This document shows positions 1-64,000 of a DNA stretch of 64,000 nucleotides, one piece after another. Location: contig CAZDOJ010000001.1 in the NCBI GenBank assembly GCA_964507055.1, positions 721,313-785,312 of the forward strand. Reading direction: 5' to 3'. The notes under the pieces were generated by a model. That model was not told where the DNA came from. It saw nothing but the letters and a program-made list of their open reading frames with translations, and made no database searches. The DNA comes from an uncultured Gammaproteobacteria bacterium (GTDB taxonomy: Bacteria > Patescibacteriota > Microgenomatia > Levybacterales > UBA12049). The position numbers and the translations under genes were made by a program. Each line of letters begins with the position of its first letter. Within the stretch, counting starts at the first letter, position 1.

Positions 1-631
1 TAATTCCTGCATTGGATAAATGATAAGTTCCATACTTATCAGTTTCGATTAGCTTTTTAATACCTTCTACCAGATCCAAGGAATATGTAGGCGTACTTAC
101 CTCATCTTTAACCAATTCAATTTTTTTATCTTTTATCGCTTTGTTTAAGACTGCATGGATAAAATTAGAATTCCATTTGCTATAAAGCCAAGAAGTTCGC
201 ACAATAAAATGCTTCTTAACTTTTTCTTTAATAATTTTTTCTGCTTCTAATTTCGTTTTACCAACAATTGTAATGGGATTTGGTTTATCATCTTCATGAT
301 AGGGAGTTTTCTTTTTTCCATCAAATACTTCATTTGTGCTAACGAGCAAAACAGCAGCATCAATCTCTGCAGCTGCTTCCGCAACATATTTTGTACCGTT
401 CACATTTATGTCATATGCTTTATCTGGATGTAATGCACATTCATCGCCTCGTGTGAGTGATGCAAAGTGAAAAATAATATCAGGTTTGAATGCTTTAATC
501 TGTTTATCAACTATTTTTTTGTCAGTAATATCAAGATTCTCTCGGGTGCCAAAAAACAAATCTTTTTGTGGATATATTTCAGCAATTGTTTTCGCTAACT
601 GCCCATTTGCTCCTGTTATAAATATCTTCAT
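1..631 (-). CDS. RmlD-family (dTDP-4-dehydrorhamnose reductase-like) NAD(P)-binding protein; 3' end cut by window edge
   Basis: Absent from the ORF track because it runs off the window. My reverse translation from ATG at 629-631 gives MKIFITGANGQLAKTI (Rossmann GxxGxxG), STNEVFDG, PITIVGKTKLEAEKII and VRTSWLYS, collinear with RmlD. The catalytic-Tyr position reads Val (see findings). Confidence 0.75.
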   Translation of the reverse strand, partial: MKIFITGANGQLAKTIAEIYPQKDLFFGTRENLDITDKKIVDKQIKAFKPDIIFHFASLTRGDECALHPDKAYDINVNGTKYVAEAAAEIDAAVLLVSTNEVFDGKKKTPYHEDDKPNPITIVGKTKLEAEKIIKEKVKKHFIVRTSWLYSKWNSNFIHAVLNKAIKDKKIELVKDEVSTPTYSLDLVEGIKKLIETDKYGTYHLSNAGI

Positions 632-727
632 AGAAAAACTTGATTGTAACTTAATATAACAAATTAAAGCTCAAATTGATAGTAGTGCCTCATGTATGAA
701 GAGGATGAACGAATAGCAAATTTATAA

Positions 728-1420
728 TTAGGAGATCTTTCGAAACTTAAGAAAGATATTATGGAATCCATCTTTGGAATACTCCATATCTTCCTTTTTC
801 AAGAAGAATTCTTGAAAAAATGGCTTTCGTCTAAAAATCCATTTCGACACATATGTGTTCAATTGTGAAAGGACAGTCCATCCTCCAGCAGTAACAACAC
901 ATTCTTCTATTGCAAACTTATTTTTTGTAGCATAACTAAGAAAATCTTTTTCTGTATAATGCCTGTGTCCTATTAACCAGAACGCTGGATCAAGAGAAGT
1001 AGAAATGAATGAACGATAAGGTGTAGAAAGATAAAACACTCCATTCTTTTTCAAAACTCGATGAACCTCTTTAAAGAATTTGTGCTCTGTATTTTGAGGA
1101 ATATGTTCAATAACTTCCCAAGAAACAATTGTGTCAGCACTCTTATCTTTAAACGGCAGATCGATTGCACTACCTACCTTTGTCGAAAAATTCTTATTCT
1201 TAATGTTTTCATTTATTGTCTTTAAATCTTCTTCAGATATTTCTATACCTACAATACTTTTAGGTTTTTTCTTAAATGCATGCAGCTCAAACCAACCATA
1301 TCCACAACCTACATTGATTATTGATTTATTTGTAATATCTTTAACATCTACAAAAGAAAGTGTTTTTTTTAATCTTCCAGTTAATCTTTTATCTGGCTTT
1401 TCGTTTAGTATATTCTTCAT
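728..1420 (-). CDS. class I SAM-dependent methyltransferase
   Basis: Motif I INVGCGYGWF, then DTIVSWEVIEHI and GVFYLSTP (Methyltransf_11-like). 4-nt ATGA overlap with the upstream GT2 gene. Confidence 0.8.
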   Translation of the reverse strand: MKNILNEKPDKRLTGRLKKTLSFVDVKDITNKSIINVGCGYGWFELHAFKKKPKSIVGIEISEEDLKTINENIKNKNFSTKVGSAIDLPFKDKSADTIVSWEVIEHIPQNTEHKFFKEVHRVLKKNGVFYLSTPYRSFISTSLDPAFWLIGHRHYTEKDFLSYATKNKFAIEECVVTAGGWTVLSQLNTYVSKWIFRRKPFFQEFFLKKEDMEYSKDGFHNIFLKFRKIS

Positions 1421-2259
1421 AATTTAGATACCAGTAATCCAATTCCGCCTGAGGAGAATTCAAGTCCTTTTAATACTACTGAACCGATTCCCACAGTTGG
1501 ATTTTTCAAAAATGCTGAACGATTTCGGTAGTAGCACTTAACCTCTTCCAAAAGAAGACTTTGACCAGAGACATTATGTTTTTTGAAATAACTTCCAGCG
1601 GTTTTTCCATAACTAAATTTCTTGTAAATCATTCTACCCAACTTAAGATAGCCTAAGTTGTGATAAACAACATTTTTACAGTACCCTATTTTGCTAATTG
1701 CCTTGTATCTTCTATGTGTATCAAAGTCTTCACCAGAACTTAATTTCTCATCATATCCTCCAACCTTTTTAAAGATTTGAGTTCGGACAAGTCTAGCCGA
1801 TTCAATATTGTCATTACCCCAATAACATTTTCGCTCAAATGCTTTACATTTACTCCAGTAACCATTTGTAATATCCTCCTCATGAACAATCAGTGCCCCA
1901 ATTTCTTTTTCTTGCATAAATATTTTTGCTGCTTCAGTAAGTAATCCTTTAGACAAAATCATATCGCTATCTAAATGATAAAGGATACTTCCCTTTGCTG
2001 CACTTGCACCCTTGTTACGAGATTTTGTTGGTGGAGAATAAAATTTCGGTTTTTGAAGAGTTATTAACTTTACTTTATTTTTGTGGACTATAGATGGTGT
2101 TTCATCAGTGCTCGTTTGGTCTACAACAATAACTTCAATATTTTTATACGTCTGTTTTTTAATAGAATCCAAACATGCTTGTAAATATTTCTGGCTATTG
2201 TATGTAGGAATAATTACGGATATTAGAGGAAGTTTTTCAGACATGATTATGTAAAACAA
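1417..2259 (-). CDS. glycosyltransferase family 2
   Basis: N-terminal ISVIIPTYNSQKYLQACLDSI and DxD-type HLDSDMIL; typical GT-A/GT2 layout. Confidence 0.85.
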   Translation of the reverse strand: MFYIIMSEKLPLISVIIPTYNSQKYLQACLDSIKKQTYKNIEVIVVDQTSTDETPSIVHKNKVKLITLQKPKFYSPPTKSRNKGASAAKGSILYHLDSDMILSKGLLTEAAKIFMQEKEIGALIVHEEDITNGYWSKCKAFERKCYWGNDNIESARLVRTQIFKKVGGYDEKLSSGEDFDTHRRYKAISKIGYCKNVVYHNLGYLKLGRMIYKKFSYGKTAGSYFKKHNVSGQSLLLEEVKCYYRNRSAFLKNPTVGIGSVVLKGLEFSSGGIGLLVSKL

Positions 2260-2321
2260 TATTTAGCCAGTTTATGATACTATTATTCATAGTTTAATAC
2301 AAGAGATAACTTCTTATTTCG

Positions 2322-4946
2322 ATGGATTTATTAATTTTTTCAGAGCTTATATCAAGTAATAATTTCTTTTTACTTTTAAGTCATTATTTTTCGTTTTTTG
2401 TTCCATTTAGTGGACTAGGTATTTATCTGCAAGGAGTACCAACTGCAAATATCTTGGATTTTTTTTGGGGAACAAATGCAGGACTAAGAACACTTCCATT
2501 GCTTTTTTTCCTATCGATACTTCAGTATGTTTTTCAGAATAATTGGAGTACTGCTTATTTGGCTATTTCAATTGTACTGCCATTTATTACATTCTTAATT
2601 GCATGTCGATTTCTGGGAAAACTTTCGCTATTTAATTTTATAGGTGCAATGTTCTATGGAGGAAATGTGTGGATTATTAATAGAATTTTTACGGGATTTT
2701 GGCAATTAAATTTGAGTTACGCATTTCTTCCTTTTCTCATTGTAATTCCATTACGATTAGTTTCTACCAAAGTTCATATAACTGAACTATTATTTCTTGT
2801 TTGTATTTATAGTATTGCAGCAAGCTTTGTGCTTATTTCTCAGCCTCATTTTCTTATTATTACTATACTTTTTGCCGTATTTCAATTTATACAATGTTGC
2901 ATTTCTAAAGATACTGACGCTCTCAAAAGATTGCTTATTTTCTATTTACCATCTGCATTTCTTTTCTTTTGCATCAATGCTTATTTTTTTATACCTGGGA
3001 TATTCTTTCCTGAAAAACTATTTACGGCACCAAATCAATACTTTTCAATAGGATCTGTCATATTCAACGGTCAAGGAAATTTAATCGAACACGTTCTTCG
3101 ATTTGAACCTTTAGGACAATCTTCTCAAAATTTTACATGGACATGGATAAACTTTATACAGTTTATACCTATTCTGTTATTTCTTATCATTTTTCTTATC
3201 AATAAAAACCGACAATATATATATTTACTGCTTGTTTTACTATTTATTTTTTTTGCAAAAGGTTTAAATGAACCTTTTGCTGATATTAGTAGATGGATTT
3301 ATCAAAACATCTTTTTTATGCATTATTTCCGCGATCCAGCAAGATTTATCGCTGGCGTTGTACTTTTTTCTTCAATGAGCATTGCAACATTTCATATAAA
3401 GAAAAAGCTTCCAAAAAAATTGCAACTACTTATAGTTGCTAGCACTATTTTACTTTTTATAACCATTAACATTAACTCGTTCTATCCACCAAAAACGGAT
3501 ATCTTTAAATCTACGAGTATCCCCAAAGAGTATCTTAACCTACAGAAATTTATTGCAAATGATCCTCGTATTGATGCACAACAGCGACTATTAATTCTTC
3601 CAAATAGACATGGATTACAGGGCTACCCTTGGTATACAAATCCTTCTCCAAATACATCCAACACCATATTCGATGCCATCCTACCATTAGAAATTTCTTT
3701 AGCAAATAGCTCAAATTACCCAGATAACTATTCGAATCAAATTAGTGCTTATATTTATGAAGAGTATACGAAAACTTATGATGAAAAGTTACTTATACCG
3801 CTCGGAGTACAATATGTTCTTATAGATGAATCGATTATTAAGCCGCAACTAGAAAAGGATATAGCTACGAGTTCTGCACAGGCATTATTAAACAATCCAG
3901 CGTATCAAAGAGTCTTTTATGAAAAGCCACTTAGTCTTTTTAAAGTGAATACTCAAGCAACTCTTTTTAGCGACCAGAAACCAGTTTTTGCCATTGGTAA
4001 TTTAGCAACAATCACTAAACAATATGTTTCTGGTATCGAAAGACCAACTATTCTCCTTAATCAACCTATTAATAGGGATTTAATAAATAATTCATATTTA
4101 AAAGACAGGGAAATTTTAATTGATGTAAAGAATCCACTTTTAACTATTACGGCAGAATCACTTGCTGAAAAGTATTTTGTGGATATATTAAAGGCTGGAT
4201 GGGATTATGACAAGATTTTTGGAAATTATGAACCATATAAGATGAAATCGGTCATAACTAATGGACAACTCTTTACCAGTGGAAGAGCCGTCGTTTCGCA
4301 ACCTAAAAATGGATTCATGCATATAAATCATGATCTAGAACCCGGAACATATAAAATCCTAATTAAAGCTCTTTCAGAATTCGATAGTGTGGGGATAGAA
4401 CTAGCAGCAGGAAACAAAAAAAACATTCAAGTGGATACAAGTAATCAGCTACTTTGGATCGATGCTGGAACAATTAAAATTGACAAAAAGCAGTCATATA
4501 TAACATTAACAAAAACAGATAGTAATCCTTTAGTAATTGATTATCTACTTTTAGTTCCTGAAACAACTTGGAATGAGTCGAAGAATTCAATGAATCAAAT
4601 TCTTCAAAATATGCGTGCTTATCATCCAATAAATACACAAAACTCAATTACTCAATTTACTATGCAAGATAGAGATATTATAGAATTGGGTAAAGCTTAT
4701 CCTTATATTACTGCTCGCATAAGTTACAGCGATTATTGGAGAAGTGACACTCCTTCAGAAAATTTTATAAGCGATGCATATGGAATAACATTCATAGCAA
4801 AAAACATAAACATAAAAAATATAGATTACTATCCAAGTAAAATCTTCAAAGCTTTATTTCTTATAACATTGACTATTGGTATTATTGTCGGTTCTTATTG
4901 TTATTATTTTATTATAAAGAGACTGAAGAACCACTTATTTAAGTAA
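2322..4946 (+). CDS. large polytopic membrane protein, N-terminal TM bundle + ~480-aa extracytoplasmic domain + C-terminal TM anchor (putative GT-C-fold glycosyltransferase, AftD/DUF3367-like architecture)
   Basis: 874-aa ORF. The first ~390 aa are strongly hydrophobic with many helices. A soluble domain follows, then a terminal helix IFKALFLITLTIGIIVGSYCYYFII. Family assignment rests on architecture only. Confidence 0.4.
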   Translation: MDLLIFSELISSNNFFLLLSHYFSFFVPFSGLGIYLQGVPTANILDFFWGTNAGLRTLPLLFFLSILQYVFQNNWSTAYLAISIVLPFITFLIACRFLGKLSLFNFIGAMFYGGNVWIINRIFTGFWQLNLSYAFLPFLIVIPLRLVSTKVHITELLFLVCIYSIAASFVLISQPHFLIITILFAVFQFIQCCISKDTDALKRLLIFYLPSAFLFFCINAYFFIPGIFFPEKLFTAPNQYFSIGSVIFNGQGNLIEHVLRFEPLGQSSQNFTWTWINFIQFIPILLFLIIFLINKNRQYIYLLLVLLFIFFAKGLNEPFADISRWIYQNIFFMHYFRDPARFIAGVVLFSSMSIATFHIKKKLPKKLQLLIVASTILLFITININSFYPPKTDIFKSTSIPKEYLNLQKFIANDPRIDAQQRLLILPNRHGLQGYPWYTNPSPNTSNTIFDAILPLEISLANSSNYPDNYSNQISAYIYEEYTKTYDEKLLIPLGVQYVLIDESIIKPQLEKDIATSSAQALLNNPAYQRVFYEKPLSLFKVNTQATLFSDQKPVFAIGNLATITKQYVSGIERPTILLNQPINRDLINNSYLKDREILIDVKNPLLTITAESLAEKYFVDILKAGWDYDKIFGNYEPYKMKSVITNGQLFTSGRAVVSQPKNGFMHINHDLEPGTYKILIKALSEFDSVGIELAAGNKKNIQVDTSNQLLWIDAGTIKIDKKQSYITLTKTDSNPLVIDYLLLVPETTWNESKNSMNQILQNMRAYHPINTQNSITQFTMQDRDIIELGKAYPYITARISYSDYWRSDTPSENFISDAYGITFIAKNINIKNIDYYPSKIFKALFLITLTIGIIVGSYCYYFIIKRLKNHLFK

Positions 4947-4972
4947 TTGATTGTATTTGAAATATCTCTTTA

Positions 4973-6097
4973 TTAAAGGTAGGAAGATGTTGCCCTAATT
5001 ATAGTTTTTGAACTTGATCCATATATTCCTACCTGGGCAGCATTAGAAGTACCTGCTTGATAATTTAAGTAATAGGGTGTTTTTGAAGATACTGATAACA
5101 CTTTAGTACGATTAACAGAGTAACCTACTCCTACTGTCCCACCACCTGCAGAATAAGTAATTCCTACTGCTGTAAGATCTGCATCACTTTCGGAATTATT
5201 AGCAGTAGAGAGTGTTGCCAATGCGTGTATTAAACCCGTAGTCCCATATCCCACCACAGCAGCTTGATAACTCGTATCCCAAATACCTATTGGGATATTA
5301 ATCTGTAAAGCATTATACCATGTTCCATATGTTGGATTTGTTGTACCGATGAATGTATTATCCGTTACTTCCACTGTCCATTTGTTTGGATCAAGAGAGA
5401 ATCCAACAGGTGCTTTTTGTGCGGAGAAATAAACAGTGCTAATCGTAGAATTTGCAAGTGTATAATCAGTCCCTCCATAAAGAGTTATTGTTGTATTTGG
5501 AGATGAGTAAGATATACCTGTAATAAGAAAGTATTTTATTGTTGATGATTGAGTAAGCCTGATTCTCATACCTGGAGTGTAAACACCGGTAAGATTTCCA
5601 GATGCAGTAGCAGTGAAGGTAGGCGTATCGGCTGAGGCATACGTCCAAGTCTCGCCAACATTAGTCCAACCACCTGCAATTGCATTTTGAGGTGTATTAG
5701 TGGTTGGTAGAGGTAGAGGATAATTAAGATCCTGACTTGCAAGCCCACTCATCCTTATCTTGACTGTTGTAACTCCATTGTCAGATGCATAGGGGCCTAC
5801 CATAGCAAAACAATGTGAAGATGTACACTCACCCGGGTTATTCGCAAGAGGCTGCCAATAATACACACTATTCGTCGGATCTTTTATTTGAGTAGAGGCT
5901 ATACTAGTCGTAAGATTTGCTCCAGTATAATCCCATTCCAGGCGACCTGTTGTTGGATCAAAAGTTACATTTGTTGCTGTAAAATCACTCGATGCAAATA
6001 CACGTGGCACAAAAGTAAAAATGCTGATGCTTAAAAAACCGAATAGAAGCAAAAGAGAAAAGATTCGAAGATATTTTTGAATCCGAAATTTCTTCAT
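4973..6097 (-). CDS. secreted Ser/Thr/Gly/Tyr-rich protein of unknown function
   Basis: N-terminal signal-like MKKFRIQKYLRIFSLLLLFGFLSISIFTFVPRVFA|SS. The mature part is beta-rich with no TM segment. No family recognised. Confidence 0.6.
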   Translation of the reverse strand: MKKFRIQKYLRIFSLLLLFGFLSISIFTFVPRVFASSDFTATNVTFDPTTGRLEWDYTGANLTTSIASTQIKDPTNSVYYWQPLANNPGECTSSHCFAMVGPYASDNGVTTVKIRMSGLASQDLNYPLPLPTTNTPQNAIAGGWTNVGETWTYASADTPTFTATASGNLTGVYTPGMRIRLTQSSTIKYFLITGISYSSPNTTITLYGGTDYTLANSTISTVYFSAQKAPVGFSLDPNKWTVEVTDNTFIGTTNPTYGTWYNALQINIPIGIWDTSYQAAVVGYGTTGLIHALATLSTANNSESDADLTAVGITYSAGGGTVGVGYSVNRTKVLSVSSKTPYYLNYQAGTSNAAQVGIYGSSSKTIIRATSSYL

Positions 6098-6161
6098 TAT
6101 AATTTTATATTGAAGAGTTTAAATTCTTTTGTCAATAGTGCAAACTCTATAAATAATTTAA

Positions 6162-7262
6162 CTATAATTTAATAAGTTTCTGCATAAAGCGTACACTAAC
6201 ATCTGCTGTTTTATCCCATGAATATTGGAGAGAATCTTTATAAACTTCTTTTTGCATACTTATATATTCTTTCTTATTATGTAATATTTTAATTACTTTA
6301 TTCGCAAGTTCCTCAGGTGTTTTATTGACTAAAATACCTGTCCGATTCTGTTTTACAATATCTCGAAACCCTTCAATGTTATAAACCACAGCAGGAGTTT
6401 TTACCAATCCTGCTTCAGGAATAGTTAATCCCCAACCCTCCTGCGTAGATGCACTTACAAGAAGATGCGATTTAGATAGGAGTAGGAACTTTTCTTTTTC
6501 ATTGACAAATCCCAATAATTTCACGGATTCTTGTAAATGTAGTTTAGTAATTTTTTCTTTTAATTGATCTACAAATTGTTCTTCTCCTGAACCAACAAGC
6601 CAAAGTTTTACTGTTGGTAATTTCTTATGCATTAACGCCAACGCTTCTATAAGGTCCTGTGTTCCTTTTTGTTTATTTAAACGCCCTACAGAAATAAGCG
6701 TTAAATCCTTTTCTTTTTTCTCAATTTTTATATGCTTCGGAATCGTAATTCCCATTGGAAGTACCTCAATATTTTTTTGGTTGTACCCCACCGCAATAAG
6801 ATCAATTTTCGTTGAAAGTGATATAACCATTGTCGGAACATTTTTATAAAGATATAAATACATTTTCTCGATGAATAAGAAAACCAGAGCAATAGGATAA
6901 GGGAAAATCTTAAAAAAAAGTTTACTAGCTACTTCACAAGTTAAGGCAACAGTTTTTTTCGGAGCATAGAGGGCAGAAAAAAAAGGAAACCAATGTACTT
7001 CGTCAACAATTACGTCATACTTATTTTTATTATTCATATAAAACAAAAATGCATGTATATGAACAGTCCACCACTTCCCTCGACGTTTAAAAAGGACATT
7101 ATCTATCTTTTCTTCAGCCTTACTTTCCAAAAACGCAGATGAAAATTGCGTTACTTTATGGCCTGATTTTACCCATCTTTTTGCCATTTCGTGTGTCAGG
7201 ATTTCTGCTCCTCCGCCTGCAGGATTCTTGATATCACGCCAATTTAATATAAGTATTCTCAT
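6162..7262 (-). CDS. glycosyltransferase family 4 (GT-B)
   Basis: EX7E motif EGWGLTIPEAG, and N-terminal MRILILNWRDIKNPAGGGAE typical of GT4. Confidence 0.85.
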   Translation of the reverse strand: MRILILNWRDIKNPAGGGAEILTHEMAKRWVKSGHKVTQFSSAFLESKAEEKIDNVLFKRRGKWWTVHIHAFLFYMNNKNKYDVIVDEVHWFPFFSALYAPKKTVALTCEVASKLFFKIFPYPIALVFLFIEKMYLYLYKNVPTMVISLSTKIDLIAVGYNQKNIEVLPMGITIPKHIKIEKKEKDLTLISVGRLNKQKGTQDLIEALALMHKKLPTVKLWLVGSGEEQFVDQLKEKITKLHLQESVKLLGFVNEKEKFLLLSKSHLLVSASTQEGWGLTIPEAGLVKTPAVVYNIEGFRDIVKQNRTGILVNKTPEELANKVIKILHNKKEYISMQKEVYKDSLQYSWDKTADVSVRFMQKLIKL

Positions 7263-8086
7263 GAGGATTTTGCAGTTTGGACACTCTCAACATTAAAGTT
7301 CTTTTTATTATTATAGTATTTAAGTATTCTCAATCGATAAAATACCGCGGCTGTGTCCCAAAGCATGAGGAAAATGATTCGCCACATACTGCCCGATGTT
7401 ATACTACCACTTTTAAAGTTTATTTCAACTGGTGCCTCATAAATTCTTTTGTATCCTAATGCATATGACACTGCAAGCATCTCTATATCGAAAGCGTATC
7501 TTTTTACTATTAATCTTGGGAGAACATCTTGCACAACTTTTCTCTTAAAAAATTTGATACCCACTTGTGTATCTCGAACTTTAAATCCAAAGAGTATTCG
7601 GGTAAAAAGACGATACCCCCAGGATAATACTTTTCTAAAAAAAGGATAATTAACTTTTGATGCAGAATGGAGCTTTGATCCAACAATAACGTCAGCGTTA
7701 TACCAAATCATATGATTAAGTAACATAGAAAAACCGACAGTATTTATATCCATCCCGGCATCAATAAATCCAATTACATCGCCTTTTGCTAACAACATCC
7801 CATATCGTATTGCATAACCTTTTCCTTGATTCTGTTTGTATGCAACAGTTTTTACTTTATTTGATTTAATTTTCTTTGTATTTTCAAATGTCTTATCAAC
7901 CAATCCATCCACTACAATTATAATTTCATATTTAAACCCAACGGCATCCAATGTATCTGTAATATTTTTAATATCCCGAACAATAGTTTTTTCCTGTTTG
8001 TAAGCTGGGATTACAACTGAAAGTAAATTAATGGAGAAACTGTCGCGGTTATTCATAGAGGTAGTATAGCAAAAGATTTTTCTCAA
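7259..8086 (-). CDS. glycosyltransferase family 2, polyprenol-phosphate-sugar-synthase-like (C-terminal membrane helix)
   Basis: LSVVIPAYKQEKTI, IDAGMD and DTQVGIKFF (DPM1/GtrB-like Q/V-G-x-K-x-F), plus C-terminal hydrophobic MWRIIFLMLWDTAAVFY. The start may be the internal Met at 8056. Confidence 0.7.
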   Translation of the reverse strand: MRKIFCYTTSMNNRDSFSINLLSVVIPAYKQEKTIVRDIKNITDTLDAVGFKYEIIIVVDGLVDKTFENTKKIKSNKVKTVAYKQNQGKGYAIRYGMLLAKGDVIGFIDAGMDINTVGFSMLLNHMIWYNADVIVGSKLHSASKVNYPFFRKVLSWGYRLFTRILFGFKVRDTQVGIKFFKRKVVQDVLPRLIVKRYAFDIEMLAVSYALGYKRIYEAPVEINFKSGSITSGSMWRIIFLMLWDTAAVFYRLRILKYYNNKKNFNVESVQTAKSS

Positions 8087-8095
8087 ACAAAGCTT

Positions 8096-9355
8096 TTAAT
8101 GTTTCCTAATAACAAAAAGATAATAAAGCGATAGTCCTGCTACAAGTATACTTGTTACAACAATTGATGTCCCTACAATCTGAATAAATGTGTCGTGATA
8201 CATATAAATTAAAATAATTTGTGCAAGTGCACCTAACAAAACAGGAATAAACACTTTTACTTGCTTTATAGAAAGATAAAAATTAACAATTATGAATAAT
8301 AGTGTATAAAGAGACATGAATACACCAAACAAAACAAGCAGAGGCCCAAATGCTAAATTCTCTACTTTCTTAGTAAAGAACATTATTGTCGGTTCGGGGA
8401 AGAAATAATAAAATAGTGTTAAAAGAACGGACGGTGTAAGGACAAGCAGTATGGAAAGCTTAAATGTATTTGAGAAACTCTCTTTATTACTATACTTCTG
8501 CACAATAATAGGAAACATGACCGAACTTATGGGTGAAGAGATATAATAAATAACCTTTCCGATTAACGCTAAGCCAGCATATATACCAGCATCGGTCGGA
8601 TTAAAGAAATGTTTTACAAGAATAATATCTATAGAAATTAGTGAGGTTAAACCTATCCAAGTTAAAGTCGATGGAATGCCGTATCGAAACAACTCTTTTG
8701 TGTCAATTGATGGCACATGAAGTTTTTTTGTGAAGACGAACTTTAATGGCCAAAAGCTCGCAACATATGCAAAAAGTGCTGATAAAAATATTGCACCAAC
8801 TGCACCATTAACACTAAAGCCTAGAAGAACAGCAGAGACACCCACAACTAATTTAGCAATAGCACCAACCATGTTCACCATTACTTGAGCAGTAAAAGCA
8901 AGCTTCGCTTGAATAAATGCCATGTTTATAACACTTATAATCCCTAGAAAAATTATAAAACTCGTTAATATAAGCAAAGAGACATCTTTAATATGTAAAA
9001 ATGCACCTATCTGAGGAATAAATATAAGAAAACCAATGAAGAAAACACAGCCAAGAATAAAGAAGAATTTCATTATTTTATAATAAAATCCTCGTGCCTT
9101 GTCGTATTCTTTTTTTGCAAAGTAGCTACCTGCAAATTGTATAACTAATGGAACTGATGCTGAAGCGATGAGTGCGGGAAATGATATTACGGAAATAATA
9201 CTTGCAAGAACTCCGTAGTCCGCATTTGATAAATTCCGAGTCATGTAGACATTAAAAAGGAAATTAAAAAAGTTGGCTGATACATTACCGATAACAACAA
9301 TTGCACTCCCATAAATTAGCGGATGTTTAATAAGTTTTACAGCTTTTTCTCTCAT
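8096..9355 (-). CDS. Wzx-like oligosaccharide flippase (MOP/polysaccharide biosynthesis protein family)
   Basis: About 12-14 TM helices throughout. I trimmed the track ORF (to 9481) to MREKAVKLIK at 9353-9355, which sits 1 nt after the stop (9357-9359) of the upstream gene. Confidence 0.7.
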   Translation of the reverse strand: MREKAVKLIKHPLIYGSAIVVIGNVSANFFNFLFNVYMTRNLSNADYGVLASIISVISFPALIASASVPLVIQFAGSYFAKKEYDKARGFYYKIMKFFFILGCVFFIGFLIFIPQIGAFLHIKDVSLLILTSFIIFLGIISVINMAFIQAKLAFTAQVMVNMVGAIAKLVVGVSAVLLGFSVNGAVGAIFLSALFAYVASFWPLKFVFTKKLHVPSIDTKELFRYGIPSTLTWIGLTSLISIDIILVKHFFNPTDAGIYAGLALIGKVIYYISSPISSVMFPIIVQKYSNKESFSNTFKLSILLVLTPSVLLTLFYYFFPEPTIMFFTKKVENLAFGPLLVLFGVFMSLYTLLFIIVNFYLSIKQVKVFIPVLLGALAQIILIYMYHDTFIQIVGTSIVVTSILVAGLSLYYLFVIRKH

Positions 9356-9356
9356 A

Positions 9357-10412
9357 TTATTTTCTTTGCATAACTTTCTGGTAGACAAGTACTGTTTGCT
9401 CAGCAGTCTTTTCCCATTTAAATTCCTTTGCACGTTCAAGTCCTTTGCGTGATAGCTCTTTTTGTAAAGCTGGATTATCAAATACCTTTTTTATTCCACT
9501 CGCGATACTTTCAATACTATGACTATCGACATAATAACAAGCATCCCCGCCAACCTCAGGAAGTGAGCCTTCTTTTGTGGTTATAACTGCACATCCGGAT
9601 TGCATTGCTTCAATAACAGGCAAACCGAAACCTTCATAATAGGAAGGCATAATAAAAACTGTTGCTATATTATAGAGTATGGTCAAATCTTCGGTAGGGA
9701 CAAAACCTAAAGTAATAACCTTGTCATTACTACGAATCATATCCTGAACTTTCACCAAATCACTATTCCATGGGTTTTCTCTATCAAAATCTGTTTGGAC
9801 AAGACTTTTCCCAACCAAAACAATTGGCAGACCTGTTTTTTTAACTGCTTGAAGTAAATTCGGAAGATTTTTATTCCATGTGACATCACCGACATATAAT
9901 ATAAACTTCTCAGGAAGATTGTACTTGCTTCGTATAACCTTTTTCACTGAACTAGTCTTGTCTAGCTTTTTAAACTCTTCTCCTGCTGCTAAATAGGATA
10001 TAAAGACTTTATCCTCTGGAACACCAATTATTTCTACGATATCATCTTTCGATGATTGTGAATCCGTAATGATGGCATCGACTTTTCGAAGATTCATCTT
10101 TTGTATTTGCCAACGAATAGTACCCTTTACACCCACTGGAAAGTATTTGTGAAATTTAATTGGAGTAAGATCGTGAACAGTAACAATCGTTTTATGTTTT
10201 TTAACTAATGGTAATGTCAAGAAAAATGGATCAAAGTATGGATAGTGAACAATATCAGTATTAGATGGTATTTCGCTCGTTTTTGTAAAAAAGTTATATT
10301 TATTTTTGGGAAAATAAGAAAGAAGTGATCGCTTTAAATAGGTTAAATAAAACCCAACTCCTCGGATCTTATGACCAGTTTGTAATGGGGAGACATCGAT
10401 GGCGATATTCAT
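9357..10412 (-). CDS. glycosyltransferase family 4 (GT-B)
   Basis: EX7E motif EGFGLPVIEAMQSGCAVITT; GT4-type N-terminal domain. Confidence 0.85.
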   Translation of the reverse strand: MNIAIDVSPLQTGHKIRGVGFYLTYLKRSLLSYFPKNKYNFFTKTSEIPSNTDIVHYPYFDPFFLTLPLVKKHKTIVTVHDLTPIKFHKYFPVGVKGTIRWQIQKMNLRKVDAIITDSQSSKDDIVEIIGVPEDKVFISYLAAGEEFKKLDKTSSVKKVIRSKYNLPEKFILYVGDVTWNKNLPNLLQAVKKTGLPIVLVGKSLVQTDFDRENPWNSDLVKVQDMIRSNDKVITLGFVPTEDLTILYNIATVFIMPSYYEGFGLPVIEAMQSGCAVITTKEGSLPEVGGDACYYVDSHSIESIASGIKKVFDNPALQKELSRKGLERAKEFKWEKTAEQTVLVYQKVMQRK

Positions 10413-10427
10413 TATTAAAAATATTTC

Positions 10428-11396
10428 TCATTTAGCACTTTTTTTATGCCATTCCCACGCAGTCTTTATAATCGTTTCTAAGTCTGAGTACTTTGGATTA
10501 AATCCTAATTTTTCTTTTGCTTTCGTATTGTCTGCATATATTATTGCCGGATCACCAACTCTTCGTGGTCCCTCTTCAATTGGAAAATCTACACCACTTA
10601 CTTTCTTTATCATTTCAAGAACTTCTCTATTTGAATAGCCATTTCCCGTACCCAAATTTATTGAATCACTCTGTTTTGTTTCATCAATTAACTTAAGTGC
10701 ATCAATATGTGCTTGTGCAAGATCCAAGACATGAATGTAATCACGTATACAAGAACCATCTGGAGTATCGTAGTCAGTACCTAAGAGTTTAAAGGCTTTA
10801 TTTTGTCCAAGTGCTGTTTTGATAGCGATTGGGATAATATGAGTTTCAGGATCGTGATCTTCACCAAGCGAACCATCTAATAAGGCTCCGGCTGCATTGA
10901 AATAACGCAAATTAATATATTTGATGTTATGCACTTTTTCATACCAAGATAGGATCGTCTCAAACATAAGTTTGGATTCACCATAAACACTTTCAGGTTT
11001 TTTTGATTCATCTTCTGTGACTGGAAGTGACGAGGGATAGCCATAAATTGAGCAACTTGATGAAAAAATTATATTTGGAATTTTTCTTTCATGCATGAAT
11101 TCCAGAAGATTTAGTCCACCTTGAAGATTGCTTTGGAAATATTTATAGGGATTCTGCATTGATTCTCCCGCAAGAGCATACGCAGCAAAATGGATAACTG
11201 CATCAAAAGTACCAGTTACATTTTCTCTTAGATGATCGAGATCCGTAAGATCTCCAATAATGAGTGGGGCTGTGATTGATTCTTTGTGGCCATAAACGAC
11301 ATTGTCATAGACGACAACTTCATGCCCCTCTTTTAACAATTCCGCAACTGTTACGCTTCCAATATAACCTGTACCACCTGTAACTAATACTCTCAT
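10428..11396 (-). CDS. galE: UDP-glucose 4-epimerase (GalE family)
   Basis: MRVLVTGGTGYIGS, catalytic YGESK and DGSCIRDYIHVLDLAQAH; full-length SDR epimerase. Confidence 0.9.
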   Translation of the reverse strand: MRVLVTGGTGYIGSVTVAELLKEGHEVVVYDNVVYGHKESITAPLIIGDLTDLDHLRENVTGTFDAVIHFAAYALAGESMQNPYKYFQSNLQGGLNLLEFMHERKIPNIIFSSSCSIYGYPSSLPVTEDESKKPESVYGESKLMFETILSWYEKVHNIKYINLRYFNAAGALLDGSLGEDHDPETHIIPIAIKTALGQNKAFKLLGTDYDTPDGSCIRDYIHVLDLAQAHIDALKLIDETKQSDSINLGTGNGYSNREVLEMIKKVSGVDFPIEEGPRRVGDPAIIYADNTKAKEKLGFNPKYSDLETIIKTAWEWHKKSAK

Positions 11397-11465
11397 GTGC
11401 AGATCTTATTGTAGCAGAATTTCATGACTATTCAAATGCTGGGGTATAGAAAGAAATTGAGATAT

Positions 11466-12434
11466 TTATTTGCGAGTGTGCCAATCCCATGCAGTTTTTA
11501 CAATTGTTTCCAAATCAGAATATTTTGGCTTAAAACCTAATTCAGCCTGGATCTTACTAGAATCGGCAATGAGTTGATCAGGATCTCCAGGCCTTTTTTC
11601 TACAATCTCTATAGGGATAGCAATTCCACTCACTTTCTTTACAGTTTCAACAATCTGCTTATTAGAATAGCCACTACCAGTGCCCACATTGTAGAAAGAT
11701 GCCCCTCCTGATTTCCAAAGCTTCTCAAGAGCCAGGATATGTGCTTCACAAAGATCTAAGACATGGATATAATCCCGCACACACGTACCATCTGAAGTAT
11801 TATAGGTATCTCCAAATAATTTGAAACTACGCTTTTCTAAAGCTGCTAATATGACATTCGGAATAATATGCGTTTCAGGTTCATGCCTCTCACCTATACT
11901 TGCATCCAAAGAAGCACCTGAAGCATTAAAATAACGAAGAACAACGAAATTTAAATCATATGTTTTGTGATACCACTGCAATATTTTTTCAACCATAAGC
12001 TTACTTTCTCCATAAGGACTTTCTGGATTTTTGGGATGCTCTTCATCTATTGGCAACTTCGTTGGAGTACCATAGACAGCGGCGGTTGAAGAAAAAATAA
12101 AATTATTTACATTTTTCTTTTTCATTTCTTCAAGGACGTTCATTGCACCATCAATATTATTTTCAAAATATTTATTTGGAACTTGCATGGATTCACCAAC
12201 TGCAATGTAAGCTGCAAAATGGATCACACCGTCAAATGTATTCTCAGAGAAAATTTTGGATACGAAGACTTTATCGAGGAGATCACCTTGATAAAATACT
12301 GCATTAGAGGCTACTGCATCGCTAAAACCCTTTTCGAGACTATCCGCAACCACAACTTCATGTCTTCGGGCGAGAAGAGCTTGAACCATATGACTTCCAA
12401 TATAGCCAGCACCACCAGTTACAAGTATTTTCAT
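11466..12434 (-). CDS. galE: UDP-glucose/UDP-hexose 4-epimerase (GalE family), tandem paralog
   Basis: MKILVTGGAGYIGS, YGESK and DGTCVRDYIHVLDLCEAH. Same 322-aa length as its neighbour and collinear with it throughout. Confidence 0.9.
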   Translation of the reverse strand: MKILVTGGAGYIGSHMVQALLARRHEVVVADSLEKGFSDAVASNAVFYQGDLLDKVFVSKIFSENTFDGVIHFAAYIAVGESMQVPNKYFENNIDGAMNVLEEMKKKNVNNFIFSSTAAVYGTPTKLPIDEEHPKNPESPYGESKLMVEKILQWYHKTYDLNFVVLRYFNASGASLDASIGERHEPETHIIPNVILAALEKRSFKLFGDTYNTSDGTCVRDYIHVLDLCEAHILALEKLWKSGGASFYNVGTGSGYSNKQIVETVKKVSGIAIPIEIVEKRPGDPDQLIADSSKIQAELGFKPKYSDLETIVKTAWDWHTRK

Positions 12435-12479
12435 AGCATATGTATTCTAGCAAAAATTATATAATCATGATAAAGAATT

Positions 12480-14015
12480 TTAATTTCGCTTTTCTTTCTT
12501 TATTACGAGTGTTTGATCAGGATAGATAGTAGTTTTAAGAGTTTTATATTTTGTATCTGCACCTCTAAAATTAATAAAATCTTCTTTATTTTTTACATCC
12601 TTAGGAATCACAAGATACATTACTTTTGTTTGATCTTTAATAAGACCTGGATCGTAAGGAACATCTTTTCCTGCATGAATACGGAATAAATAAGAATAAT
12701 CATAAGTATAAATTGCATCGTTTGCAGCATATATCGTGTAGTCATTACTGCCAGCATCCTTTCTTATACCCTCCACTACATTCTCTTTTGCAGCCAATGT
12801 ACCAAAATTCTTTGTAAGATCTTTATTTATGTTTGTTATATATTTAAATCCATTATTTGCAATTAATAGAAAGACAACAAACATAATAATAACCTTAATC
12901 CACTTAAGTTTATTGATAATAATTCCCACAGCGAGCAAGAAGATAATTTCGATTCCAATGAAATGATAATCCCACACTGGATTATTTGCAGTAAGATAAA
13001 TAAAGAGAATTCCTGTAGTTATACTCAGAACCAATATTGATAGTTTTAACTCATTCGGTGTTTGTTTACCTCTGTTTTTGATAAAATAGTAAACGAGCCC
13101 TGCTGCAAAAATAAAAGCAAAAATAGACAATGACATTTGGAATAAATCTGCACCTCTCTCAAAAAATCTACTTATTATTTGTTCACGACTAAGGCCTGGA
13201 AGATCTACGACTCCACCGTAACTAAATAACGCATTGAGTAAGGCTTGTGTTTGTTGAAATTGATGTCGTAATTCGAATAGTAAAAAAGGAGAGAATGAAA
13301 CTATTAATCCTAAACCAAAAAGTATGTTCTTCAGCATAAATTCTTTTAGAGAATGTATTTTATTTTTTTCTTTTAAGAATTCATTTATACCTTCATAGAC
13401 CATATAAATAATAATTCCAAGCATCATTCCTATACCAAATGATAAGTGAAAGTTTAGAACCAATCCTGCACTAAAACCACCTGCAAAAAGGATAAACAGA
13501 TTTTTAAAATGAAAACTGCTCGTTCTAATTAACAGTAAATATATTGTTACAAGAAAAAAGAGCGGAGCTAAATGCGGATTCCATAAATTCGTAAAGTAGC
13601 TTGAATAACTCGTTAGAAATAGTAACCACAAAATTGATATGGTACCTAATGTGAATACTTTTCGCATTTTAAAAAGTATAAAAGGAAAAACGAGAAGATA
13701 AGGCAATGTTTCGACAACAAATGTCACGACCTTTGGATCAGGTGAAAATAATTGTCCAACGCTTAAGAACCATATCCAATATGGTCCATAAAACACACCA
13801 GGAATTCCTGAAGTTGGACCGATTAATGTTGGCTTACTAAGATTTGAGAGTCCAGCAAGCATATCACGGGCAGGATCATACCAAAATGAGAAGTTTCCAG
13901 TAAAAACATTTGTCAAAATAATAGTAATGGGTATAAGAGATACCAAAAAGACTAGTGCAAAAAGAATTTTATTATTTCGATACAATAATTTTTGTGGTTT
14001 TAGTTTATTTTTCAT
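12480..14015 (-). CDS. polytopic membrane protein, putative GT-C-fold glycosyltransferase (family unassigned)
   Basis: Multi-TM protein. The loop motif WYDPARD...LIGPTSGIPGVFYGPYWIWFLSV is shared with the 38461..40047 protein. Start trimmed from 14096 to MKNKLKPQ (14013-14015) to avoid a 92-nt overlap with the upstream GT2. Confidence 0.45.
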   Translation of the reverse strand: MKNKLKPQKLLYRNNKILFALVFLVSLIPITIILTNVFTGNFSFWYDPARDMLAGLSNLSKPTLIGPTSGIPGVFYGPYWIWFLSVGQLFSPDPKVVTFVVETLPYLLVFPFILFKMRKVFTLGTISILWLLFLTSYSSYFTNLWNPHLAPLFFLVTIYLLLIRTSSFHFKNLFILFAGGFSAGLVLNFHLSFGIGMMLGIIIYMVYEGINEFLKEKNKIHSLKEFMLKNILFGLGLIVSFSPFLLFELRHQFQQTQALLNALFSYGGVVDLPGLSREQIISRFFERGADLFQMSLSIFAFIFAAGLVYYFIKNRGKQTPNELKLSILVLSITTGILFIYLTANNPVWDYHFIGIEIIFLLAVGIIINKLKWIKVIIMFVVFLLIANNGFKYITNINKDLTKNFGTLAAKENVVEGIRKDAGSNDYTIYAANDAIYTYDYSYLFRIHAGKDVPYDPGLIKDQTKVMYLVIPKDVKNKEDFINFRGADTKYKTLKTTIYPDQTLVIKKEKRN

Positions 14016-14886
14016 TCTTTCTTTTCTTATATCGTATATATGCTCGAGGGAATCGCAATGCGGAAAAAAGAGAGAAAACAAATCCTTGGTATCCATCTAA
14101 GATACCTTTATGTCTCAGGTATGTTAAAAGGAACCAGCTTGCTGGCTTGAATAACATATAATTTGTTTGAACCTTAAAGGTGTCGCTATCTTTTTTCTCT
14201 GTTAATTCAGAGCTTATTAGATTTATATAACGACTATTTCGTTGAAGGTAACGTGCAAAATTTGGTGAGTCGATATGATAAAGATCATTTTGTAACCATC
14301 CTACTCTGCCATCAACTTCCATTTGTTCATGAACGTCTTTACAAGGCAAATATGCTTTCCCCTTGCGAATCAAACGAATAACACCATCAGGATAGACTCC
14401 TCCATATCGTAGATACTTCCCCAAAAAATAATTTAATCGTGGGATAAAAAACGCAGAATATTCTCCTGATTTTTTGCCAATCCTCCCATCCCTTTGTTCC
14501 AATAATTCTTGATGTTTTAGAAACAGATTTCTATTTGGTAAATTCTCTTGATATTTTTCAATTTCATGATCGGACATTTCTGTCATTTTGACAATCTCTG
14601 CTGCAAGTGCTGGACTTACTCTTTCATCTGCATCTAATTGAAGTATCCATTCAAACTGTGCCATGTCAATTCCCTTTTGCTTATTTATGTGGAATATTGG
14701 GGGATTATCTGTCACAACAATTTTTGCATTATATTTTTTCGAAATCTCTACAGTTTTATCAGTAGAAGAACCATCAATAATAATAATTTCATCAGCAATT
14801 TCTTTTACAGAGTCTAAACAATCTCCAATATTTTTCTCTTCATTAAATGTTGCTAATACTACTGATAACTTCTTATTCATATTCAT
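14005..14886 (-). CDS. glycosyltransferase family 2 (WaaE/KdtX-like subgroup)
   Basis: LSVVLATFNEEKNIGDCLDSVKEIADEIIIIDGSSTDKT, and DxD in QLDADERV. Paralog of 22333..23091 and 23156..24070. Start taken at MNMNKK; the track ORF extends to 14916. Confidence 0.85.
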   Translation of the reverse strand: MNMNKKLSVVLATFNEEKNIGDCLDSVKEIADEIIIIDGSSTDKTVEISKKYNAKIVVTDNPPIFHINKQKGIDMAQFEWILQLDADERVSPALAAEIVKMTEMSDHEIEKYQENLPNRNLFLKHQELLEQRDGRIGKKSGEYSAFFIPRLNYFLGKYLRYGGVYPDGVIRLIRKGKAYLPCKDVHEQMEVDGRVGWLQNDLYHIDSPNFARYLQRNSRYINLISSELTEKKDSDTFKVQTNYMLFKPASWFLLTYLRHKGILDGYQGFVFSLFSALRFPRAYIRYKKRKNEK

Positions 14887-16504
14887 AAATTGTTGTTGCT
14901 GGATTACCATCAGCATAGTTAAATTGTTTTACTTTCTTTCCTTTAAATGCTTCCTCACCAAGTGTCACAAAAAGATCGCCAGTCTTAAGCTGATTTCTAC
15001 ATTCTCCAAAATACGAATTACTTATAGCATAACAGTTCTTCGTTATTTGCCTTAATCCGCCTTCCTGTATATATTTATTTGGATCGTATTGGGTATAGAA
15101 GAGATAGAAAATATACGGTTGTTCAAAATTATTGGTAAAGATAATATTGTGGTCTGTATTTGATGTATATTGAATTGCTTCCTTATATCCATACTGCCAA
15201 TCCTTTTGTACTTCTGTATTTGTATGGACAAAGTATTGATGAAGATAGTAAATAACATTAAAGATTAAGAATAATAAAGGTAAAAGAAGAATCATACGTG
15301 TTCGTACATTTTTAAGAGAAGAAAATGCATACCACCAGCCAAATGCTTCAAATATATGCCATGTTGGAAGGAAGATTAAACTTCTTGATGCATTTGGAGC
15401 ATCAGTAGCTAAAGCCGAAGCCCCAGGGGCAAGTAATAACCATACAAATAATATCCAAGCGGTACGGAATTTATATTTTGTAAGATAAAATATTCCTAAT
15501 AAAATAAATGCTATATTTGTAACATACAAGATCCCCATACCAGGCGTATGATGACGAGGATTATCGCCTTTCATGAAAAGCCAAACTGGATTAAAGTGTT
15601 CTAAGTAATTAGTAATATATTGCTGTAGGTAAACAACTCGCCGGTTATGTACTATTGTTCTTATCGGATCGCCATTTACTTGATCATAGTTCATTTGCTG
15701 GAGTGGCTTTTGCAACAATTGGGTTTGACTACCAGTAAATAATACACCCCTTCCACGTGCAGTTGTACGGCTGTCTACCACCCAAAAAATATTACTAAGA
15801 GCAAAGACAACAAGTAAGCTAATTATAAGCACTTTTTTGCTAAAGAAATATTTCCATCCATATAAAATAAGAACAATAAATAAGGCAGGAGCAAATAATT
15901 TGTCACTGTGATACGTATAAGCACTTAATGCAAGTGCAATTGCTCCCATAAACAAGTACTTATTTCTTTTGGCATTCAATCCCTTAATAAAGAGCCAACT
16001 TCCTAAAATAATAAAGAATAAACCTACATTGGCTTCATACGCAACTCTACTAAATTGAATCGACCATGGAGATATTGCAAAGAAAAGCATTGAGAAAAGT
16101 GCAACTGTCTTTGCATATTTCTCTTTTCTAAAAAGTTCAAATGTAAAAAGATATACAAATAGAATAGTAAGTGTGCCGAAAAAGGCTGAGGGCAAACGAG
16201 TGGAAAACTCATTAAATCCAAATAAAGCAATACCCGGGACTGATGCATAAATATATAATGGTTGTTTATAATCTCCAAATGCCTTAAAAGAAAGAGGAAG
16301 TATATTACCGTGTTCATCTTTACCTGTTTGCAAAATGGAGTATGCACTATAACCCCAAGATACTTCATCCCAATTTAAACTATTAGGAATATTTCCTAAC
16401 TGATAAAATCGCAAAAAGCCGCCAATAAATAAGATTATGAGAAATAAAAGTAAAAACAGTTTTCTATTTAGTTTCATAAATCCAGAAAATCTCTTCCTTT
16501 CCAA
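14873..16504 (-). CDS. GT39/PMT_2-type (ArnT-like) polyprenol-phosphate-sugar-dependent glycosyltransferase
   Basis: First-loop motif LNWDEVSWGYSAYSILQTGKDEHGNILPLSFKAFGDYKQPLYIY, about 12 TM helices, and a C-terminal soluble domain. Alternative start MKLNRK at 16477. Confidence 0.7.
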   Translation of the reverse strand: MERKRFSGFMKLNRKLFLLLFLIILFIGGFLRFYQLGNIPNSLNWDEVSWGYSAYSILQTGKDEHGNILPLSFKAFGDYKQPLYIYASVPGIALFGFNEFSTRLPSAFFGTLTILFVYLFTFELFRKEKYAKTVALFSMLFFAISPWSIQFSRVAYEANVGLFFIILGSWLFIKGLNAKRNKYLFMGAIALALSAYTYHSDKLFAPALFIVLILYGWKYFFSKKVLIISLLVVFALSNIFWVVDSRTTARGRGVLFTGSQTQLLQKPLQQMNYDQVNGDPIRTIVHNRRVVYLQQYITNYLEHFNPVWLFMKGDNPRHHTPGMGILYVTNIAFILLGIFYLTKYKFRTAWILFVWLLLAPGASALATDAPNASRSLIFLPTWHIFEAFGWWYAFSSLKNVRTRMILLLPLLFLIFNVIYYLHQYFVHTNTEVQKDWQYGYKEAIQYTSNTDHNIIFTNNFEQPYIFYLFYTQYDPNKYIQEGGLRQITKNCYAISNSYFGECRNQLKTGDLFVTLGEEAFKGKKVKQFNYADGNPATTIYEYE

Positions 16505-18122
16505 TTATAATCTTTTTTAACTTATTTGTATCGATATCTTTACCTTGAAAATCATCAGGGTATCCAATGATAGAGACATTCTTTTCTTTATAAGCATTAC
16601 TAGGAATACTAAATTGAAGCTTATCTAGTTTCTCTACTTGACCGAACCCATACTCATCCACTGCACTGAGCGATGCTTTCTTTTGATATTGTTCAGGTGG
16701 GTACTTAAGATAGAAAAGCATAAAGATGTAAGGCTCACCATTTTTCTGAGTAATATAAAACTTTTTTAAATTAGAGTAATTATCCTTAACATACCCAGAT
16801 AGGTCCGAATATCCACACTGCCAAGCACGTATTGAAGTCGCTCTTTGAGGATAATGATTTAAATAAAAATCCCATGAATAGAAAAGAGCGATGCTCTCGA
16901 GAGCAACTATTGTAATTAAAATTGGGATAAATTTCTTTCTTTTTCTCGCAAACATCAGGATATTGTAGACTCCATATGCAATCACACATATAAGCGGAAT
17001 AAGCAAGAAGAGCGTTCGTGTTAGTGAATCTCCATTCCATGCAAAAGCAGCAGCTAACGGGGAAATTATAATCAAGGCGAGCAGAAAAAATCTCCATCGC
17101 TGACTGTTTTTAAATAGGTAAAATAGACCTATGAAGATGAACATATATTCAATAACTGTCATCGGAGACATAGAGTTATATCCAAAACGGGGATTGCTAT
17201 CTCCATTGGTTGCAAGAAACTGCGGAGAAAAATAAGTAAGCTCATTAGAAATAACATCCCGCGTGCCCACAGTAAATTTGTTATACAGTGAATGTATACC
17301 ACCTTCGTCTCTCAATTCGACTACCTTGAGCTTGAATCCACTGTTGTTAAATAGAAATAGATTTTCAACTCTTGCAGGTTTATATATAACGTCTGCGATT
17401 GCAGACACACTGATAGCTAGTAAGAAAATGCATATAAACAGCATGTTTTTCTTGAGCTTTTTCTTATAAATAAAATAACCAAGAGCATAACAAAAGAAGA
17501 AGAGAGCAAAAAGTCGACTTGATTGATACGAGAAAAGAGCCAAAAAAAGAGTAGCTATAAAAAATATTCCCAGATTCAGTTTTGTATTCTTTAAAAACTT
17601 TATAAAAAAGTATGTTGATAAGGATATAAGGAAAGCAGCAAGGAGTGCTTCATGTGCATGGCGTGCGATAATTCCTTTTCCTAGTGAAACACTCGTTACA
17701 AGAGCCCCTATTACAGCAATCTCATCTTTTTCAAAAAGCTCTTTTATCAAGAGATATATAACCAAAGGAAACAACAAAGCAATAACAATATTTAATGCAC
17801 GGACGCCTGATTCATTTAAGCCAATCGTGGCGACAAAGGGAACCGAAAGGTAAGAATATAAAGGCATTTTATAATCGCCAAACGATTTAAGGCGAACAGG
17901 CAACGTATTCCCATATTCATCAGCACCAGTTTTGAGTAATGAATAGGCATTATACCCAAATGCTGCTTCATCAGCATTCATACAAGGTGGAGTTTCATTA
18001 AACTTAAATAAAGAAAAAAATAAGGAGAAGCAAATCGAAACTATTAATAAGAAAAGGATAGACTTTTTTGAAGATATAAAGTCTATCCTTGAGCCCGGTT
18101 TTTTAGGCGTCTTTTTTTTCAT
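16464..18122 (-). CDS. GT39/PMT_2-type (ArnT-like) glycosyltransferase, tandem paralog
   Basis: MNADEAAFGYNAYSLLKTGADEYGNTLPVRLKSFGDYKMPLYSY matches its neighbour's motif, with the same architecture. Confidence 0.7.
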   Translation of the reverse strand: MKKKTPKKPGSRIDFISSKKSILFLLIVSICFSLFFSLFKFNETPPCMNADEAAFGYNAYSLLKTGADEYGNTLPVRLKSFGDYKMPLYSYLSVPFVATIGLNESGVRALNIVIALLFPLVIYLLIKELFEKDEIAVIGALVTSVSLGKGIIARHAHEALLAAFLISLSTYFFIKFLKNTKLNLGIFFIATLFLALFSYQSSRLFALFFFCYALGYFIYKKKLKKNMLFICIFLLAISVSAIADVIYKPARVENLFLFNNSGFKLKVVELRDEGGIHSLYNKFTVGTRDVISNELTYFSPQFLATNGDSNPRFGYNSMSPMTVIEYMFIFIGLFYLFKNSQRWRFFLLALIIISPLAAAFAWNGDSLTRTLFLLIPLICVIAYGVYNILMFARKRKKFIPILITIVALESIALFYSWDFYLNHYPQRATSIRAWQCGYSDLSGYVKDNYSNLKKFYITQKNGEPYIFMLFYLKYPPEQYQKKASLSAVDEYGFGQVEKLDKLQFSIPSNAYKEKNVSIIGYPDDFQGKDIDTNKLKKIIIGKEEIFWIYETK

Positions 18123-18140
18123 TAATTATTTATATCAATA

Positions 18141-18866
18141 TTAGTTGATAAAGCGATATTTTACTAGCGTCCAAATAGCCTTTATTCCATCTCTAACGGT
18201 ATTTAATTTCTTGCCTTCTTCATAACTTCTTGGATTCGTCGAAATTGGAACTTCTCTAATTTTGTGGCCTTGCTTGAGTAGCTTTGCTGTAATTTCAGGC
18301 TCTAATTCAAATCCCCTAGCATGTAGCGTAATATCTTTTAAAGCATCCTTTGGAAAAAGCTTGTAACAGCATTCCATATCAGTCAACCAATTGCCAAAGA
18401 ATACACTTGTTATTAAACTTAATGTCTTATTACCAACGTAGTGAATGAAAAACCGTGGCGTTCGTTCATCTTTTGCAAAGTCTGGCATTCTATTTAAGCG
18501 CGTCCCATAAATAACTTTTGCCTCGCCCAGAATGACAAGCTCTAAAAGTTTTTTAATATCTTGTGGATCATATTCTAAGTCTGCATCTTGGATAATTATA
18601 TAATTACCTTTCGCACGCTTGATACCAGTTCTTACAGCGGCCCCTTTACCCATATTTCGTTTATGATGAATAATCTTAAAATTAGCTTTTGTACTTTTTA
18701 TCTTTGTTAAAAATTTTGCGGTGTTATCAGTTGAACCATCATTAACAATGATAATTTCTTTACTTACTACAGGAAGTTTTACTGCAAAAACTTTCTTTAT
18801 TACTTGGGTTATTGTTTTTTCTTCATTGTAGACAGGAACAATAATAGATAGTTTTATTGAATTCAT
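18141..18866 (-). CDS. GT2 polyprenol-phosphate sugar synthase (DPM1/ArnC-like)
   Basis: LSIIVPVYNEEKTI, IVNDGSTDNT, IQDADLEYDP and ECCYKLF; a 241-aa soluble DPM1-like layout. Confidence 0.75.
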   Translation of the reverse strand: MNSIKLSIIVPVYNEEKTITQVIKKVFAVKLPVVSKEIIIVNDGSTDNTAKFLTKIKSTKANFKIIHHKRNMGKGAAVRTGIKRAKGNYIIIQDADLEYDPQDIKKLLELVILGEAKVIYGTRLNRMPDFAKDERTPRFFIHYVGNKTLSLITSVFFGNWLTDMECCYKLFPKDALKDITLHARGFELEPEITAKLLKQGHKIREVPISTNPRSYEEGKKLNTVRDGIKAIWTLVKYRFIN

Positions 18867-18873
18867 TGAAATA

Positions 18874-20886
18874 TCAGTCTTTTATCTCAAGTATTATAAC
18901 ATTTCTGTTTTCAAATCTTTTTACAAAATACTTGGAATTAAACTTAAAGGGTAGTTTTTGATCCTGAACCTTTTGTAAATAAAGATATTTAATATTTTTA
19001 GCTTTTGCGTTTTTAGCAAACGACTCAACATTTTTTGTTGCAAATAATTCAGAAAGAGCATATTCTAATTTTTTAATATTTTGGCCATGTGACTCTATCA
19101 TAGTAATACCAGAAATATAAGAATTTCTATCGGAAAAATATGCGACATATGTTGTGCTATGATCATGTGCATTTCTAGGATGAGATTGTACAAGAGCATC
19201 CCTTGAACTATGCAGACGAAGATAAGTAAGTGCCTCAATCTCTTCAGCAGGGATAATTGCTCCAGTATTTGTGATAATAACTGATGCTGCTGTTGCAGTT
19301 TCATAAAATGCCCTGGGAACAGTTAGGACAATCACAACAATAACTACTATGGTCGCCCATATTTTTTTCTTACGCATAAGCGTATATATTAAATACGCAG
19401 TGAAAAGAGCCATAACAGTAGTTGAGACAACAAAAAAATTAAATACATTAAAGCTCCCTGCTTTCTGCAGTGTTAAGAGGCCAAGGAGTTGGAAAAGAAG
19501 TATCCCAGGCAAAAAGAATAACATATGTTGCCATCCAAGCAGCTTGAATAAATCTTTATGGGGGATAATTCCCAGTAAACGAGTTCCATGGATACAGATC
19601 AAACCCACCAACGCTGCAAAGATATTATAGATAATTATATTTCTAGTATTGTCTGCTGCCTCATAAACTTGCATTCGGAGCCACCATTCTTGCATGTTTA
19701 AATTTTGATATCCCAAAAAGACTTTAGGCCATTCTAAGGGATAATATGCTAAACCACCGGAACTTGCGTTGGGAGGGAAATAAACTATCGATGCAATTGT
19801 TCCAAATAATATGAGTAAAAGAATAGTTCTATACTCCTTTACGAAAAGCTTTTTACAACTTTTGCCAAATGAATATTTTCTTACTAAATGAATAAGTGAC
19901 ACGATTATCCGTCCACAAACAATTAAGGCAAAACCAAGAGCTGTAAATATCCCGAAATAAACTTTAAACCCAACTAATGGAGCAAAGAAAAGTACCGAAA
20001 GGAATCCCCACTTATTTTGGTTTGATTGAATCCAATTATATAAAGGAATCAAGCCACTTATAAATATCATTTTTGCCGCAGCATGTGGCATGTTATAAAA
20101 TTGCGTTATTCCATTATCAATTGCTGGTGTATAAAATCCAAACTTATGCTGTAAAATGAGCATGAAAATATATGCTGCATCTCCACCAAAGTAGAGAAAA
20201 AATAGTGCACATGCACTTGCCATTTTGGATTTTGTCCATAGACGCATTAACAAAAAGGTTGCCATACTGGTTATAACCGCTAAAAATAAGGGGATAAAAT
20301 GAAAGAAAATATGATGGGCAGGAATGAACCAAACTCTGGAGAGCTCAGCAATATTAAGATCCATCCAATAATGATAATTTATAAGTTCTAAGGTAGCAGC
20401 TCCTGGTTCCCTTGGTGGGAAGGTAGTCATCATTTCTTGTATATAAGCCATATGCATTAAACCATCCACGCTATTGGGCCCCAGAAAGCGCATACCTTCA
20501 CTAGTCATCCACCCTGAGCCAAGCATAACGAGTGATTGAAGAATTACCCCAACAAAAATAAATACACTAATAGATTTGTTTTGTCGTATTCTTCCAGTAA
20601 CATAAATAAATATTTTTTTAAGTTCATTTCTATGTGGAATTGCGAGAATGGCTACGAGTAGTAGAAAAATGTAACTTACCCAGCGAAGCTGTAAATATCC
20701 TAAAATATATGCTTGCAATGTCCATAAAATATACCCCAAACATAGGGCAAGAACAAAGTTTGTGATACTCATTTTAGAGTCTATTTTCCGTATGAGCAGG
20801 AAACCTGGAAGATAAAACGAAATAAATACAGCAACGAAGAAGCCTATGAGTGATAACCAAAATTGATAATCAAGAATCGAATACAT
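18874..20886 (-). CDS. large polytopic membrane protein (putative GT-C-like or polymerase; family unassigned)
   Basis: 670 aa, with more than 12 predicted helices and then a ~150-aa C-terminal soluble domain. No motif I can name. Confidence 0.35.
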   Translation of the reverse strand: MYSILDYQFWLSLIGFFVAVFISFYLPGFLLIRKIDSKMSITNFVLALCLGYILWTLQAYILGYLQLRWVSYIFLLLVAILAIPHRNELKKIFIYVTGRIRQNKSISVFIFVGVILQSLVMLGSGWMTSEGMRFLGPNSVDGLMHMAYIQEMMTTFPPREPGAATLELINYHYWMDLNIAELSRVWFIPAHHIFFHFIPLFLAVITSMATFLLMRLWTKSKMASACALFFLYFGGDAAYIFMLILQHKFGFYTPAIDNGITQFYNMPHAAAKMIFISGLIPLYNWIQSNQNKWGFLSVLFFAPLVGFKVYFGIFTALGFALIVCGRIIVSLIHLVRKYSFGKSCKKLFVKEYRTILLLILFGTIASIVYFPPNASSGGLAYYPLEWPKVFLGYQNLNMQEWWLRMQVYEAADNTRNIIIYNIFAALVGLICIHGTRLLGIIPHKDLFKLLGWQHMLFFLPGILLFQLLGLLTLQKAGSFNVFNFFVVSTTVMALFTAYLIYTLMRKKKIWATIVVIVVIVLTVPRAFYETATAASVIITNTGAIIPAEEIEALTYLRLHSSRDALVQSHPRNAHDHSTTYVAYFSDRNSYISGITMIESHGQNIKKLEYALSELFATKNVESFAKNAKAKNIKYLYLQKVQDQKLPFKFNSKYFVKRFENRNVIILEIKD

Positions 20887-20934
20887 CAGTTATTAAAGTA
20901 TATCAAGCTTTTCTTAGCAAGAATATATGTAAAG

Positions 20935-22005
20935 CTAGCTCGTGATTATCTCTTCAATTTTATGATTAAAAACCGCTTCGCTAAAATCCTTAGCTCTTTT
21001 CTCTGCATGTACTGAAAGGTACTTAAGTAATGTAGCGTTATGTACTAATTTTAATGTTTGCTGTATAAACTCTTCTTTTGTACTCCAAACTAATCCATTC
21101 ACTTCATGAGAAACGATTTCTTTTTGTCCTCCGGCATTGATTACAACCGGAACGGTGCCACATCCCATCGCTTCAACAGTGGAAATACCGAAATGTTCTG
21201 CCAATTCAGGTCTTTCTTCTAAATTTTCTCCGAAACCTGAGGCATGCCAATAAATTTTTGCTTTGTTGTAGTACTGGAAAAGTTTTGTATTTGAAACATT
21301 TGTATAGAATTCAACTGGATACCCTTTCGCAGCTTCTCTCAATTTAGTAAATTCTGTTTCATCTTTTTGCAGTAATCCAGCAGCAATAATAAACTTCCAA
21401 TCTTTTAATCCAGCGTCAACCATTTCCTTAAATGCTTCGATCATAAAAGACTGTTTTTTGTAATCGTCTTCACGTCCGCTAATTTTTCGATACCGTCCAA
21501 CATGCAAAATAATGTTTTCTTTTGCGACTGGTTCGTCATGAATTTCGACTGGAGGATATAAGATATCATCATGTATATTGGGAAAATACTTTTTATTAAA
21601 TTGTCGAGTGAAAGAGGAATTATAAAAGATACCTGTAATACGTGTCGTTTTGAATTGCGAAAGTAAACCACTTTCTACTGTAGATAATGGCTGTTGGATA
21701 TGCAGAAATAGTTTCCTAGACAAGGTCAGAGGGATACTTCCGTCACTTAATACGATAATTAAATCATAAGATTGAGTCGCTGAAAGTCGTTGTAATAGAT
21801 TTGTATTGGAAGAAAAAATGTTTGGTTGTAAGTTTACCTTGCGTAAATCAATTGAGAAACGATCTGCTACAGCATCTAAGTCTTTTTTGTTATTCCAAAA
21901 TATAGAGACATCGTGATGTGACGAGAGGCATGATGCAATCGTCATCATATACTTCTCTCCCCCACCTAAGTCATCTAAGTATGGATCATATATTCCAATT
22001 CTCAC
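20935..22005 (-). CDS. glycosyltransferase family 4 (GT-B)
   Basis: EX7E motif EHFGISTVEAMGCGTVPVV and N-terminal MRIGIYDPYLDDLGGGEKY. Confidence 0.8.
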   Translation of the reverse strand: MRIGIYDPYLDDLGGGEKYMMTIASCLSSHHDVSIFWNNKKDLDAVADRFSIDLRKVNLQPNIFSSNTNLLQRLSATQSYDLIIVLSDGSIPLTLSRKLFLHIQQPLSTVESGLLSQFKTTRITGIFYNSSFTRQFNKKYFPNIHDDILYPPVEIHDEPVAKENIILHVGRYRKISGREDDYKKQSFMIEAFKEMVDAGLKDWKFIIAAGLLQKDETEFTKLREAAKGYPVEFYTNVSNTKLFQYYNKAKIYWHASGFGENLEERPELAEHFGISTVEAMGCGTVPVVINAGGQKEIVSHEVNGLVWSTKEEFIQQTLKLVHNATLLKYLSVHAEKRAKDFSEAVFNHKIEEIITS

Positions 22006-22074
22006 TTCTAAATTGTATCAATTTTTACATCTCTTGCATACAGAGATCACTCGTGTTAGGATATTTTTACCACT

Positions 22075-22332
22075 ATGGATCCTAACTTGCAAAACGCTCT
22101 CATTTATTTCCTCTATGTATGGTCACTAATTTGGAAAGGCATTGCTTTATGGAGAGCAGCTCATTATAAACAACGAAATTGGTTTGTAGTCATGCTTGTA
22201 GTTAATACTGTTGGACTATTGGAGATACTTTATTTACTGCGTTTCTCGAAAAAAAGATTAACATTAGATGAAGTCAAACATTGGAAAAATAACTTTGTAA
22301 AGAGAAGCCCTGAAGAAAAGACAAGAGATTAA
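22075..22332 (+). CDS. small membrane protein, DUF5652-like
   Basis: WSLIWKGIALWRAAHYKQRNWFVVMLVVNTVGLLEILYL matches my recollection of the DUF5652 pattern common in CPR genomes. Candidate promoter upstream: TTGCAT-17-TAGGAT. Confidence 0.5.
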   Translation: MDPNLQNALIYFLYVWSLIWKGIALWRAAHYKQRNWFVVMLVVNTVGLLEILYLLRFSKKRLTLDEVKHWKNNFVKRSPEEKTRD

Positions 22333-23091
22333 TTATCTTTGTTTCAAATCTTTCTGTTGTCTTTCCCATAATCTCGCATACGTAATAAACATACTGTACG
22401 ACTGAAAAATACTCTCAATTAATCCCGCAGTACCAATTCTGTATCCTTTCTGCTTTATATATGAATCATAAAATGCGGTAATCATAACTCTGAAAAAACG
22501 CCATGATACCATTTTTGGATGAGCGGCTTTATAACGCAGCTCCGCTTCGATTTTGGACCAGTGAATTGTTTTGTTTAGCATACTGGTCAGATCTTGGTGC
22601 GTGTAATGCTTTATAACTCCTATCGTGATTTCACCAATAGGTCCATCAACTCGTGCTGATTCGTGTACATCTCCATACCACTCAATTAATTTAGATTTTT
22701 TAAATAATCGTTCGAGGAATTCAACATTGGGCCAAGGATTGTTACCTAAATAATAGTTTTGTCGTTGCAATCGATATGCAGAATTTAAATCCCGTTTGCT
22801 ATCTGTGACTTGCTTGATCTCTTCAATCAAACTAGGAGACAACCGCTCATCGACATCCAGATATAAAACCCACTTTCCTTTTGCTTTCTTGAGACCAAGA
22901 TTACGTTTCTTTGCAAAACTCTCTGAAACATAGGGGAAAACAGATGCTCCCATATGCTTTGCAATTTCTGGAGTCCTATCAGAAGAATTATCATCGATTA
23001 CGATAATTTCATCACAAAACGAAACAGAATCAAGACAATCGGCTATAAGATTCTCTGCATTTTTCGCTAGTATAATTGCTGATAATTTCAT
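22333..23091 (-). CDS. glycosyltransferase family 2 (WaaE/KdtX-like subgroup)
   Basis: LSAIILAKNAENLIADCLDSVSFCDEIIVIDDNSSDRT, and DxD in YLDVDERL. Confidence 0.85.
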   Translation of the reverse strand: MKLSAIILAKNAENLIADCLDSVSFCDEIIVIDDNSSDRTPEIAKHMGASVFPYVSESFAKKRNLGLKKAKGKWVLYLDVDERLSPSLIEEIKQVTDSKRDLNSAYRLQRQNYYLGNNPWPNVEFLERLFKKSKLIEWYGDVHESARVDGPIGEITIGVIKHYTHQDLTSMLNKTIHWSKIEAELRYKAAHPKMVSWRFFRVMITAFYDSYIKQKGYRIGTAGLIESIFQSYSMFITYARLWERQQKDLKQR

Positions 23092-23155
23092 AAGTATTCT
23101 AAATGGGTTTTCTTTATATCACAATCTGTGTATTTATTCTAATTTACTGAACTAT

Positions 23156-24070
23156 CTAAACCCGAAGTTTTCTTTTTGTTCGTAAGATATTCTTTTTCAA
23201 TTTGCTTGAAGTTTCTTCAATTTTCTTATTATAGATCCAATATTCTAATTGCTTTTGTGATTTATAAATATTCCCTAAGCTCTTTGTTACTTCTTTCTCA
23301 TCAACCTCTGTAAAGCCTTCTTTTTCCCACATTTTAAGATAAATTGTAAATTCATAAAAAGCCATAAGTATAGACAAAACTAAACCATGCAATCCGTCTT
23401 TATAACCCTTTCTTGCAAAATACCTGCTAAGGAATTCTTGAAACGGTGCGGAAAAAAGCTTGTGCCAAGAAAAAGATTCTTTTGCGATAATACGTTCATT
23501 CGCAGTAACAGAGGTATATCTATCTAATTTTTGGAGGAATTGAGAAACAGATACATAGTTCTGGTGAATTATTGCATATTCTTCTTGCGGCCCGAGATCA
23601 AGAATAGGTCCACTTATCTTTGGCTGACTGTGAATCACATTTGACCATACAACTGAACCTTTCTTGAAGAAACGGATATTATAATCTGGCCACCAACCAG
23701 TATTCTGAATCCACTTCTTAAATATCATATTCTTTCGAGGAATTCTGACACACGATGAGATAGCACCATTAACAACATGATCCTGTAGCTTTGAAGCTAA
23801 TGTCGAGGGAACTTGCTCATCGGCATCAAGTATTAAGATCCAATCATTTGAAGCTTTTTCGATCGCAAAATTCCGACTTGGCTCAACAAAGCCCTGACTC
23901 TTATGAGGGAATATTTTATCTGTGTATTTTTTTGCAATCGTGAGAGTATTATCAGTTGATCCATCATCAACAACCACTATTTCATCGGCCCACTTTACTG
24001 ATTCCAGACAAGATGTAATAGTATTTTCACCATTGAGCACGGTAATAATAACGGATATTTTATTTTTCAT
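23156..24070 (-). CDS. glycosyltransferase family 2 (WaaE/KdtX-like subgroup)
   Basis: ISVIITVLNGENTITSCLESVKWADEIVVVDDGSTDNT and ILDADEQV, plus a C-terminal GYKDGLHGLVLS motif shared with its paralogs. Confidence 0.85.
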   Translation of the reverse strand: MKNKISVIITVLNGENTITSCLESVKWADEIVVVDDGSTDNTLTIAKKYTDKIFPHKSQGFVEPSRNFAIEKASNDWILILDADEQVPSTLASKLQDHVVNGAISSCVRIPRKNMIFKKWIQNTGWWPDYNIRFFKKGSVVWSNVIHSQPKISGPILDLGPQEEYAIIHQNYVSVSQFLQKLDRYTSVTANERIIAKESFSWHKLFSAPFQEFLSRYFARKGYKDGLHGLVLSILMAFYEFTIYLKMWEKEGFTEVDEKEVTKSLGNIYKSQKQLEYWIYNKKIEETSSKLKKNILRTKRKLRV

Positions 24071-25509
24071 TTCTTTAGTAAAAATCTTTTTATTTCAAAA
24101 AGTTCTTTTTTTGCAAAAAAGTAAAAAGTTGCTGTATAACTTATTGCACCGAGTAGAATAATTACTCCAAGCGTAATAAAGTCAGTAACAAAAAGTTTTG
24201 CACCTACGAAAACAATTATACCCATTACCAAAGAACAAAGAAATGGTTTATAGACATTCTTTATAAACTCAAAAGTAATCTTTCTTTTAACGAGATAAAC
24301 TGTGTAGAGAATAGTTAAAGATATGAAAAATGAAGCAGCCGCCACACCATTATATCCATAATAATAAATGAGAATTGGTGTAAGAATCCATGTTCCAATT
24401 GTCCATATGACCATAAGTGATAACGTAGTTTTTACTCTACCTGTTGCATCTAATACATTAATTAAAATTCCTGATAGTGAAGATATTGCGGCATTAAGAC
24501 AGAAAAAGATCAAACTAATAATCGCTGGCTCCCATTTATGCCATTGTGGAATAAACTTTATAAAATATGGACCAGTTACAATAATGCCGACTAATACTGG
24601 AAACATCAGACTTGATACAAAAAACAAAGATTTTTCAATCGCTTTACGCATAATATCTGTATTCTCTTGAATACGAGAATATGTAGAAAATGTGACTTTA
24701 GTTACACTATCGACAATATATCTATATGCAAGAAAAGCAATCCTTTGTGCAAATCCTATGTATCCAATTTCAGTAAACGTAAGAAATTTTGTTAAAATAA
24801 CTGTTAAAAGGTCATCTTTAATTGTAGCCAGAATATTCTTAGCTTGAAATTGAGCACCGAACTTTAGATGGCCTAATGATTCTCTATCTATTCCCAATCC
24901 AATCTTCCACGGTGAAATGTAATAGTAAAGTGGTACGGTAGCAATACTTGAGACTAAGAAAGCATACGTATAACTTTCCAAGCGATACCCCTGCAAAATC
25001 AATACAATTAACAACACATTAAAAATAAGTGACTCTGCGATTTGAGGAATAACGAGTTTTTGAAATTGGATTTTTCTCTCAAGGAGAATTGAAGGAATGG
25101 TTTTGAAGGAGGAAATAAATATTGTAGCAACAAGAGCAACGAGCAAGCCTTCACCTGCTTCACCAATTTTGAAATATACACTTATTTGATCTTTTAGAGC
25201 AAAAATTACTAGGAATATCACAAAAGTGATACTTGCTTGCAAGGTGAAACTTGTTTTTAAATCTTCGGGGGTTAACGCTTCTTTCTTCTGAACCAATGCC
25301 GCACCTAATCCAAAATCAGTAAAGAAACTAATAATTCTTTGAATTGCAATAACTGCGACATAAATACCTACATCTGCTGGGACAAGAATACTTAAGATAA
25401 TTAATGAAGCTGCTGTCTGAATTATCTGAAGAATGAACGTGCGAGAAGCTAGAGCGATAATTGAACGCATTGATGCTCGCCCAAGTTGTTTGAGATTAAG
25501 CTCTTCCAT
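24067..25509 (-). CDS. Wzx-like oligosaccharide flippase (polysaccharide biosynthesis protein family)
   Basis: 480 aa and about 14 TM helices, with an N-terminal region typical of Polysacc_synt proteins. 4-nt overlap with the downstream GT2. Confidence 0.7.
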   Translation of the reverse strand: MEELNLKQLGRASMRSIIALASRTFILQIIQTAASLIILSILVPADVGIYVAVIAIQRIISFFTDFGLGAALVQKKEALTPEDLKTSFTLQASITFVIFLVIFALKDQISVYFKIGEAGEGLLVALVATIFISSFKTIPSILLERKIQFQKLVIPQIAESLIFNVLLIVLILQGYRLESYTYAFLVSSIATVPLYYYISPWKIGLGIDRESLGHLKFGAQFQAKNILATIKDDLLTVILTKFLTFTEIGYIGFAQRIAFLAYRYIVDSVTKVTFSTYSRIQENTDIMRKAIEKSLFFVSSLMFPVLVGIIVTGPYFIKFIPQWHKWEPAIISLIFFCLNAAISSLSGILINVLDATGRVKTTLSLMVIWTIGTWILTPILIYYYGYNGVAAASFFISLTILYTVYLVKRKITFEFIKNVYKPFLCSLVMGIIVFVGAKLFVTDFITLGVIILLGAISYTATFYFFAKKELFEIKRFLLKK

Positions 25510-26227
25510 ATCGAAGATCGTACCATAAAGTAAAACTTTCTATAATTGCCCGAATAATAACTCGTACATTCCCACCACTTTGATCTCCATGCTTTCTTGG
25601 ATAATGTGTCACTTTTACTTGAGCAATTTTCAAATTTTCTTTCTTTGCTTTTGCAAGAATCTCTGTTGTTAACATGGCCCCTTCTGATTTCAATGGGGAG
25701 ATTGCTGCAATAGCTTCTTTTCTAAATAACTTAAATCCGCAATCAATATCTCTAAAATAAAATCTAAAGAAAATAAAATCCCAAACTTTTAGTAAATTCA
25801 TAAGCACATGTCTGAATGGATGATCAATTCTACGATTACGATATCCAATTACGATATCATTATCTTCAATTTTTTCTATAAAGTTTTCAATTTCTGCGAA
25901 ATCAAATTGACCATCACCGTCATTAAATACAACATATTTATATTTTGCATTTTTAAATCCTTCTCGCAATGCAGTCCCATAACCTCTGTTTGGTTGATGA
26001 GAGACAACTCGTAAGCGTTTATCCTTTTCTGCTAATTTTTTGGCAACTTGTAAAGTATTATCTGTCGAACCGTCGTCGACCATAATTATTTCCCATTTCT
26101 CTGCGACTTTTTCTGCAACTGGAATAGCATTTTTTACTACCTGTTTTACATTCGCTTCTTCATTCCAGAAAGGGAAAAATATTGTTAAAGAAGAAAGTTT
26201 ATTTATTTTTTTCTTTTCTTTTTTCAT
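25496..26227 (-). CDS. GT2 polyprenol-phosphate sugar synthase (DPM1/ALG5-like)
   Basis: MVDDGSTDNT, FNDGDGQF and DCGFKLF. Confidence 0.75.
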   Translation of the reverse strand: MKKEKKKINKLSSLTIFFPFWNEEANVKQVVKNAIPVAEKVAEKWEIIMVDDGSTDNTLQVAKKLAEKDKRLRVVSHQPNRGYGTALREGFKNAKYKYVVFNDGDGQFDFAEIENFIEKIEDNDIVIGYRNRRIDHPFRHVLMNLLKVWDFIFFRFYFRDIDCGFKLFRKEAIAAISPLKSEGAMLTTEILAKAKKENLKIAQVKVTHYPRKHGDQSGGNVRVIIRAIIESFTLWYDLRYGRA

Positions 26228-27938
26228 GTAAATGAGTAACCTTTCTACTTGAGATTATACCAGCTACCAATACTATAACTCCAGTAAGAGTTATCATATT
26301 TGCGGCTTTTTCTATGGGAGTTTGTACATATGTTGCAATAACTGTATGCTTACCTTTTGGAAGTGACAGTTGTAATCCTGTAGAAGTATTTTTATATACA
26401 GTATTCTTGCCATCTACAGATATTTGCCAAGCAGGAAAGTATGCAATATTAAGCTTCACTACGCCATCTTTTATCATTAAAATTTCAGCTTTTGCTTGTT
26501 TCGATGTTACAGATTCAGATCGTATACTACCAATACTTTTTTCAACCTCGAATTTTTTAGTTGCAACATGTCGCTTATCTTTAGGCTTCTGGAAACCTGG
26601 AGGCATATATTCATCAGATATTTTTGAAGTATCCCACCGAATAAACGATGTATCTATGTACTGCTGTGAGGATTTAGGGACAATACTTGATGGAGCAAAT
26701 ACATCAATATTTACATAGATAATTGCTACAACGAGGAGTAAACAAAGTATAACTCTTTTCAAACCTGTCAAAGAAAGTACAAAAACACCTCCAAGAAATG
26801 AGATGAAAAAGCTTACTAAGATTAAAAATCTCCATGGGAATTGGAAGAACGACATGAGAGAGAATGTATCCCAAATAAACTTAGAATAGTCGACAGTTAA
26901 TAGTAATGATAATCCTAGTCCACCAATACTTAATAGGATAGGTAAGGTTACCTTCTTATTTTTTCTCAGCAAAATAAGTGGAAGAAGAGATAATACTGCT
27001 AAGAGAAGATGGATTTTACCAACTTTGAATGATAGTCCATCCGTACATCCAGGTACGGATCCACCATATGCCCAAGGACTATCCAATAGTTGTGGAATAC
27101 AGACAAAATGATCATGATAATCAGATCCGCCCCCGACTACAGAAAGTACATTTGTATATTTCATCTCAACTGGCACAGGCAACCAATAAAACGCAGACAG
27201 CATTATTCCAAGTATCAGACTAAATAACAAATATGAACCTGTGGTAAATTTATTTATTTTTGATCTAGCAATAAGAATCACTGTATAAGCAAAAATGAAC
27301 GGAGAAACCATCATCGCTGTCAAGTTATGTGAAAGAATTATGACAGCGAAAGCAATTGAAGCTGTACTGATCCAAACCCATCGTTTGCGTTTTAAAAGTA
27401 ATTTGGTTTCTTTTCCCTTTTCTTGTAACAAAAGTTGATGATTTTGAAACACTTTATAAAGTCCAAAGAAGACTAGGGGAATAAAAGCATATGCCCATAA
27501 TTCAGCTATTGCCCCACGAACATATAAATTGAGAGCATGGTACGGAGCATATACATAAAGCATTGCAGACACAAATCCACCTAATCTTCCCCAAAATTCT
27601 TTTGCTAACAAATACATAAATACCCCAGCAAGAAGTGTTCCCAATCCGATCATAATTTTTGTAGCAATTAAGCTATCAAATCCTAAGATATTAAAAAAGC
27701 CTCCGATGTAATATGAAAAAGGTGCATAAAAATTAAAAATAGGATAACCGTAGCCGTAGCCTAAATTTTCGACCCATCGTACAGGGAAAATACCATCTGA
27801 AAGTGCATCTTTCATTTCCGAAACACGTGCTACTTGAGTATCATCATGCATTGGGAAAAACCCTTGAGAAAATAATGGAAAGATTGCGGGAATACTGAGA
27901 AAGAGCAATATAATTATTAAAAGTATATTCTTTTTCAT
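26199..27938 (-). CDS. polytopic membrane protein with extracytoplasmic beta-rich domain and C-terminal TM anchor (putative GT-C-like)
   Basis: First-loop FFPMHDDTQVARVSEMKDALSDGIFPVRWVENLGYGYGYPIFNFYAPFSYY, about 12 helices, a ~130-aa soluble domain, and terminal helix ITLTGVIVLVAGIISS. Confidence 0.4.
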   Translation of the reverse strand: MKKNILLIIILLFLSIPAIFPLFSQGFFPMHDDTQVARVSEMKDALSDGIFPVRWVENLGYGYGYPIFNFYAPFSYYIGGFFNILGFDSLIATKIMIGLGTLLAGVFMYLLAKEFWGRLGGFVSAMLYVYAPYHALNLYVRGAIAELWAYAFIPLVFFGLYKVFQNHQLLLQEKGKETKLLLKRKRWVWISTASIAFAVIILSHNLTAMMVSPFIFAYTVILIARSKINKFTTGSYLLFSLILGIMLSAFYWLPVPVEMKYTNVLSVVGGGSDYHDHFVCIPQLLDSPWAYGGSVPGCTDGLSFKVGKIHLLLAVLSLLPLILLRKNKKVTLPILLSIGGLGLSLLLTVDYSKFIWDTFSLMSFFQFPWRFLILVSFFISFLGGVFVLSLTGLKRVILCLLLVVAIIYVNIDVFAPSSIVPKSSQQYIDTSFIRWDTSKISDEYMPPGFQKPKDKRHVATKKFEVEKSIGSIRSESVTSKQAKAEILMIKDGVVKLNIAYFPAWQISVDGKNTVYKNTSTGLQLSLPKGKHTVIATYVQTPIEKAANMITLTGVIVLVAGIISSRKVTHLHEKRKEKNK

Positions 27939-27939
27939 T

Positions 27940-29454
27940 TTATTGCTTTAGTTCATACAGTGTGTAATAAGATTCTTTATCTTCTTTTTGAATTTGCAGA
28001 ACCTTTGTGAGTGTCCATGTATCTGGAGCTAAGCCAATCCCTTCGCAAGGAGGACATGGTTGATAAAAGACAACATAAGTTGGCATTGTTTTGCTTGCAT
28101 CGAGTATTTCTTGCGGAGGGGTATCATTTATTGGCCAGTAACCTTGAACTTTTATATTTGGATTCGTGCCAAGATATATATCGAGTGCATATGGCATGAG
28201 GCCAAATGTACCTTGCGTTGCTACATAAATTTTCTCATTTTTTGCTTTCGCTTCGAGAAACTTTACTGTTTCCTTCACGCCATTTCCGGCAGGCCAATCA
28301 GTAACGAATTGTTCTCTATCGCCTTGCGGAATTGCTGCTTTAGAAAAATTAGTCATGATATGAAAATCAGTAACGATCCACATGCCCGTAAATACAACTG
28401 CAATAAGCACTTTTAACCAGCCTGTTTTTACATATGTGAGTAATGTATACAACGAAAATGCACCCAATAAAATAAGCGGCATAGTCATAAAAAGAATAAA
28501 TCGTGGATAGATAACTTTTCCAAAAAACGCCAAAGCCATAAAAGGAACAATAAACCATACAAGTAATAAAAGTTTTTCTCTTGTGTATTTCTTACTGACG
28601 AAGAATGAAGCAAGGACAAGAATAAGGAACGGAAGTGTCATATAACCAATCAACCAACCACTCAAACCTTGTAGGTTGCCAAATACATAAGCAAACGGAT
28701 TCTGGAACCAGTCACTGAATGAATAAATGAACGTAAGATTTTTCTCGCCAATAATATGATAAAAAGGCGACAGTCGTAGAATTGCATAGATTGCCTGAGC
28801 CAATACAAATGCAACTACTGCAAATCCAAACCACTTAAAAAGTTTCTTCCTATCTAACTTTTCTTTGAATGGAAAAAGAAGCAAAGAAAACGGAAGCAAA
28901 ATAAATCCAAAATTTGCACTTGTCTTCGTCAACATTCCTCCTCCAACAATCATCCCCAATAATAATGCTAAGTCTAATCGCACATATCTTGCAAGCAAAA
29001 CGGAGAAATATAATGACCATATGATGAATAAGGCAACCATTGAATCATACAGAGCCATGCGATCATAGACCAAGGCAAACGGGTACAGGACATATAAGAT
29101 GCTCGCTGTTAAACCAATAAACTTATTCTTAAATAGCTCTCTCCCAAGAAGGAACATACCTACCATTGAAGCAAAACCAGTAAAAACAGAGACAAGTCTT
29201 CCTGCAACTAAAGGATCTTTTACAAATTCGATAAGGATCATTGCTGCCCAAATAAATGACGGCTGCTTTCCATCGGTAAGAGAGATAAATCTCCATGTGG
29301 CATCATTATTTGCAATTTGAGCCCAACGGATATAGATGGCCTCATCAGTAAAGATAGGTAGCCCGGTGAGGTTATATAAGCGAGTAAAGAAGTATAATCC
29401 CGCTAACAAAACGAAGAATGTACTGAGATAGAGATGTTTTCTAATATAACGCAT
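27940..29454 (-). CDS. ArnT/PMT_2-like GT-C glycosyltransferase
   Basis: First-loop PIFTDEAIYIRWAQ (DE motif), multi-TM, and a C-terminal ~130-aa soluble domain. Confidence 0.6.
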   Translation of the reverse strand: MRYIRKHLYLSTFFVLLAGLYFFTRLYNLTGLPIFTDEAIYIRWAQIANNDATWRFISLTDGKQPSFIWAAMILIEFVKDPLVAGRLVSVFTGFASMVGMFLLGRELFKNKFIGLTASILYVLYPFALVYDRMALYDSMVALFIIWSLYFSVLLARYVRLDLALLLGMIVGGGMLTKTSANFGFILLPFSLLLFPFKEKLDRKKLFKWFGFAVVAFVLAQAIYAILRLSPFYHIIGEKNLTFIYSFSDWFQNPFAYVFGNLQGLSGWLIGYMTLPFLILVLASFFVSKKYTREKLLLLVWFIVPFMALAFFGKVIYPRFILFMTMPLILLGAFSLYTLLTYVKTGWLKVLIAVVFTGMWIVTDFHIMTNFSKAAIPQGDREQFVTDWPAGNGVKETVKFLEAKAKNEKIYVATQGTFGLMPYALDIYLGTNPNIKVQGYWPINDTPPQEILDASKTMPTYVVFYQPCPPCEGIGLAPDTWTLTKVLQIQKEDKESYYTLYELKQ

Positions 29455-29474
29455 TATGGATATTATACTTAATA

Positions 29475-30929
29475 CTATACCTTTTCAGCAATCAGGTGAT
29501 TCAACCTAACTTTACTAAGAATTACTTCAAGGTCTTTTTTCCTGAACATGTACAATACGTTTAATGTGATCGGAGGAATAAAAATAAGTATATAAGTAAT
29601 GATTGGCCAAATTACTGATTGTGTATTAATCCGATAAATAACCCACAGCAATGGATATGCAAATAAAGATGTAATTGAAAGACCTACTGTAGTTAAGAGC
29701 AACTTTTTATCAAGAACAAGTGGAATTAAAGGCAATATCCAAAGGACATACCAATTCCAATATGCTGTACTAATAAATAATAAATATACTAAGAGTACAA
29801 CGATGTATGCATAGACAGGTTCTATATCATGCTTCCAAACCTGCCACGTAAAATAGAGTAACCATAACAGGAATAAGACAAAAACTACTTGTATTAATTG
29901 CGGCTGGAACAATAGAAGAACTGTAGGTAGCGATTGCCAGTAAACACCACCATTGTATGCAACTCGTTGCAAAAACTCTATAAGATTTACTTGCATAAAC
30001 GAAAATAGTAATGTGTTTATGCTAACGAATCCTGCAACAAAAGAGAGCAATCCAAGATATTTTTTCTTTTTTACTAATGAAAGTAGACAAAAGAAGAATA
30101 AGACAATTGGAATTAATTTTACTTGCACTGCTAGGGCTAAAATTATGCCTGCAAAAAACCATAGCTTCTTACGGAAGAAATAATAACTGAGCAGTGTAAA
30201 GAAAATCATCATACTGTCGTTATGTCCCGAGCCGAATATTTCAAGTATAAAAATTGGATTCCAGAAAACGAATATTAATGCCCAATTTAGATAATTTTTC
30301 TTTTGCTCTTTTAGTACTAAATACAACACATAAAATATCCCAGCTGCAAATAATGCAGGGACCAATTTATAGAGAATAACAAGAGTGACCAAATCATTCT
30401 GTCCAATATACGATGGGAGCAAATATAACAAAAAGTGTATTCCACCATACACACTCGTTGTATCTTTCCAATCTGCTAATACACCAAATTGGTCATCTGG
30501 AAATGTAGCTGGCTTAACTTGCCAAATATTTTCACCATGTACTGTTGCTACACGTTCAGAAAAAATATAAGAGAAAATATCTGTGGATAATATCGGGAAT
30601 GATACAAATGTTACTATTTGGAAAAGTACCGTAAACAGTATTATTTGTTTGAGCGTAAACTTTACCTTGAGAGCAATCAGATATAAAATTACCGCAGCTA
30701 CAGAAACGGCTGCAAATATGATTGTGGGAATAGAATTTAACCCATATCCAGATAATATTGTTTGCATCGAAAAAAGAAAATCTTTTGCTGCTGGATAAAG
30801 ATTTCCAATTCCAATAATTGCTCGAGGGTCTCGAAATAGTAAAACCCATGAGAGGATCAAATATGTAAAAAAACAAAGACTAAGCAAACTAGCAATTATG
30901 ATTGGTAATTGGGATTTATGTAACTTCAT
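29475..30929 (-). CDS. polytopic membrane protein, GT87/DUF2029-like mannosyltransferase candidate
   Basis: STDIFSYIFSERVATVHGENIW (D...Y...G.N pattern) and WNPIFILEIFGSGHNDSMMIFFTLLSYYF. Paralog of 32097..33329. Confidence 0.4.
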   Translation of the reverse strand: MKLHKSQLPIIIASLLSLCFFTYLILSWVLLFRDPRAIIGIGNLYPAAKDFLFSMQTILSGYGLNSIPTIIFAAVSVAAVILYLIALKVKFTLKQIILFTVLFQIVTFVSFPILSTDIFSYIFSERVATVHGENIWQVKPATFPDDQFGVLADWKDTTSVYGGIHFLLYLLPSYIGQNDLVTLVILYKLVPALFAAGIFYVLYLVLKEQKKNYLNWALIFVFWNPIFILEIFGSGHNDSMMIFFTLLSYYFFRKKLWFFAGIILALAVQVKLIPIVLFFFCLLSLVKKKKYLGLLSFVAGFVSINTLLFSFMQVNLIEFLQRVAYNGGVYWQSLPTVLLLFQPQLIQVVFVLFLLWLLYFTWQVWKHDIEPVYAYIVVLLVYLLFISTAYWNWYVLWILPLIPLVLDKKLLLTTVGLSITSLFAYPLLWVIYRINTQSVIWPIITYILIFIPPITLNVLYMFRKKDLEVILSKVRLNHLIAEKV

Positions 30930-32100
30930 GTTTTTTAATTTTATACAAAATTAGCCAGACTGTTAAAGTATACATAAATGGAATAATTAGAAGGAAGTAT
31001 CGTGACCAAACAGGAATAAATGAAAGAAATAGGAGATAGATGATAATCCATATACATGGGAATACTATCATCGATTTGCGATATTTTCTAAAAACAAAAA
31101 CTATAGTTATTGCTGAAATTACGGTAAGTAAAATCCATCCAAAATGCCATTCATCCACAACAGATATTTGCCCCCACCAATTAGCATATTTACCGGTAAA
31201 TATAATTTCCCATGGAGCTGAGAAAGACCCTTTCGCACCTCCGGCATAAAAATTGATAATCCATTTTTGAACGCCTAGAAAATCCATAAATGAATTGCCT
31301 AACAAAAAGTATTGGATATAAGTAGCAACAAACACTATACCTGCAATCGGCAGTGTCATAATATACTTTTTAACTAGTTTGAGTTGCTTCGTGACAACTA
31401 AATAAAGCACAATTGCCCCTATAACGAGAGGAAATGTAGATGCTGTAGATTTAGTTGCAGCCATGAGACCAAGAACAACAGCAGAAGCAAAATACTTTTT
31501 TTTCAGGAAGAAGTAGCAGATCATGAAGAATAGTCCAATATATAAAAGATCTAACAAAGATATTTGAAGTTGTGTAAAAAATAACGGTTCAAAAGAAAGT
31601 AATAAGACTGGAATAAAGGCTGCTAATTTACTCTTAAAGAATAATGTATTAACGAGATAAAAAGCATATAAAGCAAACAGTCCACTTAATAATGCAAAGA
31701 TATTCTGATTCTTAAAAATAAGCTCAGATAAACCAATAAGATACTTTCCAAGGGGTGGAATTTCTGCATTTAAAAGGGTCGGGTCTTTGCCATGAATGTA
31801 TTCCCATCCTGCATATGTATATACACCATCATCGCCTATGGCATTTTTTTTGAGATCAGCTGCTGCTGCATTATTCTTATTCTGTTCAAACCATTGATCG
31901 TCCCAAATACATGTGTAGGGATTTACATGCGGATCCAAATTTTCACATGCAGGTTTGGTGCTCCATTGAGAATTCTCATACTTTAGCTTCCAATAATCTG
32001 CATTAAAAGGGGTAAGATAATCAGTTCTATATTCATATATTCTGAATGCAATATGTACCGCAAAAAGAATCAGTAAACCAATAAATACTTTCTTTCTCAT
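30916..32100 (-). CDS. short GT39 (PMT-like) phospholipid-carrier-dependent glycosyltransferase candidate
   Basis: Loop-1 GDDGVYTYAGWEYIHGKDPTLLNAEIPPLGKYLIG resembles the PMT DE...HPPLGK signature; followed by ~9 helices. Confidence 0.45.
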   Translation of the reverse strand: MRKKVFIGLLILFAVHIAFRIYEYRTDYLTPFNADYWKLKYENSQWSTKPACENLDPHVNPYTCIWDDQWFEQNKNNAAAADLKKNAIGDDGVYTYAGWEYIHGKDPTLLNAEIPPLGKYLIGLSELIFKNQNIFALLSGLFALYAFYLVNTLFFKSKLAAFIPVLLLSFEPLFFTQLQISLLDLLYIGLFFMICYFFLKKKYFASAVVLGLMAATKSTASTFPLVIGAIVLYLVVTKQLKLVKKYIMTLPIAGIVFVATYIQYFLLGNSFMDFLGVQKWIINFYAGGAKGSFSAPWEIIFTGKYANWWGQISVVDEWHFGWILLTVISAITIVFVFRKYRKSMIVFPCIWIIIYLLFLSFIPVWSRYFLLIIPFMYTLTVWLILYKIKKHEVT

Positions 32101-33329
32101 TTCTTTTTCTTTCGTTTAACTTGACGTGCAAAAAGTATTTGCTTGTAAAAAAAGTAGGCGGTAATAATAAGAAATGCTAAAGTATAACTCAAGAAATTCA
32201 TATCTAAAAGAATTTGAGGTATTGGCTTATCCCAGTTACCCGTAAAAAGGAATGGTACATAATTCATCAAGGAGAAAAATGACACAATGACAGCTGGAAT
32301 TAGCACATAATATCGATAGGAAATGAGTGCAGCAAAAGCTAAAACATCAATAAGATACCACGGCTGAAATGTACCTCTATATGATTGTGCCGCCGCTCCC
32401 CCAATAAGAAGTATTACTGCTATGCCAATAATAAAACCCCATTTTCGATGAATCTTCTCGGCCTTCATTCGGTGGATAACGACAAATAGTGGTAATAAAA
32501 CAGCTGTGACAAATTTTATTGCAATGGAAAGAAATAGTAGCCCATACGCTTTACCATGTTTTTCTATAATCATAAAATAGAATGCCCAAAGGGCAAAAAA
32601 CATCATGACAATGTCAATGTGAGGACTTACAACACTTTCTATAAGCATCAGTGGATTTAATCCAAAGAAAATAAGCCCCATTACTTCTCGTTCCGGAGCA
32701 ATCGTCTTTAATATTTTTCCAATAAAGAATACTGAACCGATGAAACAAGCTATCATTAACAATTTAAAAAGGAAAAATGTTGGCAAAAAGAATTGCAAAC
32801 CTATGAAAGAAAGAGGTACTGTAATCACCAACCAGAACGGACCATATGGATATTCTCGATGGGTCCAACGCATAAATGAAAGCATCGGATCCTCAGGATA
32901 ATCTAGAGCTTTTTGTACATAAGGATTGTCTCCATAATGAGTTATAATCTTTGCATCAAATATATAATTAAAAATATCATAGGAAAAAGCGTTGTAGGAA
33001 AAGGTAAGAATAATTGTGGCTGCACCAATCAAAATCCACGTAAACTTTTTTTGAATCTTCTTTTTGGTAGCTAGTCTTAAAAAGATTACATAAAAGACAA
33101 AAAGGATCACAACAAGTGAAACAAAAAGGGTTGCAGAAAGAGGCCTGTCAAAATATCCAATCTGTTGAAAAGAGCGTACAATTTCCTGAAGTGCTTCATT
33201 TCGAGAGAGAGCCAAACTTAAATCAATTTGTGTAAAACTGTAGAAGAATAATCCAACAAGCGGGACACAATAAAAGAAAAGGATTAAATATTCTTTTAAT
33301 GATAAATTTTTAAATAGTGTTTTCACCAT
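32097..33329 (-). CDS. polytopic membrane protein, GT87/DUF2029-like, paralog of 29475..30929
   Basis: SYDIFNYIFDAKIITHYGDNPYV and LNPLMLIESVVSPHIDIVMMFFALWAFYF align with its paralog. Confidence 0.4.
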   Translation of the reverse strand: MVKTLFKNLSLKEYLILFFYCVPLVGLFFYSFTQIDLSLALSRNEALQEIVRSFQQIGYFDRPLSATLFVSLVVILFVFYVIFLRLATKKKIQKKFTWILIGAATIILTFSYNAFSYDIFNYIFDAKIITHYGDNPYVQKALDYPEDPMLSFMRWTHREYPYGPFWLVITVPLSFIGLQFFLPTFFLFKLLMIACFIGSVFFIGKILKTIAPEREVMGLIFFGLNPLMLIESVVSPHIDIVMMFFALWAFYFMIIEKHGKAYGLLFLSIAIKFVTAVLLPLFVVIHRMKAEKIHRKWGFIIGIAVILLIGGAAAQSYRGTFQPWYLIDVLAFAALISYRYYVLIPAVIVSFFSLMNYVPFLFTGNWDKPIPQILLDMNFLSYTLAFLIITAYFFYKQILFARQVKRKKKK

Positions 33330-34087
33330 TAATTATATCTTCCTGCAAGTACATTTCTTTTAATTTTTACAAGATCTTTTACTCCCTGAATCGCATCGCG
33401 TACAGGATTAACTCTTCTCGTCTCTACATGAAGCCAATTTACATGAACTTCTTTTATTTTATAGCCATGATTTCTTGCAATGTAGAGAATCTCAATATCT
33501 GATCCAAAAGTAATTGCTGTCCCCTTAACTTTCTCAAAACCATTTTTTAGAACTTTTAATTTATTAAATACATCGTCCGCTGCTTTTGCAGTAAACAATT
33601 TAAATCCACATTGTGTGTCTGTTATATCATTAATGCCTATTATCATTTTTCTCATAATGATTGCACTTCGAGAAATAAATAAACGTATCTCCGGAGCACC
33701 TTTTCGCTGCGTACTTCTCGAACCAATGGCGATATCATAGTCTCCACTTTCAAGATATGGTAGTAAATTATTAACTTCTTCAATAGGAGTAGCCTGATCC
33801 ATATCAGTAAAAAGACGGTACTCACCTTGTGCTTTCAACATGCCGGTAGTAACAGCACCAGCTTTTCCATAGTGAGGGTTTTTAATTAAGATAAAATGAG
33901 GATTTTCTTTTATAAATTTTTCGATAAACTCGACGCTACCGTCTCTCGATCCATCATCAGCGATGATTACTTCGTAGGAAATCTTTTTCTTTTCAAGAAA
34001 ATGCTGTACTTTTTCAAGCACACCTTTCTGGAGATTAGCCATCTCATCATAGCAAGGAATAACAACAGAAAGAAATATTTTCTTCAC
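33329..34087 (-). CDS. GT2 polyprenol-phosphate sugar synthase (DPM1/ALG5-like)
   Basis: LSVVIPCYDEMANL, IADDGSRDGS, FTDMDQAT and TQCGFKLF. Confidence 0.75.
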   Translation of the reverse strand: MKKIFLSVVIPCYDEMANLQKGVLEKVQHFLEKKKISYEVIIADDGSRDGSVEFIEKFIKENPHFILIKNPHYGKAGAVTTGMLKAQGEYRLFTDMDQATPIEEVNNLLPYLESGDYDIAIGSRSTQRKGAPEIRLFISRSAIIMRKMIIGINDITDTQCGFKLFTAKAADDVFNKLKVLKNGFEKVKGTAITFGSDIEILYIARNHGYKIKEVHVNWLHVETRRVNPVRDAIQGVKDLVKIKRNVLAGRYN

Positions 34088-34195
34088 TCTAGAATTATAC
34101 CACTCTCTTCACTAATACTAAATATTAAACTTTATTAAATAAAATCAAATATTTCAATTTTTAATATAAAAATATAATTATTTAATTTTAATATA

Positions 34196-34224
34196 TTGAC
34201 AACAATATTATTATTTCATATATT
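34196..34224 (+). promoter_or_regulatory. sigma-70-type promoter of glnA (TTGACA-17-TATATT)
   Basis: TTGACA at 34196-34201, a 17-nt spacer, TATATT at 34219-34224, ATG at 34238. No SD in the short leader. Confidence 0.55.
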
Positions 34225-34237
34225 TAACTTAATAAGC

Positions 34238-35677
34238 ATGAATCCTACTCTTTCTTCACTTAAAACTTTTCTCGAACTCCCCTATGATCAACTTGAAGAG
34301 ATGAACCTTACAATCAAAGAAAAAGGCGACACTTTATCCGCAAAGGAATTTGAAAAAGAATACATAGCATATTTATTAAAAGAAAAGCGTATCAAAGCAA
34401 TCACTGTATGCTTCAGTGATATTGAAGGACGCTTTCACATGCTCGATTATGATAAAAAATTCCTCTTAGAATCTTTGGAGAATCTTACCTTTGATGGATC
34501 TTCTATTCGTGGATTCTCAGCCCAACATGAATCAGATCTCAGGCTTGATATTGATTGGCCGTCTATTCGATTTCTCCCAGCAGATGTTTTTGGGCTAGGT
34601 AAAGTTGTAGTCTTTGCATCAGTCCTCAACAGAGATCGTACCCCATATATTTCAGACTTTCGTGGGCAATTAAAGCTATATACTGAAGTGTTAAAAAAGA
34701 AACATGGGATCACTGCATATGGTGCACCTGAAATTGAAGGTTTTCTTGTGGACGGCATCCATGCAGAACAAGAATATGCTGCAAATGATGGATTTAAACT
34801 TATTTCAACAGGAGGATATTTCCACTCACTTCCACTTGATAAGCTTCGCCAATTCATCGATATGGCAGCTGAAGCACAGCGTGCAATGGGCTTCAGAAAT
34901 GAGAAAGACCATCCAGAAGTTGCACCATCACAATTTGAAATGAATTTTTCCTATACTGAAGTTTTACGTGCGGCCGATCAGATACAATTGTACAAACTTG
35001 TCTGTCGCCAAGTTGCAAGAAATCTTGGATTGACTGCAACATTCTTACCAAAACCTGTGATTGGAATTAATGGTTCAGGAATGCATACTAATTTTTCTCT
35101 TTCGAAAAATGGTAAAAATATTTTTTATGACGCAAAAGGACAAGATGGACTATCAACAATAGCATGGGATTATATCACCAGACTGTTAAATCATGCACCT
35201 GAAATTTGCCTAACACTAAACTCATCAGTAAATGCATATCGTCGACTTGATCCCCACTTCGAAGCACCGAATCAAATTAAAGTTTCCTCTTTAGATCGAG
35301 GGTCGATGATTCGAATACCTGTAGCAAATGAAAAAACTGCACGAATTGAAGTGAGATCTGTAGCACCTGATGCAAATCCGTACCTTGTTTTCTACACAAT
35401 CCTAAAGACAGGACAAGAAGGTACACCATTAAAAAAGAATGCAGTTCGTCGCGAACGAATGCGTTTCCTTCCTGATAATGTAAATGATGCGATCCGTATC
35501 TTTAAAGCAAGTAAGTTCATAACGAAAATTCTTGTAGAACAAAATCAGGATAAGTATGCAGCATTTAAGCAAGCAGCAGCAGACAGAAGTCCAAAAGCAT
35601 TAGGTACAATTGTGAAAGAATCAGAAGTAATTTATCACCATGAGGTAACCAATCAAGTCCTCTGGAATAATTTTTAA
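34238..35677 (+). CDS. glnA: glutamine synthetase
   Basis: PSQFEMNFSY, INGSGMHTNFSL, NAYRRL and ARIEVRSVAPDANPYL. Start moved from 34196 (which is the -35 box) to MNPTLSSL. Confidence 0.85.
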   Translation: MNPTLSSLKTFLELPYDQLEEMNLTIKEKGDTLSAKEFEKEYIAYLLKEKRIKAITVCFSDIEGRFHMLDYDKKFLLESLENLTFDGSSIRGFSAQHESDLRLDIDWPSIRFLPADVFGLGKVVVFASVLNRDRTPYISDFRGQLKLYTEVLKKKHGITAYGAPEIEGFLVDGIHAEQEYAANDGFKLISTGGYFHSLPLDKLRQFIDMAAEAQRAMGFRNEKDHPEVAPSQFEMNFSYTEVLRAADQIQLYKLVCRQVARNLGLTATFLPKPVIGINGSGMHTNFSLSKNGKNIFYDAKGQDGLSTIAWDYITRLLNHAPEICLTLNSSVNAYRRLDPHFEAPNQIKVSSLDRGSMIRIPVANEKTARIEVRSVAPDANPYLVFYTILKTGQEGTPLKKNAVRRERMRFLPDNVNDAIRIFKASKFITKILVEQNQDKYAAFKQAAADRSPKALGTIVKESEVIYHHEVTNQVLWNNF

Positions 35678-35720
35678 TCCTCAATAATCATACAAGGCTA
35701 ATAAGGTATAATGTTTTTGC

Positions 35721-36125
35721 ATGAAGAAAAACTATATTGATAAACTTGCTTATATCCTTGTTAGAAACCGCCGAGTGCTTGCGACCTTAAGCCGCGGAAA
35801 AGATACTTGGTTTTTACCTGGTGGGAAAAGGGAAGGAAATGAAACAGATATCCAAGCTTTAACGCGTGAAGTAAAAGAAGAACTTACAGTGGATATAATT
35901 GAAGATACTATCAAACCATATGGCGTTTTTGAAGCACAAGCACATGGCAAACCAGAAGGCACTATTGTCCGCATGACCTGTTATACAGCGAATTGTAGTG
36001 GGTTATTGCGTGCAAGTGCGGAGATTGAAAGAATAGATTTCCACTCCTATGCTGAAAGAGATATTTGCTCCACTGCAAGTAAACTCATTTATGATGATCT
36101 TAAAAAGAAAGATTTGATCGATTAA
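35721..36125 (+). CDS. NUDIX hydrolase
   Basis: Complete Nudix box GKREGNETDIQALTREVKEELTV (Gx5Ex7REUxEExGU). Confidence 0.85.
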   Translation: MKKNYIDKLAYILVRNRRVLATLSRGKDTWFLPGGKREGNETDIQALTREVKEELTVDIIEDTIKPYGVFEAQAHGKPEGTIVRMTCYTANCSGLLRASAEIERIDFHSYAERDICSTASKLIYDDLKKKDLID

Positions 36126-36126
36126 T

Positions 36127-37152
36127 ATGACACAACCATTTGCGAATCTCCCAAAACCAATTGAGGAAGCGATTGTCCAAACGCTCAATGAACATAAAGA
36201 TACAGAATTTGATAGTAAGGCACAGGATCTCCATGCGAGATATATTGCTCAAGATAAAGGTAATCATAAAAGTTATTTTCAGGATTTTGCGAGTACTCTT
36301 GCATATCTTGCTCTCAGATCTCCTGCCACCTATGCACAAATTTATGCGACACTTGCAAATGCAAAAGAACTCCTTCCATCTTGGAAACCACGGACAATGC
36401 TCGATTTGGGAAGTGGTCCCGGTACAACAATTTGGGCTGCACATGAGGTGTGGGATACGATAACAGAGGCACGTGCAATTGACCAACAAAATTCTATCAT
36501 TTCACTTGGTAAACAAATTGCTGATACTGCGATATTGCCAATCACAATAAATTGGAATCGACAAGATATCCGTGAAGGGATAGTAGAAGATGAAAAAACT
36601 TATGATGTCGTTGTTATCGCCAATGTATTAAATGAACTCAATCCAACCACTGCTGAAAAGGTCATAGGACAAGCGTTTAATAAAACATCTGGTGTTCTTG
36701 TAATTATTGAACCCGGTACACCAACTGGAAGTGCAATTGTACAGAATGCTGCAAAGATATTGAGTAAAGCTGGAACTCTTATTGCACCTTATATTGAATC
36801 TTTTGTTGTGCAGCAAAATGATTTTTATGTCCATTTCTCACAGAAGTTTACTCGTCCTGAATTCCAAAGAAGAATTAGACAACAGATGCGTGAAAGTTCA
36901 TTAATGGCATCGGACTGGGAGGATGCAAAATATTCATATACTATTATTAGTAAGCTTCCAGCAGAGATAACACTGTGGGGCAGATGTGTGGGACCCGCAC
37001 AGATACAAAAAGGTTTTCTGGAGATACCAATTCTTACGAAAACCTCTCTTGAGAAACTAAAAGTAATGAAGCGCAATAAACTACAATATAACTTCGCAAA
37101 GGATTTAAAATGGGGTGATTTAATAAAAAATAGAAGTGATATAATTGCATAG
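36127..37152 (+). CDS. class I SAM-dependent methyltransferase, Rsm22-like
   Basis: MLDLGSGPGTTIWAA (motif I) and YDVVVIANVLNELNP. The size and layout resemble bacterial Rsm22-family proteins. Confidence 0.5.
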   Translation: MTQPFANLPKPIEEAIVQTLNEHKDTEFDSKAQDLHARYIAQDKGNHKSYFQDFASTLAYLALRSPATYAQIYATLANAKELLPSWKPRTMLDLGSGPGTTIWAAHEVWDTITEARAIDQQNSIISLGKQIADTAILPITINWNRQDIREGIVEDEKTYDVVVIANVLNELNPTTAEKVIGQAFNKTSGVLVIIEPGTPTGSAIVQNAAKILSKAGTLIAPYIESFVVQQNDFYVHFSQKFTRPEFQRRIRQQMRESSLMASDWEDAKYSYTIISKLPAEITLWGRCVGPAQIQKGFLEIPILTKTSLEKLKVMKRNKLQYNFAKDLKWGDLIKNRSDIIA

Positions 37153-37170
37153 CCTATCACTTCATAAAAT

Positions 37171-37851
37171 ATGGAAAAGAAAACTAAACACATCGTTATT
37201 GTAGGTGCTTCTAGTGGATTAGGTAAAGCATTAGCTACTGCTTTAGCTCAAGAGAATAATCATTTATATCTCCTCTCCAGAAAAATTGAATCAACACAAA
37301 CGAATTTTGATGCTATAAAGATTAACTGTGACATCAGAAGTGGTGAAAGTATCAGTGAAGCTTTCACTAAGATTGATAAACACACACAACAAATTGATGT
37401 CCTCATCAATTGTGCTGGGATAGGTTTGGTAAAAAGCATTGAAGATACAACACAAAATGAAATAGAAGACATTATTCAAACAAATCTTATTGGCTCAATA
37501 ATTTCTTCACAGGAAGCATATAAAAGAATGCTTCTTCACAAATCAGGATATATTATCAATGTAACTTCCACTTCTAGTATAAAAGCTCGCCCAGAAGAAA
37601 CAATTTATTGTGCAAGTAAAGCTGGATTACGACTTTTTACAGAGAGTCTCAGACTTGCAGCAGTTAAGAATAAGGTTCGAGTAACTGCAGTGGCACCTGG
37701 AGGGATGAATACAGCCTTCTGGAAAGAAGGCCACTCTCAAAACATACATGCATTTATGGATGCATCCGAGATTGCAGACCAAATTATTAATCTTATTAAA
37801 ACTCCAACTTCAATTTCTCCAGCTGAGCTCATTATTGAACGAGGTGTGTAA
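37171..37851 (+). CDS. short-chain dehydrogenase/reductase (SDR)
   Basis: IVIVGASSGLGKALA (TGxxxGxG-like), NCAG, and catalytic YCASKAG. Confidence 0.85.
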   Translation: MEKKTKHIVIVGASSGLGKALATALAQENNHLYLLSRKIESTQTNFDAIKINCDIRSGESISEAFTKIDKHTQQIDVLINCAGIGLVKSIEDTTQNEIEDIIQTNLIGSIISSQEAYKRMLLHKSGYIINVTSTSSIKARPEETIYCASKAGLRLFTESLRLAAVKNKVRVTAVAPGGMNTAFWKEGHSQNIHAFMDASEIADQIINLIKTPTSISPAELIIERGV

Positions 37852-37861
37852 CCCCTTCACA

Positions 37862-37890
37862 TTGCTATACGAGCCTCGATAAGGTAAAAT
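37862..37890 (+). promoter_or_regulatory. candidate promoter of tRNA-Glu (TTGCTA-17-TAAAAT)
   Basis: TTGCTA at 37862-37867, a 17-nt spacer, TAAAAT at 37885-37890; the tRNA 5' end lies 15 nt downstream. Confidence 0.4.
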
Positions 37891-37904
37891 AGAGCCTAGT
37901 AAAC

Positions 37905-37976
37905 GGCCCGTTCGTATATCGGTTAGTACACCAGGTTCTCATCCTGGGAAGAGGGTTTCGACTACCCTACGGGTCA
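37905..37976 (+). tRNA. tRNA-Glu (anticodon CUC)
   Basis: Hand-folded cloverleaf, 72 nt. Acceptor GGCCCGT/ACGGGTC (one G-U). D stem GTAT/GTAC with loop ATCGGTTA. Anticodon stem CCAGG/CCTGG with loop TTCTCAT. 4-nt variable region. T stem AGGGT/ACCCT with loop TTCGACT. Discriminator A; no encoded CCA. Confidence 0.85.
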
Positions 37977-38013
37977 CATTTCTTCAACGCTTCAAATTTG
38001 CTATAGTGGATAT

Positions 38014-38460
38014 ATGGTAAAGAAACATCTCAAAGATCACGGTAAGCATATCGATAAACGCCTCCGATTCCGTATCCGCATATATTTACTTATTTCCCTT
38101 ATACTGCTTGGCGTCCTGCTCTTTAATGTGATCCGAGGAGCATTGAGAATTGATTATGGTTTGCTGGGACTAATGGGAGGAACAGGCGTGGGTATTATTG
38201 CTTCACGAATGTTTCACACTTCATGGGATAGTAATGCAAAGAAAGTTATCAGTCGTATCGATACATTTGGTGTAGGAATCCTTTTGCTTTATATTGTTTT
38301 TGAAATTCTGCGTGAAGATATCGTAAAGATATTTACCGGTGACGTTCAAGTAGCGACGACTGGTTTTGCTGTTCTTGCAGGATTGATGCTTGGACAAGTG
38401 ATAGGTATGCGAGGGAAAATTATAGAGATATTAAAAGAACAAAAAGTTTTTGGTAGATAA
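38014..38460 (+). CDS. small membrane protein (3-4 TM), unknown function
   Basis: Hydrophobic segments IYLLISLILLGVLLF, GLLGLMGGTGVGIIA, GVGILLLYIVFEIL and FAVLAGLMLGQVIG. TGcTATAGT lies 6 nt upstream of the ATG. Confidence 0.6.
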   Translation: MVKKHLKDHGKHIDKRLRFRIRIYLLISLILLGVLLFNVIRGALRIDYGLLGLMGGTGVGIIASRMFHTSWDSNAKKVISRIDTFGVGILLLYIVFEILREDIVKIFTGDVQVATTGFAVLAGLMLGQVIGMRGKIIEILKEQKVFGR

Positions 38461-40047
38461 CTATTCTTGAGGTGCTTGATCCGGTGCACGCAGTTCACGC
38501 TTTTGTACGATAAAGTTACCAAACTTTTTCTCTTCAATCATAGTTGAAACAAGATTCTCTTCCTCAACACTGTGTTGAATCCAGTATTCATCAATTCCTT
38601 CTGGTGGTTCTATAATTAAATAACGCACTTTTGTTGTTTCAAGAGATTTTTGCATTGGCAGAAAGCTCAAATATCCAGCTTGATCTTTTCCCCAATAACT
38701 AGGAACATAATCATATTTTGGTTTTCCATATGTTTCAAAAAGATACGACCATGTTGTATTGATATAAAGAGGATTCGTAACTGTTGCTATAGCAAATGGC
38801 TCTTTCGCAGCACTTTGATAAACATATTCAAGAACCTGTCGTTCATAATATGTTGTCATTCCTTTTTGAATAGATAAGGGAGAATTCTGGTTACTCATCA
38901 GTGAATGAACAGAAAGAAACTGTATCGTACTTATAATGAGTAGCACTGCTGCAAGCACCCTCACATCTTTAATTAATTTTGTGAGAAAAATAGCAAAGAG
39001 TATTGCTAAAGGATAAAGGAACGGTGCATAGAAAAATAATATTAATAAATTACCTTTATTAAAGATAAATATAAATAGTATGCCTGTTAACCATATCAAC
39101 GAAAGCTTTGTAAGTTCATCAGTTTTTGTAAAAAGTGTTTTTCTGAAAACAATAAGTACAGATAAAACGATGAAAAAGCCAAGTAGTGCAGGCAATGGCA
39201 AATAGGTCAGCGATAGTAACTTCATCCCATGATCAATGAGAGAAACGACAGTCTGTCCCACTTGAATTTCATGAGCTCCCTTACCAAAAACAAAATCTGC
39301 GATAATCGCTATTACATTGGTTTTAAATTTAATGTACGTAACAAAGAACGGCAACAAGCCGATAATCAATCCACCAATGAGGGCGAGAGTATTTTTAAGA
39401 ATAAATGTTTGTTTAAATGCAAAATGATAAATAGGCAAAATAAATAATATGACAATGAATCCAAAATCTGATTGTATGAGTAACCCAAAGAAAAATCCTA
39501 TTAAAGCTGCTGTCAGTAGTGATTTCTTATGAATATATTTCCATAAAAAGTAAAAGAGCGGAGGTGTGATAAATAATGCTAAAACTGGATTTGATAGCCA
39601 TAATGCAAAGGAAATATAAAGAGGTGCCATTGCATACAATGCTGTTGAGACTGCTGCAACAGTGGTGCTTTGTGACATCTTTTTTGTCAGATACCACAAT
39701 AATGGTATAAAGGCATATAATCCTACAAGTAAAATCGTCAATGCATTTTCAGGTATTCCCTGCCCCAAAGCATAAATAACTGCTAAAAAGTAGTACCACA
39801 GTACTCCATGATTAATCCCAGGAATATCTGATGAAGGTCCTAAAATTTTAATATTATGATCGTGCCAAATTGAATATGCTTCATATGCATCTCGAGCTTG
39901 ATCATAGTAGAAAACTGTGTGAGTAGGAATGAGAGAGAAAGCGTAAAAGAACGAAATGAGGATTAAGAGTATAGCTAAGGCCGAAAGCATAAAGCCTTTC
40001 TTTTTGAACATATCACTTATTATAGTAGGGCAATTACGTAATAGCAA
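38461..40047 (-). CDS. polytopic membrane protein, putative GT-C-fold glycosyltransferase; distant paralog of 12480..14015
   Basis: FYYDQARDAYEAY...ILGPSSDIPGINHGVLWYYFLAV parallels WYDPARD...LIGPTSGIPGVFYGPYWIWFLSV. Multi-TM with a C-terminal soluble domain. The start may be MFKKKGF (40011). Confidence 0.45.
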   Translation of the reverse strand: MLLRNCPTIISDMFKKKGFMLSALAILLILISFFYAFSLIPTHTVFYYDQARDAYEAYSIWHDHNIKILGPSSDIPGINHGVLWYYFLAVIYALGQGIPENALTILLVGLYAFIPLLWYLTKKMSQSTTVAAVSTALYAMAPLYISFALWLSNPVLALFITPPLFYFLWKYIHKKSLLTAALIGFFFGLLIQSDFGFIVILFILPIYHFAFKQTFILKNTLALIGGLIIGLLPFFVTYIKFKTNVIAIIADFVFGKGAHEIQVGQTVVSLIDHGMKLLSLTYLPLPALLGFFIVLSVLIVFRKTLFTKTDELTKLSLIWLTGILFIFIFNKGNLLILFFYAPFLYPLAILFAIFLTKLIKDVRVLAAVLLIISTIQFLSVHSLMSNQNSPLSIQKGMTTYYERQVLEYVYQSAAKEPFAIATVTNPLYINTTWSYLFETYGKPKYDYVPSYWGKDQAGYLSFLPMQKSLETTKVRYLIIEPPEGIDEYWIQHSVEEENLVSTMIEEKKFGNFIVQKRELRAPDQAPQE

Positions 40048-40105
40048 TTAGAATTACATCATGGATTGTCTGGCAATAATCTTATATTTCATGCATAATA
40101 GGTTT

Positions 40106-40648
40106 ATGGCTGAGACAGAACATCAAAGAGTACATACACATAAAACAGCTTCGTATCACAAACGTCTTCACAGTCGGAGACATATCATCAAAAGCTTTAA
40201 AGCTGAAGCAAACGCGAAGAGAACCTTTTCAGAAAAGATAGCAGATACATTAACAGCAAGGCTTGGGACGATGGTCTTTCTTATCGTTAATGCTTTGTTC
40301 TTTATTACTTGGATCGCACTTCATATGGGGATTTTTCCTTACTCTGCACAGTTCGATCCTTATCCATTTAACTTCCTCACATTTGTGGTTTCGTTAGAGG
40401 CAATTTTTCTCGCAATTATTGTTTTGATCTCACAAAACCGATCAGCAAAGATTGATGAAATACGTGAAGAGACAGCACTGCAAATCAATACAATTGCTGA
40501 AGAAGAAATTTCTAAATTACTGGAACTACAGATTAAAATTTTGCAGAAACAAGGAGTTGATCTTTCAAAAGATCCTGAAATTCGAGAGATGCTAGAACCG
40601 ACGTCACCTGAAGAAATAGAAAAAGCTCTCGAAAAAGAAAATCAATAA
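40106..40648 (+). CDS. DUF1003 domain-containing membrane protein
   Basis: FSEKIADTLTARLGTMVFLIVNALFFITWI...DPYPFNFLTFVVSLEAIFLAIIVLISQNR is the DUF1003 core. Start taken at MAETEH, preceded by a -10-like TGCATAAT. Confidence 0.75.
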   Translation: MAETEHQRVHTHKTASYHKRLHSRRHIIKSFKAEANAKRTFSEKIADTLTARLGTMVFLIVNALFFITWIALHMGIFPYSAQFDPYPFNFLTFVVSLEAIFLAIIVLISQNRSAKIDEIREETALQINTIAEEEISKLLELQIKILQKQGVDLSKDPEIREMLEPTSPEEIEKALEKENQ

Positions 40649-40649
40649 A

Positions 40650-41123
40650 TTAACGACTTTCTACTTGAAGTAAATATTCTTTACACTGGATTCCAGCAAC
40701 ATATCCCCCAAATGCTCCATTACTCGCTAAAACCCTATGACATGGAACGATGATACAAATCGGATTTCGACCAACCGCTGATCCAACGGCTCTGACTGCT
40801 TTTGGCTTACCGATCTTTTCTGCCAAATCCGTATAAGAAACTGTTTTCCCAGAAGGAATTTCCTGCAATGCTTTCCAGACAGATTCTTGGAATGGTGTTC
40901 CCGTAAACTTTATTGAGAAATCAAACTTTTTTCTCTTACCTTCAAAATACTCTCGTAACTCTTTCTGTGCTTTTTTTAAAACTGAATTCTCAGAATCCCA
41001 CTTCCAATCTGAAGGGATTTGTGTAAAATATCGATCACCTTCGATATGCAAATGCGTTATGGCCTCTCCATCTGTAGCCAAGGTAATCTCTCCAACTGGT
41101 GAAGTCATCGTACTATAAATCAT
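40650..41123 (-). CDS. ogt: methylated-DNA--protein-cysteine methyltransferase
   Basis: Active site IIVPCHRV, plus TPFQESVWKALQEIPSGKTVSYTDLA. Start ambiguous: 41123 MIYSTM or 41108 MTSPVG. The track ORF reaches 41156 and overlaps the upstream gene. Confidence 0.9.
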   Translation of the reverse strand: MIYSTMTSPVGEITLATDGEAITHLHIEGDRYFTQIPSDWKWDSENSVLKKAQKELREYFEGKRKKFDFSIKFTGTPFQESVWKALQEIPSGKTVSYTDLAEKIGKPKAVRAVGSAVGRNPICIIVPCHRVLASNGAFGGYVAGIQCKEYLLQVESR

Positions 41124-43062
41124 TTCTTTTGAACTTTCTTTTAATTGTAGTTGCACTACTGATGATTATAATAGACACAACAGCAAAAACAAAGCCAGGA
41201 TCTGTAACGACATATATAATTCTATTTAAAAGTAATATATATGGTTTTTGAAGTAATTCTAACTTTGGTTGAGAATACACTGTAACCAAACTTGTTGATG
41301 AAGTATCAACAAAAAGTTCTTCTGAATTATTCACTCTCTTTGACGAAAGTTCTAAGACATAGTCTTTCCCTTTTGCATCAACAATAACTGGAATCCCAAA
41401 CCCAAAGAAGGGAGATCCTTCAGCAGTATTCGCATCGCGAGTGTATGTTGCAATTTCTTTATTTTTACCATCCAACAACCTAATAGTAAATTTAGACAAA
41501 CTACCACGTTCTAGATTCTCTGAAGGATGTTCCTGGGCATAACGCAAACGAATATATATAGCACTGAGATCTTGATCTTTTGCTTTAAAGGGTATCCGTA
41601 AAGCTTTTTCACTTACCTGTAATTCTGATGTTTGAGCGGTGATTGGATGTCGTGATAGTAGTAAAGTGGGAGAAAAACTACCAGAATACAAATAAAATAT
41701 AATGGCAATACTACAAAAAGCAGTAACTACAACTCTACGTGTTGAAAATGATTGTGAAGCTTTTCTGACTTTTTCTTTTGAAGAAGCGAGTGTCGTTTCA
41801 AGTAAGTCTCTCTTGCTTTTGAAATATAATCGCTCGATGAAATAAAATAAGTAACTTGCTACTGCTACTCCCAAAATGATCATCAGGAAAAATACAAATG
41901 TATCGTTAAGATTTGGGAAACTCATTGTTGCTTTATTTACCCATTCAATAATATGAGTATGAGAAAGATACAAAGAATAACTAATTAACCCAAGAAATAC
42001 TAACATTTTAGTACTAAAAATTTTATAAGAAAGCGTTTTAGGAACAATTGCCGAAGCAATGAGTAAAGCAATAATCCAACTTGAGACAAGATAGTAATAG
42101 TTCATGAATACGATACTTTGTCCATGACGAATATGTGTATCTCCCCATTGAAGTCCTACAAATAAGAGTAATATAAAAATTACAGAGAAAGGATTACTAA
42201 CAAATGGTAAAAGCTTTTGCCAAATTTTTCCATTGCTTTGATAAATAGTACCAAGAACAACCCCCGCAACAAACCCACTTGCTCGTGCAATATTCATACT
42301 TTGCAGACCCGCAAATGGAACTATCGCGTAATCTAAATTAAAAAGAATTATTGTAACTGCAGCAATGCACAGAACCGAGAAAAATATTCCAAGCTTTTTA
42401 CAAACATAAATCAAAGGAATAACAATAAAAGGATAGACTACATAAAATAAAACTTCAGGAGCCAAACTCCAAACCACACCACTCAACCGTAGAATATCTT
42501 TTGCAAAAGGCGTCGTCAATGTAAGATTTGAAAGTAAAGTTAGTATGTTTGTAATATCAGTTGCTCCTGGGTTCGCAAAGAAGCGAGGAGTAATGAAGAT
42601 ATTGAGAAAGACCAGTATTATCTGCAAACTAACAAATCCAAAAAAAAGTACCTTCCCAATATATCTTGAAACCATAGATGCTTTGAACAATTTCCACAGA
42701 AAAAATACACCTAAGGCAGTTCCTAAGAATATAAGTGCTTGCAAATAATATGGACTTCCTTTGATTTGTGAAATAAGCCAAAGAGAAGTAATTACAACAC
42801 CTAAAATTGGAAAAATACGTGCATAGCGTTTTTGAATATACTTCCATGTAACGGGTATCGACGGGTACAAAAAAGCCATAAGAAAACCTGACAAAACGAA
42901 AAGTATTTGGACAGAATTTGGCCCTACAGCAAGGGTTTGATAAGCGGTGATAATAATAGGATTCGGTATAAATAATGAGGGAGAATAACCAGTATGAGAA
43001 AGTAGTACGGCGAATGCAGCAAATCCTCGCAATCCATCAAGTGCAGGCAATCTTGTTTTCAC
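41113..43062 (-). CDS. acyltransferase family 3 (OafA/YrhL-like O-acyltransferase) with extra C-terminal domain
   Basis: LPALDGLRGFAAFAVLLSH and about 10 TM helices. These are followed by a ~200-aa non-SGNH soluble domain and a terminal TM helix. Confidence 0.8.
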   Translation of the reverse strand: MKTRLPALDGLRGFAAFAVLLSHTGYSPSLFIPNPIIITAYQTLAVGPNSVQILFVLSGFLMAFLYPSIPVTWKYIQKRYARIFPILGVVITSLWLISQIKGSPYYLQALIFLGTALGVFFLWKLFKASMVSRYIGKVLFFGFVSLQIILVFLNIFITPRFFANPGATDITNILTLLSNLTLTTPFAKDILRLSGVVWSLAPEVLFYVVYPFIVIPLIYVCKKLGIFFSVLCIAAVTIILFNLDYAIVPFAGLQSMNIARASGFVAGVVLGTIYQSNGKIWQKLLPFVSNPFSVIFILLLFVGLQWGDTHIRHGQSIVFMNYYYLVSSWIIALLIASAIVPKTLSYKIFSTKMLVFLGLISYSLYLSHTHIIEWVNKATMSFPNLNDTFVFFLMIILGVAVASYLFYFIERLYFKSKRDLLETTLASSKEKVRKASQSFSTRRVVVTAFCSIAIIFYLYSGSFSPTLLLSRHPITAQTSELQVSEKALRIPFKAKDQDLSAIYIRLRYAQEHPSENLERGSLSKFTIRLLDGKNKEIATYTRDANTAEGSPFFGFGIPVIVDAKGKDYVLELSSKRVNNSEELFVDTSSTSLVTVYSQPKLELLQKPYILLLNRIIYVVTDPGFVFAVVSIIIISSATTIKRKFKRNDL

Positions 43063-43079
43063 AACTCTATTATACAGAT

Positions 43080-43544
43080 TTAATGGGAAGAATGAATCAC
43101 TGCATGACCTTTTCCTCTAGATATCAACCAGAAATTCACAGGATAGGCAAAGACAAAAGCTATAGCTAAAGCAAAAACTAAACTTCCCCAGAATAGTATT
43201 GATGTGAGATGTGCATCCATTGCCCCAGGTATGAAAAACATAATTGCATTATCAACAATCTCCATAATAGTTATCGACAGTGTATCTGAAGCAAAAGCAA
43301 GTGGTAATGCTTTTTTGATTTGCATACCGGATCGCAATAGAGGCAATAATGTTAGCGAATAACCAAAAAAGAAAGCCAAAAGAATTGAAACAATAATCGT
43401 TTCTATATTTGGCCAATGAAAAATTGTCCCCAAAGTCATACCAAGTACTTCACCAATTGCACATCCGGTCAGACAATGCAGCGTTGCCATAAATGAAATA
43501 TTTTTAAGACTTATTTGTTTGTGATTGTAATGTTCGTGATTCAT
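43080..43544 (-). CDS. DUF4396 domain-containing membrane protein
   Basis: ATLHCLTGCAIGEVLGM motif; 4 TM helices. Confidence 0.65.
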   Translation of the reverse strand: MNHEHYNHKQISLKNISFMATLHCLTGCAIGEVLGMTLGTIFHWPNIETIIVSILLAFFFGYSLTLLPLLRSGMQIKKALPLAFASDTLSITIMEIVDNAIMFFIPGAMDAHLTSILFWGSLVFALAIAFVFAYPVNFWLISRGKGHAVIHSSH

Positions 43545-43546
43545 AA

Positions 43547-44128
43547 TTAAGGTTTTTTAAGAAGACTTTGCATTAATGTAATTTCTTCATTCTGCGTTGA
43601 AACGATATCATTACTTAATGTCTTTAGTTCAGTTCTTTTTGTAATTGGTTGGATAGCTTTTGCCATTGATACAGCCGCTTGATGATGGATTATCATGTCG
43701 TTCAGATATGATTGCTCAGCTTCTTCTGTACTTTTTCCAGCAAGTGATTTCATCATTGGTTTGTATATTCCATCATTTTTATATTCTGTACTAAACCATT
43801 CCTTGTACCACATCTTCATTTGTGTAATTTCTTTTTCCTGTGCTGTGATAATATTTTGTGCAAGTTCTTTAACTTCTGGTGTCTGAGCATTTTGTAGTAC
43901 CTGCTGAGAAGAAGTCACCGCCTCTTCATGATGTGGGATCATCTCTTCGATAAAAGTTTTATCGTCTTTGACAGTCATCGCATGTTGGTCATGCCCTACA
44001 AGAGAATGCATATCTTGAGACATTTTTACCATGCCTTGATTGAGAGCATCATTATGGTCTTTTTTTTGCAAAAACCAACCACCAATACCAATGATGATCA
44101 GTATGAGAATAATTACCAAATATTTCAT
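43547..44128 (-). CDS. DUF305 domain-containing (four-helix, HH-motif) exported protein
   Basis: N-terminal TM/signal segment and duplicated MIPHHEEAV / MIIHHQAAV motifs. Confidence 0.8.
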   Translation of the reverse strand: MKYLVIILILIIIGIGGWFLQKKDHNDALNQGMVKMSQDMHSLVGHDQHAMTVKDDKTFIEEMIPHHEEAVTSSQQVLQNAQTPEVKELAQNIITAQEKEITQMKMWYKEWFSTEYKNDGIYKPMMKSLAGKSTEEAEQSYLNDMIIHHQAAVSMAKAIQPITKRTELKTLSNDIVSTQNEEITLMQSLLKKP

Positions 44129-44397
44129 TTGCTGTTACGTTTAAAAAGTTTTACCAGCTCTTCAGTCGCTTTTTCCGGTTCGTTTTTGAATTGCTCTTTA
44201 ATATGTGTCGTTAAATGTCGTTCAAAAAGTACTGTGTCTAAACTTCGGAGCGAACTTTGTATAGCAAGACTTTGATTAAGCAGATCCATACAATATTCAT
44301 CATTATCAATCATTTTCTGCAAACCATCGAGTTGGCCCTTGATAATATTAATCCGCTTTTGTGCATGAACTTTGACATCTTCGTAATGTGATTTCAT
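44125..44397 (-). CDS. CsoR/RcnR-family metal-sensing transcriptional repressor
   Basis: INIIKGQLDGLQKMIDNDEYCMDLLNQSLAIQSSL. Ligand positions are Cys36, His61 and His65 (RHLTTHI), plus His4. Confidence 0.9.
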   Translation of the reverse strand: MKSHYEDVKVHAQKRINIIKGQLDGLQKMIDNDEYCMDLLNQSLAIQSSLRSLDTVLFERHLTTHIKEQFKNEPEKATEELVKLFKRNSK

Positions 44398-44403
44398 AAA
44401 TTT

Positions 44404-44432
44404 ATGATATACCCCTAGGGGGTATATGTCAA
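44404..44432 (-). promoter_or_regulatory. promoter of the metal operon: TTGACA-17-TATCAT, spacer filled by the operator; ATG 6 nt after the -10
   Basis: Minus strand reads TTGACAtataccccctaggggtaTATCATaaatttATG. The -35 is at 44427-44432 and the -10 at 44404-44409. Confidence 0.7.
44407..44427. promoter_or_regulatory. CsoR-type operator, perfect palindrome ATATACCCC-TAG-GGGGTATAT
   Basis: 9-bp perfect inverted repeat with a 3-nt centre. G/C tracts flanked by AT-rich arms are the known CsoR-family operator style. Confidence 0.75.
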
Positions 44433-44460
44433 GAGAACACTAGGAGTATAATAGTAAAAA

Positions 44461-45537
44461 ATGACTACTGAAGATATCCTCAGACACAGACTCTACAATG
44501 AACAACTCGTAACGCATCAATTCAAAACGGTAGCAGAACTTGTCAAATATCTAGGAGCTGTCCAATCACAGGACTATGCTGGAGCGAAATGGGCTTTAGC
44601 ACAAAGACTCTCAAATATATCGGAGACAGAACTTGATAGAGCATATGACAATGGTGAAATATTGCGAACTCATGCACTTCGTCCGACGTGGCATTTTGTC
44701 CATCCTGAAGATATTTTGTGGATTCTTAGTTTGAATGCTCCTGGATTTAAAAGGATTTTAAAATACTATTACACACAACTAGACCTTAATGAAAAAGTCA
44801 TGAAACAGTCCCAAGAGATTATGCAGGAAGCACTTCATGGAGGAAAAGCTTTGACACGAACGGAGATTGGAGAACTTTTATTGAGAGCAAAAATCCCTGG
44901 AAAAGGACAAGCACTTGGCCATATTATGGGCGAAGCTGAAATTGATGGAATTATTTGTAGTGGACCCCGAAAAGGCAAACAATTTACTTATATGCTCATT
45001 TCTGAACGAGCCCCACAAGCCAAAACATTGCAATGGGATGAAGCATTAAAAGAACTGACGAAACGATACTTCACAAGTCATGGACCTGCACAAATGAAAG
45101 ATTTCGCATGGTGGACTGGTCTACCAATTGCAGAAGTGAAAAAAGGCTTGGAGCTAAATAGAGACAATTTGGTAAAGGAATCGATTTATGGAAATGACTA
45201 TTGGCATTCTGAGAAGTCCAAAATCGAGAAGACTGTGCCAAAAAATGTGTATTTGTTACCTAACTACGATGAATATGCAATTGCGTATAAAGATCGCTCA
45301 GCTTTTTATGATCCTGCAAACACTGAAACATTTGATCAAAGAAATAATGTAATCTTTGGACATATGATCTTTATTGAGGGGAAAATTGTCGGAATGTGGA
45401 GAAGAACTATTCAAAAAAAGACAGTCGAAATCGAAACCCTCCTCTATCGTAAGCTCACAAACGATGAAGGAGAACGATTACACAAAGCCGCTAAAGACTA
45501 TGGAAACTTCCTCAGCCTCGATGCCATCATAAAATAG
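44461..45537 (+). CDS. winged-helix HTH_42 protein (AlkZ/YcaQ-like DNA glycosylase family)
   Basis: LGAVQSQDYAGAKWAL (Q-x-Q motif) and LRTHALRPTWHFVHPEDILW; ~360 aa, typical for the family. Confidence 0.65.
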   Translation: MTTEDILRHRLYNEQLVTHQFKTVAELVKYLGAVQSQDYAGAKWALAQRLSNISETELDRAYDNGEILRTHALRPTWHFVHPEDILWILSLNAPGFKRILKYYYTQLDLNEKVMKQSQEIMQEALHGGKALTRTEIGELLLRAKIPGKGQALGHIMGEAEIDGIICSGPRKGKQFTYMLISERAPQAKTLQWDEALKELTKRYFTSHGPAQMKDFAWWTGLPIAEVKKGLELNRDNLVKESIYGNDYWHSEKSKIEKTVPKNVYLLPNYDEYAIAYKDRSAFYDPANTETFDQRNNVIFGHMIFIEGKIVGMWRRTIQKKTVEIETLLYRKLTNDEGERLHKAAKDYGNFLSLDAIIK

Positions 45538-45613
45538 CTTTAGATATTATTTGACATATTAAGTATTGCATCATTCCGTATATTATTATATAAATAGATA
45601 ACAAGCTTTATAT

Positions 45614-46867
45614 ATGTCTGCCCCATATAAAAAGAATTATAAGAAATTGTTTTCTGCTGTATTTATCATATTCAGCCTACTTGGTGCATTTCAAGCCACC
45701 ATTGATCATCAAACACCTACTCACACTACGGTGTTAGGTGCCGAGCGAAAAATTACGCCGACTCCAAAACCTTTGAAGGTAAAAGCAACACCAACTCCAG
45801 TTAATAAACCGCAAAAATCTACACCAGAAGTGAGTCTCTCGGGACTTAAAGTACAAGGTAATATTTTGGTAAATAATCAGGGCAAAACCGTTATTTTACG
45901 AGGAGCAAATAGAAGTGGGACAGAATATATGTGTGTTGGCGGAAATTTCTCTGAAGGCCCAACTGATGTAAATTCACTCCAAGCTATGAAGAAATGGAAA
46001 CTCAATACAGTTCGAGTTCCACTGAATGAATCCTGTTGGCTTGGAATTAATGGCGTGAAATATGGTGGAGCTGCATACCAAAAATCTATACAAAATTATA
46101 TCAATACAATTACCGCAAATAATATGGTCGCAATTTTGGACCTCCACTGGAATGCACCAGGAAATATAAAAGCTGAAGGACAGAACCCTATGCCAGATGC
46201 AGACCATTCACCAACATTTTGGAAGGAAGTTGCAACAACATTCAAAGCAAATGATAAAGTAGTTTTCGATATATTCAACGAACCAGATCCAATTCCTTAT
46301 CGAGATAATTATCCAGGAGGATTTTCAAAATGGCAGCAAGATGATTTCAATTGTCTATTAAATGGATGTGAAGTAACAACGAAAAAAGATAATGTAAAAT
46401 ACCAAGCCGTTGGTACTCAAAAGCTTGTCGATACAGTACGTGCAACCGGTGCAAAGAACGTAATCATGGTGGCTGGTATACAATCAGCTCAAACAATTAC
46501 GCAATACAAAGGCAACAAAAGTTCAAACCCAAGTGGTTATATGCCAATCGATCCCCAAAAGAATCTTGCAGTAGCAATGCATCAATATAATAAAGCCGCC
46601 TGTTCTGACGTAAAGTGTTGGGAAGATACAGTCGCACCAGTCGCAAAAGTCTATCCAATTATTACTGGAGAATTTGGTGATACTGATTGCTCCGATACTT
46701 ATACCAAACAATTACTTCCATGGCTTGATAAAAATAAAATTAGCTATGTTGGATGGACATGGGATGTTTGGGCAAATAGTTGTGAGACCCTTATCAAAGA
46801 TTATAATGGCACGCCTACACAACCATACGGACAAGCGTATTATAATCATCTCCAAAAAGTTAACTAA
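45614..46867 (+). CDS. glycoside hydrolase family 5 (endoglucanase-like), membrane-anchored with Pro/Thr linker
   Basis: N-terminal TM segment LFSAVFIIFSLLGAF and a TPTPKP linker. LRGANRSGTEY, VRVPLNE, acid/base FDIFNEP, nucleophile ITGEFG. Confidence 0.8.
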   Translation: MSAPYKKNYKKLFSAVFIIFSLLGAFQATIDHQTPTHTTVLGAERKITPTPKPLKVKATPTPVNKPQKSTPEVSLSGLKVQGNILVNNQGKTVILRGANRSGTEYMCVGGNFSEGPTDVNSLQAMKKWKLNTVRVPLNESCWLGINGVKYGGAAYQKSIQNYINTITANNMVAILDLHWNAPGNIKAEGQNPMPDADHSPTFWKEVATTFKANDKVVFDIFNEPDPIPYRDNYPGGFSKWQQDDFNCLLNGCEVTTKKDNVKYQAVGTQKLVDTVRATGAKNVIMVAGIQSAQTITQYKGNKSSNPSGYMPIDPQKNLAVAMHQYNKAACSDVKCWEDTVAPVAKVYPIITGEFGDTDCSDTYTKQLLPWLDKNKISYVGWTWDVWANSCETLIKDYNGTPTQPYGQAYYNHLQKVN

Positions 46868-46895
46868 TCAAACTCTTCAAATGATATAATTATGT

Positions 46896-47495
46896 ATGAC
46901 CTTTTCATATCCTCTTAAACTAAACTTCAAGCTTATGGCGTTAGCTCCCCGAATATCAGTAATTGACGCAAATAATCAGGAAATATTTTATATTGAACAA
47001 AAAGTACTTGCACTGAAAGAAGCTATAAAAGTGTTTGATAACCAGAAAGACAAAAACCTACTTTATACTATGCAAGCAAACCAAATCATTGATTTTGGGG
47101 CAACCTATATTTTTAAAGATGCAAAAAACCATCGTGATATTGGATCCATTCAACAAGAAGGTATGCGGTCATTGTTTCAGGCAAGCTATGCTATCACTGA
47201 TAAAAATGGGGTAGATTCATATACTATTAAGCAAACAAATCCTATGATAGCTATATTGGATTCATTAATAAACATTATTCCATTCGCCGAGCTTGTAAGT
47301 GGATTTATACTCAATCCGACATATGCAGTGACAAAAAATGATGATCAACAAGTCATGATCACAATGAAAAAGAAACCAAGCTTTTTCGAATCAAACTTTG
47401 AGCTTGTGAAAGATCAATCAATACCCGAGAAAGACGAACTATTGTTACTCTTATCCATAGCAATGCTTGTTCAATTGGAACGAAATCGTGGCTAA
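46896..47495 (+). CDS. hypothetical protein (possibly tubby-C/scramblase-like fold)
   Basis: 199-aa ORF with TGaTATAAT 5 nt upstream of the ATG. The fold suggestion is only an impression from the sequence pattern. Confidence 0.3.
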   Translation: MTFSYPLKLNFKLMALAPRISVIDANNQEIFYIEQKVLALKEAIKVFDNQKDKNLLYTMQANQIIDFGATYIFKDAKNHRDIGSIQQEGMRSLFQASYAITDKNGVDSYTIKQTNPMIAILDSLINIIPFAELVSGFILNPTYAVTKNDDQQVMITMKKKPSFFESNFELVKDQSIPEKDELLLLLSIAMLVQLERNRG

Positions 47496-48443
47496 TTATT
47501 TGTAAAACTCGAAGATCACAAAAAGCACATACACCACGAGTAACGCTATTCCATTACGCCGCGAAATAAACTTTTTAGTCGTGAAGAAAACATAAAATAG
47601 AAGTAATGCTGTAGCAATAAAAATAAACGTGACAAAGAAGTTATCGACAGTTATGATTTCTCCACTATGCAAAAGCGTGAACACGCCAAAAAGAATTGTA
47701 TTTACTGCTGCTGAACCCAAATAGTCACCCATTGCAACCTCTTTCTTCCCTGAGACAACAGATCGAATCGCAATAGAAAGTTCAGGTAAGTTGGTCCCTA
47801 AAGAAATAACTATCAAACCAATATAAAACGTCGAGATATTAAAAACATCAGCGAAATAAACTGTTTTATCAACAATAATATTACTTGAGAGAAAGACCAA
47901 ACCAATACCGATAAGCATGGTAAGAATGTCTTTCAATGAATATGCTTTCGAATTAAAAAGTTCTTTGTTTTCGCGATTGAGTATCCCATCTTTCCGTTCC
48001 ACAAGATAAAGCAATGCGACATACATGACTACAAGCAACGCACCTTCTAAATTTGTTATTCTTTTATCTAGAACTAATAAAGAAGGGGCTGATATGACAG
48101 CCAGAGTTGCAACAAGTGTCTTCTTATCAAGTTCATGTTTTAAACTTATACCCTTGCCAAAGACCGCAAGGATCGGAATAATAAAAAGAAACATGACGAC
48201 AATCCCCCCGAGTAAATTCCCAACGAAAATCTCAGCATCATGATCTGCAACTGCTTGAATTCCTACAGAAAATTCTGGGATAGAAGTAAGAAGTCCAAGG
48301 AAAATGAAAGAGAAAGCAAAAGCTGAAAGTCGAAGTCTACTTGAAAATTTTGTTGCTGCTGCGACAATGAGCCCTGAACCATACCAAATAAGAACAAAGG
48401 CAGCAATGTAAAGAAGAGTATTGATCGTATTATCAAGAAGCAT
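47496..48443 (-). CDS. Ca2+/cation antiporter (CaCA, YrbG-like sodium/calcium exchanger)
   Basis: Two alpha-repeats, GLLTSIPEFSVGIQAV and GTNLPELSIAIRSV; 10 TM helices. Confidence 0.8.
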   Translation of the reverse strand: MLLDNTINTLLYIAAFVLIWYGSGLIVAAATKFSSRLRLSAFAFSFIFLGLLTSIPEFSVGIQAVADHDAEIFVGNLLGGIVVMFLFIIPILAVFGKGISLKHELDKKTLVATLAVISAPSLLVLDKRITNLEGALLVVMYVALLYLVERKDGILNRENKELFNSKAYSLKDILTMLIGIGLVFLSSNIIVDKTVYFADVFNISTFYIGLIVISLGTNLPELSIAIRSVVSGKKEVAMGDYLGSAAVNTILFGVFTLLHSGEIITVDNFFVTFIFIATALLLFYVFFTTKKFISRRNGIALLVVYVLFVIFEFYK

Positions 48444-48490
48444 GCATTTTAAGTATATAAAGAAACGGCCGAGCAGACAAGTTACACAGC

Positions 48491-48910
48491 TTAATCAAGT
48501 TGATTAGATACTCTACTGAGGAGTTCATCCATAGAGAAAGGTTTTTCCATAAAGTCATTTGCTCCGGCTTTCATTGCAGACCAACCTATATCACGGCTCG
48601 CAGAGAATAGAATAATTGGGATATCTTTTGTTTGTGAGTTCTTTTTTAGATAGCGACAAATCTCTCTACCATCTTCATTATCCATCCAAACATCCATAAG
48701 GATAAGATCGACATCATTTGATTCGAGATCATAGAGCTTACTTGTATCCCGGATTATATGTACTGTATAACCTTCATCAGTCAAAATGAGTTTTATTGCT
48801 TCACAGATAGACTGATCGTCGTCCACAACAAGTATCTTTTTTCTTAAACCAATCGTACTCTTTTGAGACCTTGCTGAGGCATATAAAGTTTGCTTTTGAT
48901 AGAATTCCAT
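48491..48910 (-). CDS. stand-alone response-regulator receiver protein
   Basis: ILVVDDDQSICEAI, phospho-acceptor context DLILMDVWM, ILFSAS and KPF. Confidence 0.8.
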   Translation of the reverse strand: MEFYQKQTLYASARSQKSTIGLRKKILVVDDDQSICEAIKLILTDEGYTVHIIRDTSKLYDLESNDVDLILMDVWMDNEDGREICRYLKKNSQTKDIPIILFSASRDIGWSAMKAGANDFMEKPFSMDELLSRVSNQLD

Positions 48911-49010
48911 ACAATTATATTGTATGGACGGAGTATGGGGATATCGTAAGAGATATGACGGAAATGTGTTTTATTTTCTTAAAAATCTTGTAAGCATACT
49001 CTACCGAGTT

Positions 49011-49517
49011 CTATTTAGCGAACCTTTTCCGCTTATCAGCTGGAATTTCAGAAGAATCTTTTGATATTGTCATAGATGTACTATCAACATCATATGTTTG
49101 TCCCCGCTCCATTGAAACAGGGCGTTTGCCAAATCTTTCAGGATAAAGCTTTACTGCGTGTGCTTCAAAAATACCTATAGCTGCACGTCGTACTGAAAAA
49201 ATTCGAGCAGCTTCCGCAGGGTTCATTTCGTCCGAAGGTTTACTCCTATTATTTCCTAAGGGGTCTGAAAGAACTTCTAAGCGTTCAGTAGACATTCCTC
49301 CAATTACTCGTGCTATAGAGTCCTTAAATTGAATTCCTTTCGCTTCAGATCCATCATTTTTTAAATAACTTGCAACTTCTTCATGATATGCGATGGCAGC
49401 ATCCACCACAGCATTCTTATTTGTTAGTGACTCTGGATCAACAATAGGTTCTGGAAGACGTAAAGCACGTTTTTCAGTTTCTTGAGTATGCGAAATACCG
49501 GATTCTAGTAAACTCAT
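49011..49517 (-). CDS. hypothetical soluble protein
   Basis: 168-aa ORF, no recognised motif. TATAAA lies 8 nt upstream of the ATG. Confidence 0.4.
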   Translation of the reverse strand: MSLLESGISHTQETEKRALRLPEPIVDPESLTNKNAVVDAAIAYHEEVASYLKNDGSEAKGIQFKDSIARVIGGMSTERLEVLSDPLGNNRSKPSDEMNPAEAARIFSVRRAAIGIFEAHAVKLYPERFGKRPVSMERGQTYDVDSTSMTISKDSSEIPADKRKRFAK

Positions 49518-49598
49518 CCGTATAGTTTATATCATACTATAAGATATAACTTGACGATGATCTGACTTGAACCTGACAAAACTGAAGAGCTTTTTGCC

Positions 49599-51968
49599 TT
49601 AAATTGCTTGATGTGCGGTAACTATTGGTTCTTCATCAACTGCTTTATCAGCTACTTTTGCCTTTGGAAGAGGCTTGGTCAAAGCAATTTTCAGTACTTC
49701 ATCCATTTGGCTAACAAACTTGAAATGTAAATCCTTAACTACTTCTTGTGGAATATCTTCAAGATCTTTCTTATTATCTTTTGGTAAGATAATTGTCTTC
49801 AATCCTGCTCTATGTGCAGCAATAACCTTCTCTTTTACTCCACCGATTTCAAGTGCTCGACCTCTTAGTGTAACTTCACCAGTCATAGCAACCTTACGAT
49901 TAACAGGAATCTTAGTCAAAGCTGAAACAATAGCTGTTGAGATAGCTAGCCCCGCTGATGGGCCGTCCTTTGGTACTGCGCCTTCAGGTACGTGGACATG
50001 AATATCAGTTTTTTGGAATAACTTATCAGAGATTCCCATTGTGTGAGCCCGTGATCTGATATAGGAAAGTGCCGCTTGTGCTGATTCTTTCATCACATCT
50101 CCCAATTGTCCAGTCAAGGTAAGAACACCTTTTCCAGGCATCAATGCAACTTCTATAAAGAGGATATCGCCACCAGCCTCAGTCCATGCCAAACCTGTTG
50201 TTTGTCCTATTTCGTCTTTCTTTTCCATCATTGTACCGTGATACTTCATCGGTCCGAGGTACTTTGGTATATCGATCGCTTTCACAGTAATCTTTGATTT
50301 TTCGCCCTCTGCAACCTTCTTTGCAACCTTTCGGAGTACTGTTGCAATTCTTCGTTCTAGATTACGCACACCAGCTTCACGTGTGTAGTGATGAATAATG
50401 TATTGCAATGCTTCGTCAGTCAATTCAACCTGCTTATCTTTCAAACCATGATTTTCAAGCTGTTTTCCGATTAAGAAATCGTGTGAGATCTTGAATTTTT
50501 CATCATGTGTATATCCAGCAAAATGAATAATTTCAAGTCTGTCTCGAAGTGCTGGTGGAATTGTGTCCAAAACATTTGCTGTAGTAATGAACATAACATT
50601 GGAAAGATCAAAAGGAACTTCAAGATAGTGATCAGAGAAAGTACCATTCTGTTCTGGATCTAATGCTTCGAGTAATGCACTTGATGGATCTCCTCGGAAA
50701 TCTGAACCTACTTTATCAATTTCATCGAGCATGAAGACTGGATTTTTTGTACCTGAGTCTTTAATGCCCTGAATGATACGACCTGGAAGTGCTCCAACAT
50801 ATGTTCGACGATGTCCTCGGATTTCAGCTTCATCACGGATACCACCAAGTGATACACGGACGAACTTTCGGCCTAATGCACGAGCAATAGATTTACCGAT
50901 AGAAGTCTTACCAACACCTGGAGGTCCTGCAAAACAAAGGATAGGGCCCTTCATCTTTCCTGAAAGCTTATGAACTGCGAGATATTCAATAATACGCTCT
51001 TTTGCTTTTGATAAACCATAGTGATCCTCATCCAAAATCTTCTCAGCTGTTTTAATATTTGAACTATCTTTACTCTCTTGACTCCAAGGAAGTGCGACCA
51101 TCAAATCAAGATAATTACGGATGTATCCAGCTTCAGGATTGAATTGATTCATATTTTGAAGCTTATTTAATTCCTTACGTGCTTTTTCTTCAACTTCTTG
51201 TGGCATCTTTGCCTCTTTTATTTTGTTAAGAAGGACTCGGATCTCAGAATTTTCTTCCTTATCACCCAATTCTTCTTCAATTGTTCGAAGTCTTTCGCGA
51301 AGCATTGCTTCACGAGCACCTTTTTCAAATCTTTCTTGCGTCTTAGAAGCAATTCGGCGTTCTAATTCGAGGATCTTTATTTCCTTTGCAAGAAGTTCTG
51401 TCAATTTTTGCAAACGTGCTTTTACATCGGTCATTTCAAGCAAATCTTGTCGTTCTTGTGGTTTAAGATCGAGTGCTGATGCAATAAGATCAGAAAGTTC
51501 TGCAGGTGAAGTTTCGGACATGATATTCATGAAAAGCAAAAAATCTGCTGACTTTCCAAAGTTCATAGCTTTACGGAATTCATTTGTAAGGTGATTGCAG
51601 AGTGCTTTAATCTCTTCATTCTTTTCAACTTCTTCTGGGAGCTCGACAACTCGTGCCATGAAATAAGATTCATGTTTTTCATATCCAAGGATTTTTACAC
51701 GGGATAGACCACGAACCTGTGCATTTATTTCGCCATCAGTTCGGATCATACGTTCGATTCGAGATAAAGTACCGATCTCATAAAGGTCATCAGAACTTGG
51801 ATCATTTAACCGAGCATTTTTCTGAAGGACGAAACAAACAACTCGTTCTTTTTGAAAAGCAGATTCAAGAGCTGCAAGACTTTTTGGACGTCCAAACGTA
51901 AGGACTGAATCTGTACTTGGGAAGATTATTCCATCTCTTATTGGAATTATTGGGACAACTTTTTCCAT
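49599..51968 (-). CDS. lon: ATP-dependent Lon protease (LonA)
   Basis: LON N-domain, Walker A GPPGVGKTS, MLDEIDK, and catalytic Ser in PKDGPSAGLA. Confidence 0.97.
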   Translation of the reverse strand: MEKVVPIIPIRDGIIFPSTDSVLTFGRPKSLAALESAFQKERVVCFVLQKNARLNDPSSDDLYEIGTLSRIERMIRTDGEINAQVRGLSRVKILGYEKHESYFMARVVELPEEVEKNEEIKALCNHLTNEFRKAMNFGKSADFLLFMNIMSETSPAELSDLIASALDLKPQERQDLLEMTDVKARLQKLTELLAKEIKILELERRIASKTQERFEKGAREAMLRERLRTIEEELGDKEENSEIRVLLNKIKEAKMPQEVEEKARKELNKLQNMNQFNPEAGYIRNYLDLMVALPWSQESKDSSNIKTAEKILDEDHYGLSKAKERIIEYLAVHKLSGKMKGPILCFAGPPGVGKTSIGKSIARALGRKFVRVSLGGIRDEAEIRGHRRTYVGALPGRIIQGIKDSGTKNPVFMLDEIDKVGSDFRGDPSSALLEALDPEQNGTFSDHYLEVPFDLSNVMFITTANVLDTIPPALRDRLEIIHFAGYTHDEKFKISHDFLIGKQLENHGLKDKQVELTDEALQYIIHHYTREAGVRNLERRIATVLRKVAKKVAEGEKSKITVKAIDIPKYLGPMKYHGTMMEKKDEIGQTTGLAWTEAGGDILFIEVALMPGKGVLTLTGQLGDVMKESAQAALSYIRSRAHTMGISDKLFQKTDIHVHVPEGAVPKDGPSAGLAISTAIVSALTKIPVNRKVAMTGEVTLRGRALEIGGVKEKVIAAHRAGLKTIILPKDNKKDLEDIPQEVVKDLHFKFVSQMDEVLKIALTKPLPKAKVADKAVDEEPIVTAHQAI

Positions 51969-52016
51969 AATATTTTTTTTGATTTACCGACTTTTTGTGG
52001 TTGTCTGCAAATCGTA

Positions 52017-52050
52017 TTAGCAATCTATCATAGATTCTGCTAATTGTCAA
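52017..52050 (-). promoter_or_regulatory. lon promoter (TTGACA-17-TAGATT) overlapped by a CIRCE-like palindrome
   Basis: Plus strand 52017-52043 reads TTAGCAATC-TATCATAGA-TTCTGCTAA, versus CIRCE TTAGCACTC-N9-GAGTGCTAA. On the minus strand the -35 is at 52045-52050 and the -10 at 52022-52027. Confidence 0.4.
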
Positions 52051-52159
52051 TGACTCAGACTAGATCATATATTTTATCTATTTAAGACTGAGCCAATTGT
52101 GGATTACAATGTATCAACTTAACCTTCTACTGTCAACCCTACATTACTTTGTTGATAAG

Positions 52160-52525
52160 CTATTTAGCCTTGGTGTGCTTTTTAACCATAGAGAGAAGAT
52201 CATCTATATTAAATGGTTTAAGGAGAAAATCATCTGCTCCCGATTCTTTCGTGATCTTTTCTGTCTCATTATTTGCAGACATCATGACAAGCGGTATATG
52301 TTTGGTATGGGGTTTTGATTTTATATTCTTTGCTATCTGCCCACCATCTTCTCCAAAAAGCCAAATATCCAAGAGGATCATATCAGGTGCATGCTTGTCG
52401 ACTGTTTTATAGACATGCTCACCTTGATCAGCAGTTAAGACATCATAGCCCTCGTTTTCTAGAATAATCTTAACTACTTCTATGATTGCTTTATCGTCTT
52501 CAGCGACGAGGATCTTTTTCTTCAT
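52160..52525 (-). CDS. CheY-like stand-alone response-regulator receiver
   Basis: ILVAEDDKAIIEVV, DMILLDIWL, VMMSAN and KPF. The ATG abuts the sortase stop codon. Confidence 0.85.
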   Translation of the reverse strand: MKKKILVAEDDKAIIEVVKIILENEGYDVLTADQGEHVYKTVDKHAPDMILLDIWLFGEDGGQIAKNIKSKPHTKHIPLVMMSANNETEKITKESGADDFLLKPFNIDDLLSMVKKHTKAK

Positions 52526-53134
52526 CTATTTTTCAACTAGTTTCGAATATATTACATGTCGATCTGAATATCCACTTTCCTTATTCCAATCACCATCGCA
52601 TGTAATGAGGTTAAGCATCGGTGTTGAAGCATTTCCAAAAACCTCAGCTATTGGAAAATCTTTATTGGGATATTTCTTTGAATCGGTAACTTCAAAAGTC
52701 CATTCCTTTCCTTTATCGTCAGTCACTACAATTTCGTCTCCGGCTTCAAGCTTATTTAAATCCCAAAAGACTGCCGCTGAACCATCTTTTCTATCATAGT
52801 GTCCTGCAAGTACCGCATTTCCATTCATACCAGGTCGGAAACCAGGATTATACCATGCGGTGTTATCATCATTACTGGGAGTGTCCATTCTACCTTCTGA
52901 ATCATTAGCGACAGATTCTACTGAAGCATCAACATTTATTTTTGGGATTCGAACATGCTTAGGAACTCCAGGTAAAGGAGCCTGAGTTACTTTCGCTAGT
53001 TCTTCTTCTGATTGTTTTGACTGGGTTGAAAGGACTTGTTTGTCATTATCATTTTTGACGAAGTGTGAGGCAGAGGTCCCAATTATTATCCCAGAAACAA
53101 TAATGACTACTATTGTTACGAGTGCTTTTAACAT
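52526..53134 (-). CDS. class F sortase
   Basis: N-terminal TM anchor, VRIPKINVDASV, AVLAGHYD (His), LNLITCDG (Cys) and DRHVIY (Arg). Confidence 0.85.
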   Translation of the reverse strand: MLKALVTIVVIIVSGIIIGTSASHFVKNDNDKQVLSTQSKQSEEELAKVTQAPLPGVPKHVRIPKINVDASVESVANDSEGRMDTPSNDDNTAWYNPGFRPGMNGNAVLAGHYDRKDGSAAVFWDLNKLEAGDEIVVTDDKGKEWTFEVTDSKKYPNKDFPIAEVFGNASTPMLNLITCDGDWNKESGYSDRHVIYSKLVEK

Positions 53135-53158
53135 AATAAAAAATTAATTATTTTCAAC

Positions 53159-53198
53159 GGAGCAAGATGTATCAACAATGGTCAACACATCTTGCTCC
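53159..53198 (-). terminator. 12-bp perfect hairpin between the small peptide gene and sortase (partial terminator/attenuator candidate)
   Basis: GGAGCAAGATGT (53159-53170) pairs with ACATCTTGCTCC (53187-53198) around a 16-nt loop. The T-run is not directly adjacent to the stem. Confidence 0.4.
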
Positions 53199-53237
53199 AT
53201 ATTTTTAAACGACATATTAGTTTAACTAATATAAAGC

Positions 53238-53420
53238 TTAGTAAGCTCTGTTACCAGTTGCTGGTGCTTCACTTGGCATAGCTGCACTAGTTGTTGGTGT
53301 TACAGTTGTCGTGTTGTTTGTTGTGTTTGTAGGTGTTGCTGTTTGTGCAAATGTCATTGTTGCCGCTGCCATTGCTGAAACTGCGAATACACCTGTTGCG
53401 ATTACTGCTTTTTTGATCAT
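53238..53420 (-). CDS. small secreted Thr-rich peptide (60 aa)
   Basis: Strong SD GGGAGGTGAgtatATG. Signal peptide MIKKAVIATGVFAVSAMAAATMTFA|Q. Mature part QTATPTNTTNNTTTVTPTTSAAMPSEAPATGNRAY. Confidence 0.65.
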   Translation of the reverse strand: MIKKAVIATGVFAVSAMAAATMTFAQTATPTNTTNNTTTVTPTTSAAMPSEAPATGNRAY

Positions 53421-53824
53421 ATACTCACCTCCCTTCGTGCAATTGAATTACTCTTTATATTTTAAAGCTCATTGAGTAGAAGCTTTATCGACCCATCAAT
53501 AAACTGATGAGGAACGATTAATTCATCCTAACATACTTTTTATTTTGCCGTCAACCGCATAGCTATTTTCTTACATCTAAAAGTACCTGACTCTTTAAAT
53601 ATTCATACATTAAGATAAGCTTTTTACATAAAATCGACTAATATTTTGAGCTCTGTCATCTTGATAATTACATAAAGTTAAGAAAAAGTAGCTCAACATT
53701 TCTTTCTGATTCCTTACAAGATTTTGGTTAATCTCTTATTGTTAAGCATTATCCTAACTGGTGTATACAGAAAAAACTTTAGAACACATTTTAAATAGTT
53801 TTTAGGAAAGGAGGTGAATACACA

Positions 53825-54010
53825 ATGGCTAAAACAATGAAAAAAGGAAAAGGCAGAGGTTTTGCTTCAATGAGCAAAGATAAACAGCGCGAAATCGCAA
53901 GTAAAGGTGGTCGTGCTGCGCATATCAAAGGCACTGCCCACAAATGGACAAGTGAGGAAGCTCGAAAAGCCGGTCAACTCGGTGGTCGTGCTCGCCAAAA
54001 GAAGTCCTAA
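53825..54010 (+). CDS. KGG-repeat stress-induced protein
   Basis: SKGGRAAH and GQLGGRAR repeats. SD GGAAAGGAGGTGA lies 8 nt upstream. Confidence 0.7.
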   Translation: MAKTMKKGKGRGFASMSKDKQREIASKGGRAAHIKGTAHKWTSEEARKAGQLGGRARQKKS

Positions 54011-54101
54011 TGGAATTCGGATTCTCGACCGTTATAGACGAGAAGCGAACTAGGTTCGCAAACTTACTGCCCAATGCAGAGGAAGGAGGTGAAAAGTTTT
54101 T

Positions 54102-54353
54102 ATGAATATTTTATCTTGGTTAATCTTTGGAACTATTGTAGGTATTGTCGCTAATGCTATTGACCCTGCACCTAATAGAGGCGGAATATTTGGTTCAATT
54201 TTATTAGGAATTGTTGGAGCACTCGTTGGCGGATTCCTAGCAAATCTCATATTCGGAATAACGGTGACCGGATTTAACGTAACATCATTCTTAGTCGCAA
54301 TTGCTGGATCATTGCTATTACTCTTTGTCGGCAAAGCAATGCGAAGAGCCTAG
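54102..54353 (+). CDS. GlsB/YeaQ/YmgE-family stress-response membrane protein
   Basis: ILSWLIFGTIVGIVANAIDP...GGIFGSILLGIVGALVGGFL. SD GGAAGGAGGTGA. Confidence 0.85.
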   Translation: MNILSWLIFGTIVGIVANAIDPAPNRGGIFGSILLGIVGALVGGFLANLIFGITVTGFNVTSFLVAIAGSLLLLFVGKAMRRA

Positions 54354-54383
54354 GATATGATACGAAATATATACGGGAGTATG

Positions 54384-54425
54384 AGCAATCCCAAAATTTA
54401 TAGATAAAAGAATATTGGGATTGCT
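54384..54425 (+). terminator. 11-bp perfect hairpin downstream of the GlsB-like gene (terminator candidate, no U-tract)
   Basis: AGCAATCCCAA (54384-54394) pairs with TTGGGATTGCT (54415-54425) around a 20-nt loop. Confidence 0.3.
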
Positions 54426-54483
54426 TCTCTCGTAAATTAAGGATAAAAATAATTAATTTATTTTTGAAAGGAGGTGAAAAAAC

Positions 54484-54795
54484 ATGCAACTTATGCAAAA
54501 TCAACAAAAGAAAAATAATAAACCAATAAGCCCTATTGCTGCCGGTATTACAGGCGTAGTTATCGGGGCAGCGGGAGCAGCTGCAATTGCTTTATCAGAT
54601 AAAGAAACTCGTAAAAAAGCGACTGGTAAAGCGATGAAAGTAAAAGAAGATCTTCATAAATGGAGTTCTAAAACTATTAAAGATATGCAAACTCACGGAG
54701 AAAAAGTCAAAGCGAGTTCTAAAGACGCAATCGATAATAATAAAGAAACAGTCTCAAAACAATTAAAAGATAAAATTGATGAGACATTTAAATAA
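54484..54795 (+). CDS. YtxH-like general stress protein
   Basis: N-terminal Gly/Ala-rich helix PIAAGITGVVIGAAGAAAIALSDKETRKKA followed by a charged coiled region. SD GAAAGGAGGTGA. Confidence 0.5.
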   Translation: MQLMQNQQKKNNKPISPIAAGITGVVIGAAGAAAIALSDKETRKKATGKAMKVKEDLHKWSSKTIKDMQTHGEKVKASSKDAIDNNKETVSKQLKDKIDETFK

Positions 54796-54817
54796 ATGCA
54801 GCGATATTTAATAAAAG

Positions 54818-54847
54818 GAAAGGAGGAGAATTCATTCTTCTCCTTTT
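54818..54847. terminator. bidirectional intrinsic terminator between the YtxH-like and Crp genes
   Basis: GAAAGGAGGAGAA-TTCA-TTCTTCTCCTTT hairpin (one G-U), followed by TTTACTTTTATATT. Confidence 0.6.
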
Positions 54848-54851
54848 ACTT

Positions 54852-55541
54852 TTATATTGCGTCTCTTAAAGAGGAATCATTTTGAGAATATAATGCCACC
54901 TCTTCTTCAAACCGTTTTATATTTCTTATAGTAATTAATCTTCCTGCTTTTCCAAGAAATCCTTTTTTTTCTAATTTTTTCATTTCAACAGAAGTCGTCT
55001 CACGCGTAATGCCAACGAGAGCGGCAACATCTCTATGTGTTAAAGGAACTTCTATGATAACTTCATTATCACCACTTGGCTTCCCAAAACGCTTTGCACA
55101 GACAAGGAGCGTAGTAGCTACTTTGATGTATGCGTTACTTAAGATAAGATACTCCATCCTACTAAATACTCCATCGACCCTACCCATAGCTTGAGTGGCT
55201 AAGTCATATAAGACATCAGGTTTTGTAGTAATAAACTTTATAAATTCTTCTTGTGGAGCACTCCATAATTCAAGCGGCGTAATTGCTTCAAGATAATACC
55301 CATTTACGCTTTTATTGAATCCATAGGTAAAAGGGAAAAAGTCTTTGGGTTTGAGAATCATAAGTGTTAGCTCTTCCCCATCTTCAGTTATTTTATAGAC
55401 ACGAACATATCCGTTCTTTATATAAAAAACATTTTTGGAGGCATCATTTGGTTGGAGGATCATAACTCGCTTTTTATAATAATGGAGTGGATTAGGTTCA
55501 AAAAATTCATCAAGTTGATCTGCTATAGACTTTTTTATCAT
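54852..55541 (-). CDS. Crp/Fnr-family transcriptional regulator
   Basis: cNMP-binding-like beta-roll (VFYIKNGYVRVYKITEDGEELTL) and C-terminal HTH THRDVAALVGITRETTSVEMKKLEKKG. Confidence 0.8.
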   Translation of the reverse strand: MIKKSIADQLDEFFEPNPLHYYKKRVMILQPNDASKNVFYIKNGYVRVYKITEDGEELTLMILKPKDFFPFTYGFNKSVNGYYLEAITPLELWSAPQEEFIKFITTKPDVLYDLATQAMGRVDGVFSRMEYLILSNAYIKVATTLLVCAKRFGKPSGDNEVIIEVPLTHRDVAALVGITRETTSVEMKKLEKKGFLGKAGRLITIRNIKRFEEEVALYSQNDSSLRDAI

Positions 55542-55670
55542 AATCTTAGAATAATATATATAATAGCCATATGCTTTGATAGAAAAATGTGTATCATGTA
55601 AGAATATATTAAGAAACGGCTATAGACTCTTTGTGAATCCCTCATAATTTGGTAAGATTACCTGTATAAA

Positions 55671-56843
55671 ATGAAAAATGATATTTTGGAGCAGATTTAT
55701 CTGACTTCTCTGGATCTTCTTAACGCTAATTCAGCAAAGAAACTAGAATCGACAATCGTAGAATCATCAAAAAAATTGAGCGGAGCGGCTTATGCTCAGC
55801 TTTACTTCAACCAAAAAGACCGATTAAAGAAAATCTATAGCTCTGATGCCGAGATCAAAAAAAGTACGATGGTGAAAATGCCTGGATTTAAGAAATATGC
55901 TCTTAAACATAGTATCGCTACAGTTCCACAAGATGTTCTTAAAACGTGGAATATTGACCATATGCCACCGAATATTCATGCGATTACTGTGATCCCACTG
56001 CTACACAAAGATAATCCTCTGGGATTTCTTGTCCTATTTTTTATTGAGAAAACAGACCTAAGCGAAGAAACGAAAAAAGCCCTTCTTACACTAAGCCAAA
56101 CAGCAGTTCTTGCGATAACAAAATCACGAATTCAGGAGGAATCCAAAAAAGCATTGGAAATACGAGATAGATTTATTTCGCTTGCTTCACATGAACTACG
56201 AACACCTTTGACTTCTTTACATGGATACATCCAATTGCTCCATGCAAGAATGTCAGGAAAAGAATCTGTTGAAGCACGGTGGATAAACGAATTACATATT
56301 GAGAGCATACGATTAACAACTTTAGTAAAAGAATTGCTCGATGTTAATAGAATCAAACAAGGTCAGTTTGCTTTCGTCTTTAGTGAGGTCCCTATGCAAG
56401 AGGTTGTTGAGAAAGCAATTGAACACTATCGATTAACTAGTGCAGATCATCCTATTACTTTCCAGAATAAACTGGAAGATGATGGCAAAGTCGTAGGAGA
56501 TTTCGATAAGCTGGTTGAAATGGTTTCAGGTCTATTAGGAAACGCGATAAAATTTTCAAAGCCACAAGAAAAGATAGCCATTCTACTGAAAAGTACTCAG
56601 GGAATGCTTTCATTAACGGTAAAAGATACTGGAAAAGGTATAAGTAAGAAGGACCTTGCAGCTGTCTTTGATGGGTTTTATAAAAGTTCTCACGCAAGCC
56701 ACCTAGAAGGTATGGGCGTCGGATTACTTTTAGCAAAGCATATCGTTGAGAATCATAGAGGGAAAATCAAAATCACTTCAAAAGAAAATAAGGGAACAAA
56801 AGTGGAAATTACATTACCGACGATTAAGGCTACTCCCCTTTAA
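55671..56843 (+). CDS. soluble sensor histidine kinase (GAF-like N-domain + HisKA + HATPase_c)
   Basis: H-box SLASHELRTPLTSL, N-box LLGNAIKFS, G1 VKDTGKGI, G2 GMGVGL. No TM segment. Confidence 0.9.
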   Translation: MKNDILEQIYLTSLDLLNANSAKKLESTIVESSKKLSGAAYAQLYFNQKDRLKKIYSSDAEIKKSTMVKMPGFKKYALKHSIATVPQDVLKTWNIDHMPPNIHAITVIPLLHKDNPLGFLVLFFIEKTDLSEETKKALLTLSQTAVLAITKSRIQEESKKALEIRDRFISLASHELRTPLTSLHGYIQLLHARMSGKESVEARWINELHIESIRLTTLVKELLDVNRIKQGQFAFVFSEVPMQEVVEKAIEHYRLTSADHPITFQNKLEDDGKVVGDFDKLVEMVSGLLGNAIKFSKPQEKIAILLKSTQGMLSLTVKDTGKGISKKDLAAVFDGFYKSSHASHLEGMGVGLLLAKHIVENHRGKIKITSKENKGTKVEITLPTIKATPL

Positions 56844-58421
56844 AACGCATGCTTCATAGGGACCTAATGTGATTTGTGTTTCGTTATCAGCGATTGTATG
56901 ATCCGCATTTGTAGATACAACTACCTGCATATCAGAAAACGGTAAGGTCCCAATTTGGTCCTGATCAGTAAAATTCAACAGAATAACTCGCATATCATTA
57001 TCAATCGATCGAGTGAATGCAAAAATCTCATTGTTTTTAACGTCTAGACTATCATATGCACCATTAATAATAACCGCATCCTCCTGACGCATTTTTAGAA
57101 GCTTCCTGTAAAGTGAAAGCATTGAATGCACATCCTTACTTTCATTGGAAACATTTCGTTCCTCCCAAGCATTTTCCAAAGGCAACCACGGTGTTCCTTT
57201 CGTAAATCCAGCATTTTTTGAAGCATCCCATTGCATTGGAGTTCGGACTGGATCACGTCCAAATCCTGGCGACGTATATTCTTTCGTGTCATGAATCATT
57301 TCTCGCGGGATATGCACATCTTCCATACCAAGTTCCTCCCCATAATAAATAACAGGCATACCTGGAAGTGTCAAAAGTAATACTGCTGCAATCTTTGATT
57401 GCCCACGACCAAATCGTGTAGATATACGTGGCTTATCATGATTCCCAAAAACAAATGTTGGAAGCTCTGTTGGAGTTAAGGATTTGATATAAGCCGTAAC
57501 AAATTGTCTGTATGAATCCGCACTCCAAGGAATACGTTGGAGTTCAAAGTTGAAGGGGATGACATTCCCACTGGAGATATTCTCGTAATATTTTTTGTAA
57601 ATCGGGATTGCATCAGTTCCTTTTTTATTGAGATACGATTCAGTAATAAGAAATCCGTCACCATGTTCTTTAATGAATGAACCGAGTTCATCGATAATTT
57701 CAAATACTTTCTCTTGATCACGCATATATATATGCAACTTTTTATAAAACGGTTGTATCGCACCTTCAACATAGGTTAGATCATCAGGTTCATCAAGAAA
57801 TCGTGGATCTTTCCAAAGGTAATTTGCAGCATCCAACCGAAATCCATCGACATCTTTATCAATCCAAAACTTGATAACCTTTTTTACTGCTTGCATCACT
57901 TCGGGATTTGCCCAATTGAGATCAGGCTGCTCAGTAAGAAATGAATGGAAATAATATTGTCCCGTTGATTCATCCCAAGCCCACGGTGTCGGCTCAAAAA
58001 CACTCATCCAGTTATTTGGCTCTTTGCCGTCGACTTTGTCTTTCCAAATATACCAATCTCTTTTGGGATTATCACGGCTGGATCGAGATTCTTGAAACCA
58101 TGGATGCTGATCTGAGGTATGATTTACAACAAGATCGATTACCACTTTAATCCCTCGGGCATGTGCTTGTTCAATAAACTTTTCAAAATCTTTCAGAGTT
58201 CCAAACTCTGGGGAGACATCACAATAATTCTCAATATCATAGCCTCCATCCTTCATCGGAGATGGATAAAATGGAGTAATCCAGATGGCATTAATACCTA
58301 ATTCTTTGAGGTAATCGAGTCGAAAAATGATGCCATTGAGATCACCATAGCCATCACCATTGGAATCTTGGAAACTTCGAGGATATATTTCGTATAGAAC
58401 GAGATTATTCTTTGATGACAT
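56814..58421 (-). CDS. GH13 alpha-glucosidase / oligo-1,6-glucosidase family
   Basis: YEIYPRSFQDSNGDGYGDL, DLVVNHTS, GFRLDAANY and FGNHD. Start taken at MSSKNN; the track ORF starts at 58433. Confidence 0.9.
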   Translation of the reverse strand: MSSKNNLVLYEIYPRSFQDSNGDGYGDLNGIIFRLDYLKELGINAIWITPFYPSPMKDGGYDIENYCDVSPEFGTLKDFEKFIEQAHARGIKVVIDLVVNHTSDQHPWFQESRSSRDNPKRDWYIWKDKVDGKEPNNWMSVFEPTPWAWDESTGQYYFHSFLTEQPDLNWANPEVMQAVKKVIKFWIDKDVDGFRLDAANYLWKDPRFLDEPDDLTYVEGAIQPFYKKLHIYMRDQEKVFEIIDELGSFIKEHGDGFLITESYLNKKGTDAIPIYKKYYENISSGNVIPFNFELQRIPWSADSYRQFVTAYIKSLTPTELPTFVFGNHDKPRISTRFGRGQSKIAAVLLLTLPGMPVIYYGEELGMEDVHIPREMIHDTKEYTSPGFGRDPVRTPMQWDASKNAGFTKGTPWLPLENAWEERNVSNESKDVHSMLSLYRKLLKMRQEDAVIINGAYDSLDVKNNEIFAFTRSIDNDMRVILLNFTDQDQIGTLPFSDMQVVVSTNADHTIADNETQITLGPYEACVLKGSSLNRR

Positions 58422-59076
58422 AACCAAAGCCACGAACAGAGTGCAGTAGCTTTTTCTCAGAATCTGAATCTACTTTCTTTCGGAGATATCCCATGTAGAC
58501 ATCGACGACACGGGTTTCAACATCACTTGAGTATAACCAGATTCGGGAAAGAATCATTTCTCGAGTAAGGATACGACCTTTGTTACTCATTAAATATTGC
58601 AATAATTTAAATTCCTGTGGAGTTAATTGGATTTGCTTGCCACTTCTTTTTACTTCCATTGTCTTTGAATCTAGTTCTAAATCTGCAACTTTCAAAACAG
58701 CTTCATTACTAACTTGTTTTCTGAGTCGGGCTTTAATACGAGCGAGAAATTCATCAGCGACAAATGGCTTTGTCATATAATCATCTGCACCAAGGTTTAA
58801 TCCTTCAACAATATCGTTAATTGAGTCTTTTGCTGTAAGAATGATTATTGGGAGGTCTTTATACTTCTTACGAATTTCGCGAGTAACTGCTTCACCTGAC
58901 ATAACTGGAAGTCCAAGATCCATAACTACTAAATCAGGTTCAGTTTTTTTGAAGTAATCTAAGGCTGCGATACCATCAGAAACAGTATGCACGGAGTATC
59001 CGTTATCAAGAAGTAATTCTTTAAGATATTTTTGCAATCCACGGTCGTCTTCGACCACTAATATTGTTTGCATCAT
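58405..59076 (-). CDS. OmpR/PhoB-family response regulator
   Basis: ILVVEDDRGL, DLVVMDLGLP, KPF, and winged helix LTPQEFKLLQYL...GFGYVI. Start trimmed to MMQTIL, with TGcTATAAT 10 nt upstream. Confidence 0.9.
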   Translation of the reverse strand: MMQTILVVEDDRGLQKYLKELLLDNGYSVHTVSDGIAALDYFKKTEPDLVVMDLGLPVMSGEAVTREIRKKYKDLPIIILTAKDSINDIVEGLNLGADDYMTKPFVADEFLARIKARLRKQVSNEAVLKVADLELDSKTMEVKRSGKQIQLTPQEFKLLQYLMSNKGRILTREMILSRIWLYSSDVETRVVDVYMGYLRKKVDSDSEKKLLHSVRGFGYVIKE

Positions 59077-59147
59077 AACTCGTGCCATTATAGCAACAAA
59101 TGTAAGAACGCACAACTCATAAAATAGCGTATGTAAAAAATTTCAAG

Positions 59148-60377
59148 TTAGAGAGATTTTCGTGGCCCATCTTCCGGCCCATCTTCTTCACCTGACCAAT
59201 CAACTTCTCCTCCCAATGAATCAAGGGGAGAGTCGTCTGAATCCAATGGAGGCATAGAAGGTGGCGGCGTTTTAGGAGCTTCATGTGTAATCCACACACC
59301 CATTGGATCAAAGCCAGTTACCTCAGCAGTTCGTTGATCAATAGTTAATGGATCTCGGAGATCTGCAATATAGTATTCGACTCCCAATAGACTTGGATCT
59401 GTTACTTTATATCCTAAAATTTCACTTACTTGGTCAACAACTTTTTGGGTTGCTGTAGCCCGAGCTTCCACAATCTCTTCGGCAGTTGGATCCTCTTTGC
59501 CAGCTAGGGCATCAGTTGTGAAAGCATCAATTTCCAGCTGCCAACGAGACTGTGCAGCTGCTATATTTTCTTTGACTGGTTGTGCATACATTTCCAATTC
59601 TTGAGCATTGGCACGCAATCCTTTTGTTTTGTCTATATATTCTCGAATTGCTTCACGCTCCAAATCTTGTCCTACAGTAGCTTCTCGCATTATTCGTGCA
59701 GCTTGTACACTATCGAATGCTTCTGCATACTTTCCACGTTCGAAATCGCCAAAAAATGTATCCATTCGCTCTCTAAGTCCTTCTGGATCAGTCATCCCTA
59801 CTCTATAAAAAATGGGACCGAGATTTCCATTACTATGGATCTTTTCCCCTGTAATAATACTGACTCTTTTTAGGACTTCTTCTTGTGCTCTTGAGTTGGC
59901 CTCAAATGGTGGATGATATTGCGAGTACCTATTAACAAGAGTTGTATGTTCTTCCTCAAACAGAAACTGAACAGCCTCAATATGACTTACGACCCCATAT
60001 CTAAAATCGGAATATTCGTTTACTTCATGTATACCGTCACTCGTGTGAGAGGGATCTCTGTGGTATCTTTCCCGAAATAATTGTAGGGTTATTTCATCCC
60101 GATGTTGGGTGAATGATTTTTCATCACGACCCTCTGAATAAGTATTTGGATGTTTCGAAGGTCTCTGATGTATATCATGGGTAAAAAGTTGTATCCCGGG
60201 ATCCCTAGGATCTATCATTCCTTTATCCAGCCATTCTTCCTGGGCAATTTCTTGGGCACGACGTGCGTATCTGCCACGGAATGTGAACCGTGAGGTTGCT
60301 TTAAAAGTTTCCCATCGTTCGCGGAAACCTTGTTTGGGTTGATCTGGTCTACCTGGTTGTGATTCTGGGTTTTTCAT
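59148..60377 (-). CDS. acidic soluble protein of unknown function carrying the C-terminal VDWSG-DGPE tail
   Basis: 409-aa ORF with no TM segment and no motif I recognise. The C-terminus DSDDSPLDSLGGEVDWSGEEDGPEDGPRKSL matches the tail of the upstream gene. Confidence 0.6.
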   Translation of the reverse strand: MKNPESQPGRPDQPKQGFRERWETFKATSRFTFRGRYARRAQEIAQEEWLDKGMIDPRDPGIQLFTHDIHQRPSKHPNTYSEGRDEKSFTQHRDEITLQLFRERYHRDPSHTSDGIHEVNEYSDFRYGVVSHIEAVQFLFEEEHTTLVNRYSQYHPPFEANSRAQEEVLKRVSIITGEKIHSNGNLGPIFYRVGMTDPEGLRERMDTFFGDFERGKYAEAFDSVQAARIMREATVGQDLEREAIREYIDKTKGLRANAQELEMYAQPVKENIAAAQSRWQLEIDAFTTDALAGKEDPTAEEIVEARATATQKVVDQVSEILGYKVTDPSLLGVEYYIADLRDPLTIDQRTAEVTGFDPMGVWITHEAPKTPPPSMPPLDSDDSPLDSLGGEVDWSGEEDGPEDGPRKSL

Positions 60378-60385
60378 AAAGAGTC

Positions 60386-60414
60386 ATTATAATCGAAAGA
60401 TTAGGCACAAGCAA
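60386..60414 (-). promoter_or_regulatory. promoter TTGCTT-17-TATAAT, ATG 8 nt after the -10 (leaderless-type)
   Basis: Minus strand reads TTGCTTgtgcctaatctttcgatTATAATgactctttATG. Confidence 0.55.
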
Positions 60415-60437
60415 GTCTACAGTAAATATCTTATAGA

Positions 60438-63239
60438 TTACAGTGTCTTTTGCTGATCTGTTTCTGGACCATCATTGTCGCCAGACCAGTCCACACCAGA
60501 ATTTAACTCCTCCAATGAGATATCATCTTCAGAGAATTGCGGACGATCTTCACCTGATTGACCAGCGTGAGGAGTAGAACCTGGAAGTTTCTTTTCAAGA
60601 AGACCTTCTTTTTGCAGTGATCGGACAATCTTCCTTGTTTCATTAAATGTAAGCCCGGTAATTGTTGCTATTTCGTCCAATGTAGCATGAGGTCGTAACT
60701 GTATAATCTGATCTCGTTGTCGTTGTTGTGCTTCAAGAACTTCCTCTGTTGGAGAAGTATCTATTCCTTTCTTATCGAGAATAGCTTTTGCATCGTATAA
60801 GGATTCCAATGGATAATTGGTCTCTTCATGTATCTGTTTAATTGACTTACCAGCACGTAAACCGATAATCAGTGCTTCACGACGATCATTTCTCACAACA
60901 TCACTTGTATCTTGCCAGTTCACAACATACCCATAATCACCTGCCTCGGTCAACCTTCGAGCAATATTTTCTTCACTAAGATAGACCGTTCTTGAAATAT
61001 CTTTTATTCGGCTTCCTTCGTTATAAAGAGTAATAACCTCATCGTATCGATCACGTATTTCCTCAGCGGTTCGACCCTGAAGATCTGTAGGAATTTGAGA
61101 TAGTACTGTATCTACCATTGGCTTTATAAGTTCCCATGAAACCCTATCTTGCACTTTACTTGCATAGGTACTCCATGCATGACGCATAGATCTTGCATCG
61201 CTTTCTTGATCATCCATATGCGGTGCAAAAATCTCAGCAACTCTTGCTAAGGAGTATGGACTGCCGAAAGGATCTTCATTACCTGCTTGTGATTCAACTG
61301 TTGTAAAGTATGTTTGCTTGAGAGTGGAGAGATCAGTTCTTGAAAGATCCATTCGGCTGAGTAATTCTTCGGCAGCATCTCTTCGGTCAACAGACCAAGC
61401 AGCGTCATTTCCAATTCCCCGAATTAACCGAGCAGCAAGATCTGTGGATTGGTCTGGAGTTAGTTCATTCATAGCAGCCATTGCTTCTGCTCTTACAGTG
61501 GTCCATTCAGCAGGATCACTGTGATAAAACTTCCACAGGTGGTTATCACCTAAATATTTTTCTATTATTTGCACTTGAGGATCAAGTTCATCAGGCCGGA
61601 GTAGTTTTATTTCACCCTTCGCGAGTGCACGTATCGATTCAAGATCACCCTCCACCTTTAAAGCATCTGCGTGGATCAGATGTTCCATCAGATCATCGAC
61701 ACGTCCCATACTTTTATCCCAAGTAGTTGATCCCATACTATTCAAATTAACAGCTCTTACCCATGTATCTCTGATATCCCAAAGCCCTTGGGTATCTGTT
61801 TGCAATACTTCAGCAAGGATAGTTCCTGACTGCAATAGAAGATTTGGATCGGAGGTATTACTCTGATTTTCTACTGCCCATAAATACCGCTCGGTCAATA
61901 CATTAGAATCTAAGCCTTCAAGATCTACCCCTCTTAAAAGCTGTAAAGCAACGTATTTTGCATTCCCCTCTCTCCCCATTTTGCTAATGAGAGCTCTAGT
62001 AAACCACGTTCTTTCTTTTGTGTTTAATCTATTTATATCGTGCACTGCACCTTTGTATTCGTCACTTGCAGTTCGGCGATCAAGAAATCTCTTATACTGA
62101 CTGGCAAACAATCTATATTCCAAAGTTGCGGCATTAAACTCAGTCCTTTTTTCTTCAGCTTCGTTCGTTTCTGGTACTTCAGGGACTTCACCACCTTGTT
62201 GTACCCAATAATCCAGTATATGTTCATCTGTACTTAACTTTTGTAAAGTATTTTTATACACACGTCTAACAGTCATCGAAGAGATACCCATTCTTTCCGC
62301 TATTATCTCTTGTGTTACACCATCTTTGAAAACCGCTTCAAGAATATCCCGCTCTCGTTCTGTTAAACTCTCAGTCACAGTATCAAATACGTTATGAACA
62401 TCAACTGGTGTAGCCATAGACCTAGTAAGATATTCCTCTACTGTATCCTCTGGTACTACTCCTATTTCCTTAAAAATCATTCCAATGGCGGTTTGTATAT
62501 GTAAATCAATTGGCTGAGAATCCATCGTACTGAGATGTTCAGCAATAGCTTGTCTTGTAGGCATTTCTCCGTGTTGCTCGAAATAATTATTAGCAAATGA
62601 ATAGCCCTCCAGATAAACTAACTGAGCAATTCTGGGAATTCTAATCTCATCATCTTGTTGAACTCGTGCCTCAAAAATTGCACTTCTTACTCTTCTTGTA
62701 GCATATTGATAATAATCTACGCCTGAATCAGGATCATAGTCATCGAGTACATTGGTAAGCTCTGCTAGTCCTTCTTGAAACCTATCTTCAATTGTCATAT
62801 GCTTTGTGGTATGCCTTCGGGCAGGTCCAAGGATAATACCGAGACTACAGTTTAAAAGAAGTTGTGATACAGAATTACTCTCTGTAATTACTGCCTCGAA
62901 TTCCTGTTGAAATTTATTACTATTTTCTGGTGTATTGGTTCCAAAGGCTTCATTCGTTTGAATATCTGACAGTAACTCTGTACGCTGCGTATGCATTTGC
63001 TTTCGTGCTGAGGGTGTAGGATTCTCATTATAGTTATTGACTATAGATTTTTCTTGTGTGTATGCTCGAAACAAAACTGACCATTGACGCTGTGACAATT
63101 TCTGAGGATACCGAATAATTTTATTCCAGTAATCTGCATGCAAAGAAATGCTCCCAGCACCTTCTTCACGGGCTCTGTCAGCATATTCTTCTTCCCTAAA
63201 TCGGCGAGCAACCGCACCAGGTCTATTTCTCTCTGTCAT
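60438..63239 (-). CDS. sigma-70-family-like protein with ~570-aa C-terminal extension (internal repeats, three extra HTH modules, acidic VDWSG-DGPE tail)
   Basis: Region 2-like EDRFQEGLAELTNVLDDYDPDSGVDYYQYATRRVRSAI. Region 3-like IRIPRIAQLV...GEMPTRQAIAEHL. Region 4 LTERERDILEAVFKDGVTQEIIAERMGISSMTVRRVYKNTLQKL. Three further HTH-like units precede the tail. Confidence 0.65.
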   Translation of the reverse strand: MTERNRPGAVARRFREEEYADRAREEGAGSISLHADYWNKIIRYPQKLSQRQWSVLFRAYTQEKSIVNNYNENPTPSARKQMHTQRTELLSDIQTNEAFGTNTPENSNKFQQEFEAVITESNSVSQLLLNCSLGIILGPARRHTTKHMTIEDRFQEGLAELTNVLDDYDPDSGVDYYQYATRRVRSAIFEARVQQDDEIRIPRIAQLVYLEGYSFANNYFEQHGEMPTRQAIAEHLSTMDSQPIDLHIQTAIGMIFKEIGVVPEDTVEEYLTRSMATPVDVHNVFDTVTESLTERERDILEAVFKDGVTQEIIAERMGISSMTVRRVYKNTLQKLSTDEHILDYWVQQGGEVPEVPETNEAEEKRTEFNAATLEYRLFASQYKRFLDRRTASDEYKGAVHDINRLNTKERTWFTRALISKMGREGNAKYVALQLLRGVDLEGLDSNVLTERYLWAVENQSNTSDPNLLLQSGTILAEVLQTDTQGLWDIRDTWVRAVNLNSMGSTTWDKSMGRVDDLMEHLIHADALKVEGDLESIRALAKGEIKLLRPDELDPQVQIIEKYLGDNHLWKFYHSDPAEWTTVRAEAMAAMNELTPDQSTDLAARLIRGIGNDAAWSVDRRDAAEELLSRMDLSRTDLSTLKQTYFTTVESQAGNEDPFGSPYSLARVAEIFAPHMDDQESDARSMRHAWSTYASKVQDRVSWELIKPMVDTVLSQIPTDLQGRTAEEIRDRYDEVITLYNEGSRIKDISRTVYLSEENIARRLTEAGDYGYVVNWQDTSDVVRNDRREALIIGLRAGKSIKQIHEETNYPLESLYDAKAILDKKGIDTSPTEEVLEAQQRQRDQIIQLRPHATLDEIATITGLTFNETRKIVRSLQKEGLLEKKLPGSTPHAGQSGEDRPQFSEDDISLEELNSGVDWSGDNDGPETDQQKTL

Positions 63240-63248
63240 AATCGAATG

Positions 63249-63277
63249 ATTATACTCCTGTTCTTCATCAAACTCAA
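63249..63277 (-). promoter_or_regulatory. promoter TTGAGT-17-TATAAT, ATG 9 nt after the -10 (leaderless-type)
   Basis: Minus strand reads TTGAGTttgatgaagaacaggagTATAATcattcgattATG. Confidence 0.55.
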
Positions 63278-63526
63278 CCTATAGTGAGTTGACTCCAAAG
63301 AATAATTTATATTTAATAAAAAAGTTATGGGACATATAAATTATTTTACTATTCAACAATGATGAGCTTGACGAATTATTTTTTAATTGCTATAAATTTT
63401 ACACACCTTAATATTTTTTCAAATACTCTTCTGTATCTAAAATCTCATCATTTTATTAATTCCTTACAAAATATTTAATCATTTACACTTTTCTTACCAC
63501 TTTATGATTGAAAATTTATATGGGTC

Positions 63527-63555
63527 TTGACATAATAAAAGGTTGTTCATATACT
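63527..63555 (+). promoter_or_regulatory. promoter TTGACA-17-TATACT of the GH18-like gene
   Basis: TTGACA at 63527-63532, a 17-nt spacer, TATACT at 63550-63555, ATG at 63572. Confidence 0.55.
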
Positions 63556-63571
63556 GACTCACATAGCTCCT

Positions 63572-64000
63572 ATGAACAACTGCCCAGCCCAAAATCAACA
63601 GAAAGGAAGAACAGAAGTCAGTATTTTAGCCACGAATAATCCCACTCCAAAAGCTTCAAAGAAAGGAATCCTTTTTGCATTTGTAAATTGCTTCCTTATT
63701 ATCGTCTGCCTTTTACTCGCAGTCACCTCTGATCAATATAATTTGAATAAGATTTCAGAACTCGTTTCTCCTATGGCAGCGGCATCTGACACCAAACCAT
63801 CACTTACACCATTAAAAGAAACAAAAAAGGGATACCAAGTATATGGTTATGCTCCACATTGGACCTTTAACAAACTCGATGATGTTGATTTCGATGTCCT
63901 CACTACATTTGCTTATTTTGGAGTTCCGATGCAATCAGATGGAAGTTTAGATAGACAAGATAAAGGATATGAAGTATTCAAAAGTGACAAAGCAACACAA
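63572..64000 (+). CDS. membrane-anchored GH18-like (chitinase/YaaH-like) glycosyl hydrolase, 3' end cut by window edge
   Basis: Absent from the ORF track (open to the window end). My translation gives MNNCPAQNQQKGRTEV..., TM segment ILFAFVNCFLIIVCLLLAV, then YQVYGYAPHWTF...DFDVLTTFAYFGV, typical of GH18 N-termini. Confidence 0.5.
   Translation, partial: MNNCPAQNQQKGRTEVSILATNNPTPKASKKGILFAFVNCFLIIVCLLLAVTSDQYNLNKISELVSPMAAASDTKPSLTPLKETKKGYQVYGYAPHWTFNKLDDVDFDVLTTFAYFGVPMQSDGSLDRQDKGYEVFKSDKATQ

Follow-up and report, generated by a model that had tools for sequence, protein, structure and literature searches.

The window analysed here, 64,000 nt of contig CAZDOJ010000001.1 (assembly GCA_964507055.1; positions 721,313-785,312, forward strand), carries a glycosylation island. 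Several extracytoplasmic glycosylation systems of three or four components each are probably joined in it, and together they would form the kind of envelope-glycan factory that is typical of Microgenomates-type CPR bacteria. A preliminary description of this DNA had proposed extracytoplasmic transfer rather than classical O-antigen or capsule assembly. This proposal is supported by two results: the polytopic proteins of the island are GT-C glycosyltransferases, and no phosphoglycosyltransferase (PGT), Wzy or Wzz was found in the window or, by Pfam annotation, in the adjoining 10 kb on its left.

Extent and gene content of the island

The island was originally described as a 34-kb unit at positions 1-34087. 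Its content holds, but its left boundary only reflects where the window starts: on this contig the island extends leftward by at least 10 kb more, including two additional GT-C paralogs, so that the total span is at least 44 kb. A 353-aa six-TM protein of unassigned family is encoded just left of the window, and the window also holds a sortase gene with an adjoining Thr-rich 60-aa secreted peptide.

Gene-by-gene analysis with Pfam, NCBIfam and the public gene calls found 29 genes in positions 1-34087 and confirmed that 27 of them are glycan-related. All the counts reported earlier (eight GT2, three GT4, two flippases, two GalE, one RmlD, one methyltransferase and ten polytopic proteins) were reproduced. 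Of the other two genes, 4973-6097 encodes a 374-aa secreted Ser/Thr-rich protein and 22075-22332 a small DUF5652 membrane protein of 85 aa with two TM segments (public gene call and Pfam). The arrangement is indeed nearly unidirectional, as only 2322-4946 and 22075-22332 lie on the plus strand and the remaining 27 of 29 genes on the minus strand. Gaps between same-strand genes never exceed 69 nt. The overlaps previously noted at 1417/1420, 7259/7262, 24067/24070, 32097/32100 and 33329 are all present, and there are further ones of 11, 14, 14, 29 and 38 nt. In three genes, the longest-ORF start lies too far upstream, and the public calls give shorter proteins: the first flippase (419 aa), 12480-14015 (511 aa) and 14873-16414 (513 aa).

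The polytopic proteins are GT-C glycosyltransferases

The ten polytopic proteins of the island have 394-874 residues and about 8-15 hydrophobic segments apiece. Pfam domains, profile-profile comparison, structural models and conserved motifs identify them as GT-C glycosyltransferases and not transporters, in line with their initial description as GT-C-like. Six of the ten have Pfam matches of GT-C type. Three belong to the PMT_2 family: 14873-16414 (513 aa; 5.5e-11), whose D46-E47 motif recurs in each of 45 homologs, its paralog 16464-18122 (552 aa; PMT_2 3.4e-8; 'NADEAAF' motif; blastp 1.4e-48), and the PMT_2/PMT protein 27940-29454 (504 aa; D37-E38 motif). The 579-aa protein at 26199-27938 is of the PTPS_related type (PF10131, 29.4 bits, above the cut-off of 26.4), carries a 'MHDDTQ' motif after TM1 and aligns with the PMT_2 group at 94% probability in hhalign. 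The last two are GT87 proteins, namely the PimE-like 29475-30929 (484 aa; PF09594, 31 bits, above the cut-off of 25) and its GT87-like paralog 32097-33329 (410 aa; blastp 3e-13), which at 22.1 bits stays below the same cut-off.

The remaining four proteins were linked to GT-C enzymes by hhalign or by models. The two largest Pfam-less proteins were modelled, and the significant full-length matches of both were GT-C enzymes. In the 874-aa protein (2322-4946), the N-terminal TM domain is followed by an extracytoplasmic domain that includes a CBM-like beta-sandwich, and a TM anchor closes the C-terminus, an architecture like that of AftD and YfhO. Its AF2 model is of moderate confidence (pLDDT 74.8, with the N-terminal 57 residues below 50), and Foldseek placed AftD first (6w98, E 2e-10), followed by STT3, DPY19, ArnT, AftA and CBM6/35/61. 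The family is rare, with 11 homologs besides the protein itself and one marginal match, and aligns with the PTPS_related-type family at 96.8% (hhalign). The 670-aa protein (18874-20886) has the TM core of a GT-C and, at its C-terminus, a small globular domain that resembles those of AglB and PglB; its family has so far been found only in Patescibacteria.

The 394-aa protein (30916-32100) is a short, PMT_2-related GT-C (hhalign 95.8% to PMT_2), in which G89-D90-D91 and E113-x-PPLGKY are invariant. Some of its 324 homologs have PMT_2 or GT87 matches or the JGI name PMT. The 511-aa family (12480-14015; 677 cluster representatives) conserves D47/R50/D51 after TM1 and aligns with the PTPS_related-type family at 94.8% (E 5e-8), and one of 42 homologs has a PMT_2 match. 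The eleventh polytopic protein noted outside the 34 kb, a 528-aa protein at 38461-40047 on the minus strand with a 'YYDQARD' motif, is real; blastp (1.3e-11) makes it a paralog of 12480-14015, and it is included in the same alignment. On profile-profile evidence only, both are probable GT-C enzymes.

Acidic motifs are kept just after a TM helix in all polytopic proteins. The conserved Asp/Glu motifs directly follow a Lys/Arg-rich N-terminus and TM1 and hence, by the positive-inside rule, should face outward. The earlier statement about a known abundance of GT-C proteins in CPR genomes could not be traced in the searchable literature.

Precursor, lipid-linked sugar and accessory genes

The genes of this section are on the minus strand. 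The gene for RmlD (dTDP-4-dehydrorhamnose reductase) lies at 1-631 with only its 5' part in the window (277 aa on the full contig); this part scores 202.7 bits over 210 aa on TIGR01214. Two UDP-glucose 4-epimerases (GalE) are encoded at 10428-11396 and 11466-12434 (TIGR01179, 396 and 426 bits; cut-off 262), and among the island enzymes these alone reached equivalog cut-offs. The class-I SAM methyltransferase at 728-1420 (Methyltransf_11, 8e-20) has NCBIfam matches that are all far below cut-off; its context would make it glycan-related.

By blastp, the GT2 enzymes fall into two groups of four. The first is Dpm1-like and comprises 7259-8086, 25496-26227 and 33329-34087, which resemble Dpm1, GtrB and GacI, and 18141-18866, which resembles Dpm1, AglJ and GacI (Glycos_transf_2, 3.7e-36). 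The gene at 33329-34087 is the first of the long minus-strand run. None of the four proteins has a TM helix. All align near-full-length with the AglJ, PpgS, ArnC and PgfS models below the cut-offs; the AglJ model gives 127 bits across the full length of 18141-18866, and the PgfS model 43-74 bits for the group (cut-off 500). Furthermore, all four genes adjoin or sit inside blocks of GT-C and flippase genes. Judged by their sequences, they are candidate polyprenyl-P-sugar synthases. The second group consists of the soluble enzymes 1417-2259 (Glycos_transf_2, 8.5e-26), which is of non-Dpm1 type, 14005-14910, 22333-23091 and 23156-24070.

The three GT4 enzymes (6162-7262, Glycos_transf_1 3.7e-35; 9357-10412; 20935-22005) have the canonical E-G/H-F/W-G-x4-E motif, with EX7E at residues 275, 260 and 270, respectively. 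Two MOP/Wzx-type flippases are encoded at 8096-9355 (Wzx1; Polysacc_synt_3, 5.6e-18) and 24067-25509 (Wzx2; Polysacc_synt_3, 4.3e-44; NF007773, 115 bits).

The secreted protein at 4973-6097 has a signal peptide, a Ser+Thr content of 25% (average 12%) and seven N-x-S/T sites, and no match in Pfam or NCBIfam; it is a candidate glycosylation substrate. A 649-aa membrane acyltransferase (41113-43062; Acyl_transf_3, PF01757, 2.1e-20), whose membership in the island is uncertain, could possibly O-acylate a glycan.

Components of classical pathways and islands of relatives

The initiating phosphoglycosyltransferase, Wzy polymerase or ligase and chain-length regulator, which the preliminary description had failed to recognise, are indeed missing from the sequence analysed: no WecA/WbaP, Wzy, O-antigen-ligase or Wzz domains were found in the scanned ORFs of the 64 kb window. 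Nor did the window contain an LCP gene, a GtrA-type or DUF2304-type partner, or a protein matching Pfam YfhO. Lineage-specific WecA and LCP queries, run against all six reading frames, gave no match, and among the Pfam annotations of the adjoining 10 kb on the left there is no WecA/WbaP, Wzy, Wzz or LCP.

The synteny comparison across Microgenomates-like genomes showed that the island is conserved in related phyla. Similar islands were found at 32 loci in MAGs of Levyibacteriota, Woesebacteria, Cerribacteria and other Patescibacteria. Two modules are shared by these loci, Wzx2-GT2-GT2-GT4-P670 with PTPS (P670 and P511 being the 670-aa and 511-aa families) and PMT_2 x3-GT2-P511-GalE-GT4-Wzx1-GT2-GT4. 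The relatives' loci (up to 22 kb) have a median of 4 and a maximum of 7 GT-C genes. The relatives' islands add an LCP ligase, YfhO and pairs of GT2 and DUF2304 genes, and some have WecA-type or UbiA-type genes. The GT2+DUF2304 pairs resemble GacI/GacJ, where we take GacJ to be a DUF2304 protein. As some of these islands carry a WecA-type gene, an initiator may sit elsewhere in the present genome.

A model of the pathway and its precedents

The donors, the flipping direction, the acceptors and the product of the island we infer as follows. Nucleotide sugars would come from RmlD (dTDP-rhamnose) and the two GalE (UDP-Gal/GalNAc). At the inner membrane face, the four soluble Dpm1/GacI-like GT2 would charge polyprenyl monophosphate with single sugars, and the three GT4 and the other four GT2 probably lengthen some of these into short oligosaccharides. 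The two flippases would carry the lipid-linked sugars outward, and the ten GT-C of the island, or at least thirteen with the neighbouring paralogs, would transfer sugars to acceptors outside the membrane. What is built or decorated in this way is likely to be a heteropolysaccharide bound to the cell wall, a set of Ser/Thr-rich surface proteins, or both. The presence of two MOP flippases, three GT4 and four non-Dpm1 GT2 argues that lipid-linked oligosaccharides are built in addition to single sugars. It is equally possible that the Wzx-type proteins flip polyprenyl-PP-oligosaccharides whose initiator is encoded elsewhere in the genome of about 1.3 Mb.

The closest three- and four-component systems are GtrA/B/C of Shigella and Salmonella, GacI/J/K/L of S. 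pyogenes and CsbB/GtcA/YfhO of Bacillus and Listeria. In these systems, as in the island, the genes for a GT2 synthase of polyprenyl-P-sugars, for a flippase (GacK is of Wzx type) and for a GT-C lie together (PMC10821137; PMC11127046). GtrABC, GacIJKL and the lactococcal WpsA/B-Wzx-GT-C set acting on C55-P are precedents for the same logic (PMC10821137), as is the pairing of a MATE flippase with a GT-C (PMC11127046). WpsA and GacI are described without a TM helix (PMC10821137), like the short GT2 of the island. However, each known system has one GT-C and adds one side-chain sugar, whereas the island has 4 candidate synthases, 2 flippases and 10-13 GT-C, no GtrA/DUF2304 partner in the window and three GT-C families without a Pfam model.

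The lactococcal PSP pathway (WpsA/B, WpsC-F, the Wzx-type WpsG and the GT-C WpsH/WpsJ) starts with a GT2 on C55-monophosphate without WecA/WbaP, continues with cytoplasmic glycosyltransferases and Wzx-type flipping, and ends with external GT-C (PMC10821137). The island module GT2(25496)-Wzx2-GT2-GT2-GT4-P670 matches it at the level of gene kinds. The lack of a PGT and a Wzy would follow from such a scheme. The lactococcal locus differs in having 2 GT-C and an ABC-exported rhamnan acceptor, TagO and LcpA; the last three are absent from the window.

In mycobacterial arabinogalactan and LAM synthesis (EmbA-C, AftA-D, PimE, Pmt, Ppm1, Lcp1), many GT-C extend a wall glycan externally from polyprenyl-P-sugars, as proposed here. 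AftD is the best structural match of the 874-aa protein, GT87 is the PimE family, and some relatives' islands have WecA-type, UbiA-type and LCP genes. The embCAB-aftA region has a similar density of GT-C genes per kb. Otherwise the mycobacterial genes are scattered over the genome, with at most about four adjacent, sequence identity to the structural matches is about 10%, neither UbiA nor DprE genes occur in the window, and the host is a small-genome CPR bacterium (longest contig about 1.3 Mb).

Alternative explanations

It is possible, if somewhat doubtful, that the island serves mainly protein O-glycosylation of the Pgf/PMT type, in which polyprenyl-P-sugars from the short GT2 would be used by the PMT_2, GT87 and related GT-C. 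Such an explanation overlaps with ours and differs solely in the acceptors, which would be Ser/Thr-rich secreted or sortase-anchored proteins, S-layer proteins or pilins, with a wall polysaccharide at most secondary. The S. mutans Pgf operon (PgfS, PgfE, PgfM1, PgfM2) likewise pairs a GT2 and a 4-epimerase with two GT-C, its targets are Ser/Thr-rich proteins, and its cluster also encodes the substrate adhesins (PMC12041528). The DE loop motif of the three PMT_2 proteins, the PgfS-model matches of the short GT2, the 25% Ser+Thr protein within the island and the sortase with its neighbouring peptide are all in agreement with this. However, the best PgfS score is far under the cut-off (74 versus 500 bits), PgfM1/PgfM2 are YfhO-family proteins, and the island has many more components. 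PMT_2 is a broad family that includes lipid- and polysaccharide-modifying enzymes such as ArnT-like ones, and there is no MIR domain. Furthermore, polysaccharide assembly is where RmlD, GT4 and Wzx genes typically occur, and relatives have an LCP wall-polymer ligase inside their islands.

A second alternative, which we regard as unlikely, is that the 670-aa family is an en bloc oligosaccharyltransferase, ligase or polymerase replacing Wzy, WaaL, PglL or PglB, so that whole polyprenyl-phosphate oligosaccharides, the products of GT2/GT4, would be transferred after flipping by the adjacent Wzx2. The best Foldseek matches of its model are STT3, AglB and PglB, the gene is kept beside the Wzx2-GT2-GT2-GT4 module in many relatives, and lactococcal GT-C enzymes do handle Wzx-flipped C55-P-oligosaccharides (PMC10821137). 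Yet the protein has neither the WWDYG motif nor a Pfam STT3 match, and its family conserves different residues (D141, Y171-H172, N265, K308, Q474). In some relatives (L020-L025, L032-L034) the gene has no Wzx neighbour.

A classical Wzx/Wzy capsule or EPS locus, with the initiator elsewhere and Wzy hidden among the unannotated polytopic proteins, is very improbable. It would account for the two Wzx-type flippases, the GT4, GT2 and nucleotide-sugar genes and the WecA-type gene of some relatives; Wzy proteins are highly divergent, and the unassigned six-TM protein left of the window would be a further place for one. However, all polytopic proteins of the window link to GT-C and not to Wzy_C/O-antigen-ligase families, the searches described above located no Wzz/PCP or PGT, and the classical pathway has no role for ten to thirteen GT-C. 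A last reading, in which the polytopic proteins would be transporters or membrane proteins of some unrelated kind and their glycosyltransferase signatures coincidental, is left room by the four of ten proteins without a Pfam match of their own and by empty PDB sequence searches. It is effectively refuted by the Pfam GT-C domains, models, hhalign links and acidic motifs.

In summary, the joined extracytoplasmic systems that we favor consist of enzymes of known kinds, present in record numbers in a tiny-genome, Microgenomates-type (CPR) bacterium. So many membrane enzymes adding sugars outside the cell suggest an unusually elaborate sugar coat.

Gene content and extent of the island

We listed the ORFs of the window, scanned all of those in its first 34 kb against Pfam and many against NCBIfam, and checked the gene map against the public gene calls of the same contig. 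The inventory of the preliminary description was borne out: this region encodes eight GT2 and three GT4 glycosyltransferases, two MOP/Wzx-type flippases (Wzx1 at 8096-9355 and Wzx2 at 24067-25509), two GalE, an RmlD, a single SAM methyltransferase and ten polytopic proteins of 394-874 aa. The EX7E motif is canonical in all three GT4 proteins, both GalE proteins exceed the TIGR01179 equivalog cut-off, and the RmlD gene is truncated by the window start with only its 5' part inside the window. The last two genes code for a protein of 374 aa that is secreted (4973-6097) and for a DUF5652 membrane protein of 85 aa. The window is AT-rich, with a GC content of 0.31-0.36 over the island versus 0.35-0.42 to its right.

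The claimed strand bias is also real, as the plus strand holds only 22075-22332, the DUF5652 gene, and 2322-4946, and every quoted start/stop overlap is present, together with several additional ones. Gaps between same-strand genes are at most 69 nt throughout, and the genes form three co-directional runs (34087 to 22333, 11 genes; 22005 to 4973, 16 genes; 2259 to 1). Consensus scans turned out to be uninformative: promoter-like sites were fewer than in shuffled sequence, and terminator-like sites were at about the shuffled level, none of them intergenic. Hence, the operon structure was deduced from the spacing of the genes, which suggests that the three runs are polycistronic units. An Rfam scan of the window at the gathering threshold returned no match, a tRNA included; ARAGORN places a tRNA-Glu (CTC) at 37905-37977 (+).

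Leftward of window position 1, the contig goes on with at least 10 kb of island genes (10790-20693 of L039, the locus on the same contig that includes this DNA). This stretch holds the complete RmlD gene together with genes for one GT2, two GT4 and a hexapeptide acyltransferase. It also encodes two paralogs, one of 714 aa related to the 874-aa protein (profile E 3e-13) and one of 522 aa related to the 511-aa protein (E 1e-59), as well as a 353-aa protein with six TM helices and an ectodomain of ~165 aa that has no family assignment. With these genes the contiguous island measures at least 44 kb. If the outlying polytopic protein at 38461-40047 is counted, a stretch of about 50 kb contains at least 13 genes of the GT-C type; at least 12 of them are contiguous and the 13th is about 4 kb off.

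Several other genes of the window deserve mention. Just to the right of the island are a 649-aa Acyl_transf_3 membrane acyltransferase (41113-43062, -), which might O-acylate glycans or peptidoglycan, and a hydrolase of the GH5 cellulase family (45614-46867, +). A 60-aa ORF directly upstream of a sortase gene (52526-53420, -) encodes a product that has a signal peptide, is rich in Thr over the stretch TATPTNTTNNTTTVTPTTSA and ends in 'PATGN' at the C-terminus. This product may be a surface peptide that is processed by a sortase and can be glycosylated. Further away, a 933-aa protein (60438-63239, -) combines sigma-70 regions 2 and 4 with extra HTH domains and is unusually big for a sigma-like factor.

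Family assignment of the polytopic proteins

A hydropathy scan shows about 8-19 hydrophobic segments in each of the 11 polytopic proteins, that is, the ten of the island and the outlying one. Pfam gave GT-C-type matches for six of the ten. Three match PMT_2 (cut-off 26.1 bits), namely 14873-16414 with 43.4 bits, 16464-18122 with 34.3 bits and 27940-29454 with 37.4 bits. Eukaryotic PMT enzymes carry a MIR domain in loop 5; Pfam found none in these three proteins, which are bacterial PMT_2-type enzymes. The protein at 26199-27938 matches PTPS_related, and that at 29475-30929 matches GT87 (PF09594; 31.0 versus a cut-off of 25). The GT87 score of 32097-33329, 22.1, is below this cut-off, and the protein is a clear paralog of 29475-30929 (blastp 3e-13).

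The other four island proteins, which are 394 aa (30916-32100), 511 aa (12480-14015), 670 aa (18874-20886) and 874 aa (2322-4946) long, and the outlying protein have no Pfam match. Searches of the PDB with single sequences, run for four of these five proteins, and with profiles gave nothing useful, and of the PDB comparisons only that of folds was informative: the AF2 models of the 670-aa and 874-aa proteins are helical bundles in which structure comparison found the GT-C fold. The 394-aa protein has 324 homologs, some of which have PMT_2 or GT87 matches or the JGI name PMT, and G89-D90-D91 and E113-x-PPLGKY are invariant in its family. The 511-aa protein and its paralog at 38461-40047 belong to a family of 677 representatives at 50% identity with a conserved D47/R50/D51 motif. 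Local hhalign runs linked the 394-aa family to PMT_2 (95.8%), the 511-aa and 874-aa families to the PTPS_related type (94.8% and 96.8%, respectively), and the PTPS type to PMT_2 (94%).

All 11 proteins have a conserved Asp/Glu in an early loop. The motif is DE in the three PMT_2 proteins, DD in the PTPS-type protein, GDD in the 394-aa protein, D..RD in the 511- and 528-aa proteins, SxDIFxYIF in both GT87 proteins and D46 in the 874-aa protein. In the 670-aa family the invariant Asp is D141, which is located in the loop after the fourth helix and not after TM1. Most of the proteins begin with a Lys/Arg-rich N-terminus and TM1, and the acidic motif comes right after these; according to the positive-inside rule, it would face outward. 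GT-C enzymes have catalytic or metal-binding residues at this position. It had been considered beforehand that most of the polytopic proteins might fold as transporters. The Pfam, hhalign and fold matches all point to GT-C instead, and these family links and folds together with the acidic motifs led us to reject that alternative. The donors may be polyprenyl-phosphate-linked sugars, as the co-location of these genes with four short Dpm1-like GT2 genes suggests.

The 670-aa and 874-aa proteins

The 670-aa protein has a GT-C core and an OST-type C-terminal globular domain. The WWDYG motif is absent from its sequence and from a 56-sequence alignment of its family, and Pfam has no match for the protein or for two of its homologs, so that a match to STT3 is missing as well. 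Because WWDYG is absent, we rejected the assignment of this protein to the true oligosaccharyltransferases. The family thus displays an STT3/AglB-like architecture without WWDYG, which is unusual.

The 874-aa protein has, besides itself, only ten full-length homologs and one marginal match. The confidence of its model is moderate (pLDDT 74.8). The top structural match is mycobacterial AftD (822 columns, E 2e-10), and STT3, DPY19, ArnT and AftA come next. The ectodomain resembles CBM6/35/61-type beta-sandwiches, and a TM anchor forms the end of the protein. We found no match of this protein to YfhO (PF09586) at E <= 0.01, whereas the true YfhO proteins of relatives do match PF09586; what the two have in common is only the architecture of a TM domain, an ectodomain and a C-terminal TM helix.

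Components missing from the island

Pfam scans of 53 window ORFs found neither an initiating transferase of the WecA/MraY (PF00953) or WbaP type nor, at E <= 0.01, a Wzy_C/O-antigen ligase or a Wzz/PCP protein, and none of these is among the Pfam annotations of the 10-kb left flank. Six-frame searches of the window with WecA, UbiA, LCP, YfhO and DUF2304 queries from relatives were all negative. The preliminary description had likewise missed an initiating phosphoglycosyltransferase, a Wzy polymerase/ligase and a chain-length regulator; according to Pfam and the six-frame WecA search, no such canonical set had been overlooked in the island. The polytopic proteins all link to GT-C families instead of to Wzy or a ligase. 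Furthermore, we recognised no GtrA-like ORF in the window. The negative six-frame result with the DUF2304 query also applies to a small membrane activator of the GacJ/WpsB type, GacJ being a protein that we take to be DUF2304. The DUF5652 protein (22075-22332, +; 85 aa, two TM) lies by itself in the sole large gap of the island, on the strand opposite to its neighbors, and, by analogy with GacJ/WpsB, might assist a GT2 as a small membrane partner.

Conservation in relatives

We searched the GTDB species representatives with a 16-sequence alignment of the 670-aa family and obtained 32 loci encoding a relative of this protein. Their titles name Levyibacteriota, Woesebacteria, Cerribacteria, Paceibacterota or Patescibacteria, and many read 'uncultured Gammaproteobacteria/Pseudomonadales' (L007, L008, L010, L013, L015, L016, L018-L020, L022, L025, L027-L029, L032, L037 and L038). 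The latter labels look wrong given the synteny of the island with Levyibacteriota and Woesebacteria and the isolate name HK-STAS-PATE-17.

Classification of the neighboring ORFs revealed two recurrent modules. One consists of Wzx2, GT2, an optional GT2, GT2, GT4 and the 670-aa protein, plus the PTPS-type GT-C, and the other of three PMT_2 proteins, GT2, the 511-aa protein, GalE, GT4, Wzx1, GT2 and GT4. The relative loci, each of at most 22 kb, contain a median of 4 and a maximum of 7 GT-C genes, and their density of about 0.3 per kb equals that of the window. Hence, the trait is lineage-wide and not a peculiarity of one genome. A mobile genomic island was rejected, as there is no integrase and synteny extends across phyla; this synteny argues for vertical inheritance with rearrangement.

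Some relatives have genes that are not found in the window. An LCP (LytR_cpsA_psr) wall-polymer ligase is located in or next to the island in L015, L030 (12020-13135) and L031, where it adjoins the module of the PTPS-type GT-C and Wzx2. A YfhO GT-C is present in L011 and L035 and, by sequence motifs only, in L038. In L016, L017 (13469-13849), L019, L026 and L028 a short GT2 gene is followed by one for a DUF2304 membrane protein of ~125 aa, and these pairs look like GacI/GacJ. In L020 (3432-5490), the gene of the 670-aa homolog and one of the GT87-like type are arranged back to back, and about 5 kb upstream there are a WecA-type (Glycos_transf_4) gene and a gene for a UbiA-type prenyl-phosphate transferase. 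This arrangement is similar to the three-component decaprenyl-phosphoribose and pentofuranose pathways, and L023, which like L020 is from Patescibacteria, has a matching ORF pattern.

Proposed mechanism

The eight GT2 proteins fall into two groups. Four of them (7259, 18141, 25496 and 33329) give near-full-length alignments to models of polyprenyl-phosphate sugar synthases, namely AglJ, PpgS, ArnC and PgfS (E 1e-9 to 7e-37) and Dol-P-hexose transferase, all short of the equivalog cut-offs. They have no TM helix, and neither do GacI/WpsA (PMC10821137). Each of these four genes adjoins or sits inside a GT-C/flippase gene block.

In the three- or four-component systems of extracytoplasmic glycosylation, the polyprenyl-P-sugar produced by a GT2 is exported by a flippase of the GtrA or Wzx/MATE type, and a GT-C then transfers the sugar outside (PMC11127046, PMC10821137). 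The two MOP/Wzx-type proteins of the island qualify as dedicated flippases and are of the same type as the Wzx/MATE-type flippases GacK, WpsG and ORF14. The logic of the island would then be the same: polyprenyl-P-sugar synthesis by GT2, export by a flippase and transfer by GT-C outside. Taken together, the assignments and absences suggest a composite machine that would build and decorate a heteropolysaccharide bound to the wall, surface proteins rich in Ser/Thr, or the two together. Its glycan would likely contain rhamnose and Gal/GalNAc and might carry O-methyl and O-acyl groups.

The nearest published analogue of the module from 26227 to 18874 is the assembly of lactococcal PSP, in which a GT2 initiates on C55-monophosphate, cytoplasmic GTs extend, a Wzx-type protein flips, and GT-C enzymes polymerise and attach (PMC10821137). 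Initiation on C55-monophosphate as in PSP would explain why WecA/WbaP and Wzy are dispensable. For a protein-directed role the nearest analogue is streptococcal Pgf. This system joins a GT2 and an epimerase to two GT-C enzymes, and its cluster also encodes the Ser/Thr-rich substrates (PMC12041528). Such substrates are matched here by the 374-aa protein (4973-6097, -), which starts with a signal peptide, consists of Ser+Thr to 25%, contains seven N-x-S/T sites and is a candidate substrate for glycosylation. Neither Pfam nor NCBIfam has a match for it, and the 32 related loci lack a homolog. We also considered this single-TM protein, which is similar in size to the LCP proteins of relatives, as an LCP ligase and rejected this on account of its lack of LCP similarity and its secreted, Ser/Thr-rich composition.

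A more far-reaching reading, which we regard as rather unlikely, is that Microgenomates-type CPR evolved their own GT-C repertoire, in which the 670-aa family would be a new class of en bloc oligosaccharyltransferases/ligases. It would take Wzx-flipped oligosaccharides initiated by the Dpm1-like GT2 proteins on polyprenyl monophosphate, in a pathway like archaeal Agl or lactococcal PSP assembly, and would substitute for Wzy, WaaL or PglB. WecA/WbaP, Wzy and WaaL would be dispensable, and the resulting coat would serve episymbiosis.

Significance

CPR/Patescibacteria are ultrasmall, mostly uncultured episymbionts, and we know of next to nothing about their surface chemistry. We found no literature combining CPR or Patescibacteria with GT-C and no published description of such an island. 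A recent study of Saccharibacteria terms their glycosylation 'unexplored' (bioRxiv 10.1101/2024.11.25.624915), and glycosyltransferases are not among the Microgenomates-enriched membrane families given by Meheust et al. (2019).

The kinds of enzyme in the island are already known. What is unusual is how many GT-C paralogs a single locus of a very small genome contains, and that three GT-C families, those of the 670-aa, 874-aa and 511-aa types, have no Pfam model. These three may qualify as new families in CAZy. The contigs on which the proteins are encoded reach 1.32 Mb, and if this is close to the genome size, at least 3% of the DNA is spent on one glycosylation island. The conserved gene modules are concrete units that can be tested in heterologous hosts. 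In terms of biology, the island suggests that a central investment of these cells is a surface glycan with heavy branching or high variability, one that could plausibly serve in host attachment, phage evasion or envelope stability.

What the first reader, a model, noticed from the sequence alone, without database searches (positions are those of the whole stretch)
14873..34087. Repeated pairing of DPM1/ALG5-like carrier-sugar synthases with GT-C proteins (at least three donor/transferase modules)
Seen: each soluble ~240-250-aa GT2 with the DPM1/ALG5-type [QC]-[CG]-[FY]-K-L-F motif sits next to GT-C-like genes. 18141-18866 (ECCYKLF) lies between the GT39 paralogs (14873-18122) and the 670-aa polytopic protein (18874-20886). 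25496-26227 (DCGFKLF) overlaps the 579-aa polytopic gene, which is followed by the ArnT-like gene 27940-29454. 33329-34087 (TQCGFKLF) heads the run of GT87-like / PMT-like / GT87-like genes (29475-33329). Established: ArnC/ArnT, Ppm1/Pmt and GtrB/GtrC all work as a pair, a polyprenol-P-sugar synthase plus a GT-C transferase. Inference: the island contains several independent modules of that type in tandem. Each probably uses a different sugar or acceptor.
Basis: partly seen in the sequence, partly recalled or inferred. Interest (0 to 1): 0.6.

Follow-up and report, generated by a model that had tools for sequence, protein, structure and literature searches.

The report
Lipid-sugar donor and transferase gene island
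A tiny-genome Levybacterium carries a 34-kb gene island in which three to four enzymes that load sugars onto a membrane lipid sit among eleven membrane enzymes that use such lipid-sugars outside the cell; this is a well-known type of system, here unusually dense and conserved across the phylum.

Summary
The three ~240-250-aa GT2 genes lie at the stated coordinates and have no predicted TM helix. The motif [QC][CG][FY]KLF occurs only in them. Each lies beside polytopic genes.

By sequence coverage, a predicted structure and a small tree, the three group with polyprenyl-phosphate glycosyltransferases (PfDPMS, GtrB, ArnC). The other GT2s of the island do not.

All eleven non-flippase polytopic proteins between 2.3 and 40 kb are GT-C-related, five of them without any Pfam hit. 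The 670-aa protein has a GT-C fold.

Adjacency is conserved in Levybacteria:
- GT2-C is followed by the GT87/MptA-B-like gene in 52 of 53 loci.
- The YfhO/PTPS-like gene precedes GT2-B in 14 of 15 loci.
- A Wzx-type flippase follows GT2-B in 8 of 8 loci.
- GT2-A always sits in a GT-C-rich setting, but its direct partner varies.

- The modules lie in two tightly packed co-directional gene strings, so independent expression is doubtful.
- GT-Cs outnumber donor synthases about 3:1.
- The ArnT-like gene travels with GT2-C, not GT2-B.
- The 670-aa and 538-aa genes are accessory.
- The Wzx flippases were overlooked.

Sugars and acceptors remain unknown. This is a new member of a known kind, of moderate interest.

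The parts
33329..34087 (-). GT2-C: TM-less polyprenyl-phosphate glycosyltransferase-like GT2 (252 aa, GTG start). It heads the first gene string.
   Evidence: PF00535 at 1e-25. Family profile against PDB: PfDPMS 3e-29, GtrB 1.5e-27, ArnC 5e-24. AF2 model pLDDT 87.8. Foldseek ranks 1-25 are all GtrB/PfDPMS/ArnC. JGI names homologues dolichyl-phosphate beta-glucosyltransferase.
32097..33329 (-). GT87/MptA-B-like GT-C (410 aa). Fixed partner of GT2-C; the two genes overlap by 1 nt.
   Evidence: GT87 22.1 bits, below the 25-bit threshold. Orthologues carry PF26314 MptA_B_family. Directly downstream of GT2-C in 52/53 loci, and its upstream gene is GT2-C in 38/38. Conserved D118/D125.
30916..32100 (-). 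394-aa GT-C-like polytopic protein; accessory.
   Evidence: No Pfam hit. hhalign to the PMT_2 and PMT504 families at 93% probability. Conserved D90-D91 in loop 1. Present after GT87_410 in only 2/44 loci.
29475..30929 (-). GT87-family GT-C (484 aa); accessory paralogue of the 410-aa gene.
   Evidence: GT87 31 bits, above the threshold. The orthologue in L001 hits MptA_B_family and GT87. hhalign to GT87_410 at E 1e-19.
27940..29454 (-). PMT_2/PMT (ArnT/Pmt-like) GT-C (504 aa). It travels with the GT2-C/GT87 pair.
   Evidence: PMT_2 4e-9, PMT 3e-5. Follows the GT87_410 orthologue in 35/44 loci. Conserved D37-E38.
26199..27938 (-). YfhO/PTPS_related-type GT-C (579 aa). Fixed upstream partner of GT2-B.
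   Evidence: PTPS_related 29.4 bits, above the threshold. The orthologue has a faint YfhO hit. Directly upstream of GT2-B in 14/15 loci. Conserved D32.
25496..26227 (-). GT2-B: TM-less polyprenyl-phosphate glycosyltransferase-like GT2 (243 aa).
   Evidence: PF00535 at 2e-29. Best PDB hit is ArnC at 1.7e-13 over residues 12-223. NCBIfam ArnC, AglJ, PpgS and Dol-P-hexose transferase models align over the full length. Clusters with PPGTs at 100% bootstrap.
24067..25509 (-). Wzx/MOP-family flippase (480 aa), overlapping GT2-B by 14 nt. Candidate third component.
   Evidence: Polysacc_synt_3 4e-44. NCBIfam MOP flippase 5e-33 and O-glycosylation flippase 1e-28, both below cut-off. Directly downstream of GT2-B in 8/8 loci.
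22333..24070 (-). Two GT2s of another type (304 and 252 aa); not carrier-sugar synthase-like.
   Evidence: PF00535 hits. Only the N-terminal halves match named GT2 models. They form a separate clade with 14005-14916 at 100% bootstrap.
22075..22332 (+). 85-aa opposite-strand ORF that splits the island into two gene strings.
   Evidence: ORF found. The equivalent 90-aa gene in L001 carries DUF5652.
20935..22005 (-). GT4 glycosyltransferase (356 aa); first gene of the second string.
   Evidence: Glycos_transf_1 1e-20. Conserved upstream of GT2-A in relatives.
18874..20886 (-). 670-aa sequence-orphan GT-C-fold protein with an AglB-like C-terminal domain; accessory.
18141..18866 (-). GT2-A: TM-less polyprenyl-phosphate glycosyltransferase-like GT2 (241 aa).
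   Evidence: PF00535 at 4e-36. PDB hits: GtrB 2e-19; PfDPMS 2.5e-16 over residues 2-237. NCBIfam AglJ 7e-37 over 6-237. JGI names homologues dolichol-phosphate mannosyltransferase. 43-53% identical homologues occur in archaea and many bacterial phyla.
16464..18122 (-). PMT_2-class GT-C (552 aa).
   Evidence: PMT_2 3e-8. ADE motif in loop 1. Orthologue 71% identical in L001.
14873..16504 (-). PMT_2-class GT-C (543 aa). The commonest GT-C type next to GT2-A homologues.
   Evidence: PMT_2 5.5e-11. Conserved D46-E47. PMT2_543-like genes flank GT2-A in Levybacteria and in DPANN archaea.
14005..14916 (-). GT2 of the non-carrier type (303 aa).
   Evidence: PF00535 at 5e-19. Clade with 22333-24070. 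Conserved after the PMT_2 genes in relatives.
12480..14096 (-). 538-aa GT-C-like polytopic protein; accessory.
   Evidence: No Pfam hit. hhalign to PMT2_543 at E 2e-16 and to the 528-aa protein at 6e-42. Conserved D74/D78. Absent from the closest relative (L009).
7259..8086 (-). Fourth DPMS-like GT2 (275 aa), with DAG in place of DAD.
   Evidence: PfDPMS 7e-14 over residues 20-221. Alignment. Joins the PPGT clade with only 42% support. Wzx461 lies directly upstream in 3/3 loci.
8096..9481 (-). Second Wzx-like flippase (461 aa), directly upstream of the fourth GT2.
   Evidence: Polysacc_synt_3 6e-18. hhalign to Wzx480 at E 2e-9.
2322..4946 (+). 874-aa YfhO/PTPS-like GT-C candidate at the far end of the island.
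   Evidence: No Pfam hit. hhalign to the PTPS579 family at 97% probability, E 3e-11, over 290 columns.
38461..40047 (-). 528-aa GT-C-like paralogue of the 538-aa protein, outside the island.
   Evidence: No Pfam hit. hhalign to TM538 at 6e-42 and to PMT2_543 at 3e-17. Conserved D49.

Best explanation
The region is the core of a ~34-kb cell-surface glycan island of a Levybacterium (Candidate Phyla Radiation).

Proposed mechanism:
1. Three cytoplasmic, anchor-less GT2 enzymes (GT2-A, GT2-B, GT2-C), and possibly a fourth at 7259-8086, transfer a single sugar from a nucleotide sugar to polyprenyl phosphate. This makes polyprenyl-P-sugar donors.
2. The donors are moved to the outer face of the membrane. 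For GT2-B, and for the fourth GT2, the Wzx/MOP flippase encoded directly beside them is the likely carrier.
3. A battery of eleven GT-C-type membrane glycosyltransferases uses the donors outside the cell to build or decorate surface glycans or glycoproteins.

Two pairings are fixed in evolution: GT2-C with a GT87/MptA-B-like GT-C, and a YfhO/PTPS-like GT-C with GT2-B and Wzx. GT2-A instead sits in a changing crowd of PMT_2-like and orphan GT-Cs, so it probably feeds several of them.

Shown: gene content, family and fold assignments, conservation of gene order.
Inferred: enzymatic activity, membrane sidedness, role of the flippases, which donor feeds which GT-C, sugars and acceptors.
For: Synthase identity:
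- NCBIfam models of named polyprenyl-P sugar synthases (AglJ, PpgS, ArnC, Dol-P-hexose transferase) align over the whole length. Non-carrier GT2 models mostly align only to the N-terminal ~100-130 residues.
- The best full-length PDB sequence hits are GtrB, PfDPMS and ArnC.
- Foldseek ranks 1-25 for the GT2-C model are all GtrB/PfDPMS/ArnC (TMq 0.57-0.73, ~240 columns). The first other GT2 appears at rank 26.
- In the GT2-C family, the residues aligned to the lipid-phosphate ligands of PfDPMS (R117, R131, S135; PMC5526996) are conserved.
- In a neighbour-joining tree, GT2-A/B/C group with PfDPMS, GtrB and ArnC at 100% bootstrap. The other island GT2s fall outside.

GT-C identity:
- Pfam PMT_2, PMT, PTPS_related and GT87 hits.
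- The five proteins without Pfam hits are linked to these families by hhalign, while the two Wzx proteins match only each other.
- Each family has conserved acidic residues in its first large outer loop.
- The 670-aa protein is a GT-C by fold.

Linkage:
- GT2-C followed by GT87_410 in 52/53 loci; GT87_410 preceded by GT2-C in 38/38.
- PTPS579 followed by GT2-B in 14/15; GT2-B followed by Wzx480 in 8/8.
- GT2-A has a GT-C-profile gene within two genes in 24/26 close relatives. Distant homologues have one directly adjacent in 10/51 loci, against 8% of control genes (p = 0.02).
- Start/stop overlaps of 1-29 nt occur at the key junctions.

Precedent:
- Three-component systems GtrA/B/C, CsbB/GtcA/YfhO, and a variant with a MATE-family flippase (PMC11127046, PMC7389260).
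Against: - No activity, sugar or acceptor is known.
- All matches to named NCBIfam equivalogs are far below their cut-offs.
- The synthases lack the C-terminal TM helices of GtrB, ArnC and PfDPMS, so their membrane association is unexplained.
- No GtrA-type small flippase is present in the window.
- Wzx proteins normally flip diphosphate-linked oligosaccharides, so their role here is open.
- Nearly all loci used for the synteny counts come from one phylum. Part of the conservation could therefore be inherited gene order.
- For close relatives of GT2-A, direct adjacency (62%) does not differ significantly from other genes of the same island (46%).
- Structure was predicted for only one synthase and one GT-C.
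Confidence: 0.7

Rival explanations
1. Archaeal-type pathway. One or more of the small GT2s, especially GT2-B and the fourth GT2 (each glued to a Wzx gene), does not make a one-sugar donor. It primes a polyprenyl-monophosphate-linked oligosaccharide, as AglJ does in Haloferax. The neighbouring cytoplasmic GT2/GT4 enzymes extend it, Wzx flips it, and a GT-C (for instance the OST-like 670-aa protein or the YfhO-like protein) transfers it en bloc.
For: - No WecA/WbaP-type priming phosphoglycosyltransferase lies in the 64-kb window, although it holds two Wzx genes, three GT4s and four further GT2s.
- The best NCBIfam match of GT2-A is AglJ (7e-37).
- The order GT2-B, Wzx480, GT2_304 is conserved.
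- The 670-aa protein has a GT-C core plus a C-terminal domain like that of AglB/PglB/STT3.
Against: - The priming enzyme may simply be encoded elsewhere in the ~1.3-Mb genome.
- Monophosphate-linked oligosaccharide carriers are known to me only from archaea.
- The 670-aa protein lacks WWDYG and has only one invariant acidic residue. It is also absent from the closest relative.
- All AglJ scores are far below the model cut-off.
Confidence: 0.15
2. There is no specific pairing. The GT-C genes and the GT2 genes are simply co-located in one large inherited surface-glycan island. Donors are shared freely or come from elsewhere, and adjacency reflects conserved gene order within Levybacteria rather than functional modules.
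For: - Eleven GT-C-like genes against three or four synthases.
- The direct neighbours of GT2-A vary. In close relatives its adjacency does not exceed the island background (62% against 46%, not significant).
- Accessory GT-Cs come and go.
- One continuous tightly packed gene string.
Against: - The GT2-C/GT87_410 junction (52/53) and the PTPS579/GT2-B/Wzx480 junctions (14/15, 8/8) persist while flanks and intervening genes change.
- Distant GT2-A homologues in other phyla and in DPANN archaea still lie beside PMT_2-like genes more often than control genes do.
Confidence: 0.12
3. The small GT2s are ordinary cytoplasmic GT2s that add sugars to a soluble or undecaprenyl-diphosphate-linked acceptor. 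The GT-C neighbours take their donors from elsewhere.
For: - The N-terminal halves match many non-carrier GT2 models (PgaC, EpsD, TuaG, chondroitin synthase).
- They have no TM helices.
Against: - Only carrier-sugar synthase models and structures match through the C-terminal half.
- Structural ranks 1-25 are all carrier-sugar synthases.
- 100% bootstrap grouping with PfDPMS, GtrB and ArnC.
- The lipid-phosphate ligands are conserved in the GT2-C family.
Confidence: 0.03

Closest known systems
Ppm1 (polyprenyl-P-mannose synthase) with the GT-C mannosyltransferases MptA/MptB (GT87-like), PimE and Pmt of Corynebacterineae
   Same: A synthase catalytic domain without TM helices supplies several GT-Cs. 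GT2-C is fixed next to a GT87/MptA_B-family gene, followed by a Pmt/ArnT-like gene. This is a 'few donors, many GT-Cs' arrangement. The mycobacterial biology is from my own knowledge, not read here.
   Different: A different phylum (CPR). The sugar is unknown, and JGI labels GT2-C homologues as glucosyl- rather than mannosyl-type. No Ppm2/Lnt-type anchor was seen. The window's 410-aa gene is below the GT87 threshold.
CsbB / GtcA / YfhO three-component glycosylation of teichoic acids in Firmicutes (PMC7389260)
   Same: A GT2 C55-P-sugar synthase is encoded next to a YfhO-type GT-C. The conserved pair 26199-27938 (PTPS_related/YfhO-like) plus GT2-B matches this layout.
   Different: GT2-B lacks the membrane anchor. 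There is no GtrA/GtcA-type flippase; a Wzx/MOP protein follows instead. The acceptor is unknown.
GtrA / GtrB / GtrC O-antigen glucosylation, and the MATE-flippase variant (GT136 system) of Citrobacter (PMC11127046)
   Same: The same logic: lipid-P-sugar synthase, then flippase, then GT-C. The Citrobacter case shows that a MOP-superfamily (MATE) transporter can be the flippase, which is a precedent for Wzx480 next to GT2-B.
   Different: The donor synthase in Citrobacter is a PRPP-dependent enzyme, not a GT2. Gtr systems have one GT-C per cassette and are often phage-borne. Here there is an 11-GT-C chromosomal array.
ArnC / ArnT (with ArnE/F) lipid A modification
   Same: ArnC is the best PDB sequence match of GT2-B, over the full length. 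27940-29454 is ArnT/Pmt-like.
   Different: No formyltransferase, deformylase or ArnE/F genes. ArnC has two TM helices. Levybacteria have no lipid A as far as I know (own knowledge). Scores are far below the ArnC equivalog cut-off.
Archaeal Agl pathway (AglJ/AglD synthases, AglR Wzx-like flippase, AglS and AglB GT-Cs)
   Same: The best NCBIfam match of GT2-A is AglJ. GT2-A homologues are ~50% identical in DPANN archaea, with an adjacent PMT_2-like gene. A Wzx-like protein sits next to a synthase. The 670-aa protein has an AglB-like architecture. The Agl pathway details are from my own knowledge.
   Different: No WWDYG-bearing oligosaccharyltransferase. All scores are below the equivalog cut-offs. 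A bacterial host.

Membership tests
Polyprenyl-phosphate glycosyltransferases (GT2; DPMS/ALG5/GtrB/ArnC/Ppm1 type) | GT-A fold GT2 domain with a DxD motif | tested here: met
   PF00535 at E 4e-36, 2e-29 and 1e-25. DAD (GT2-A), DGD (GT2-B) and DMD (GT2-C) occupy the aligned position. The fourth GT2 has DAG there.
Polyprenyl-phosphate glycosyltransferases (GT2; DPMS/ALG5/GtrB/ArnC/Ppm1 type) | Similarity to known members extends through the acceptor-binding C-terminal half, and members are the closest structures | tested here: met
   GT2-C: Foldseek ranks 1-25 are all GtrB/PfDPMS/ArnC over ~240 of 252 residues. GT2-A: PfDPMS over residues 2-237. GT2-B: ArnC over 12-223. NCBIfam coverage pattern. 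NJ tree 100% bootstrap. A structure was predicted only for GT2-C.
Polyprenyl-phosphate glycosyltransferases (GT2; DPMS/ALG5/GtrB/ArnC/Ppm1 type) | Residues that bind the lipid phosphate (PfDPMS R117, R131, S135; PMC5526996) | tested here: inconclusive
   All three are aligned and conserved in the GT2-C family profile (GSR ... R..IS). In GT2-A and GT2-B the two Arg positions align (GTR/GYR; PRFF/FRHV), but the Ser does not.
Polyprenyl-phosphate glycosyltransferases (GT2; DPMS/ALG5/GtrB/ArnC/Ppm1 type) | C-terminal transmembrane anchor (GtrB, ArnC and PfDPMS have one) | tested here: not met
   No hydrophobic segment in any of the four. The feature is not universal: human DPM1 has none and relies on DPM3 (PMC5526996).
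Polyprenyl-phosphate glycosyltransferases (GT2; DPMS/ALG5/GtrB/ArnC/Ppm1 type) | Score above the cut-off of a named equivalog model (AglJ, PpgS, ArnC, Dol-P-hexose transferase, PgfS) | tested here: not met
   The best score is 127 bits against a 325-bit cut-off (AglJ, GT2-A). All others are lower. None can therefore be given the name or sugar of a characterised enzyme.
Polyprenyl-phosphate glycosyltransferases (GT2; DPMS/ALG5/GtrB/ArnC/Ppm1 type) | Formation of polyprenyl-P-sugar from a nucleotide sugar | not testable with these tools
   Needs an enzyme assay.
GT-C glycosyltransferases | Polytopic membrane protein with 7-13 TM helices | tested here: met
   7-12 predicted TM segments in all eleven candidates.
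GT-C glycosyltransferases | Conserved acidic residue(s) in the first large extracytoplasmic loop | tested here: met
   At least 90% conserved: D46-E47, D37-E38, D32, D74/D78, D49, D90-D91, D118/D125. D141 is invariant in the 670-aa family. Sidedness was inferred, not measured. Not assessed for 2322-4946 or 29475-30929; for 16464-18122 only the loop-1 ADE motif was read, without a conservation count.
GT-C glycosyltransferases | Membership of a curated GT-C sequence family | tested here: inconclusive
   Five pass Pfam thresholds: PMT_2 three times, PTPS_related, GT87. One is below threshold (GT87, 22.1 against 25 bits). Five have no hit. Those five are linked by hhalign at 86-100% probability, and the Wzx controls are negative.
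GT-C glycosyltransferases | GT-C fold | tested here: met
   [not shown]
Three-component extracytoplasmic glycosylation systems (GtrABC, CsbB-GtcA-YfhO) | Lipid-P-sugar synthase and GT-C encoded together | tested here: met
   Conserved junctions: 52/53, 14/15.
Three-component extracytoplasmic glycosylation systems (GtrABC, CsbB-GtcA-YfhO) | Dedicated small GtrA/SMR-type flippase | tested here: not met
   No ORF of 70-200 aa with three or more TM segments lies within 700-34087. A Wzx/MOP protein sits next to GT2-B (8/8) and next to the fourth GT2 (3/3) instead. Its role is not shown.
Three-component extracytoplasmic glycosylation systems (GtrABC, CsbB-GtcA-YfhO) | A defined acceptor glycan or protein modified outside the membrane | not testable with these tools
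   No glycan data exist for this organism. Three searches of the paper library found no study of such islands in CPR bacteria.
Oligosaccharyltransferases STT3/AglB/PglB (considered for the 670-aa protein) | GT-C core plus C-terminal globular domain of the OST type | tested here: met
   [not shown]
Oligosaccharyltransferases STT3/AglB/PglB (considered for the 670-aa protein) | WWDYG motif and several conserved acidic metal ligands | tested here: not met
   No WWDYG in the sequence or the family consensus. Only one invariant acidic residue, D141. No sequence-level hit to any OST. Not filed as an OST.

The most novel reading that the evidence does not exclude
Levybacteria, with genomes of about 1.3-1.6 Mb, devote about 2.5% of the genome to a phylum-wide conserved extracytoplasmic glycan factory. 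It works with anchor-less lipid-sugar synthases that dock onto their translationally coupled GT-C or Wzx neighbours. Wzx/MOP proteins flip monophosphate-linked sugars or oligosaccharides. The orphan 670-aa family, with an OST-like GT-C core and an AglB-type C-terminal domain but no WWDYG, would be a new bacterial en-bloc or protein-directed glycosyltransferase. Together this would be an archaeal/eukaryote-style dolichol-like pathway in a CPR bacterium, possibly producing the surface glycans that mediate attachment to hosts.
Probability: 0.12. Interest if true: 0.65.

Novelty: new member of a known kind. Interest (0 to 1): 0.35.

Why it matters
- CPR bacteria are uncultivated, have tiny genomes and are thought to live attached to other cells. 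Almost nothing is known about their surface chemistry.
- A conserved operon with three or four lipid-sugar synthases and up to eleven GT-C transferases says that much of their envelope glycan is assembled outside the membrane from lipid-monophosphate donors, as in mycobacterial lipoglycans or eukaryotic and archaeal protein glycosylation.
- The fixed pairs (GT2-C with the MptA/B-like gene; the YfhO-like gene with GT2-B and Wzx) are compact, expressible units for finding the sugars and acceptors.
- The island also yields a sequence-orphan GT-C family with an oligosaccharyltransferase-like architecture.
- None of this overturns current understanding. It extends a textbook mechanism to a poorly known phylum.

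Tried and rejected
- Promoter and terminator scans of 14.5-34.4 kb gave no excess over shuffled sequence (74 against 89.5 expected; 11 against 9.7). They could not define transcription units.
- Relaxed Pfam searches (E up to 5) of the five orphan polytopic proteins gave only noise. Scanning 40 members of the 670-aa family gave 3 marginal DUF6541 hits. The family profile found nothing in the PDB sequences.
- Paper searches for CPR, Patescibacteria or Levybacteria together with GT-C, mannosyltransferase or glycosyltransferase returned nothing relevant.
- I considered a special CPR-DPANN transfer of GT2-A. I did not pursue it, because identities to DPANN (47-53%) equal those to other CPR lineages and to Anaerolineae.
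- I looked for a GtrA-type flippase and for a priming phosphoglycosyltransferase in the window. Neither was found.
- A strict GT-C-profile adjacency test for close GT2-A relatives was not significant against the island background. I therefore do not claim a fixed partner for GT2-A.
- The look-up of the exact source contig did not give an organism name. The Levybacteria assignment rests on the names of close homologues and loci.

Full report
**What is in the sequence**

The window is AT-rich (GC about 0.31-0.42). From about 700 to 34087 it holds a nearly uninterrupted run of minus-strand glycan-synthesis genes.

The three GT2 genes named in the finding are present exactly as described: 18141-18866 (241 aa, here GT2-A), 25496-26227 (243 aa, GT2-B) and 33329-34087 (252 aa, GT2-C).
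- All hit PF00535 strongly.
- None has a predicted TM helix.
- The motif [QC][CG][FY]KLF occurs exactly three times in the six-frame translation of the whole window, once in each.

A fourth related GT2 lies at 7259-8086, outside the finding. Its motif is DTQVGIKFF and it has DAG where the others have DxD.

Close homologues and related loci are named Candidatus Levybacteria/Levyibacteriota. The organism is therefore a Levybacterium of the Candidate Phyla Radiation, with a genome of about 1.3 Mb.

**Are the small GT2s carrier-sugar synthases?** Four lines of evidence agree.
1. NCBIfam coverage. Models of named polyprenyl-P sugar synthases (AglJ, PpgS, ArnC, haloarchaeal Dol-P-hexose transferase) align over the whole protein. 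For most non-carrier GT2 models (PgaC, WcaA and others), and for the PDB chondroitin synthase, only the N-terminal nucleotide-binding part aligns. For GT2-C, TuaG and EpsD reach about residue 170-185. All scores are far below the equivalog cut-offs, so no specific name or sugar can be transferred.
2. PDB sequence hits. The best full-length hits are GtrB and PfDPMS for GT2-A, ArnC for GT2-B, and PfDPMS for GT2-C and the fourth GT2. A profile of the GT2-C family scores PfDPMS 3e-29, GtrB 1.5e-27 and ArnC 5e-24. It also aligns the residues that hold the lipid phosphate in PfDPMS (R117, R131, S135; PMC5526996) with conserved GSR and R..IS positions.
3. Structure. An AlphaFold model of GT2-C (pLDDT 87.8) has GtrB, PfDPMS and ArnC chains at Foldseek ranks 1-25 (E 6e-14 to 4e-10, TMq 0.57-0.73, about 240 aligned columns). 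The first other GT2 appears at rank 26 with TMq 0.54.
4. Tree. I built a small neighbour-joining tree from the window GT2s and the PDB sequence segments printed by the tools. GT2-A, B and C group with PfDPMS, GtrB and ArnC at 100% bootstrap. The fourth GT2 joins with only 42% support. The other four island GT2s and a chondroitin-synthase domain fall outside.

One difference from GtrB, ArnC and PfDPMS is the absence of any membrane anchor. Human DPM1 also lacks one (PMC5526996).

**Are the neighbours GT-C enzymes?**
- Five pass Pfam thresholds: PMT_2 for 14873-16504, 16464-18122 and 27940-29454 (the last also PMT), PTPS_related for 26199-27938, and GT87 for 29475-30929.
- 32097-33329 is just below the GT87 threshold, but its orthologues carry PF26314 MptA_B_family.
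- Five polytopic proteins have no hit at all, even at E = 5.

I built family alignments from related loci and compared them with hhalign:
- The 538-aa and 528-aa proteins are paralogues (E 6e-42) and relate to PMT_2 proteins (about 1e-16).
- The 874-aa protein relates to the PTPS/YfhO-like family (3e-11).
- The 394-aa protein relates to PMT_2-type families (93% probability).
- The 670-aa protein gives weaker links (86-96%).
- The two Wzx proteins match only each other, which serves as a negative control.

Each family assessed keeps acidic residues in its first large outer loop.

For the 670-aa protein I collected 84 homologue clusters. The few that carry a source name are CPR (Roizmanbacteria, Patescibacteria group). 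Its model has pLDDT 93.4.
- It has no WWDYG motif and only one invariant acidic residue. I call it a GT-C of a new sequence family, not an oligosaccharyltransferase.

In total the window holds eleven GT-C-like genes and three to four synthase-like GT2s.

**Is the adjacency conserved?**

I fetched 80 species-level genome loci around GT2-A homologues, 80 metagenome loci around GT2-C homologues and several neighbourhoods by exact protein look-up. I called genes in them and matched these to the window proteins.

| Junction | Loci with it / loci evaluable |
|---|---|
| GT2-C followed directly by the orthologue of 32097-33329 | 52 / 53 |
| That gene preceded by GT2-C | 38 / 38 |
| That gene followed by the orthologue of 27940-29454 | 35 / 44 |
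| PTPS/YfhO-like orthologue of 26199-27938 directly upstream of GT2-B | 14 / 15 |
| Wzx orthologue of 24067-25509 directly downstream of GT2-B | 8 / 8 |
| Second Wzx directly upstream of the fourth GT2 | 3 / 3 |

Upstream of GT2-C the genes are unrelated and variable, so GT2-C does head the run.

Between the ArnT-like gene and the PTPS-like genes, relatives carry varying insertions (for example ~800-aa polytopic proteins, or extra PMT_2 genes). The window's 394-aa, 484-aa, 670-aa and 538-aa genes are rare in, or absent from, the closest relatives.

GT2-A behaves differently.
- In relatives at least 55% identical, a GT-C-profile gene lies within two genes in 24 of 26 loci.
- The direct neighbour varies: PMT_2-like, 670-like, other polytopic, another GT2, or a ~195-aa protein.
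- Direct adjacency (62%) does not differ significantly from other genes of the same island (46%).
- Among distant homologues (43-55% identity, many phyla including DPANN archaea), 10 of 51 have a PMT_2-like gene directly adjacent, against 8% of control genes (p = 0.02). By a looser polytopic criterion the count is 24 of 51.

The strength of pairing differs, however: two fixed cores, and one synthase embedded in a changing GT-C crowd.

**How it most likely works**

The layout matches the established three-component logic. A cytoplasmic GT2 charges polyprenyl phosphate with one sugar, a flippase moves it outward, and a GT-C transfers the sugar to a surface polymer or protein. Known examples are GtrA/B/C, CsbB/GtcA/YfhO, and the MATE-flippase variant in Citrobacter (PMC11127046; PMC7389260).

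My reading is as follows:
- GT2-C feeds the MptA/B-like GT-C and probably the ArnT/Pmt-like GT-C that travels with it.
- GT2-B works with the YfhO-like GT-C, and the adjacent Wzx/MOP protein is the best candidate flippase.
- GT2-A supplies several PMT_2-like and orphan GT-Cs.

The junctions are very tight: -1, -4, -14, +1, -29, -14 and -4 nt in the first string. The only break is an opposite-strand 85-aa ORF at 22075-22332 (DUF5652 in L001). Co-expression in two long strings is therefore more likely than independent modules.

The three synthases are old paralogues (27-35% identity). Each has its own conserved lineage (60-84% for GT2-A, 57-93% for GT2-C). JGI annotation gives them different labels, mannosyl-type for GT2-A homologues and glucosyl-type for GT2-C homologues. 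This fits different sugars but does not show it.

**Rivals**

The main rival is an archaeal-type route. In it a small GT2 primes a monophosphate-linked oligosaccharide, the neighbouring GT2/GT4 enzymes extend it, Wzx flips it, and a GT-C transfers it. The points in its favour:
- No priming phosphoglycosyltransferase lies in the window.
- GT2-A's best model match is AglJ.
- The 670-aa protein has an AglB-like architecture.

The priming enzyme may lie elsewhere, and the 670-aa gene is accessory.

A second rival is that the adjacency is only inherited gene order. The persistence of the two fixed junctions amid rearrangements, and the cross-phylum signal for GT2-A, weaken it.

The idea that the GT2s are ordinary non-carrier enzymes is essentially excluded.

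**Comparison with known systems, and novelty**

Functionally this is the known synthase/GT-C arrangement. The closest analogues are the mycobacterial Ppm1 with MptA/MptB/Pmt (few donors, many GT-Cs, a synthase domain without TM helices) and the Firmicute CsbB/YfhO pair.

The specific features here are:
- The phylum.
- The density: eleven GT-C-like genes in 40 kb of a ~1.3-Mb genome.
- Anchor-less synthases, in most cases with 1-29-nt gene overlaps to a membrane-protein neighbour.
- Wzx-type rather than GtrA-type flippase candidates.
- An orphan GT-C family with an oligosaccharyltransferase-like C-terminal domain.

I found no paper on such islands in CPR bacteria in the library searched. I rate it a new member of a known kind, with moderate interest.

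Noticed in passing
[not shown]
   Followed up: partly
L039, L045, L047, L053, L057, L063 (around position 10001 in each): GT2-A homologues in DPANN archaea (Pace-, Woese-, Nanoarchaeota) are 48-53% identical to the Levybacterial enzyme. Each has a 600-640-aa PMT_2-like gene directly upstream. The synthase/GT-C pair therefore crosses the domain boundary.
   Followed up: partly
window 24067-25509 and 8096-9481 (-): Two Wzx/MOP flippase genes each lie directly next to a DPMS-like GT2 (8/8 and 3/3 related loci). No GtrA-type flippase and no WecA/WbaP-type priming transferase is present in the 64-kb window.
   Followed up: partly
window 7259-8086 (-): The fourth DPMS-like GT2 has DAG instead of the DAD/DxD metal-binding motif. 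It clusters only weakly with the carrier-sugar synthases (42% bootstrap). Its activity may be altered.
   Followed up: partly
window 33329-34087 (-): A 237-aa form identical to the window protein (P0121) is on record in the collection. The GTG start at 34087 gives 252 aa and restores the conserved first beta-strand (LSVVIPCYDE) found in most homologues. The shorter form looks like a truncated gene call.
   Followed up: yes
L009, L010, L021, L025, L026 and others (record titles): Many MAG records that carry Levybacteria-type loci are titled 'uncultured Gammaproteobacteria', for example the 1.61-Mb chromosome OZ246394.1. Others are titled Deltaproteobacteria or Sulfotelmatobacter. These taxon labels look wrong.
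   Followed up: no
window 12480-14096, 18874-20886, 30916-32100, 10428-11396: These four genes (three GT-C-like, one epimerase) are missing from the otherwise syntenic closest relative, whose GT2-A is 84% identical (L001/L009). GT-C genes are gained or lost quickly inside a stable frame.
   Followed up: partly
window 38014-40047: A 528-aa GT-C-like paralogue of the 538-aa island protein lies outside the island, directly beside a 148-aa ORF with three predicted TM segments and no Pfam hit. tRNA-Glu(CTC) is at 37905-37977.
   Followed up: no
window 41113-43062 (-), 45614-46867 (+), 56814-58433 (-): A 649-aa Acyl_transf_3 membrane protein (possible glycan O-acyltransferase), a GH5 cellulase-family protein and an alpha-amylase-family protein lie downstream of the island. 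These are further carbohydrate-related genes.
   Followed up: no

Follow-up and report, generated by a model that had tools for sequence, protein, structure and literature searches.

Start-proximal promoters point to leaderless-type expression of many genes in a Candidatus Levybacteria genome

How is translation initiated in a genome in which -10 boxes lie only a few nucleotides before many start codons and Shine-Dalgarno (SD) sequences are nearly unused? The question is raised by the window, a 64 kb stretch of DNA that was analysed as a whole and that comparison of Lon relatives assigns to a Candidatus Levybacteria genome (CPR/Patescibacteria) with 35% GC, from an uncultured bacterium of ultra-small type. 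Of the 80 Lon relatives, most carry the names Levybacteria, Levyibacteriota or Microgenomates; the best one shares 98% identity and comes from a 1.61 Mb chromosome, and the closest complete chromosome is OZ246394.1. These 80 related loci were used for comparison, and a second set of low-GC loci around glnA (184 genes) was fetched separately. Gene calls were naive (first ATG, ORFs of at least 100 aa), a strict hexamer was defined as at least a 5/6 match to TATAAT with A2 and T6 fixed, and transcription start sites (TSSs) were inferred by assuming the canonical spacing from -10 box to start site.

The first-pass annotation had reported -10-like hexamers directly upstream of ten genes, and we confirmed all ten with their coordinates and spacings. 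It had also described TTGACA-17-TATAtt/TATAct promoters for glnA and a GH18-like ORF at 63572; both promoters are present, and the GH18-like identity found no confirmation, as Pfam returned nothing for the 142-aa fragment. Sites with a promoter close to the start codon are as follows (spacing counted from hexamer to start codon).

8054..8071, - strand: TGcTATACT, 6 nt, ATG 8056
11394..11416, - strand: TGcTACAAT, 11 nt, ATG 11396 of an epimerase, start fixed by Pfam match
12432..12452, - strand: TGcTAGAAT, 9 nt, ATG 12434 of an epimerase, start fixed by a Pfam match from residue 3
22003..22017, - strand: TGaTACAAT, 6 nt, GTG 22005 of a GT1 glycosyltransferase
29452..29467, - strand: TATAAT, 7 nt, ATG 29454 of a PMT_2-type glycosyltransferase
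34085..34099, - strand: TGgTATAAT, 6 nt, GTG 34087 of a GT2 glycosyltransferase (outside the first-pass list)
34196..34240, + strand: TTGACA-17-TATATT (34196-34224), 13 nt, ATG 34238 of glnA, leader about 7 nt
35707..35723, + strand: -10 box TATAAT (35707-35712), 8 nt, ATG 35721 of a NUDIX gene
37999..38016, + strand: TGcTATAGT, 6 nt, ATG 38014 of a 148-aa gene
40009..40047, - strand: TTGCTA-17-TATAAT (40019-40024), 7 nt, ATG 40011 (about 516 aa, ORF 38461-40011)
40094..40108, + strand: CATAAT, 6 nt, ATG 40106 of a DUF1003 gene (true start, MAETEH...)
43060..43074, - strand: TATAAT, 6 nt, GTG 43062 of an acyltransferase
44395..44432, - strand: TTGACA (44427-44432)-17-TATCAT (44404-44409), 6 nt, ATG 44397 of a csoR-like repressor
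44447..44463, + strand: TATAAT, 8 nt, ATG 44461 of an AlkZ-like gene
46882..46898, + strand: TGaTATAAT, 5 nt, ATG 46896
48441..48480, - strand: TTGTCT-17-TATACT, 8 nt, ATG 48443 of a Na/Ca exchanger
49515..49531, - strand: TGaTATAAA, 8 nt, ATG 49517; final hexamer base non-canonical, without the invariant T
55650..55673, + strand: TGgTAAGAT, 12 nt, ATG 55671 of a histidine kinase, motif and spacing kept in orthologues
59074..59095, - strand: TGcTATAAT, 10 nt, ATG 59076 of an OmpR-type response regulator
60375..60391, - strand: TATAAT, 8 nt, ATG 60377 (409 aa)
63237..63277, - strand: TTGAGT-17-TATAAT (63249-63254), 9 nt, ATG 63239 of a 933-aa sigma-70-family protein
63527..63574, + strand: TTGACA-17-TATACT (63527-63555), 16 nt, ATG 63572, leader about 10 nt

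The pattern spans the whole window, beyond the 34-63 kb region. The 40011 site was absent from the first-pass list, the 38014 gene lies directly 3' of tRNA-Glu (37905-37977), the 63572 gene runs off the window end, and the 409-aa product of the 60377 gene gave no family match. Two upstream TTG codons were rejected as starts because they are -35 boxes: TTG 40047 (- strand), which opens the longest ORF there, and TTG 34196 for glnA, where alignments with homologues begin at residues 1-8 counted from the 34238 start.

Hexamers a few nucleotides before start codons are commoner than in shuffled sequence, one of the two comparisons that the first-pass annotation had named. Of the 52 window genes, 16 carry a strict hexamer 5-10 nt before the start. 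In 300 shuffles the number was 5.0±2.1 and never exceeded 13, and bins of 6 nt at other offsets hold 3-9 such genes. The enriched property is position relative to the start codon, not the number of hexamers. The commonest spacing is 8 nt in the window versus 6 nt in the lineage.

The related loci sharpen this signal to a single offset. A hexamer stands exactly 6 nt before the ATG in 133 of 1071 genes, compared with approximately 15 per other offset, and counting one gene per protein family leaves 80 of 552 against about 7.5; in the latter count, the excess over offsets 5-10 corresponds to 25% of all genes. The -10 box is often extended although this was not selected for (T at -15 in 65%, G at -14 in 53%), and T at -17 and a weak TT at -35/-34 likewise appear unselected. 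Leaderless-type genes make up 38% of first-in-operon-like and 18% of operon-internal genes. Independently of annotation, a hexamer-6 nt-ATG arrangement opens an ORF of 80 or more codons 179 times, versus about 50 at other spacings; GTG gives 45 versus about 18, and TTG and CTG show no spacing-6 peak in this test, which fits a purine at +1. T at -1 stands at 50% in every gene class and thus provides no evidence for the TSS. In the low-GC glnA set, spacing 6 occurs in 17 of 184 genes versus about 3.5 elsewhere, with an SD in 7.6%, and higher-GC loci with a related glnA have no spacing-6 peak. Hidden downstream SD-led starts are no commoner in leaderless-type than in other genes (5.6% vs 5.9%).

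Like motif positions and their statistics, conservation is directly demonstrable. Leaderless-type status is family-specific (chi-square 150; permutations mean 27, maximum 56), and 78% of the PMT_2-type glycosyltransferase family is leaderless-type across loci. The DUF1003 family retains gGTTGACA-N17-TACAAT-N6-ATG, the OmpR-type response regulators TGtTATAAT-N10/11, and the histidine kinases TGgTAAGAT-N11/12. Orthologues of the 46896 gene have spacings of +5 (L055) and +9 (L008), and the L055 orthologue of the 49517 gene has TACAAT at +6. Domain boundaries anchor the starts of the epimerases, GT2 and the response regulator. The proposed leaderless or near-leaderless distance stands for many promoters, lineage-wide and family by family; sites at +8 to +10, several of the original ten included, may instead have leaders of 1-4 nt. 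Short leaders of 1-5 nt are equally compatible with the window spacings, and a 4-5 nt leader is expected for the 59076 mRNA.

Use of the SD is restricted to very few genes. In the related loci, an SD match of at least 5 nt precedes only 7.4% of genes, and SD 4-mers barely exceed the control offset (13.6% vs 11.2%). All four window genes for which GGAGGTGA had been noted 6-9 nt before the ATG were confirmed, and they are its only occurrences on either strand of the 64 kb (0.78 expected).

53418..53432, - strand: SD GGAGGTGA (53425-53432), ATG 53420 of a Thr-rich 60-aa signal-peptide protein, adjoining a sortase gene
53700..53738, + strand: box TTCTTnC-N5-TCCTTAC-N15-CTCTTA, conserved and lying upstream of the KGG gene with its SD; candidate site for a regulator or an alternative sigma factor
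53810..53827, + strand: SD GGAGGTGA, ATG 53825 of a KGG/GsiB-like gene (61 aa)
54085..54104, + strand: SD GGAGGTGA, ATG 54102 of a Transgly_assoc/YmgE-like gene (83 aa)
54470..54486, + strand: SD GGAGGTGA, ATG 54484 of a 103-aa gene with a weak YtxH-like match

The octamer lies 4-11 nt before a start codon in 49 of 70 occurrences, with a median product of 83 aa, and is kept in orthologues of the KGG (9/12), YmgE-like (7/11), YtxH-like (5/6) and Thr-rich peptide (7/8) genes. No SD precedes either of two enolase genes from related loci (L029, L038), one of which has TATAAT at +12. The suggestion that perfect SDs are reserved for a small set is borne out for small, stress-type genes across species, and the gene content points to conditional or stress functions rather than housekeeping.

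The first-pass division into two initiation regimes has to give way to three classes, the largest of which, about 60% of genes, has neither a proximal -10 box nor an SD. It includes leadered genes without an SD, as well as operon-internal genes whose start codon overlaps or abuts a stop codon, and its members are A-rich at positions -4 to -2. An example is lon.

51966..52050, - strand: lon promoter TTGACA-17-TAGATT (52050-52022), 53 nt, ATG 51968, no SD

Could the proximal hexamers be chance matches, ubiquitous at 35% GC and picked out near ATGs? Strict hexamers number 1165 over both strands of the window, and loose sigma-70 matches do not exceed shuffled sequence (70 vs 70.9 expected, 51 vs 49), so that a single site in such AT-rich DNA could be fortuitous. 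However, the positional enrichment in the window, the tenfold peak at exactly 6 nt with one gene per family, the co-occurring TG, the reappearance in the second loci set and the spacing kept within orthologue families effectively refute this reading. AT-rich non-SD ribosome- or S1-binding enhancers have been proposed for SD-poor phyla, and the scarcity of SDs, which calls for some non-SD mechanism, and the A-rich -4 to -2 positions would suit a hexamer acting as such an element in leadered transcripts. We consider this quite improbable: the motif has full promoter grammar (TnTGnTATAAT, in some families with TTGACA exactly 17 nt upstream), its modal spacing is the canonical distance from -10 box to TSS, first-in-operon genes carry it about twice as often as internal genes, whereas a ribosome-binding site should occur in both groups, and a peak for ATG and GTG but not TTG is expected from a purine at +1 rather than from a ribosome site.

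Somewhat less remote, though still unlikely, is that the proximal boxes are real but secondary, with main transcripts starting at upstream promoters, carrying SD-less leaders and leaving leaderless mRNAs as a minor species. Leadered SD-less genes such as lon do exist, and proximal boxes at operon-internal genes imply mixed transcripts. Yet the divergent start codons at 44397/44461 and 40011/40106 are only 63 and 94 nt apart, with little room for other promoters; the former leaves little room for leaders either, unless a promoter lies within the neighbouring gene. Furthermore, the related loci show no second positional peak further upstream of starts, and exact spacing is kept across species. 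As for the SD-led genes, their clustering within about 1.05 kb could suggest an island recently acquired from an SD user such as a Firmicute, as KGG/GsiB, YtxH and YmgE belong to the typical general-stress repertoire of Firmicutes. That they are foreign baggage is nevertheless very improbable, because Levybacteria loci with Lon identity down to about 75% contain these families too, in syntenic neighbourhoods and with the same extended SD, and small genes unrelated to them bear the same octamer in other parts of the loci.

It is probable that a large share of transcription units is built for leaderless or near-leaderless expression, with SDs serving a few stress-type genes and the rest using neither signal; about a third of genes appear to have a promoter near enough to the start for little or no mRNA leader. 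We infer "leaderless" from sequence, and likewise the initiation pathway and expression level. A housekeeping sigma-70-type promoter with a strong, often extended -10 box (TnTGnTATAAT) and a -35 box that is weak or missing would make RNA polymerase start on the first base (A or G) of the start codon or 1-5 nt ahead of it. Since leaderless mRNAs cannot engage in SD pairing, initiation would use the 5'-terminal AUG/GUG (70S/IF2-type leaderless pathway), by extension from the established E. coli, mycobacteria and Deinococcus systems. The SD:anti-SD interaction would survive for few genes, with the nearly perfect 8-10 nt SD (GAAAGGAGGTGA) of small, leadered, stress-type genes presumably giving strong 30S recruitment. 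This SD may also shield the mRNA 5' end, by analogy with B. subtilis gsiB, whose mRNA is stabilised by a strong ribosome-binding site (PMC7509114). Genes with neither signal would presumably initiate via stop/start coupling and A-rich, unstructured upstream sequence.

Leaderless gene organisation itself is already known, and our literature search found no report of it in the Levybacteria lineage, which is where it is newly seen. We add Levybacterium to the known type of leaderless-rich genomes ("group C" of GeneMarkS-2), within which it is unusual in its low GC and near-absence of SDs.

A recurrence of AGGAGTATAAT at 44442-44452 and 63249-63259 (- strand) had also been pointed out. The sequence has just 3 copies in about 1.33 Mb (window and loci, both strands), and the 98% relative lacks it at the orthologous position, so the recurrence looks coincidental and without signal. 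In the nearby promoter of the 44397 gene, the spacer is filled by the palindrome ATACCCCTAGGGGGTAT (44409-44425).

All ten -10-like hexamers that the first-pass annotation had placed just upstream of start codons are present at their claimed spacings of +5 to +10 (nt between hexamer and start codon) when the upstream regions are read gene by gene, as are the four copies of GGAGGTGA, a perfect Shine-Dalgarno (SD) octamer, 6-9 nt 5' of the ATGs of four small genes. Promoters of the form TTGACA-17-TATAYT were also found as described at 34196-34224 (glnA) and 63527-63555, but the "GH18-like" identity of the gene behind the second was not confirmed: its 142-aa fragment has no Pfam match. The arrangement with a -10-like hexamer ending about 5-10 nt before the start codon, which we call leaderless-type, had been described for 34-63 kb; it is present there and extends to genes elsewhere in the window:

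35721, plus: leaderless-type gene, TATAAT, spacing 8
38014, plus: leaderless-type gene, TGcTATAGT, spacing 6
40106, plus: DUF1003 gene, CATAAT, spacing 6
44397, minus: csoR-like gene, TATCAT, spacing 6
44461, plus: AlkZ-like gene, TATAAT, spacing 8
46896, plus: leaderless-type gene, TGaTATAAT, spacing 5
49517, minus: leaderless-type gene, TATAAA, spacing 8
59076, minus: OmpR-type regulator gene, TGcTATAAT, spacing 10
60377, minus: leaderless-type gene, TATAAT, spacing 8
63239, minus: leaderless-type gene, TATAAT, spacing 9
8056, 11396, 12434, 29454, 40011 and 48443, minus, and 55671, plus: further leaderless-type genes with ATG starts
22005, 34087 and 43062, minus: further leaderless-type genes with GTG starts
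53420, minus, and 53825, 54102 and 54484, plus: small genes led by GGAGGTGA

The hexamers are more frequent near starts than base composition predicts. Genes were called naively, as ORFs of 100 aa or more from their first ATG, and hexamers strictly, with A2 and T6 fixed and 5/6 or more matches to TATAAT. On these definitions, 16 of the 52 genes in the window carry a hexamer that ends 5-10 nt short of the ATG, compared with 5.0±2.1 when the upstream regions are shuffled (maximum 13 in 300), and the other 6-nt offset bins give 3-9. The commonest spacing in the window itself is 8, not 6. Loose sigma-70 matches in the window show no excess over expectation (70 vs 70.9 and 51 vs 49), and generic sigma-70 and terminator scans, with their chance-level counts, were set aside as of no use alone. 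A sequence said to recur in the window, AGGAGTATAAT (44442-44452 and, on the minus strand, 63249-63259), occurs only three times when both strands of the window and the fetched loci, about 1.33 Mb, are read, and is not kept in the closest relative; judged from these counts, its recurrence is probably coincidental. ARAGORN found one tRNA-Glu in the window, and an Rfam scan of the window returned no family at gathering score. This tRNA-Glu(CTC) (37905-37977, plus) is a close neighbour of the leaderless-type gene 38014, whose extended -10, TGcTATAGT, begins 22 nt past the tRNA end.

Related loci were reached through the window's Lon protease (49599-51968, minus), which has 80 relatives in species-representative genomes, labelled mostly Levybacteria, Levyibacteriota, Microgenomates or Patescibacteria. 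The best of these is on a 1.61-Mb chromosome (OZ246394.1, 98% identity), and the identical protein occurs on metagenome contigs of SRR14271336, SRR14271343 and SRR14271346. Several Lon loci (L007, L009, L013, L015, L021, L055 and others) are Levybacteria by Lon identity and neighbourhood; many such MAG records, including the complete chromosome OZ246394.1, are titled "uncultured Gammaproteobacteria", and other Levybacteria-like records are filed under Limnocylindrales, Methylomirabilota, Eisenbacteria or Sulfotelmatobacter. Such labels are probably wrong.

Pooling the window with the Lon loci gave 1071 genes in 552 protein families, 428 of them singletons. The hexamer-to-start distances in this set cluster in one sharp peak, 6 nt before the ATG (133/1071 genes vs about 15 per other offset), with a shoulder at 7-10 nt. 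The peak survives reduction to one gene per family (80/552 vs a background of 7.5), and the excess over offsets 5-10 corresponds to 25% of all genes. Leaderless-type genes make up 38% of first-in-operon-like genes vs 18% of operon-internal genes (those <30 nt downstream of a same-strand neighbour) in the pooled set, an incomplete separation. Loci of glnA relatives from metagenomes, a mix of phyla with 33-73% GC, provided a second test set of 18 loci with GC <=0.42 (184 genes), the rest serving as contrast. In the low-GC loci, 17 genes have spacing 6 vs about 3.5 at other offsets and 7.6% have an SD, whereas the mid- and high-GC loci lack the spacing-6 peak and have more SD. The distant Microgenomates in the Lon set (Roizmanbacteria, Gottesmanbacteria) show a weaker version of the pattern. 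The GlnA relatives themselves are 61-82% identical to the window enzyme across contigs of 33-73% GC (L084-L163), so this glnA type is common to very different phyla, a spread that may reflect horizontal transfer or strong conservation.

A hexamer 6 nt from the A of the ATG stands at the canonical -10-to-+1 distance. The same position could in principle mark an element bound by the ribosome. Independent of annotation, we took each strict hexamer in the loci and counted, per offset, the start codons that open an ORF of at least 80 codons. ATG peaks at spacing 6 (179) and 7 (101) over about 50 elsewhere, and GTG at spacing 6 (45 vs about 18 elsewhere), whereas TTG and CTG have no peak. A peak for ATG and GTG without one for TTG and CTG is expected if the first base of the start codon is a purine +1, and not for a ribosome-binding element. 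Spacing-6 genes also share bases for which they were not selected: 65% have T at -15 and 53% have G at -14, T is favoured at -17, and a weak TT shows at -35/-34. Together these match the extended -10 ("-16 region") grammar familiar from low-GC Gram-positive promoters. T at -1 was ruled out as a transcription start signature because it stands at about 50% in all classes, including genes with neither signal and operon-internal genes. An archaeal-type (group D) arrangement, with a TATA box about 23-26 nt upstream, finds no peak at offsets 18-30 of the spacing profile, and the lineage is bacterial. Taken as promoters, the hexamers point to leaderless or near-leaderless Levybacterium gene starts, a reading we regard as likely.

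A further alternative is that the starts are misplaced and true, SD-led starts lie downstream. Such hidden starts are in no excess in leaderless-type genes (5.6% vs 5.9% of other genes), and Pfam boundaries fix several starts: epimerases match from residue 3, a GT2 from residue 7 and the response regulator from residue 5 (counted from 59076). The DUF1003 start is at 40106, as first proposed, and not at 40061, because the protein of the closest relative begins MAETEH; its family has gGTTGACA-N17-TACAAT-N6-ATG in many species. The OmpR-type regulator family (MTQTILVVEDD) keeps TGtTATAAT-N10/11-ATG, from which a conserved leader of 4-5 nt is predicted at 59076, and the histidine-kinase family keeps TGgTAAGAT-N11/12. 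Orthologues of 44461, 46896 and 49517 retain a proximal -10 despite differing sequences (e.g., TACAAT +6 in the L055 orthologue of 49517). Across 28 families, whether a gene is leaderless-type depends on the family it belongs to (chi-square 150; permutation mean 27, maximum 56). Divergent start codons are only 63 nt (44397-/44461+) and 94 nt (40011-/40106+) apart, which leaves scant space for leaders. Gene finders that assume an SD will misplace starts in such genomes: under a longest-ORF rule, the -35 boxes at 34196 and 40047 are read as false TTG starts, and 13-15 spurious residues are added at 40061 and 59115. At glnA the longest ORF begins with the TTG at 34196, which is really the -35 box; alignments with homologues begin at residues 1-8 of the product of ATG 34238.

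The two initiation regimes originally proposed, proximal -10 and SD, both exist, but a dichotomy misses the approximately 60% of genes with neither signal. These have only an A-rich stretch at -4 to -2. In the 14-34 kb glycosyltransferase cluster on the minus strand and in several gene pairs elsewhere in the window, stop and start codons overlap or abut, and lon has TTGACA-17-TAGATT followed after 53 nt by its ATG, with no SD. The cluster (14000-34100, minus) is a long same-strand run of GT1, GT2, GT87 and PMT_2-type genes, many overlapping by 1-29 nt, with two epimerase genes (10428-12434) downstream on the same strand, and looks like a large cell-envelope glycosylation cluster. Over the lon promoter (about 52015-52045, minus) lies an inverted repeat, TTAGCA-N15-TGCTAA, kept in most Lon loci; its outer arms and spacing are like those of the HrcA operator CIRCE (TTAGCACTC-N9-GAGTGCTAA), but its inner arms are degenerate.

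SD sequences are rare. A match of at least 5 nt at 3-15 nt from the start occurs in 7.4% of genes in the pooled set (7-10% of the remaining, internal or leadered genes), and SD 4-mers barely differ from a control offset (13.6% vs 11.2% in all genes, 20% vs 18% in internal genes). The k-mers enriched near starts (GGAGGT, 9 vs 0; AGGAGG; AAGGAG) imply a canonical anti-SD, for which the expected 16S 3' end would read ...GAUCACCUCCUUU-3'; neither the window nor any fetched locus contains a 16S gene or 16S 3' end in which to look for the anti-SD CCUCC. GGAGGTGA has only four copies on either strand of the 64-kb window (expected 0.78), all within 53425-54477. In window and loci together, 49 of 70 copies lie 4-11 nt before a start codon, and the products behind them are small (median 83 aa; 37/49 <=110 aa). 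Orthologues in other species keep the SD family by family: KGG/GsiB-like proteins (9/12 orthologues, two of those counted without SD having GGGGGTG instead), Transgly_assoc/YmgE-like proteins (7/11), YtxH-like proteins (5/6) and the Thr-rich signal-peptide protein adjoining sortase (7/8). It also precedes RRM-type RNA-binding, other small membrane and putative general-stress proteins, labelled by eye from sequence rather than by family scans. This conservation makes the strong SD a gene-specific trait of a small, mostly stress-type set, in line with the claim that strong SDs are reserved for few genes. When motifs were used to look for EF-Tu, EF-G, GroEL, DnaK, RpoB and others, only two enolase genes came up, both in related loci (L029, L038).

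Proximal -10 placement aligns the window, on the defining positional feature, with GeneMarkS-2 group C, in which a Pribnow box lies 6-8 nt before first-gene starts and 25-50% of operons are predicted to be leaderless; this group is mainly Actinobacteria and Deinococcus, e.g., Mycobacterium tuberculosis and Deinococcus deserti (PMC6028130). Shared are the -10 localised near starts, the preference for first genes and the occurrence of both ATG and GTG at the 5' end. Those genomes, however, are mostly high-GC and have SD on their remaining genes, whereas here GC is 35% and SD occurs on about 7% of genes, with SD 4-mers at control level on internal genes. It is chiefly in this near-absence of SD beyond the leaderless-type genes that the window differs from that pattern. 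According to MetaGeneMark-2, code-11 group C genomes are almost all high-GC, but low-GC code-4 Mycoplasma also belong to the group, with leaderless transcription predicted for 30-60% of genes (10.1101/2022.07.25.500264). Mycoplasma resemble our lineage in low GC, reduced genomes and many predicted leaderless transcripts, but are of another phylum and use genetic code 4, whereas TGA acts as a stop in the window, where long ORFs have normal Pfam matches under table 11. Bacteroidetes ("group B") reportedly retain the anti-SD but rarely use it, with few strong-SD genes. Rare SD genome-wide, an SD consensus that implies a canonical anti-SD and A-rich upstream sequence in the neither-signal class are points of likeness; the motif here, by contrast, is a TATAAT promoter found mainly at first genes (an extended -10, sometimes with TTGACA, depleted at internal genes), not one non-SD motif common to all genes, and we saw no TAnnTTTG-type promoter here.

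Our literature search found no paper tying leaderless mRNAs to CPR, Patescibacteria, Saccharibacteria or Microgenomates. A survey of CPR ribosomes reports reduced anti-SD motif detection in a Parcubacteria subgroup only, and finds uL30 missing from all CPR and bL9 from most Microgenomates (PMC9297842). With its low GC and scarce SD, a CPR lineage such as this widens the known range of leaderless-rich genomes, the window supplies a concrete list of promoters along with a small group of SD-led genes, and the question arises whether the reduced ribosome of CPR is geared to leaderless initiation. We also considered, as an improbable extension, that SD:anti-SD pairing in Levybacteria has shrunk to a dedicated translational regulon of small stress and dormancy proteins that acts as a growth-stop switch beside leaderless or SD-less housekeeping genes. 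Its members, the GsiB-like, YmgE-like, YtxH-like and RRM-type proteins and the sortase-linked peptide, would combine a maximal SD with a long leader, and some would also have a private box upstream (TCCTTAC-N15-CTCTTA). At growth arrest, translation as a whole could then be switched between the leaderless (70S-type) and the SD-dependent (30S-type) mode of initiation, and the reduced CPR ribosome, without uL30 and, in most Microgenomates, without bL9, might be tied to this.

Bacillus subtilis gsiB offers a parallel: its product is also a stress protein with the KGG motif, and its near-perfect SD likewise stands on an mRNA with a leader (here predicted). YtxH-like and YmgE-like genes lie beside the KGG gene here; in Bacillus, however, almost every gene has an SD, which is the exception here. 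The strong ribosome-binding site of gsiB is needed for mRNA stability (PMC7509114; Juergen 1998 cited there), and by analogy mRNA stabilisation is a plausible second role of the strong SD here.

A conserved box, tTCTTgC-N5-TCCTTAC-N3-aTTTT-N7-TCTCTTA (53700-53738, plus), with three repeats that contain CTT (spaced about 11 and 21 nt), lies 30-75 nt 5' of the SD of KGG/GsiB-like genes. It recurs in L004, L005, L006, L008 (two copies), L009, L022, L026, L035, L055, L068 and L069, and in L008 and L035 also before YmgE-like and general-stress genes. The box may serve as a binding site for a response regulator or as a promoter for an alternative sigma factor; sigma-54 was rejected for want of TGGCAC at -24, and a SigB-type promoter for want of GTTT/GGGTAT. 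The SigB consensus is GTTTaa-N12-15-GGGtAt, to which the box (TCCTTAC-N15-CTCTTA) bears no resemblance. A related sequence, TTCTTACA, stands just 5' of the -10 of the nearby OmpR-type regulator gene (58405-59076, minus). Adjoining the two-component system and the stress-gene cluster is a gene (60438-63239, minus) whose 933-aa product has, at residues ~100-336, a domain of the sigma-70 family (TIGR02937, 69.5 bits; nearest SigB/F/G models), preceded by an unmatched N-terminus of ~100 aa and followed by a ~600-aa C-terminal extension with weak HTH matches.

The product of the SD-led gene 53238-53420 (minus) is 60 aa long; it has a signal peptide and a Thr-rich central part, and ...APATG(R/N) is conserved close to its C terminus. 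The gene lies directly 5' of a sortase gene (52526-53134), and its product may be a sortase substrate without the usual hydrophobic tail. The adjoining 53421-53554 holds a conserved promoter (TTGACG-18-TGtTAGGAT, 53554-53525) and a predicted leader of about 95 nt that contains a hairpin. The sortase ATG itself has no nearby -10 or SD; 5' of it (about 53140-53200, minus) is a conserved hairpin-like element followed by CATCTTGCTCC (e.g., atgcgttaac...gttaatgcatcttgct), also found in L008, L011, L014, L018, L019 and L068.

At the divergent 44397-/44461+ pair, a palindrome, ATACCCCTAGGGGGTAT (44409-44425), fills the TTGACA-TATCAT spacer in the promoter of the CsoR/RcnR-family repressor gene (PF02583), which is followed by DUF305 and DUF4396 genes, and also overlaps the AlkZ-like promoter. 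It looks like a CsoR-type operator of a putative autoregulated metal (copper?) operon.
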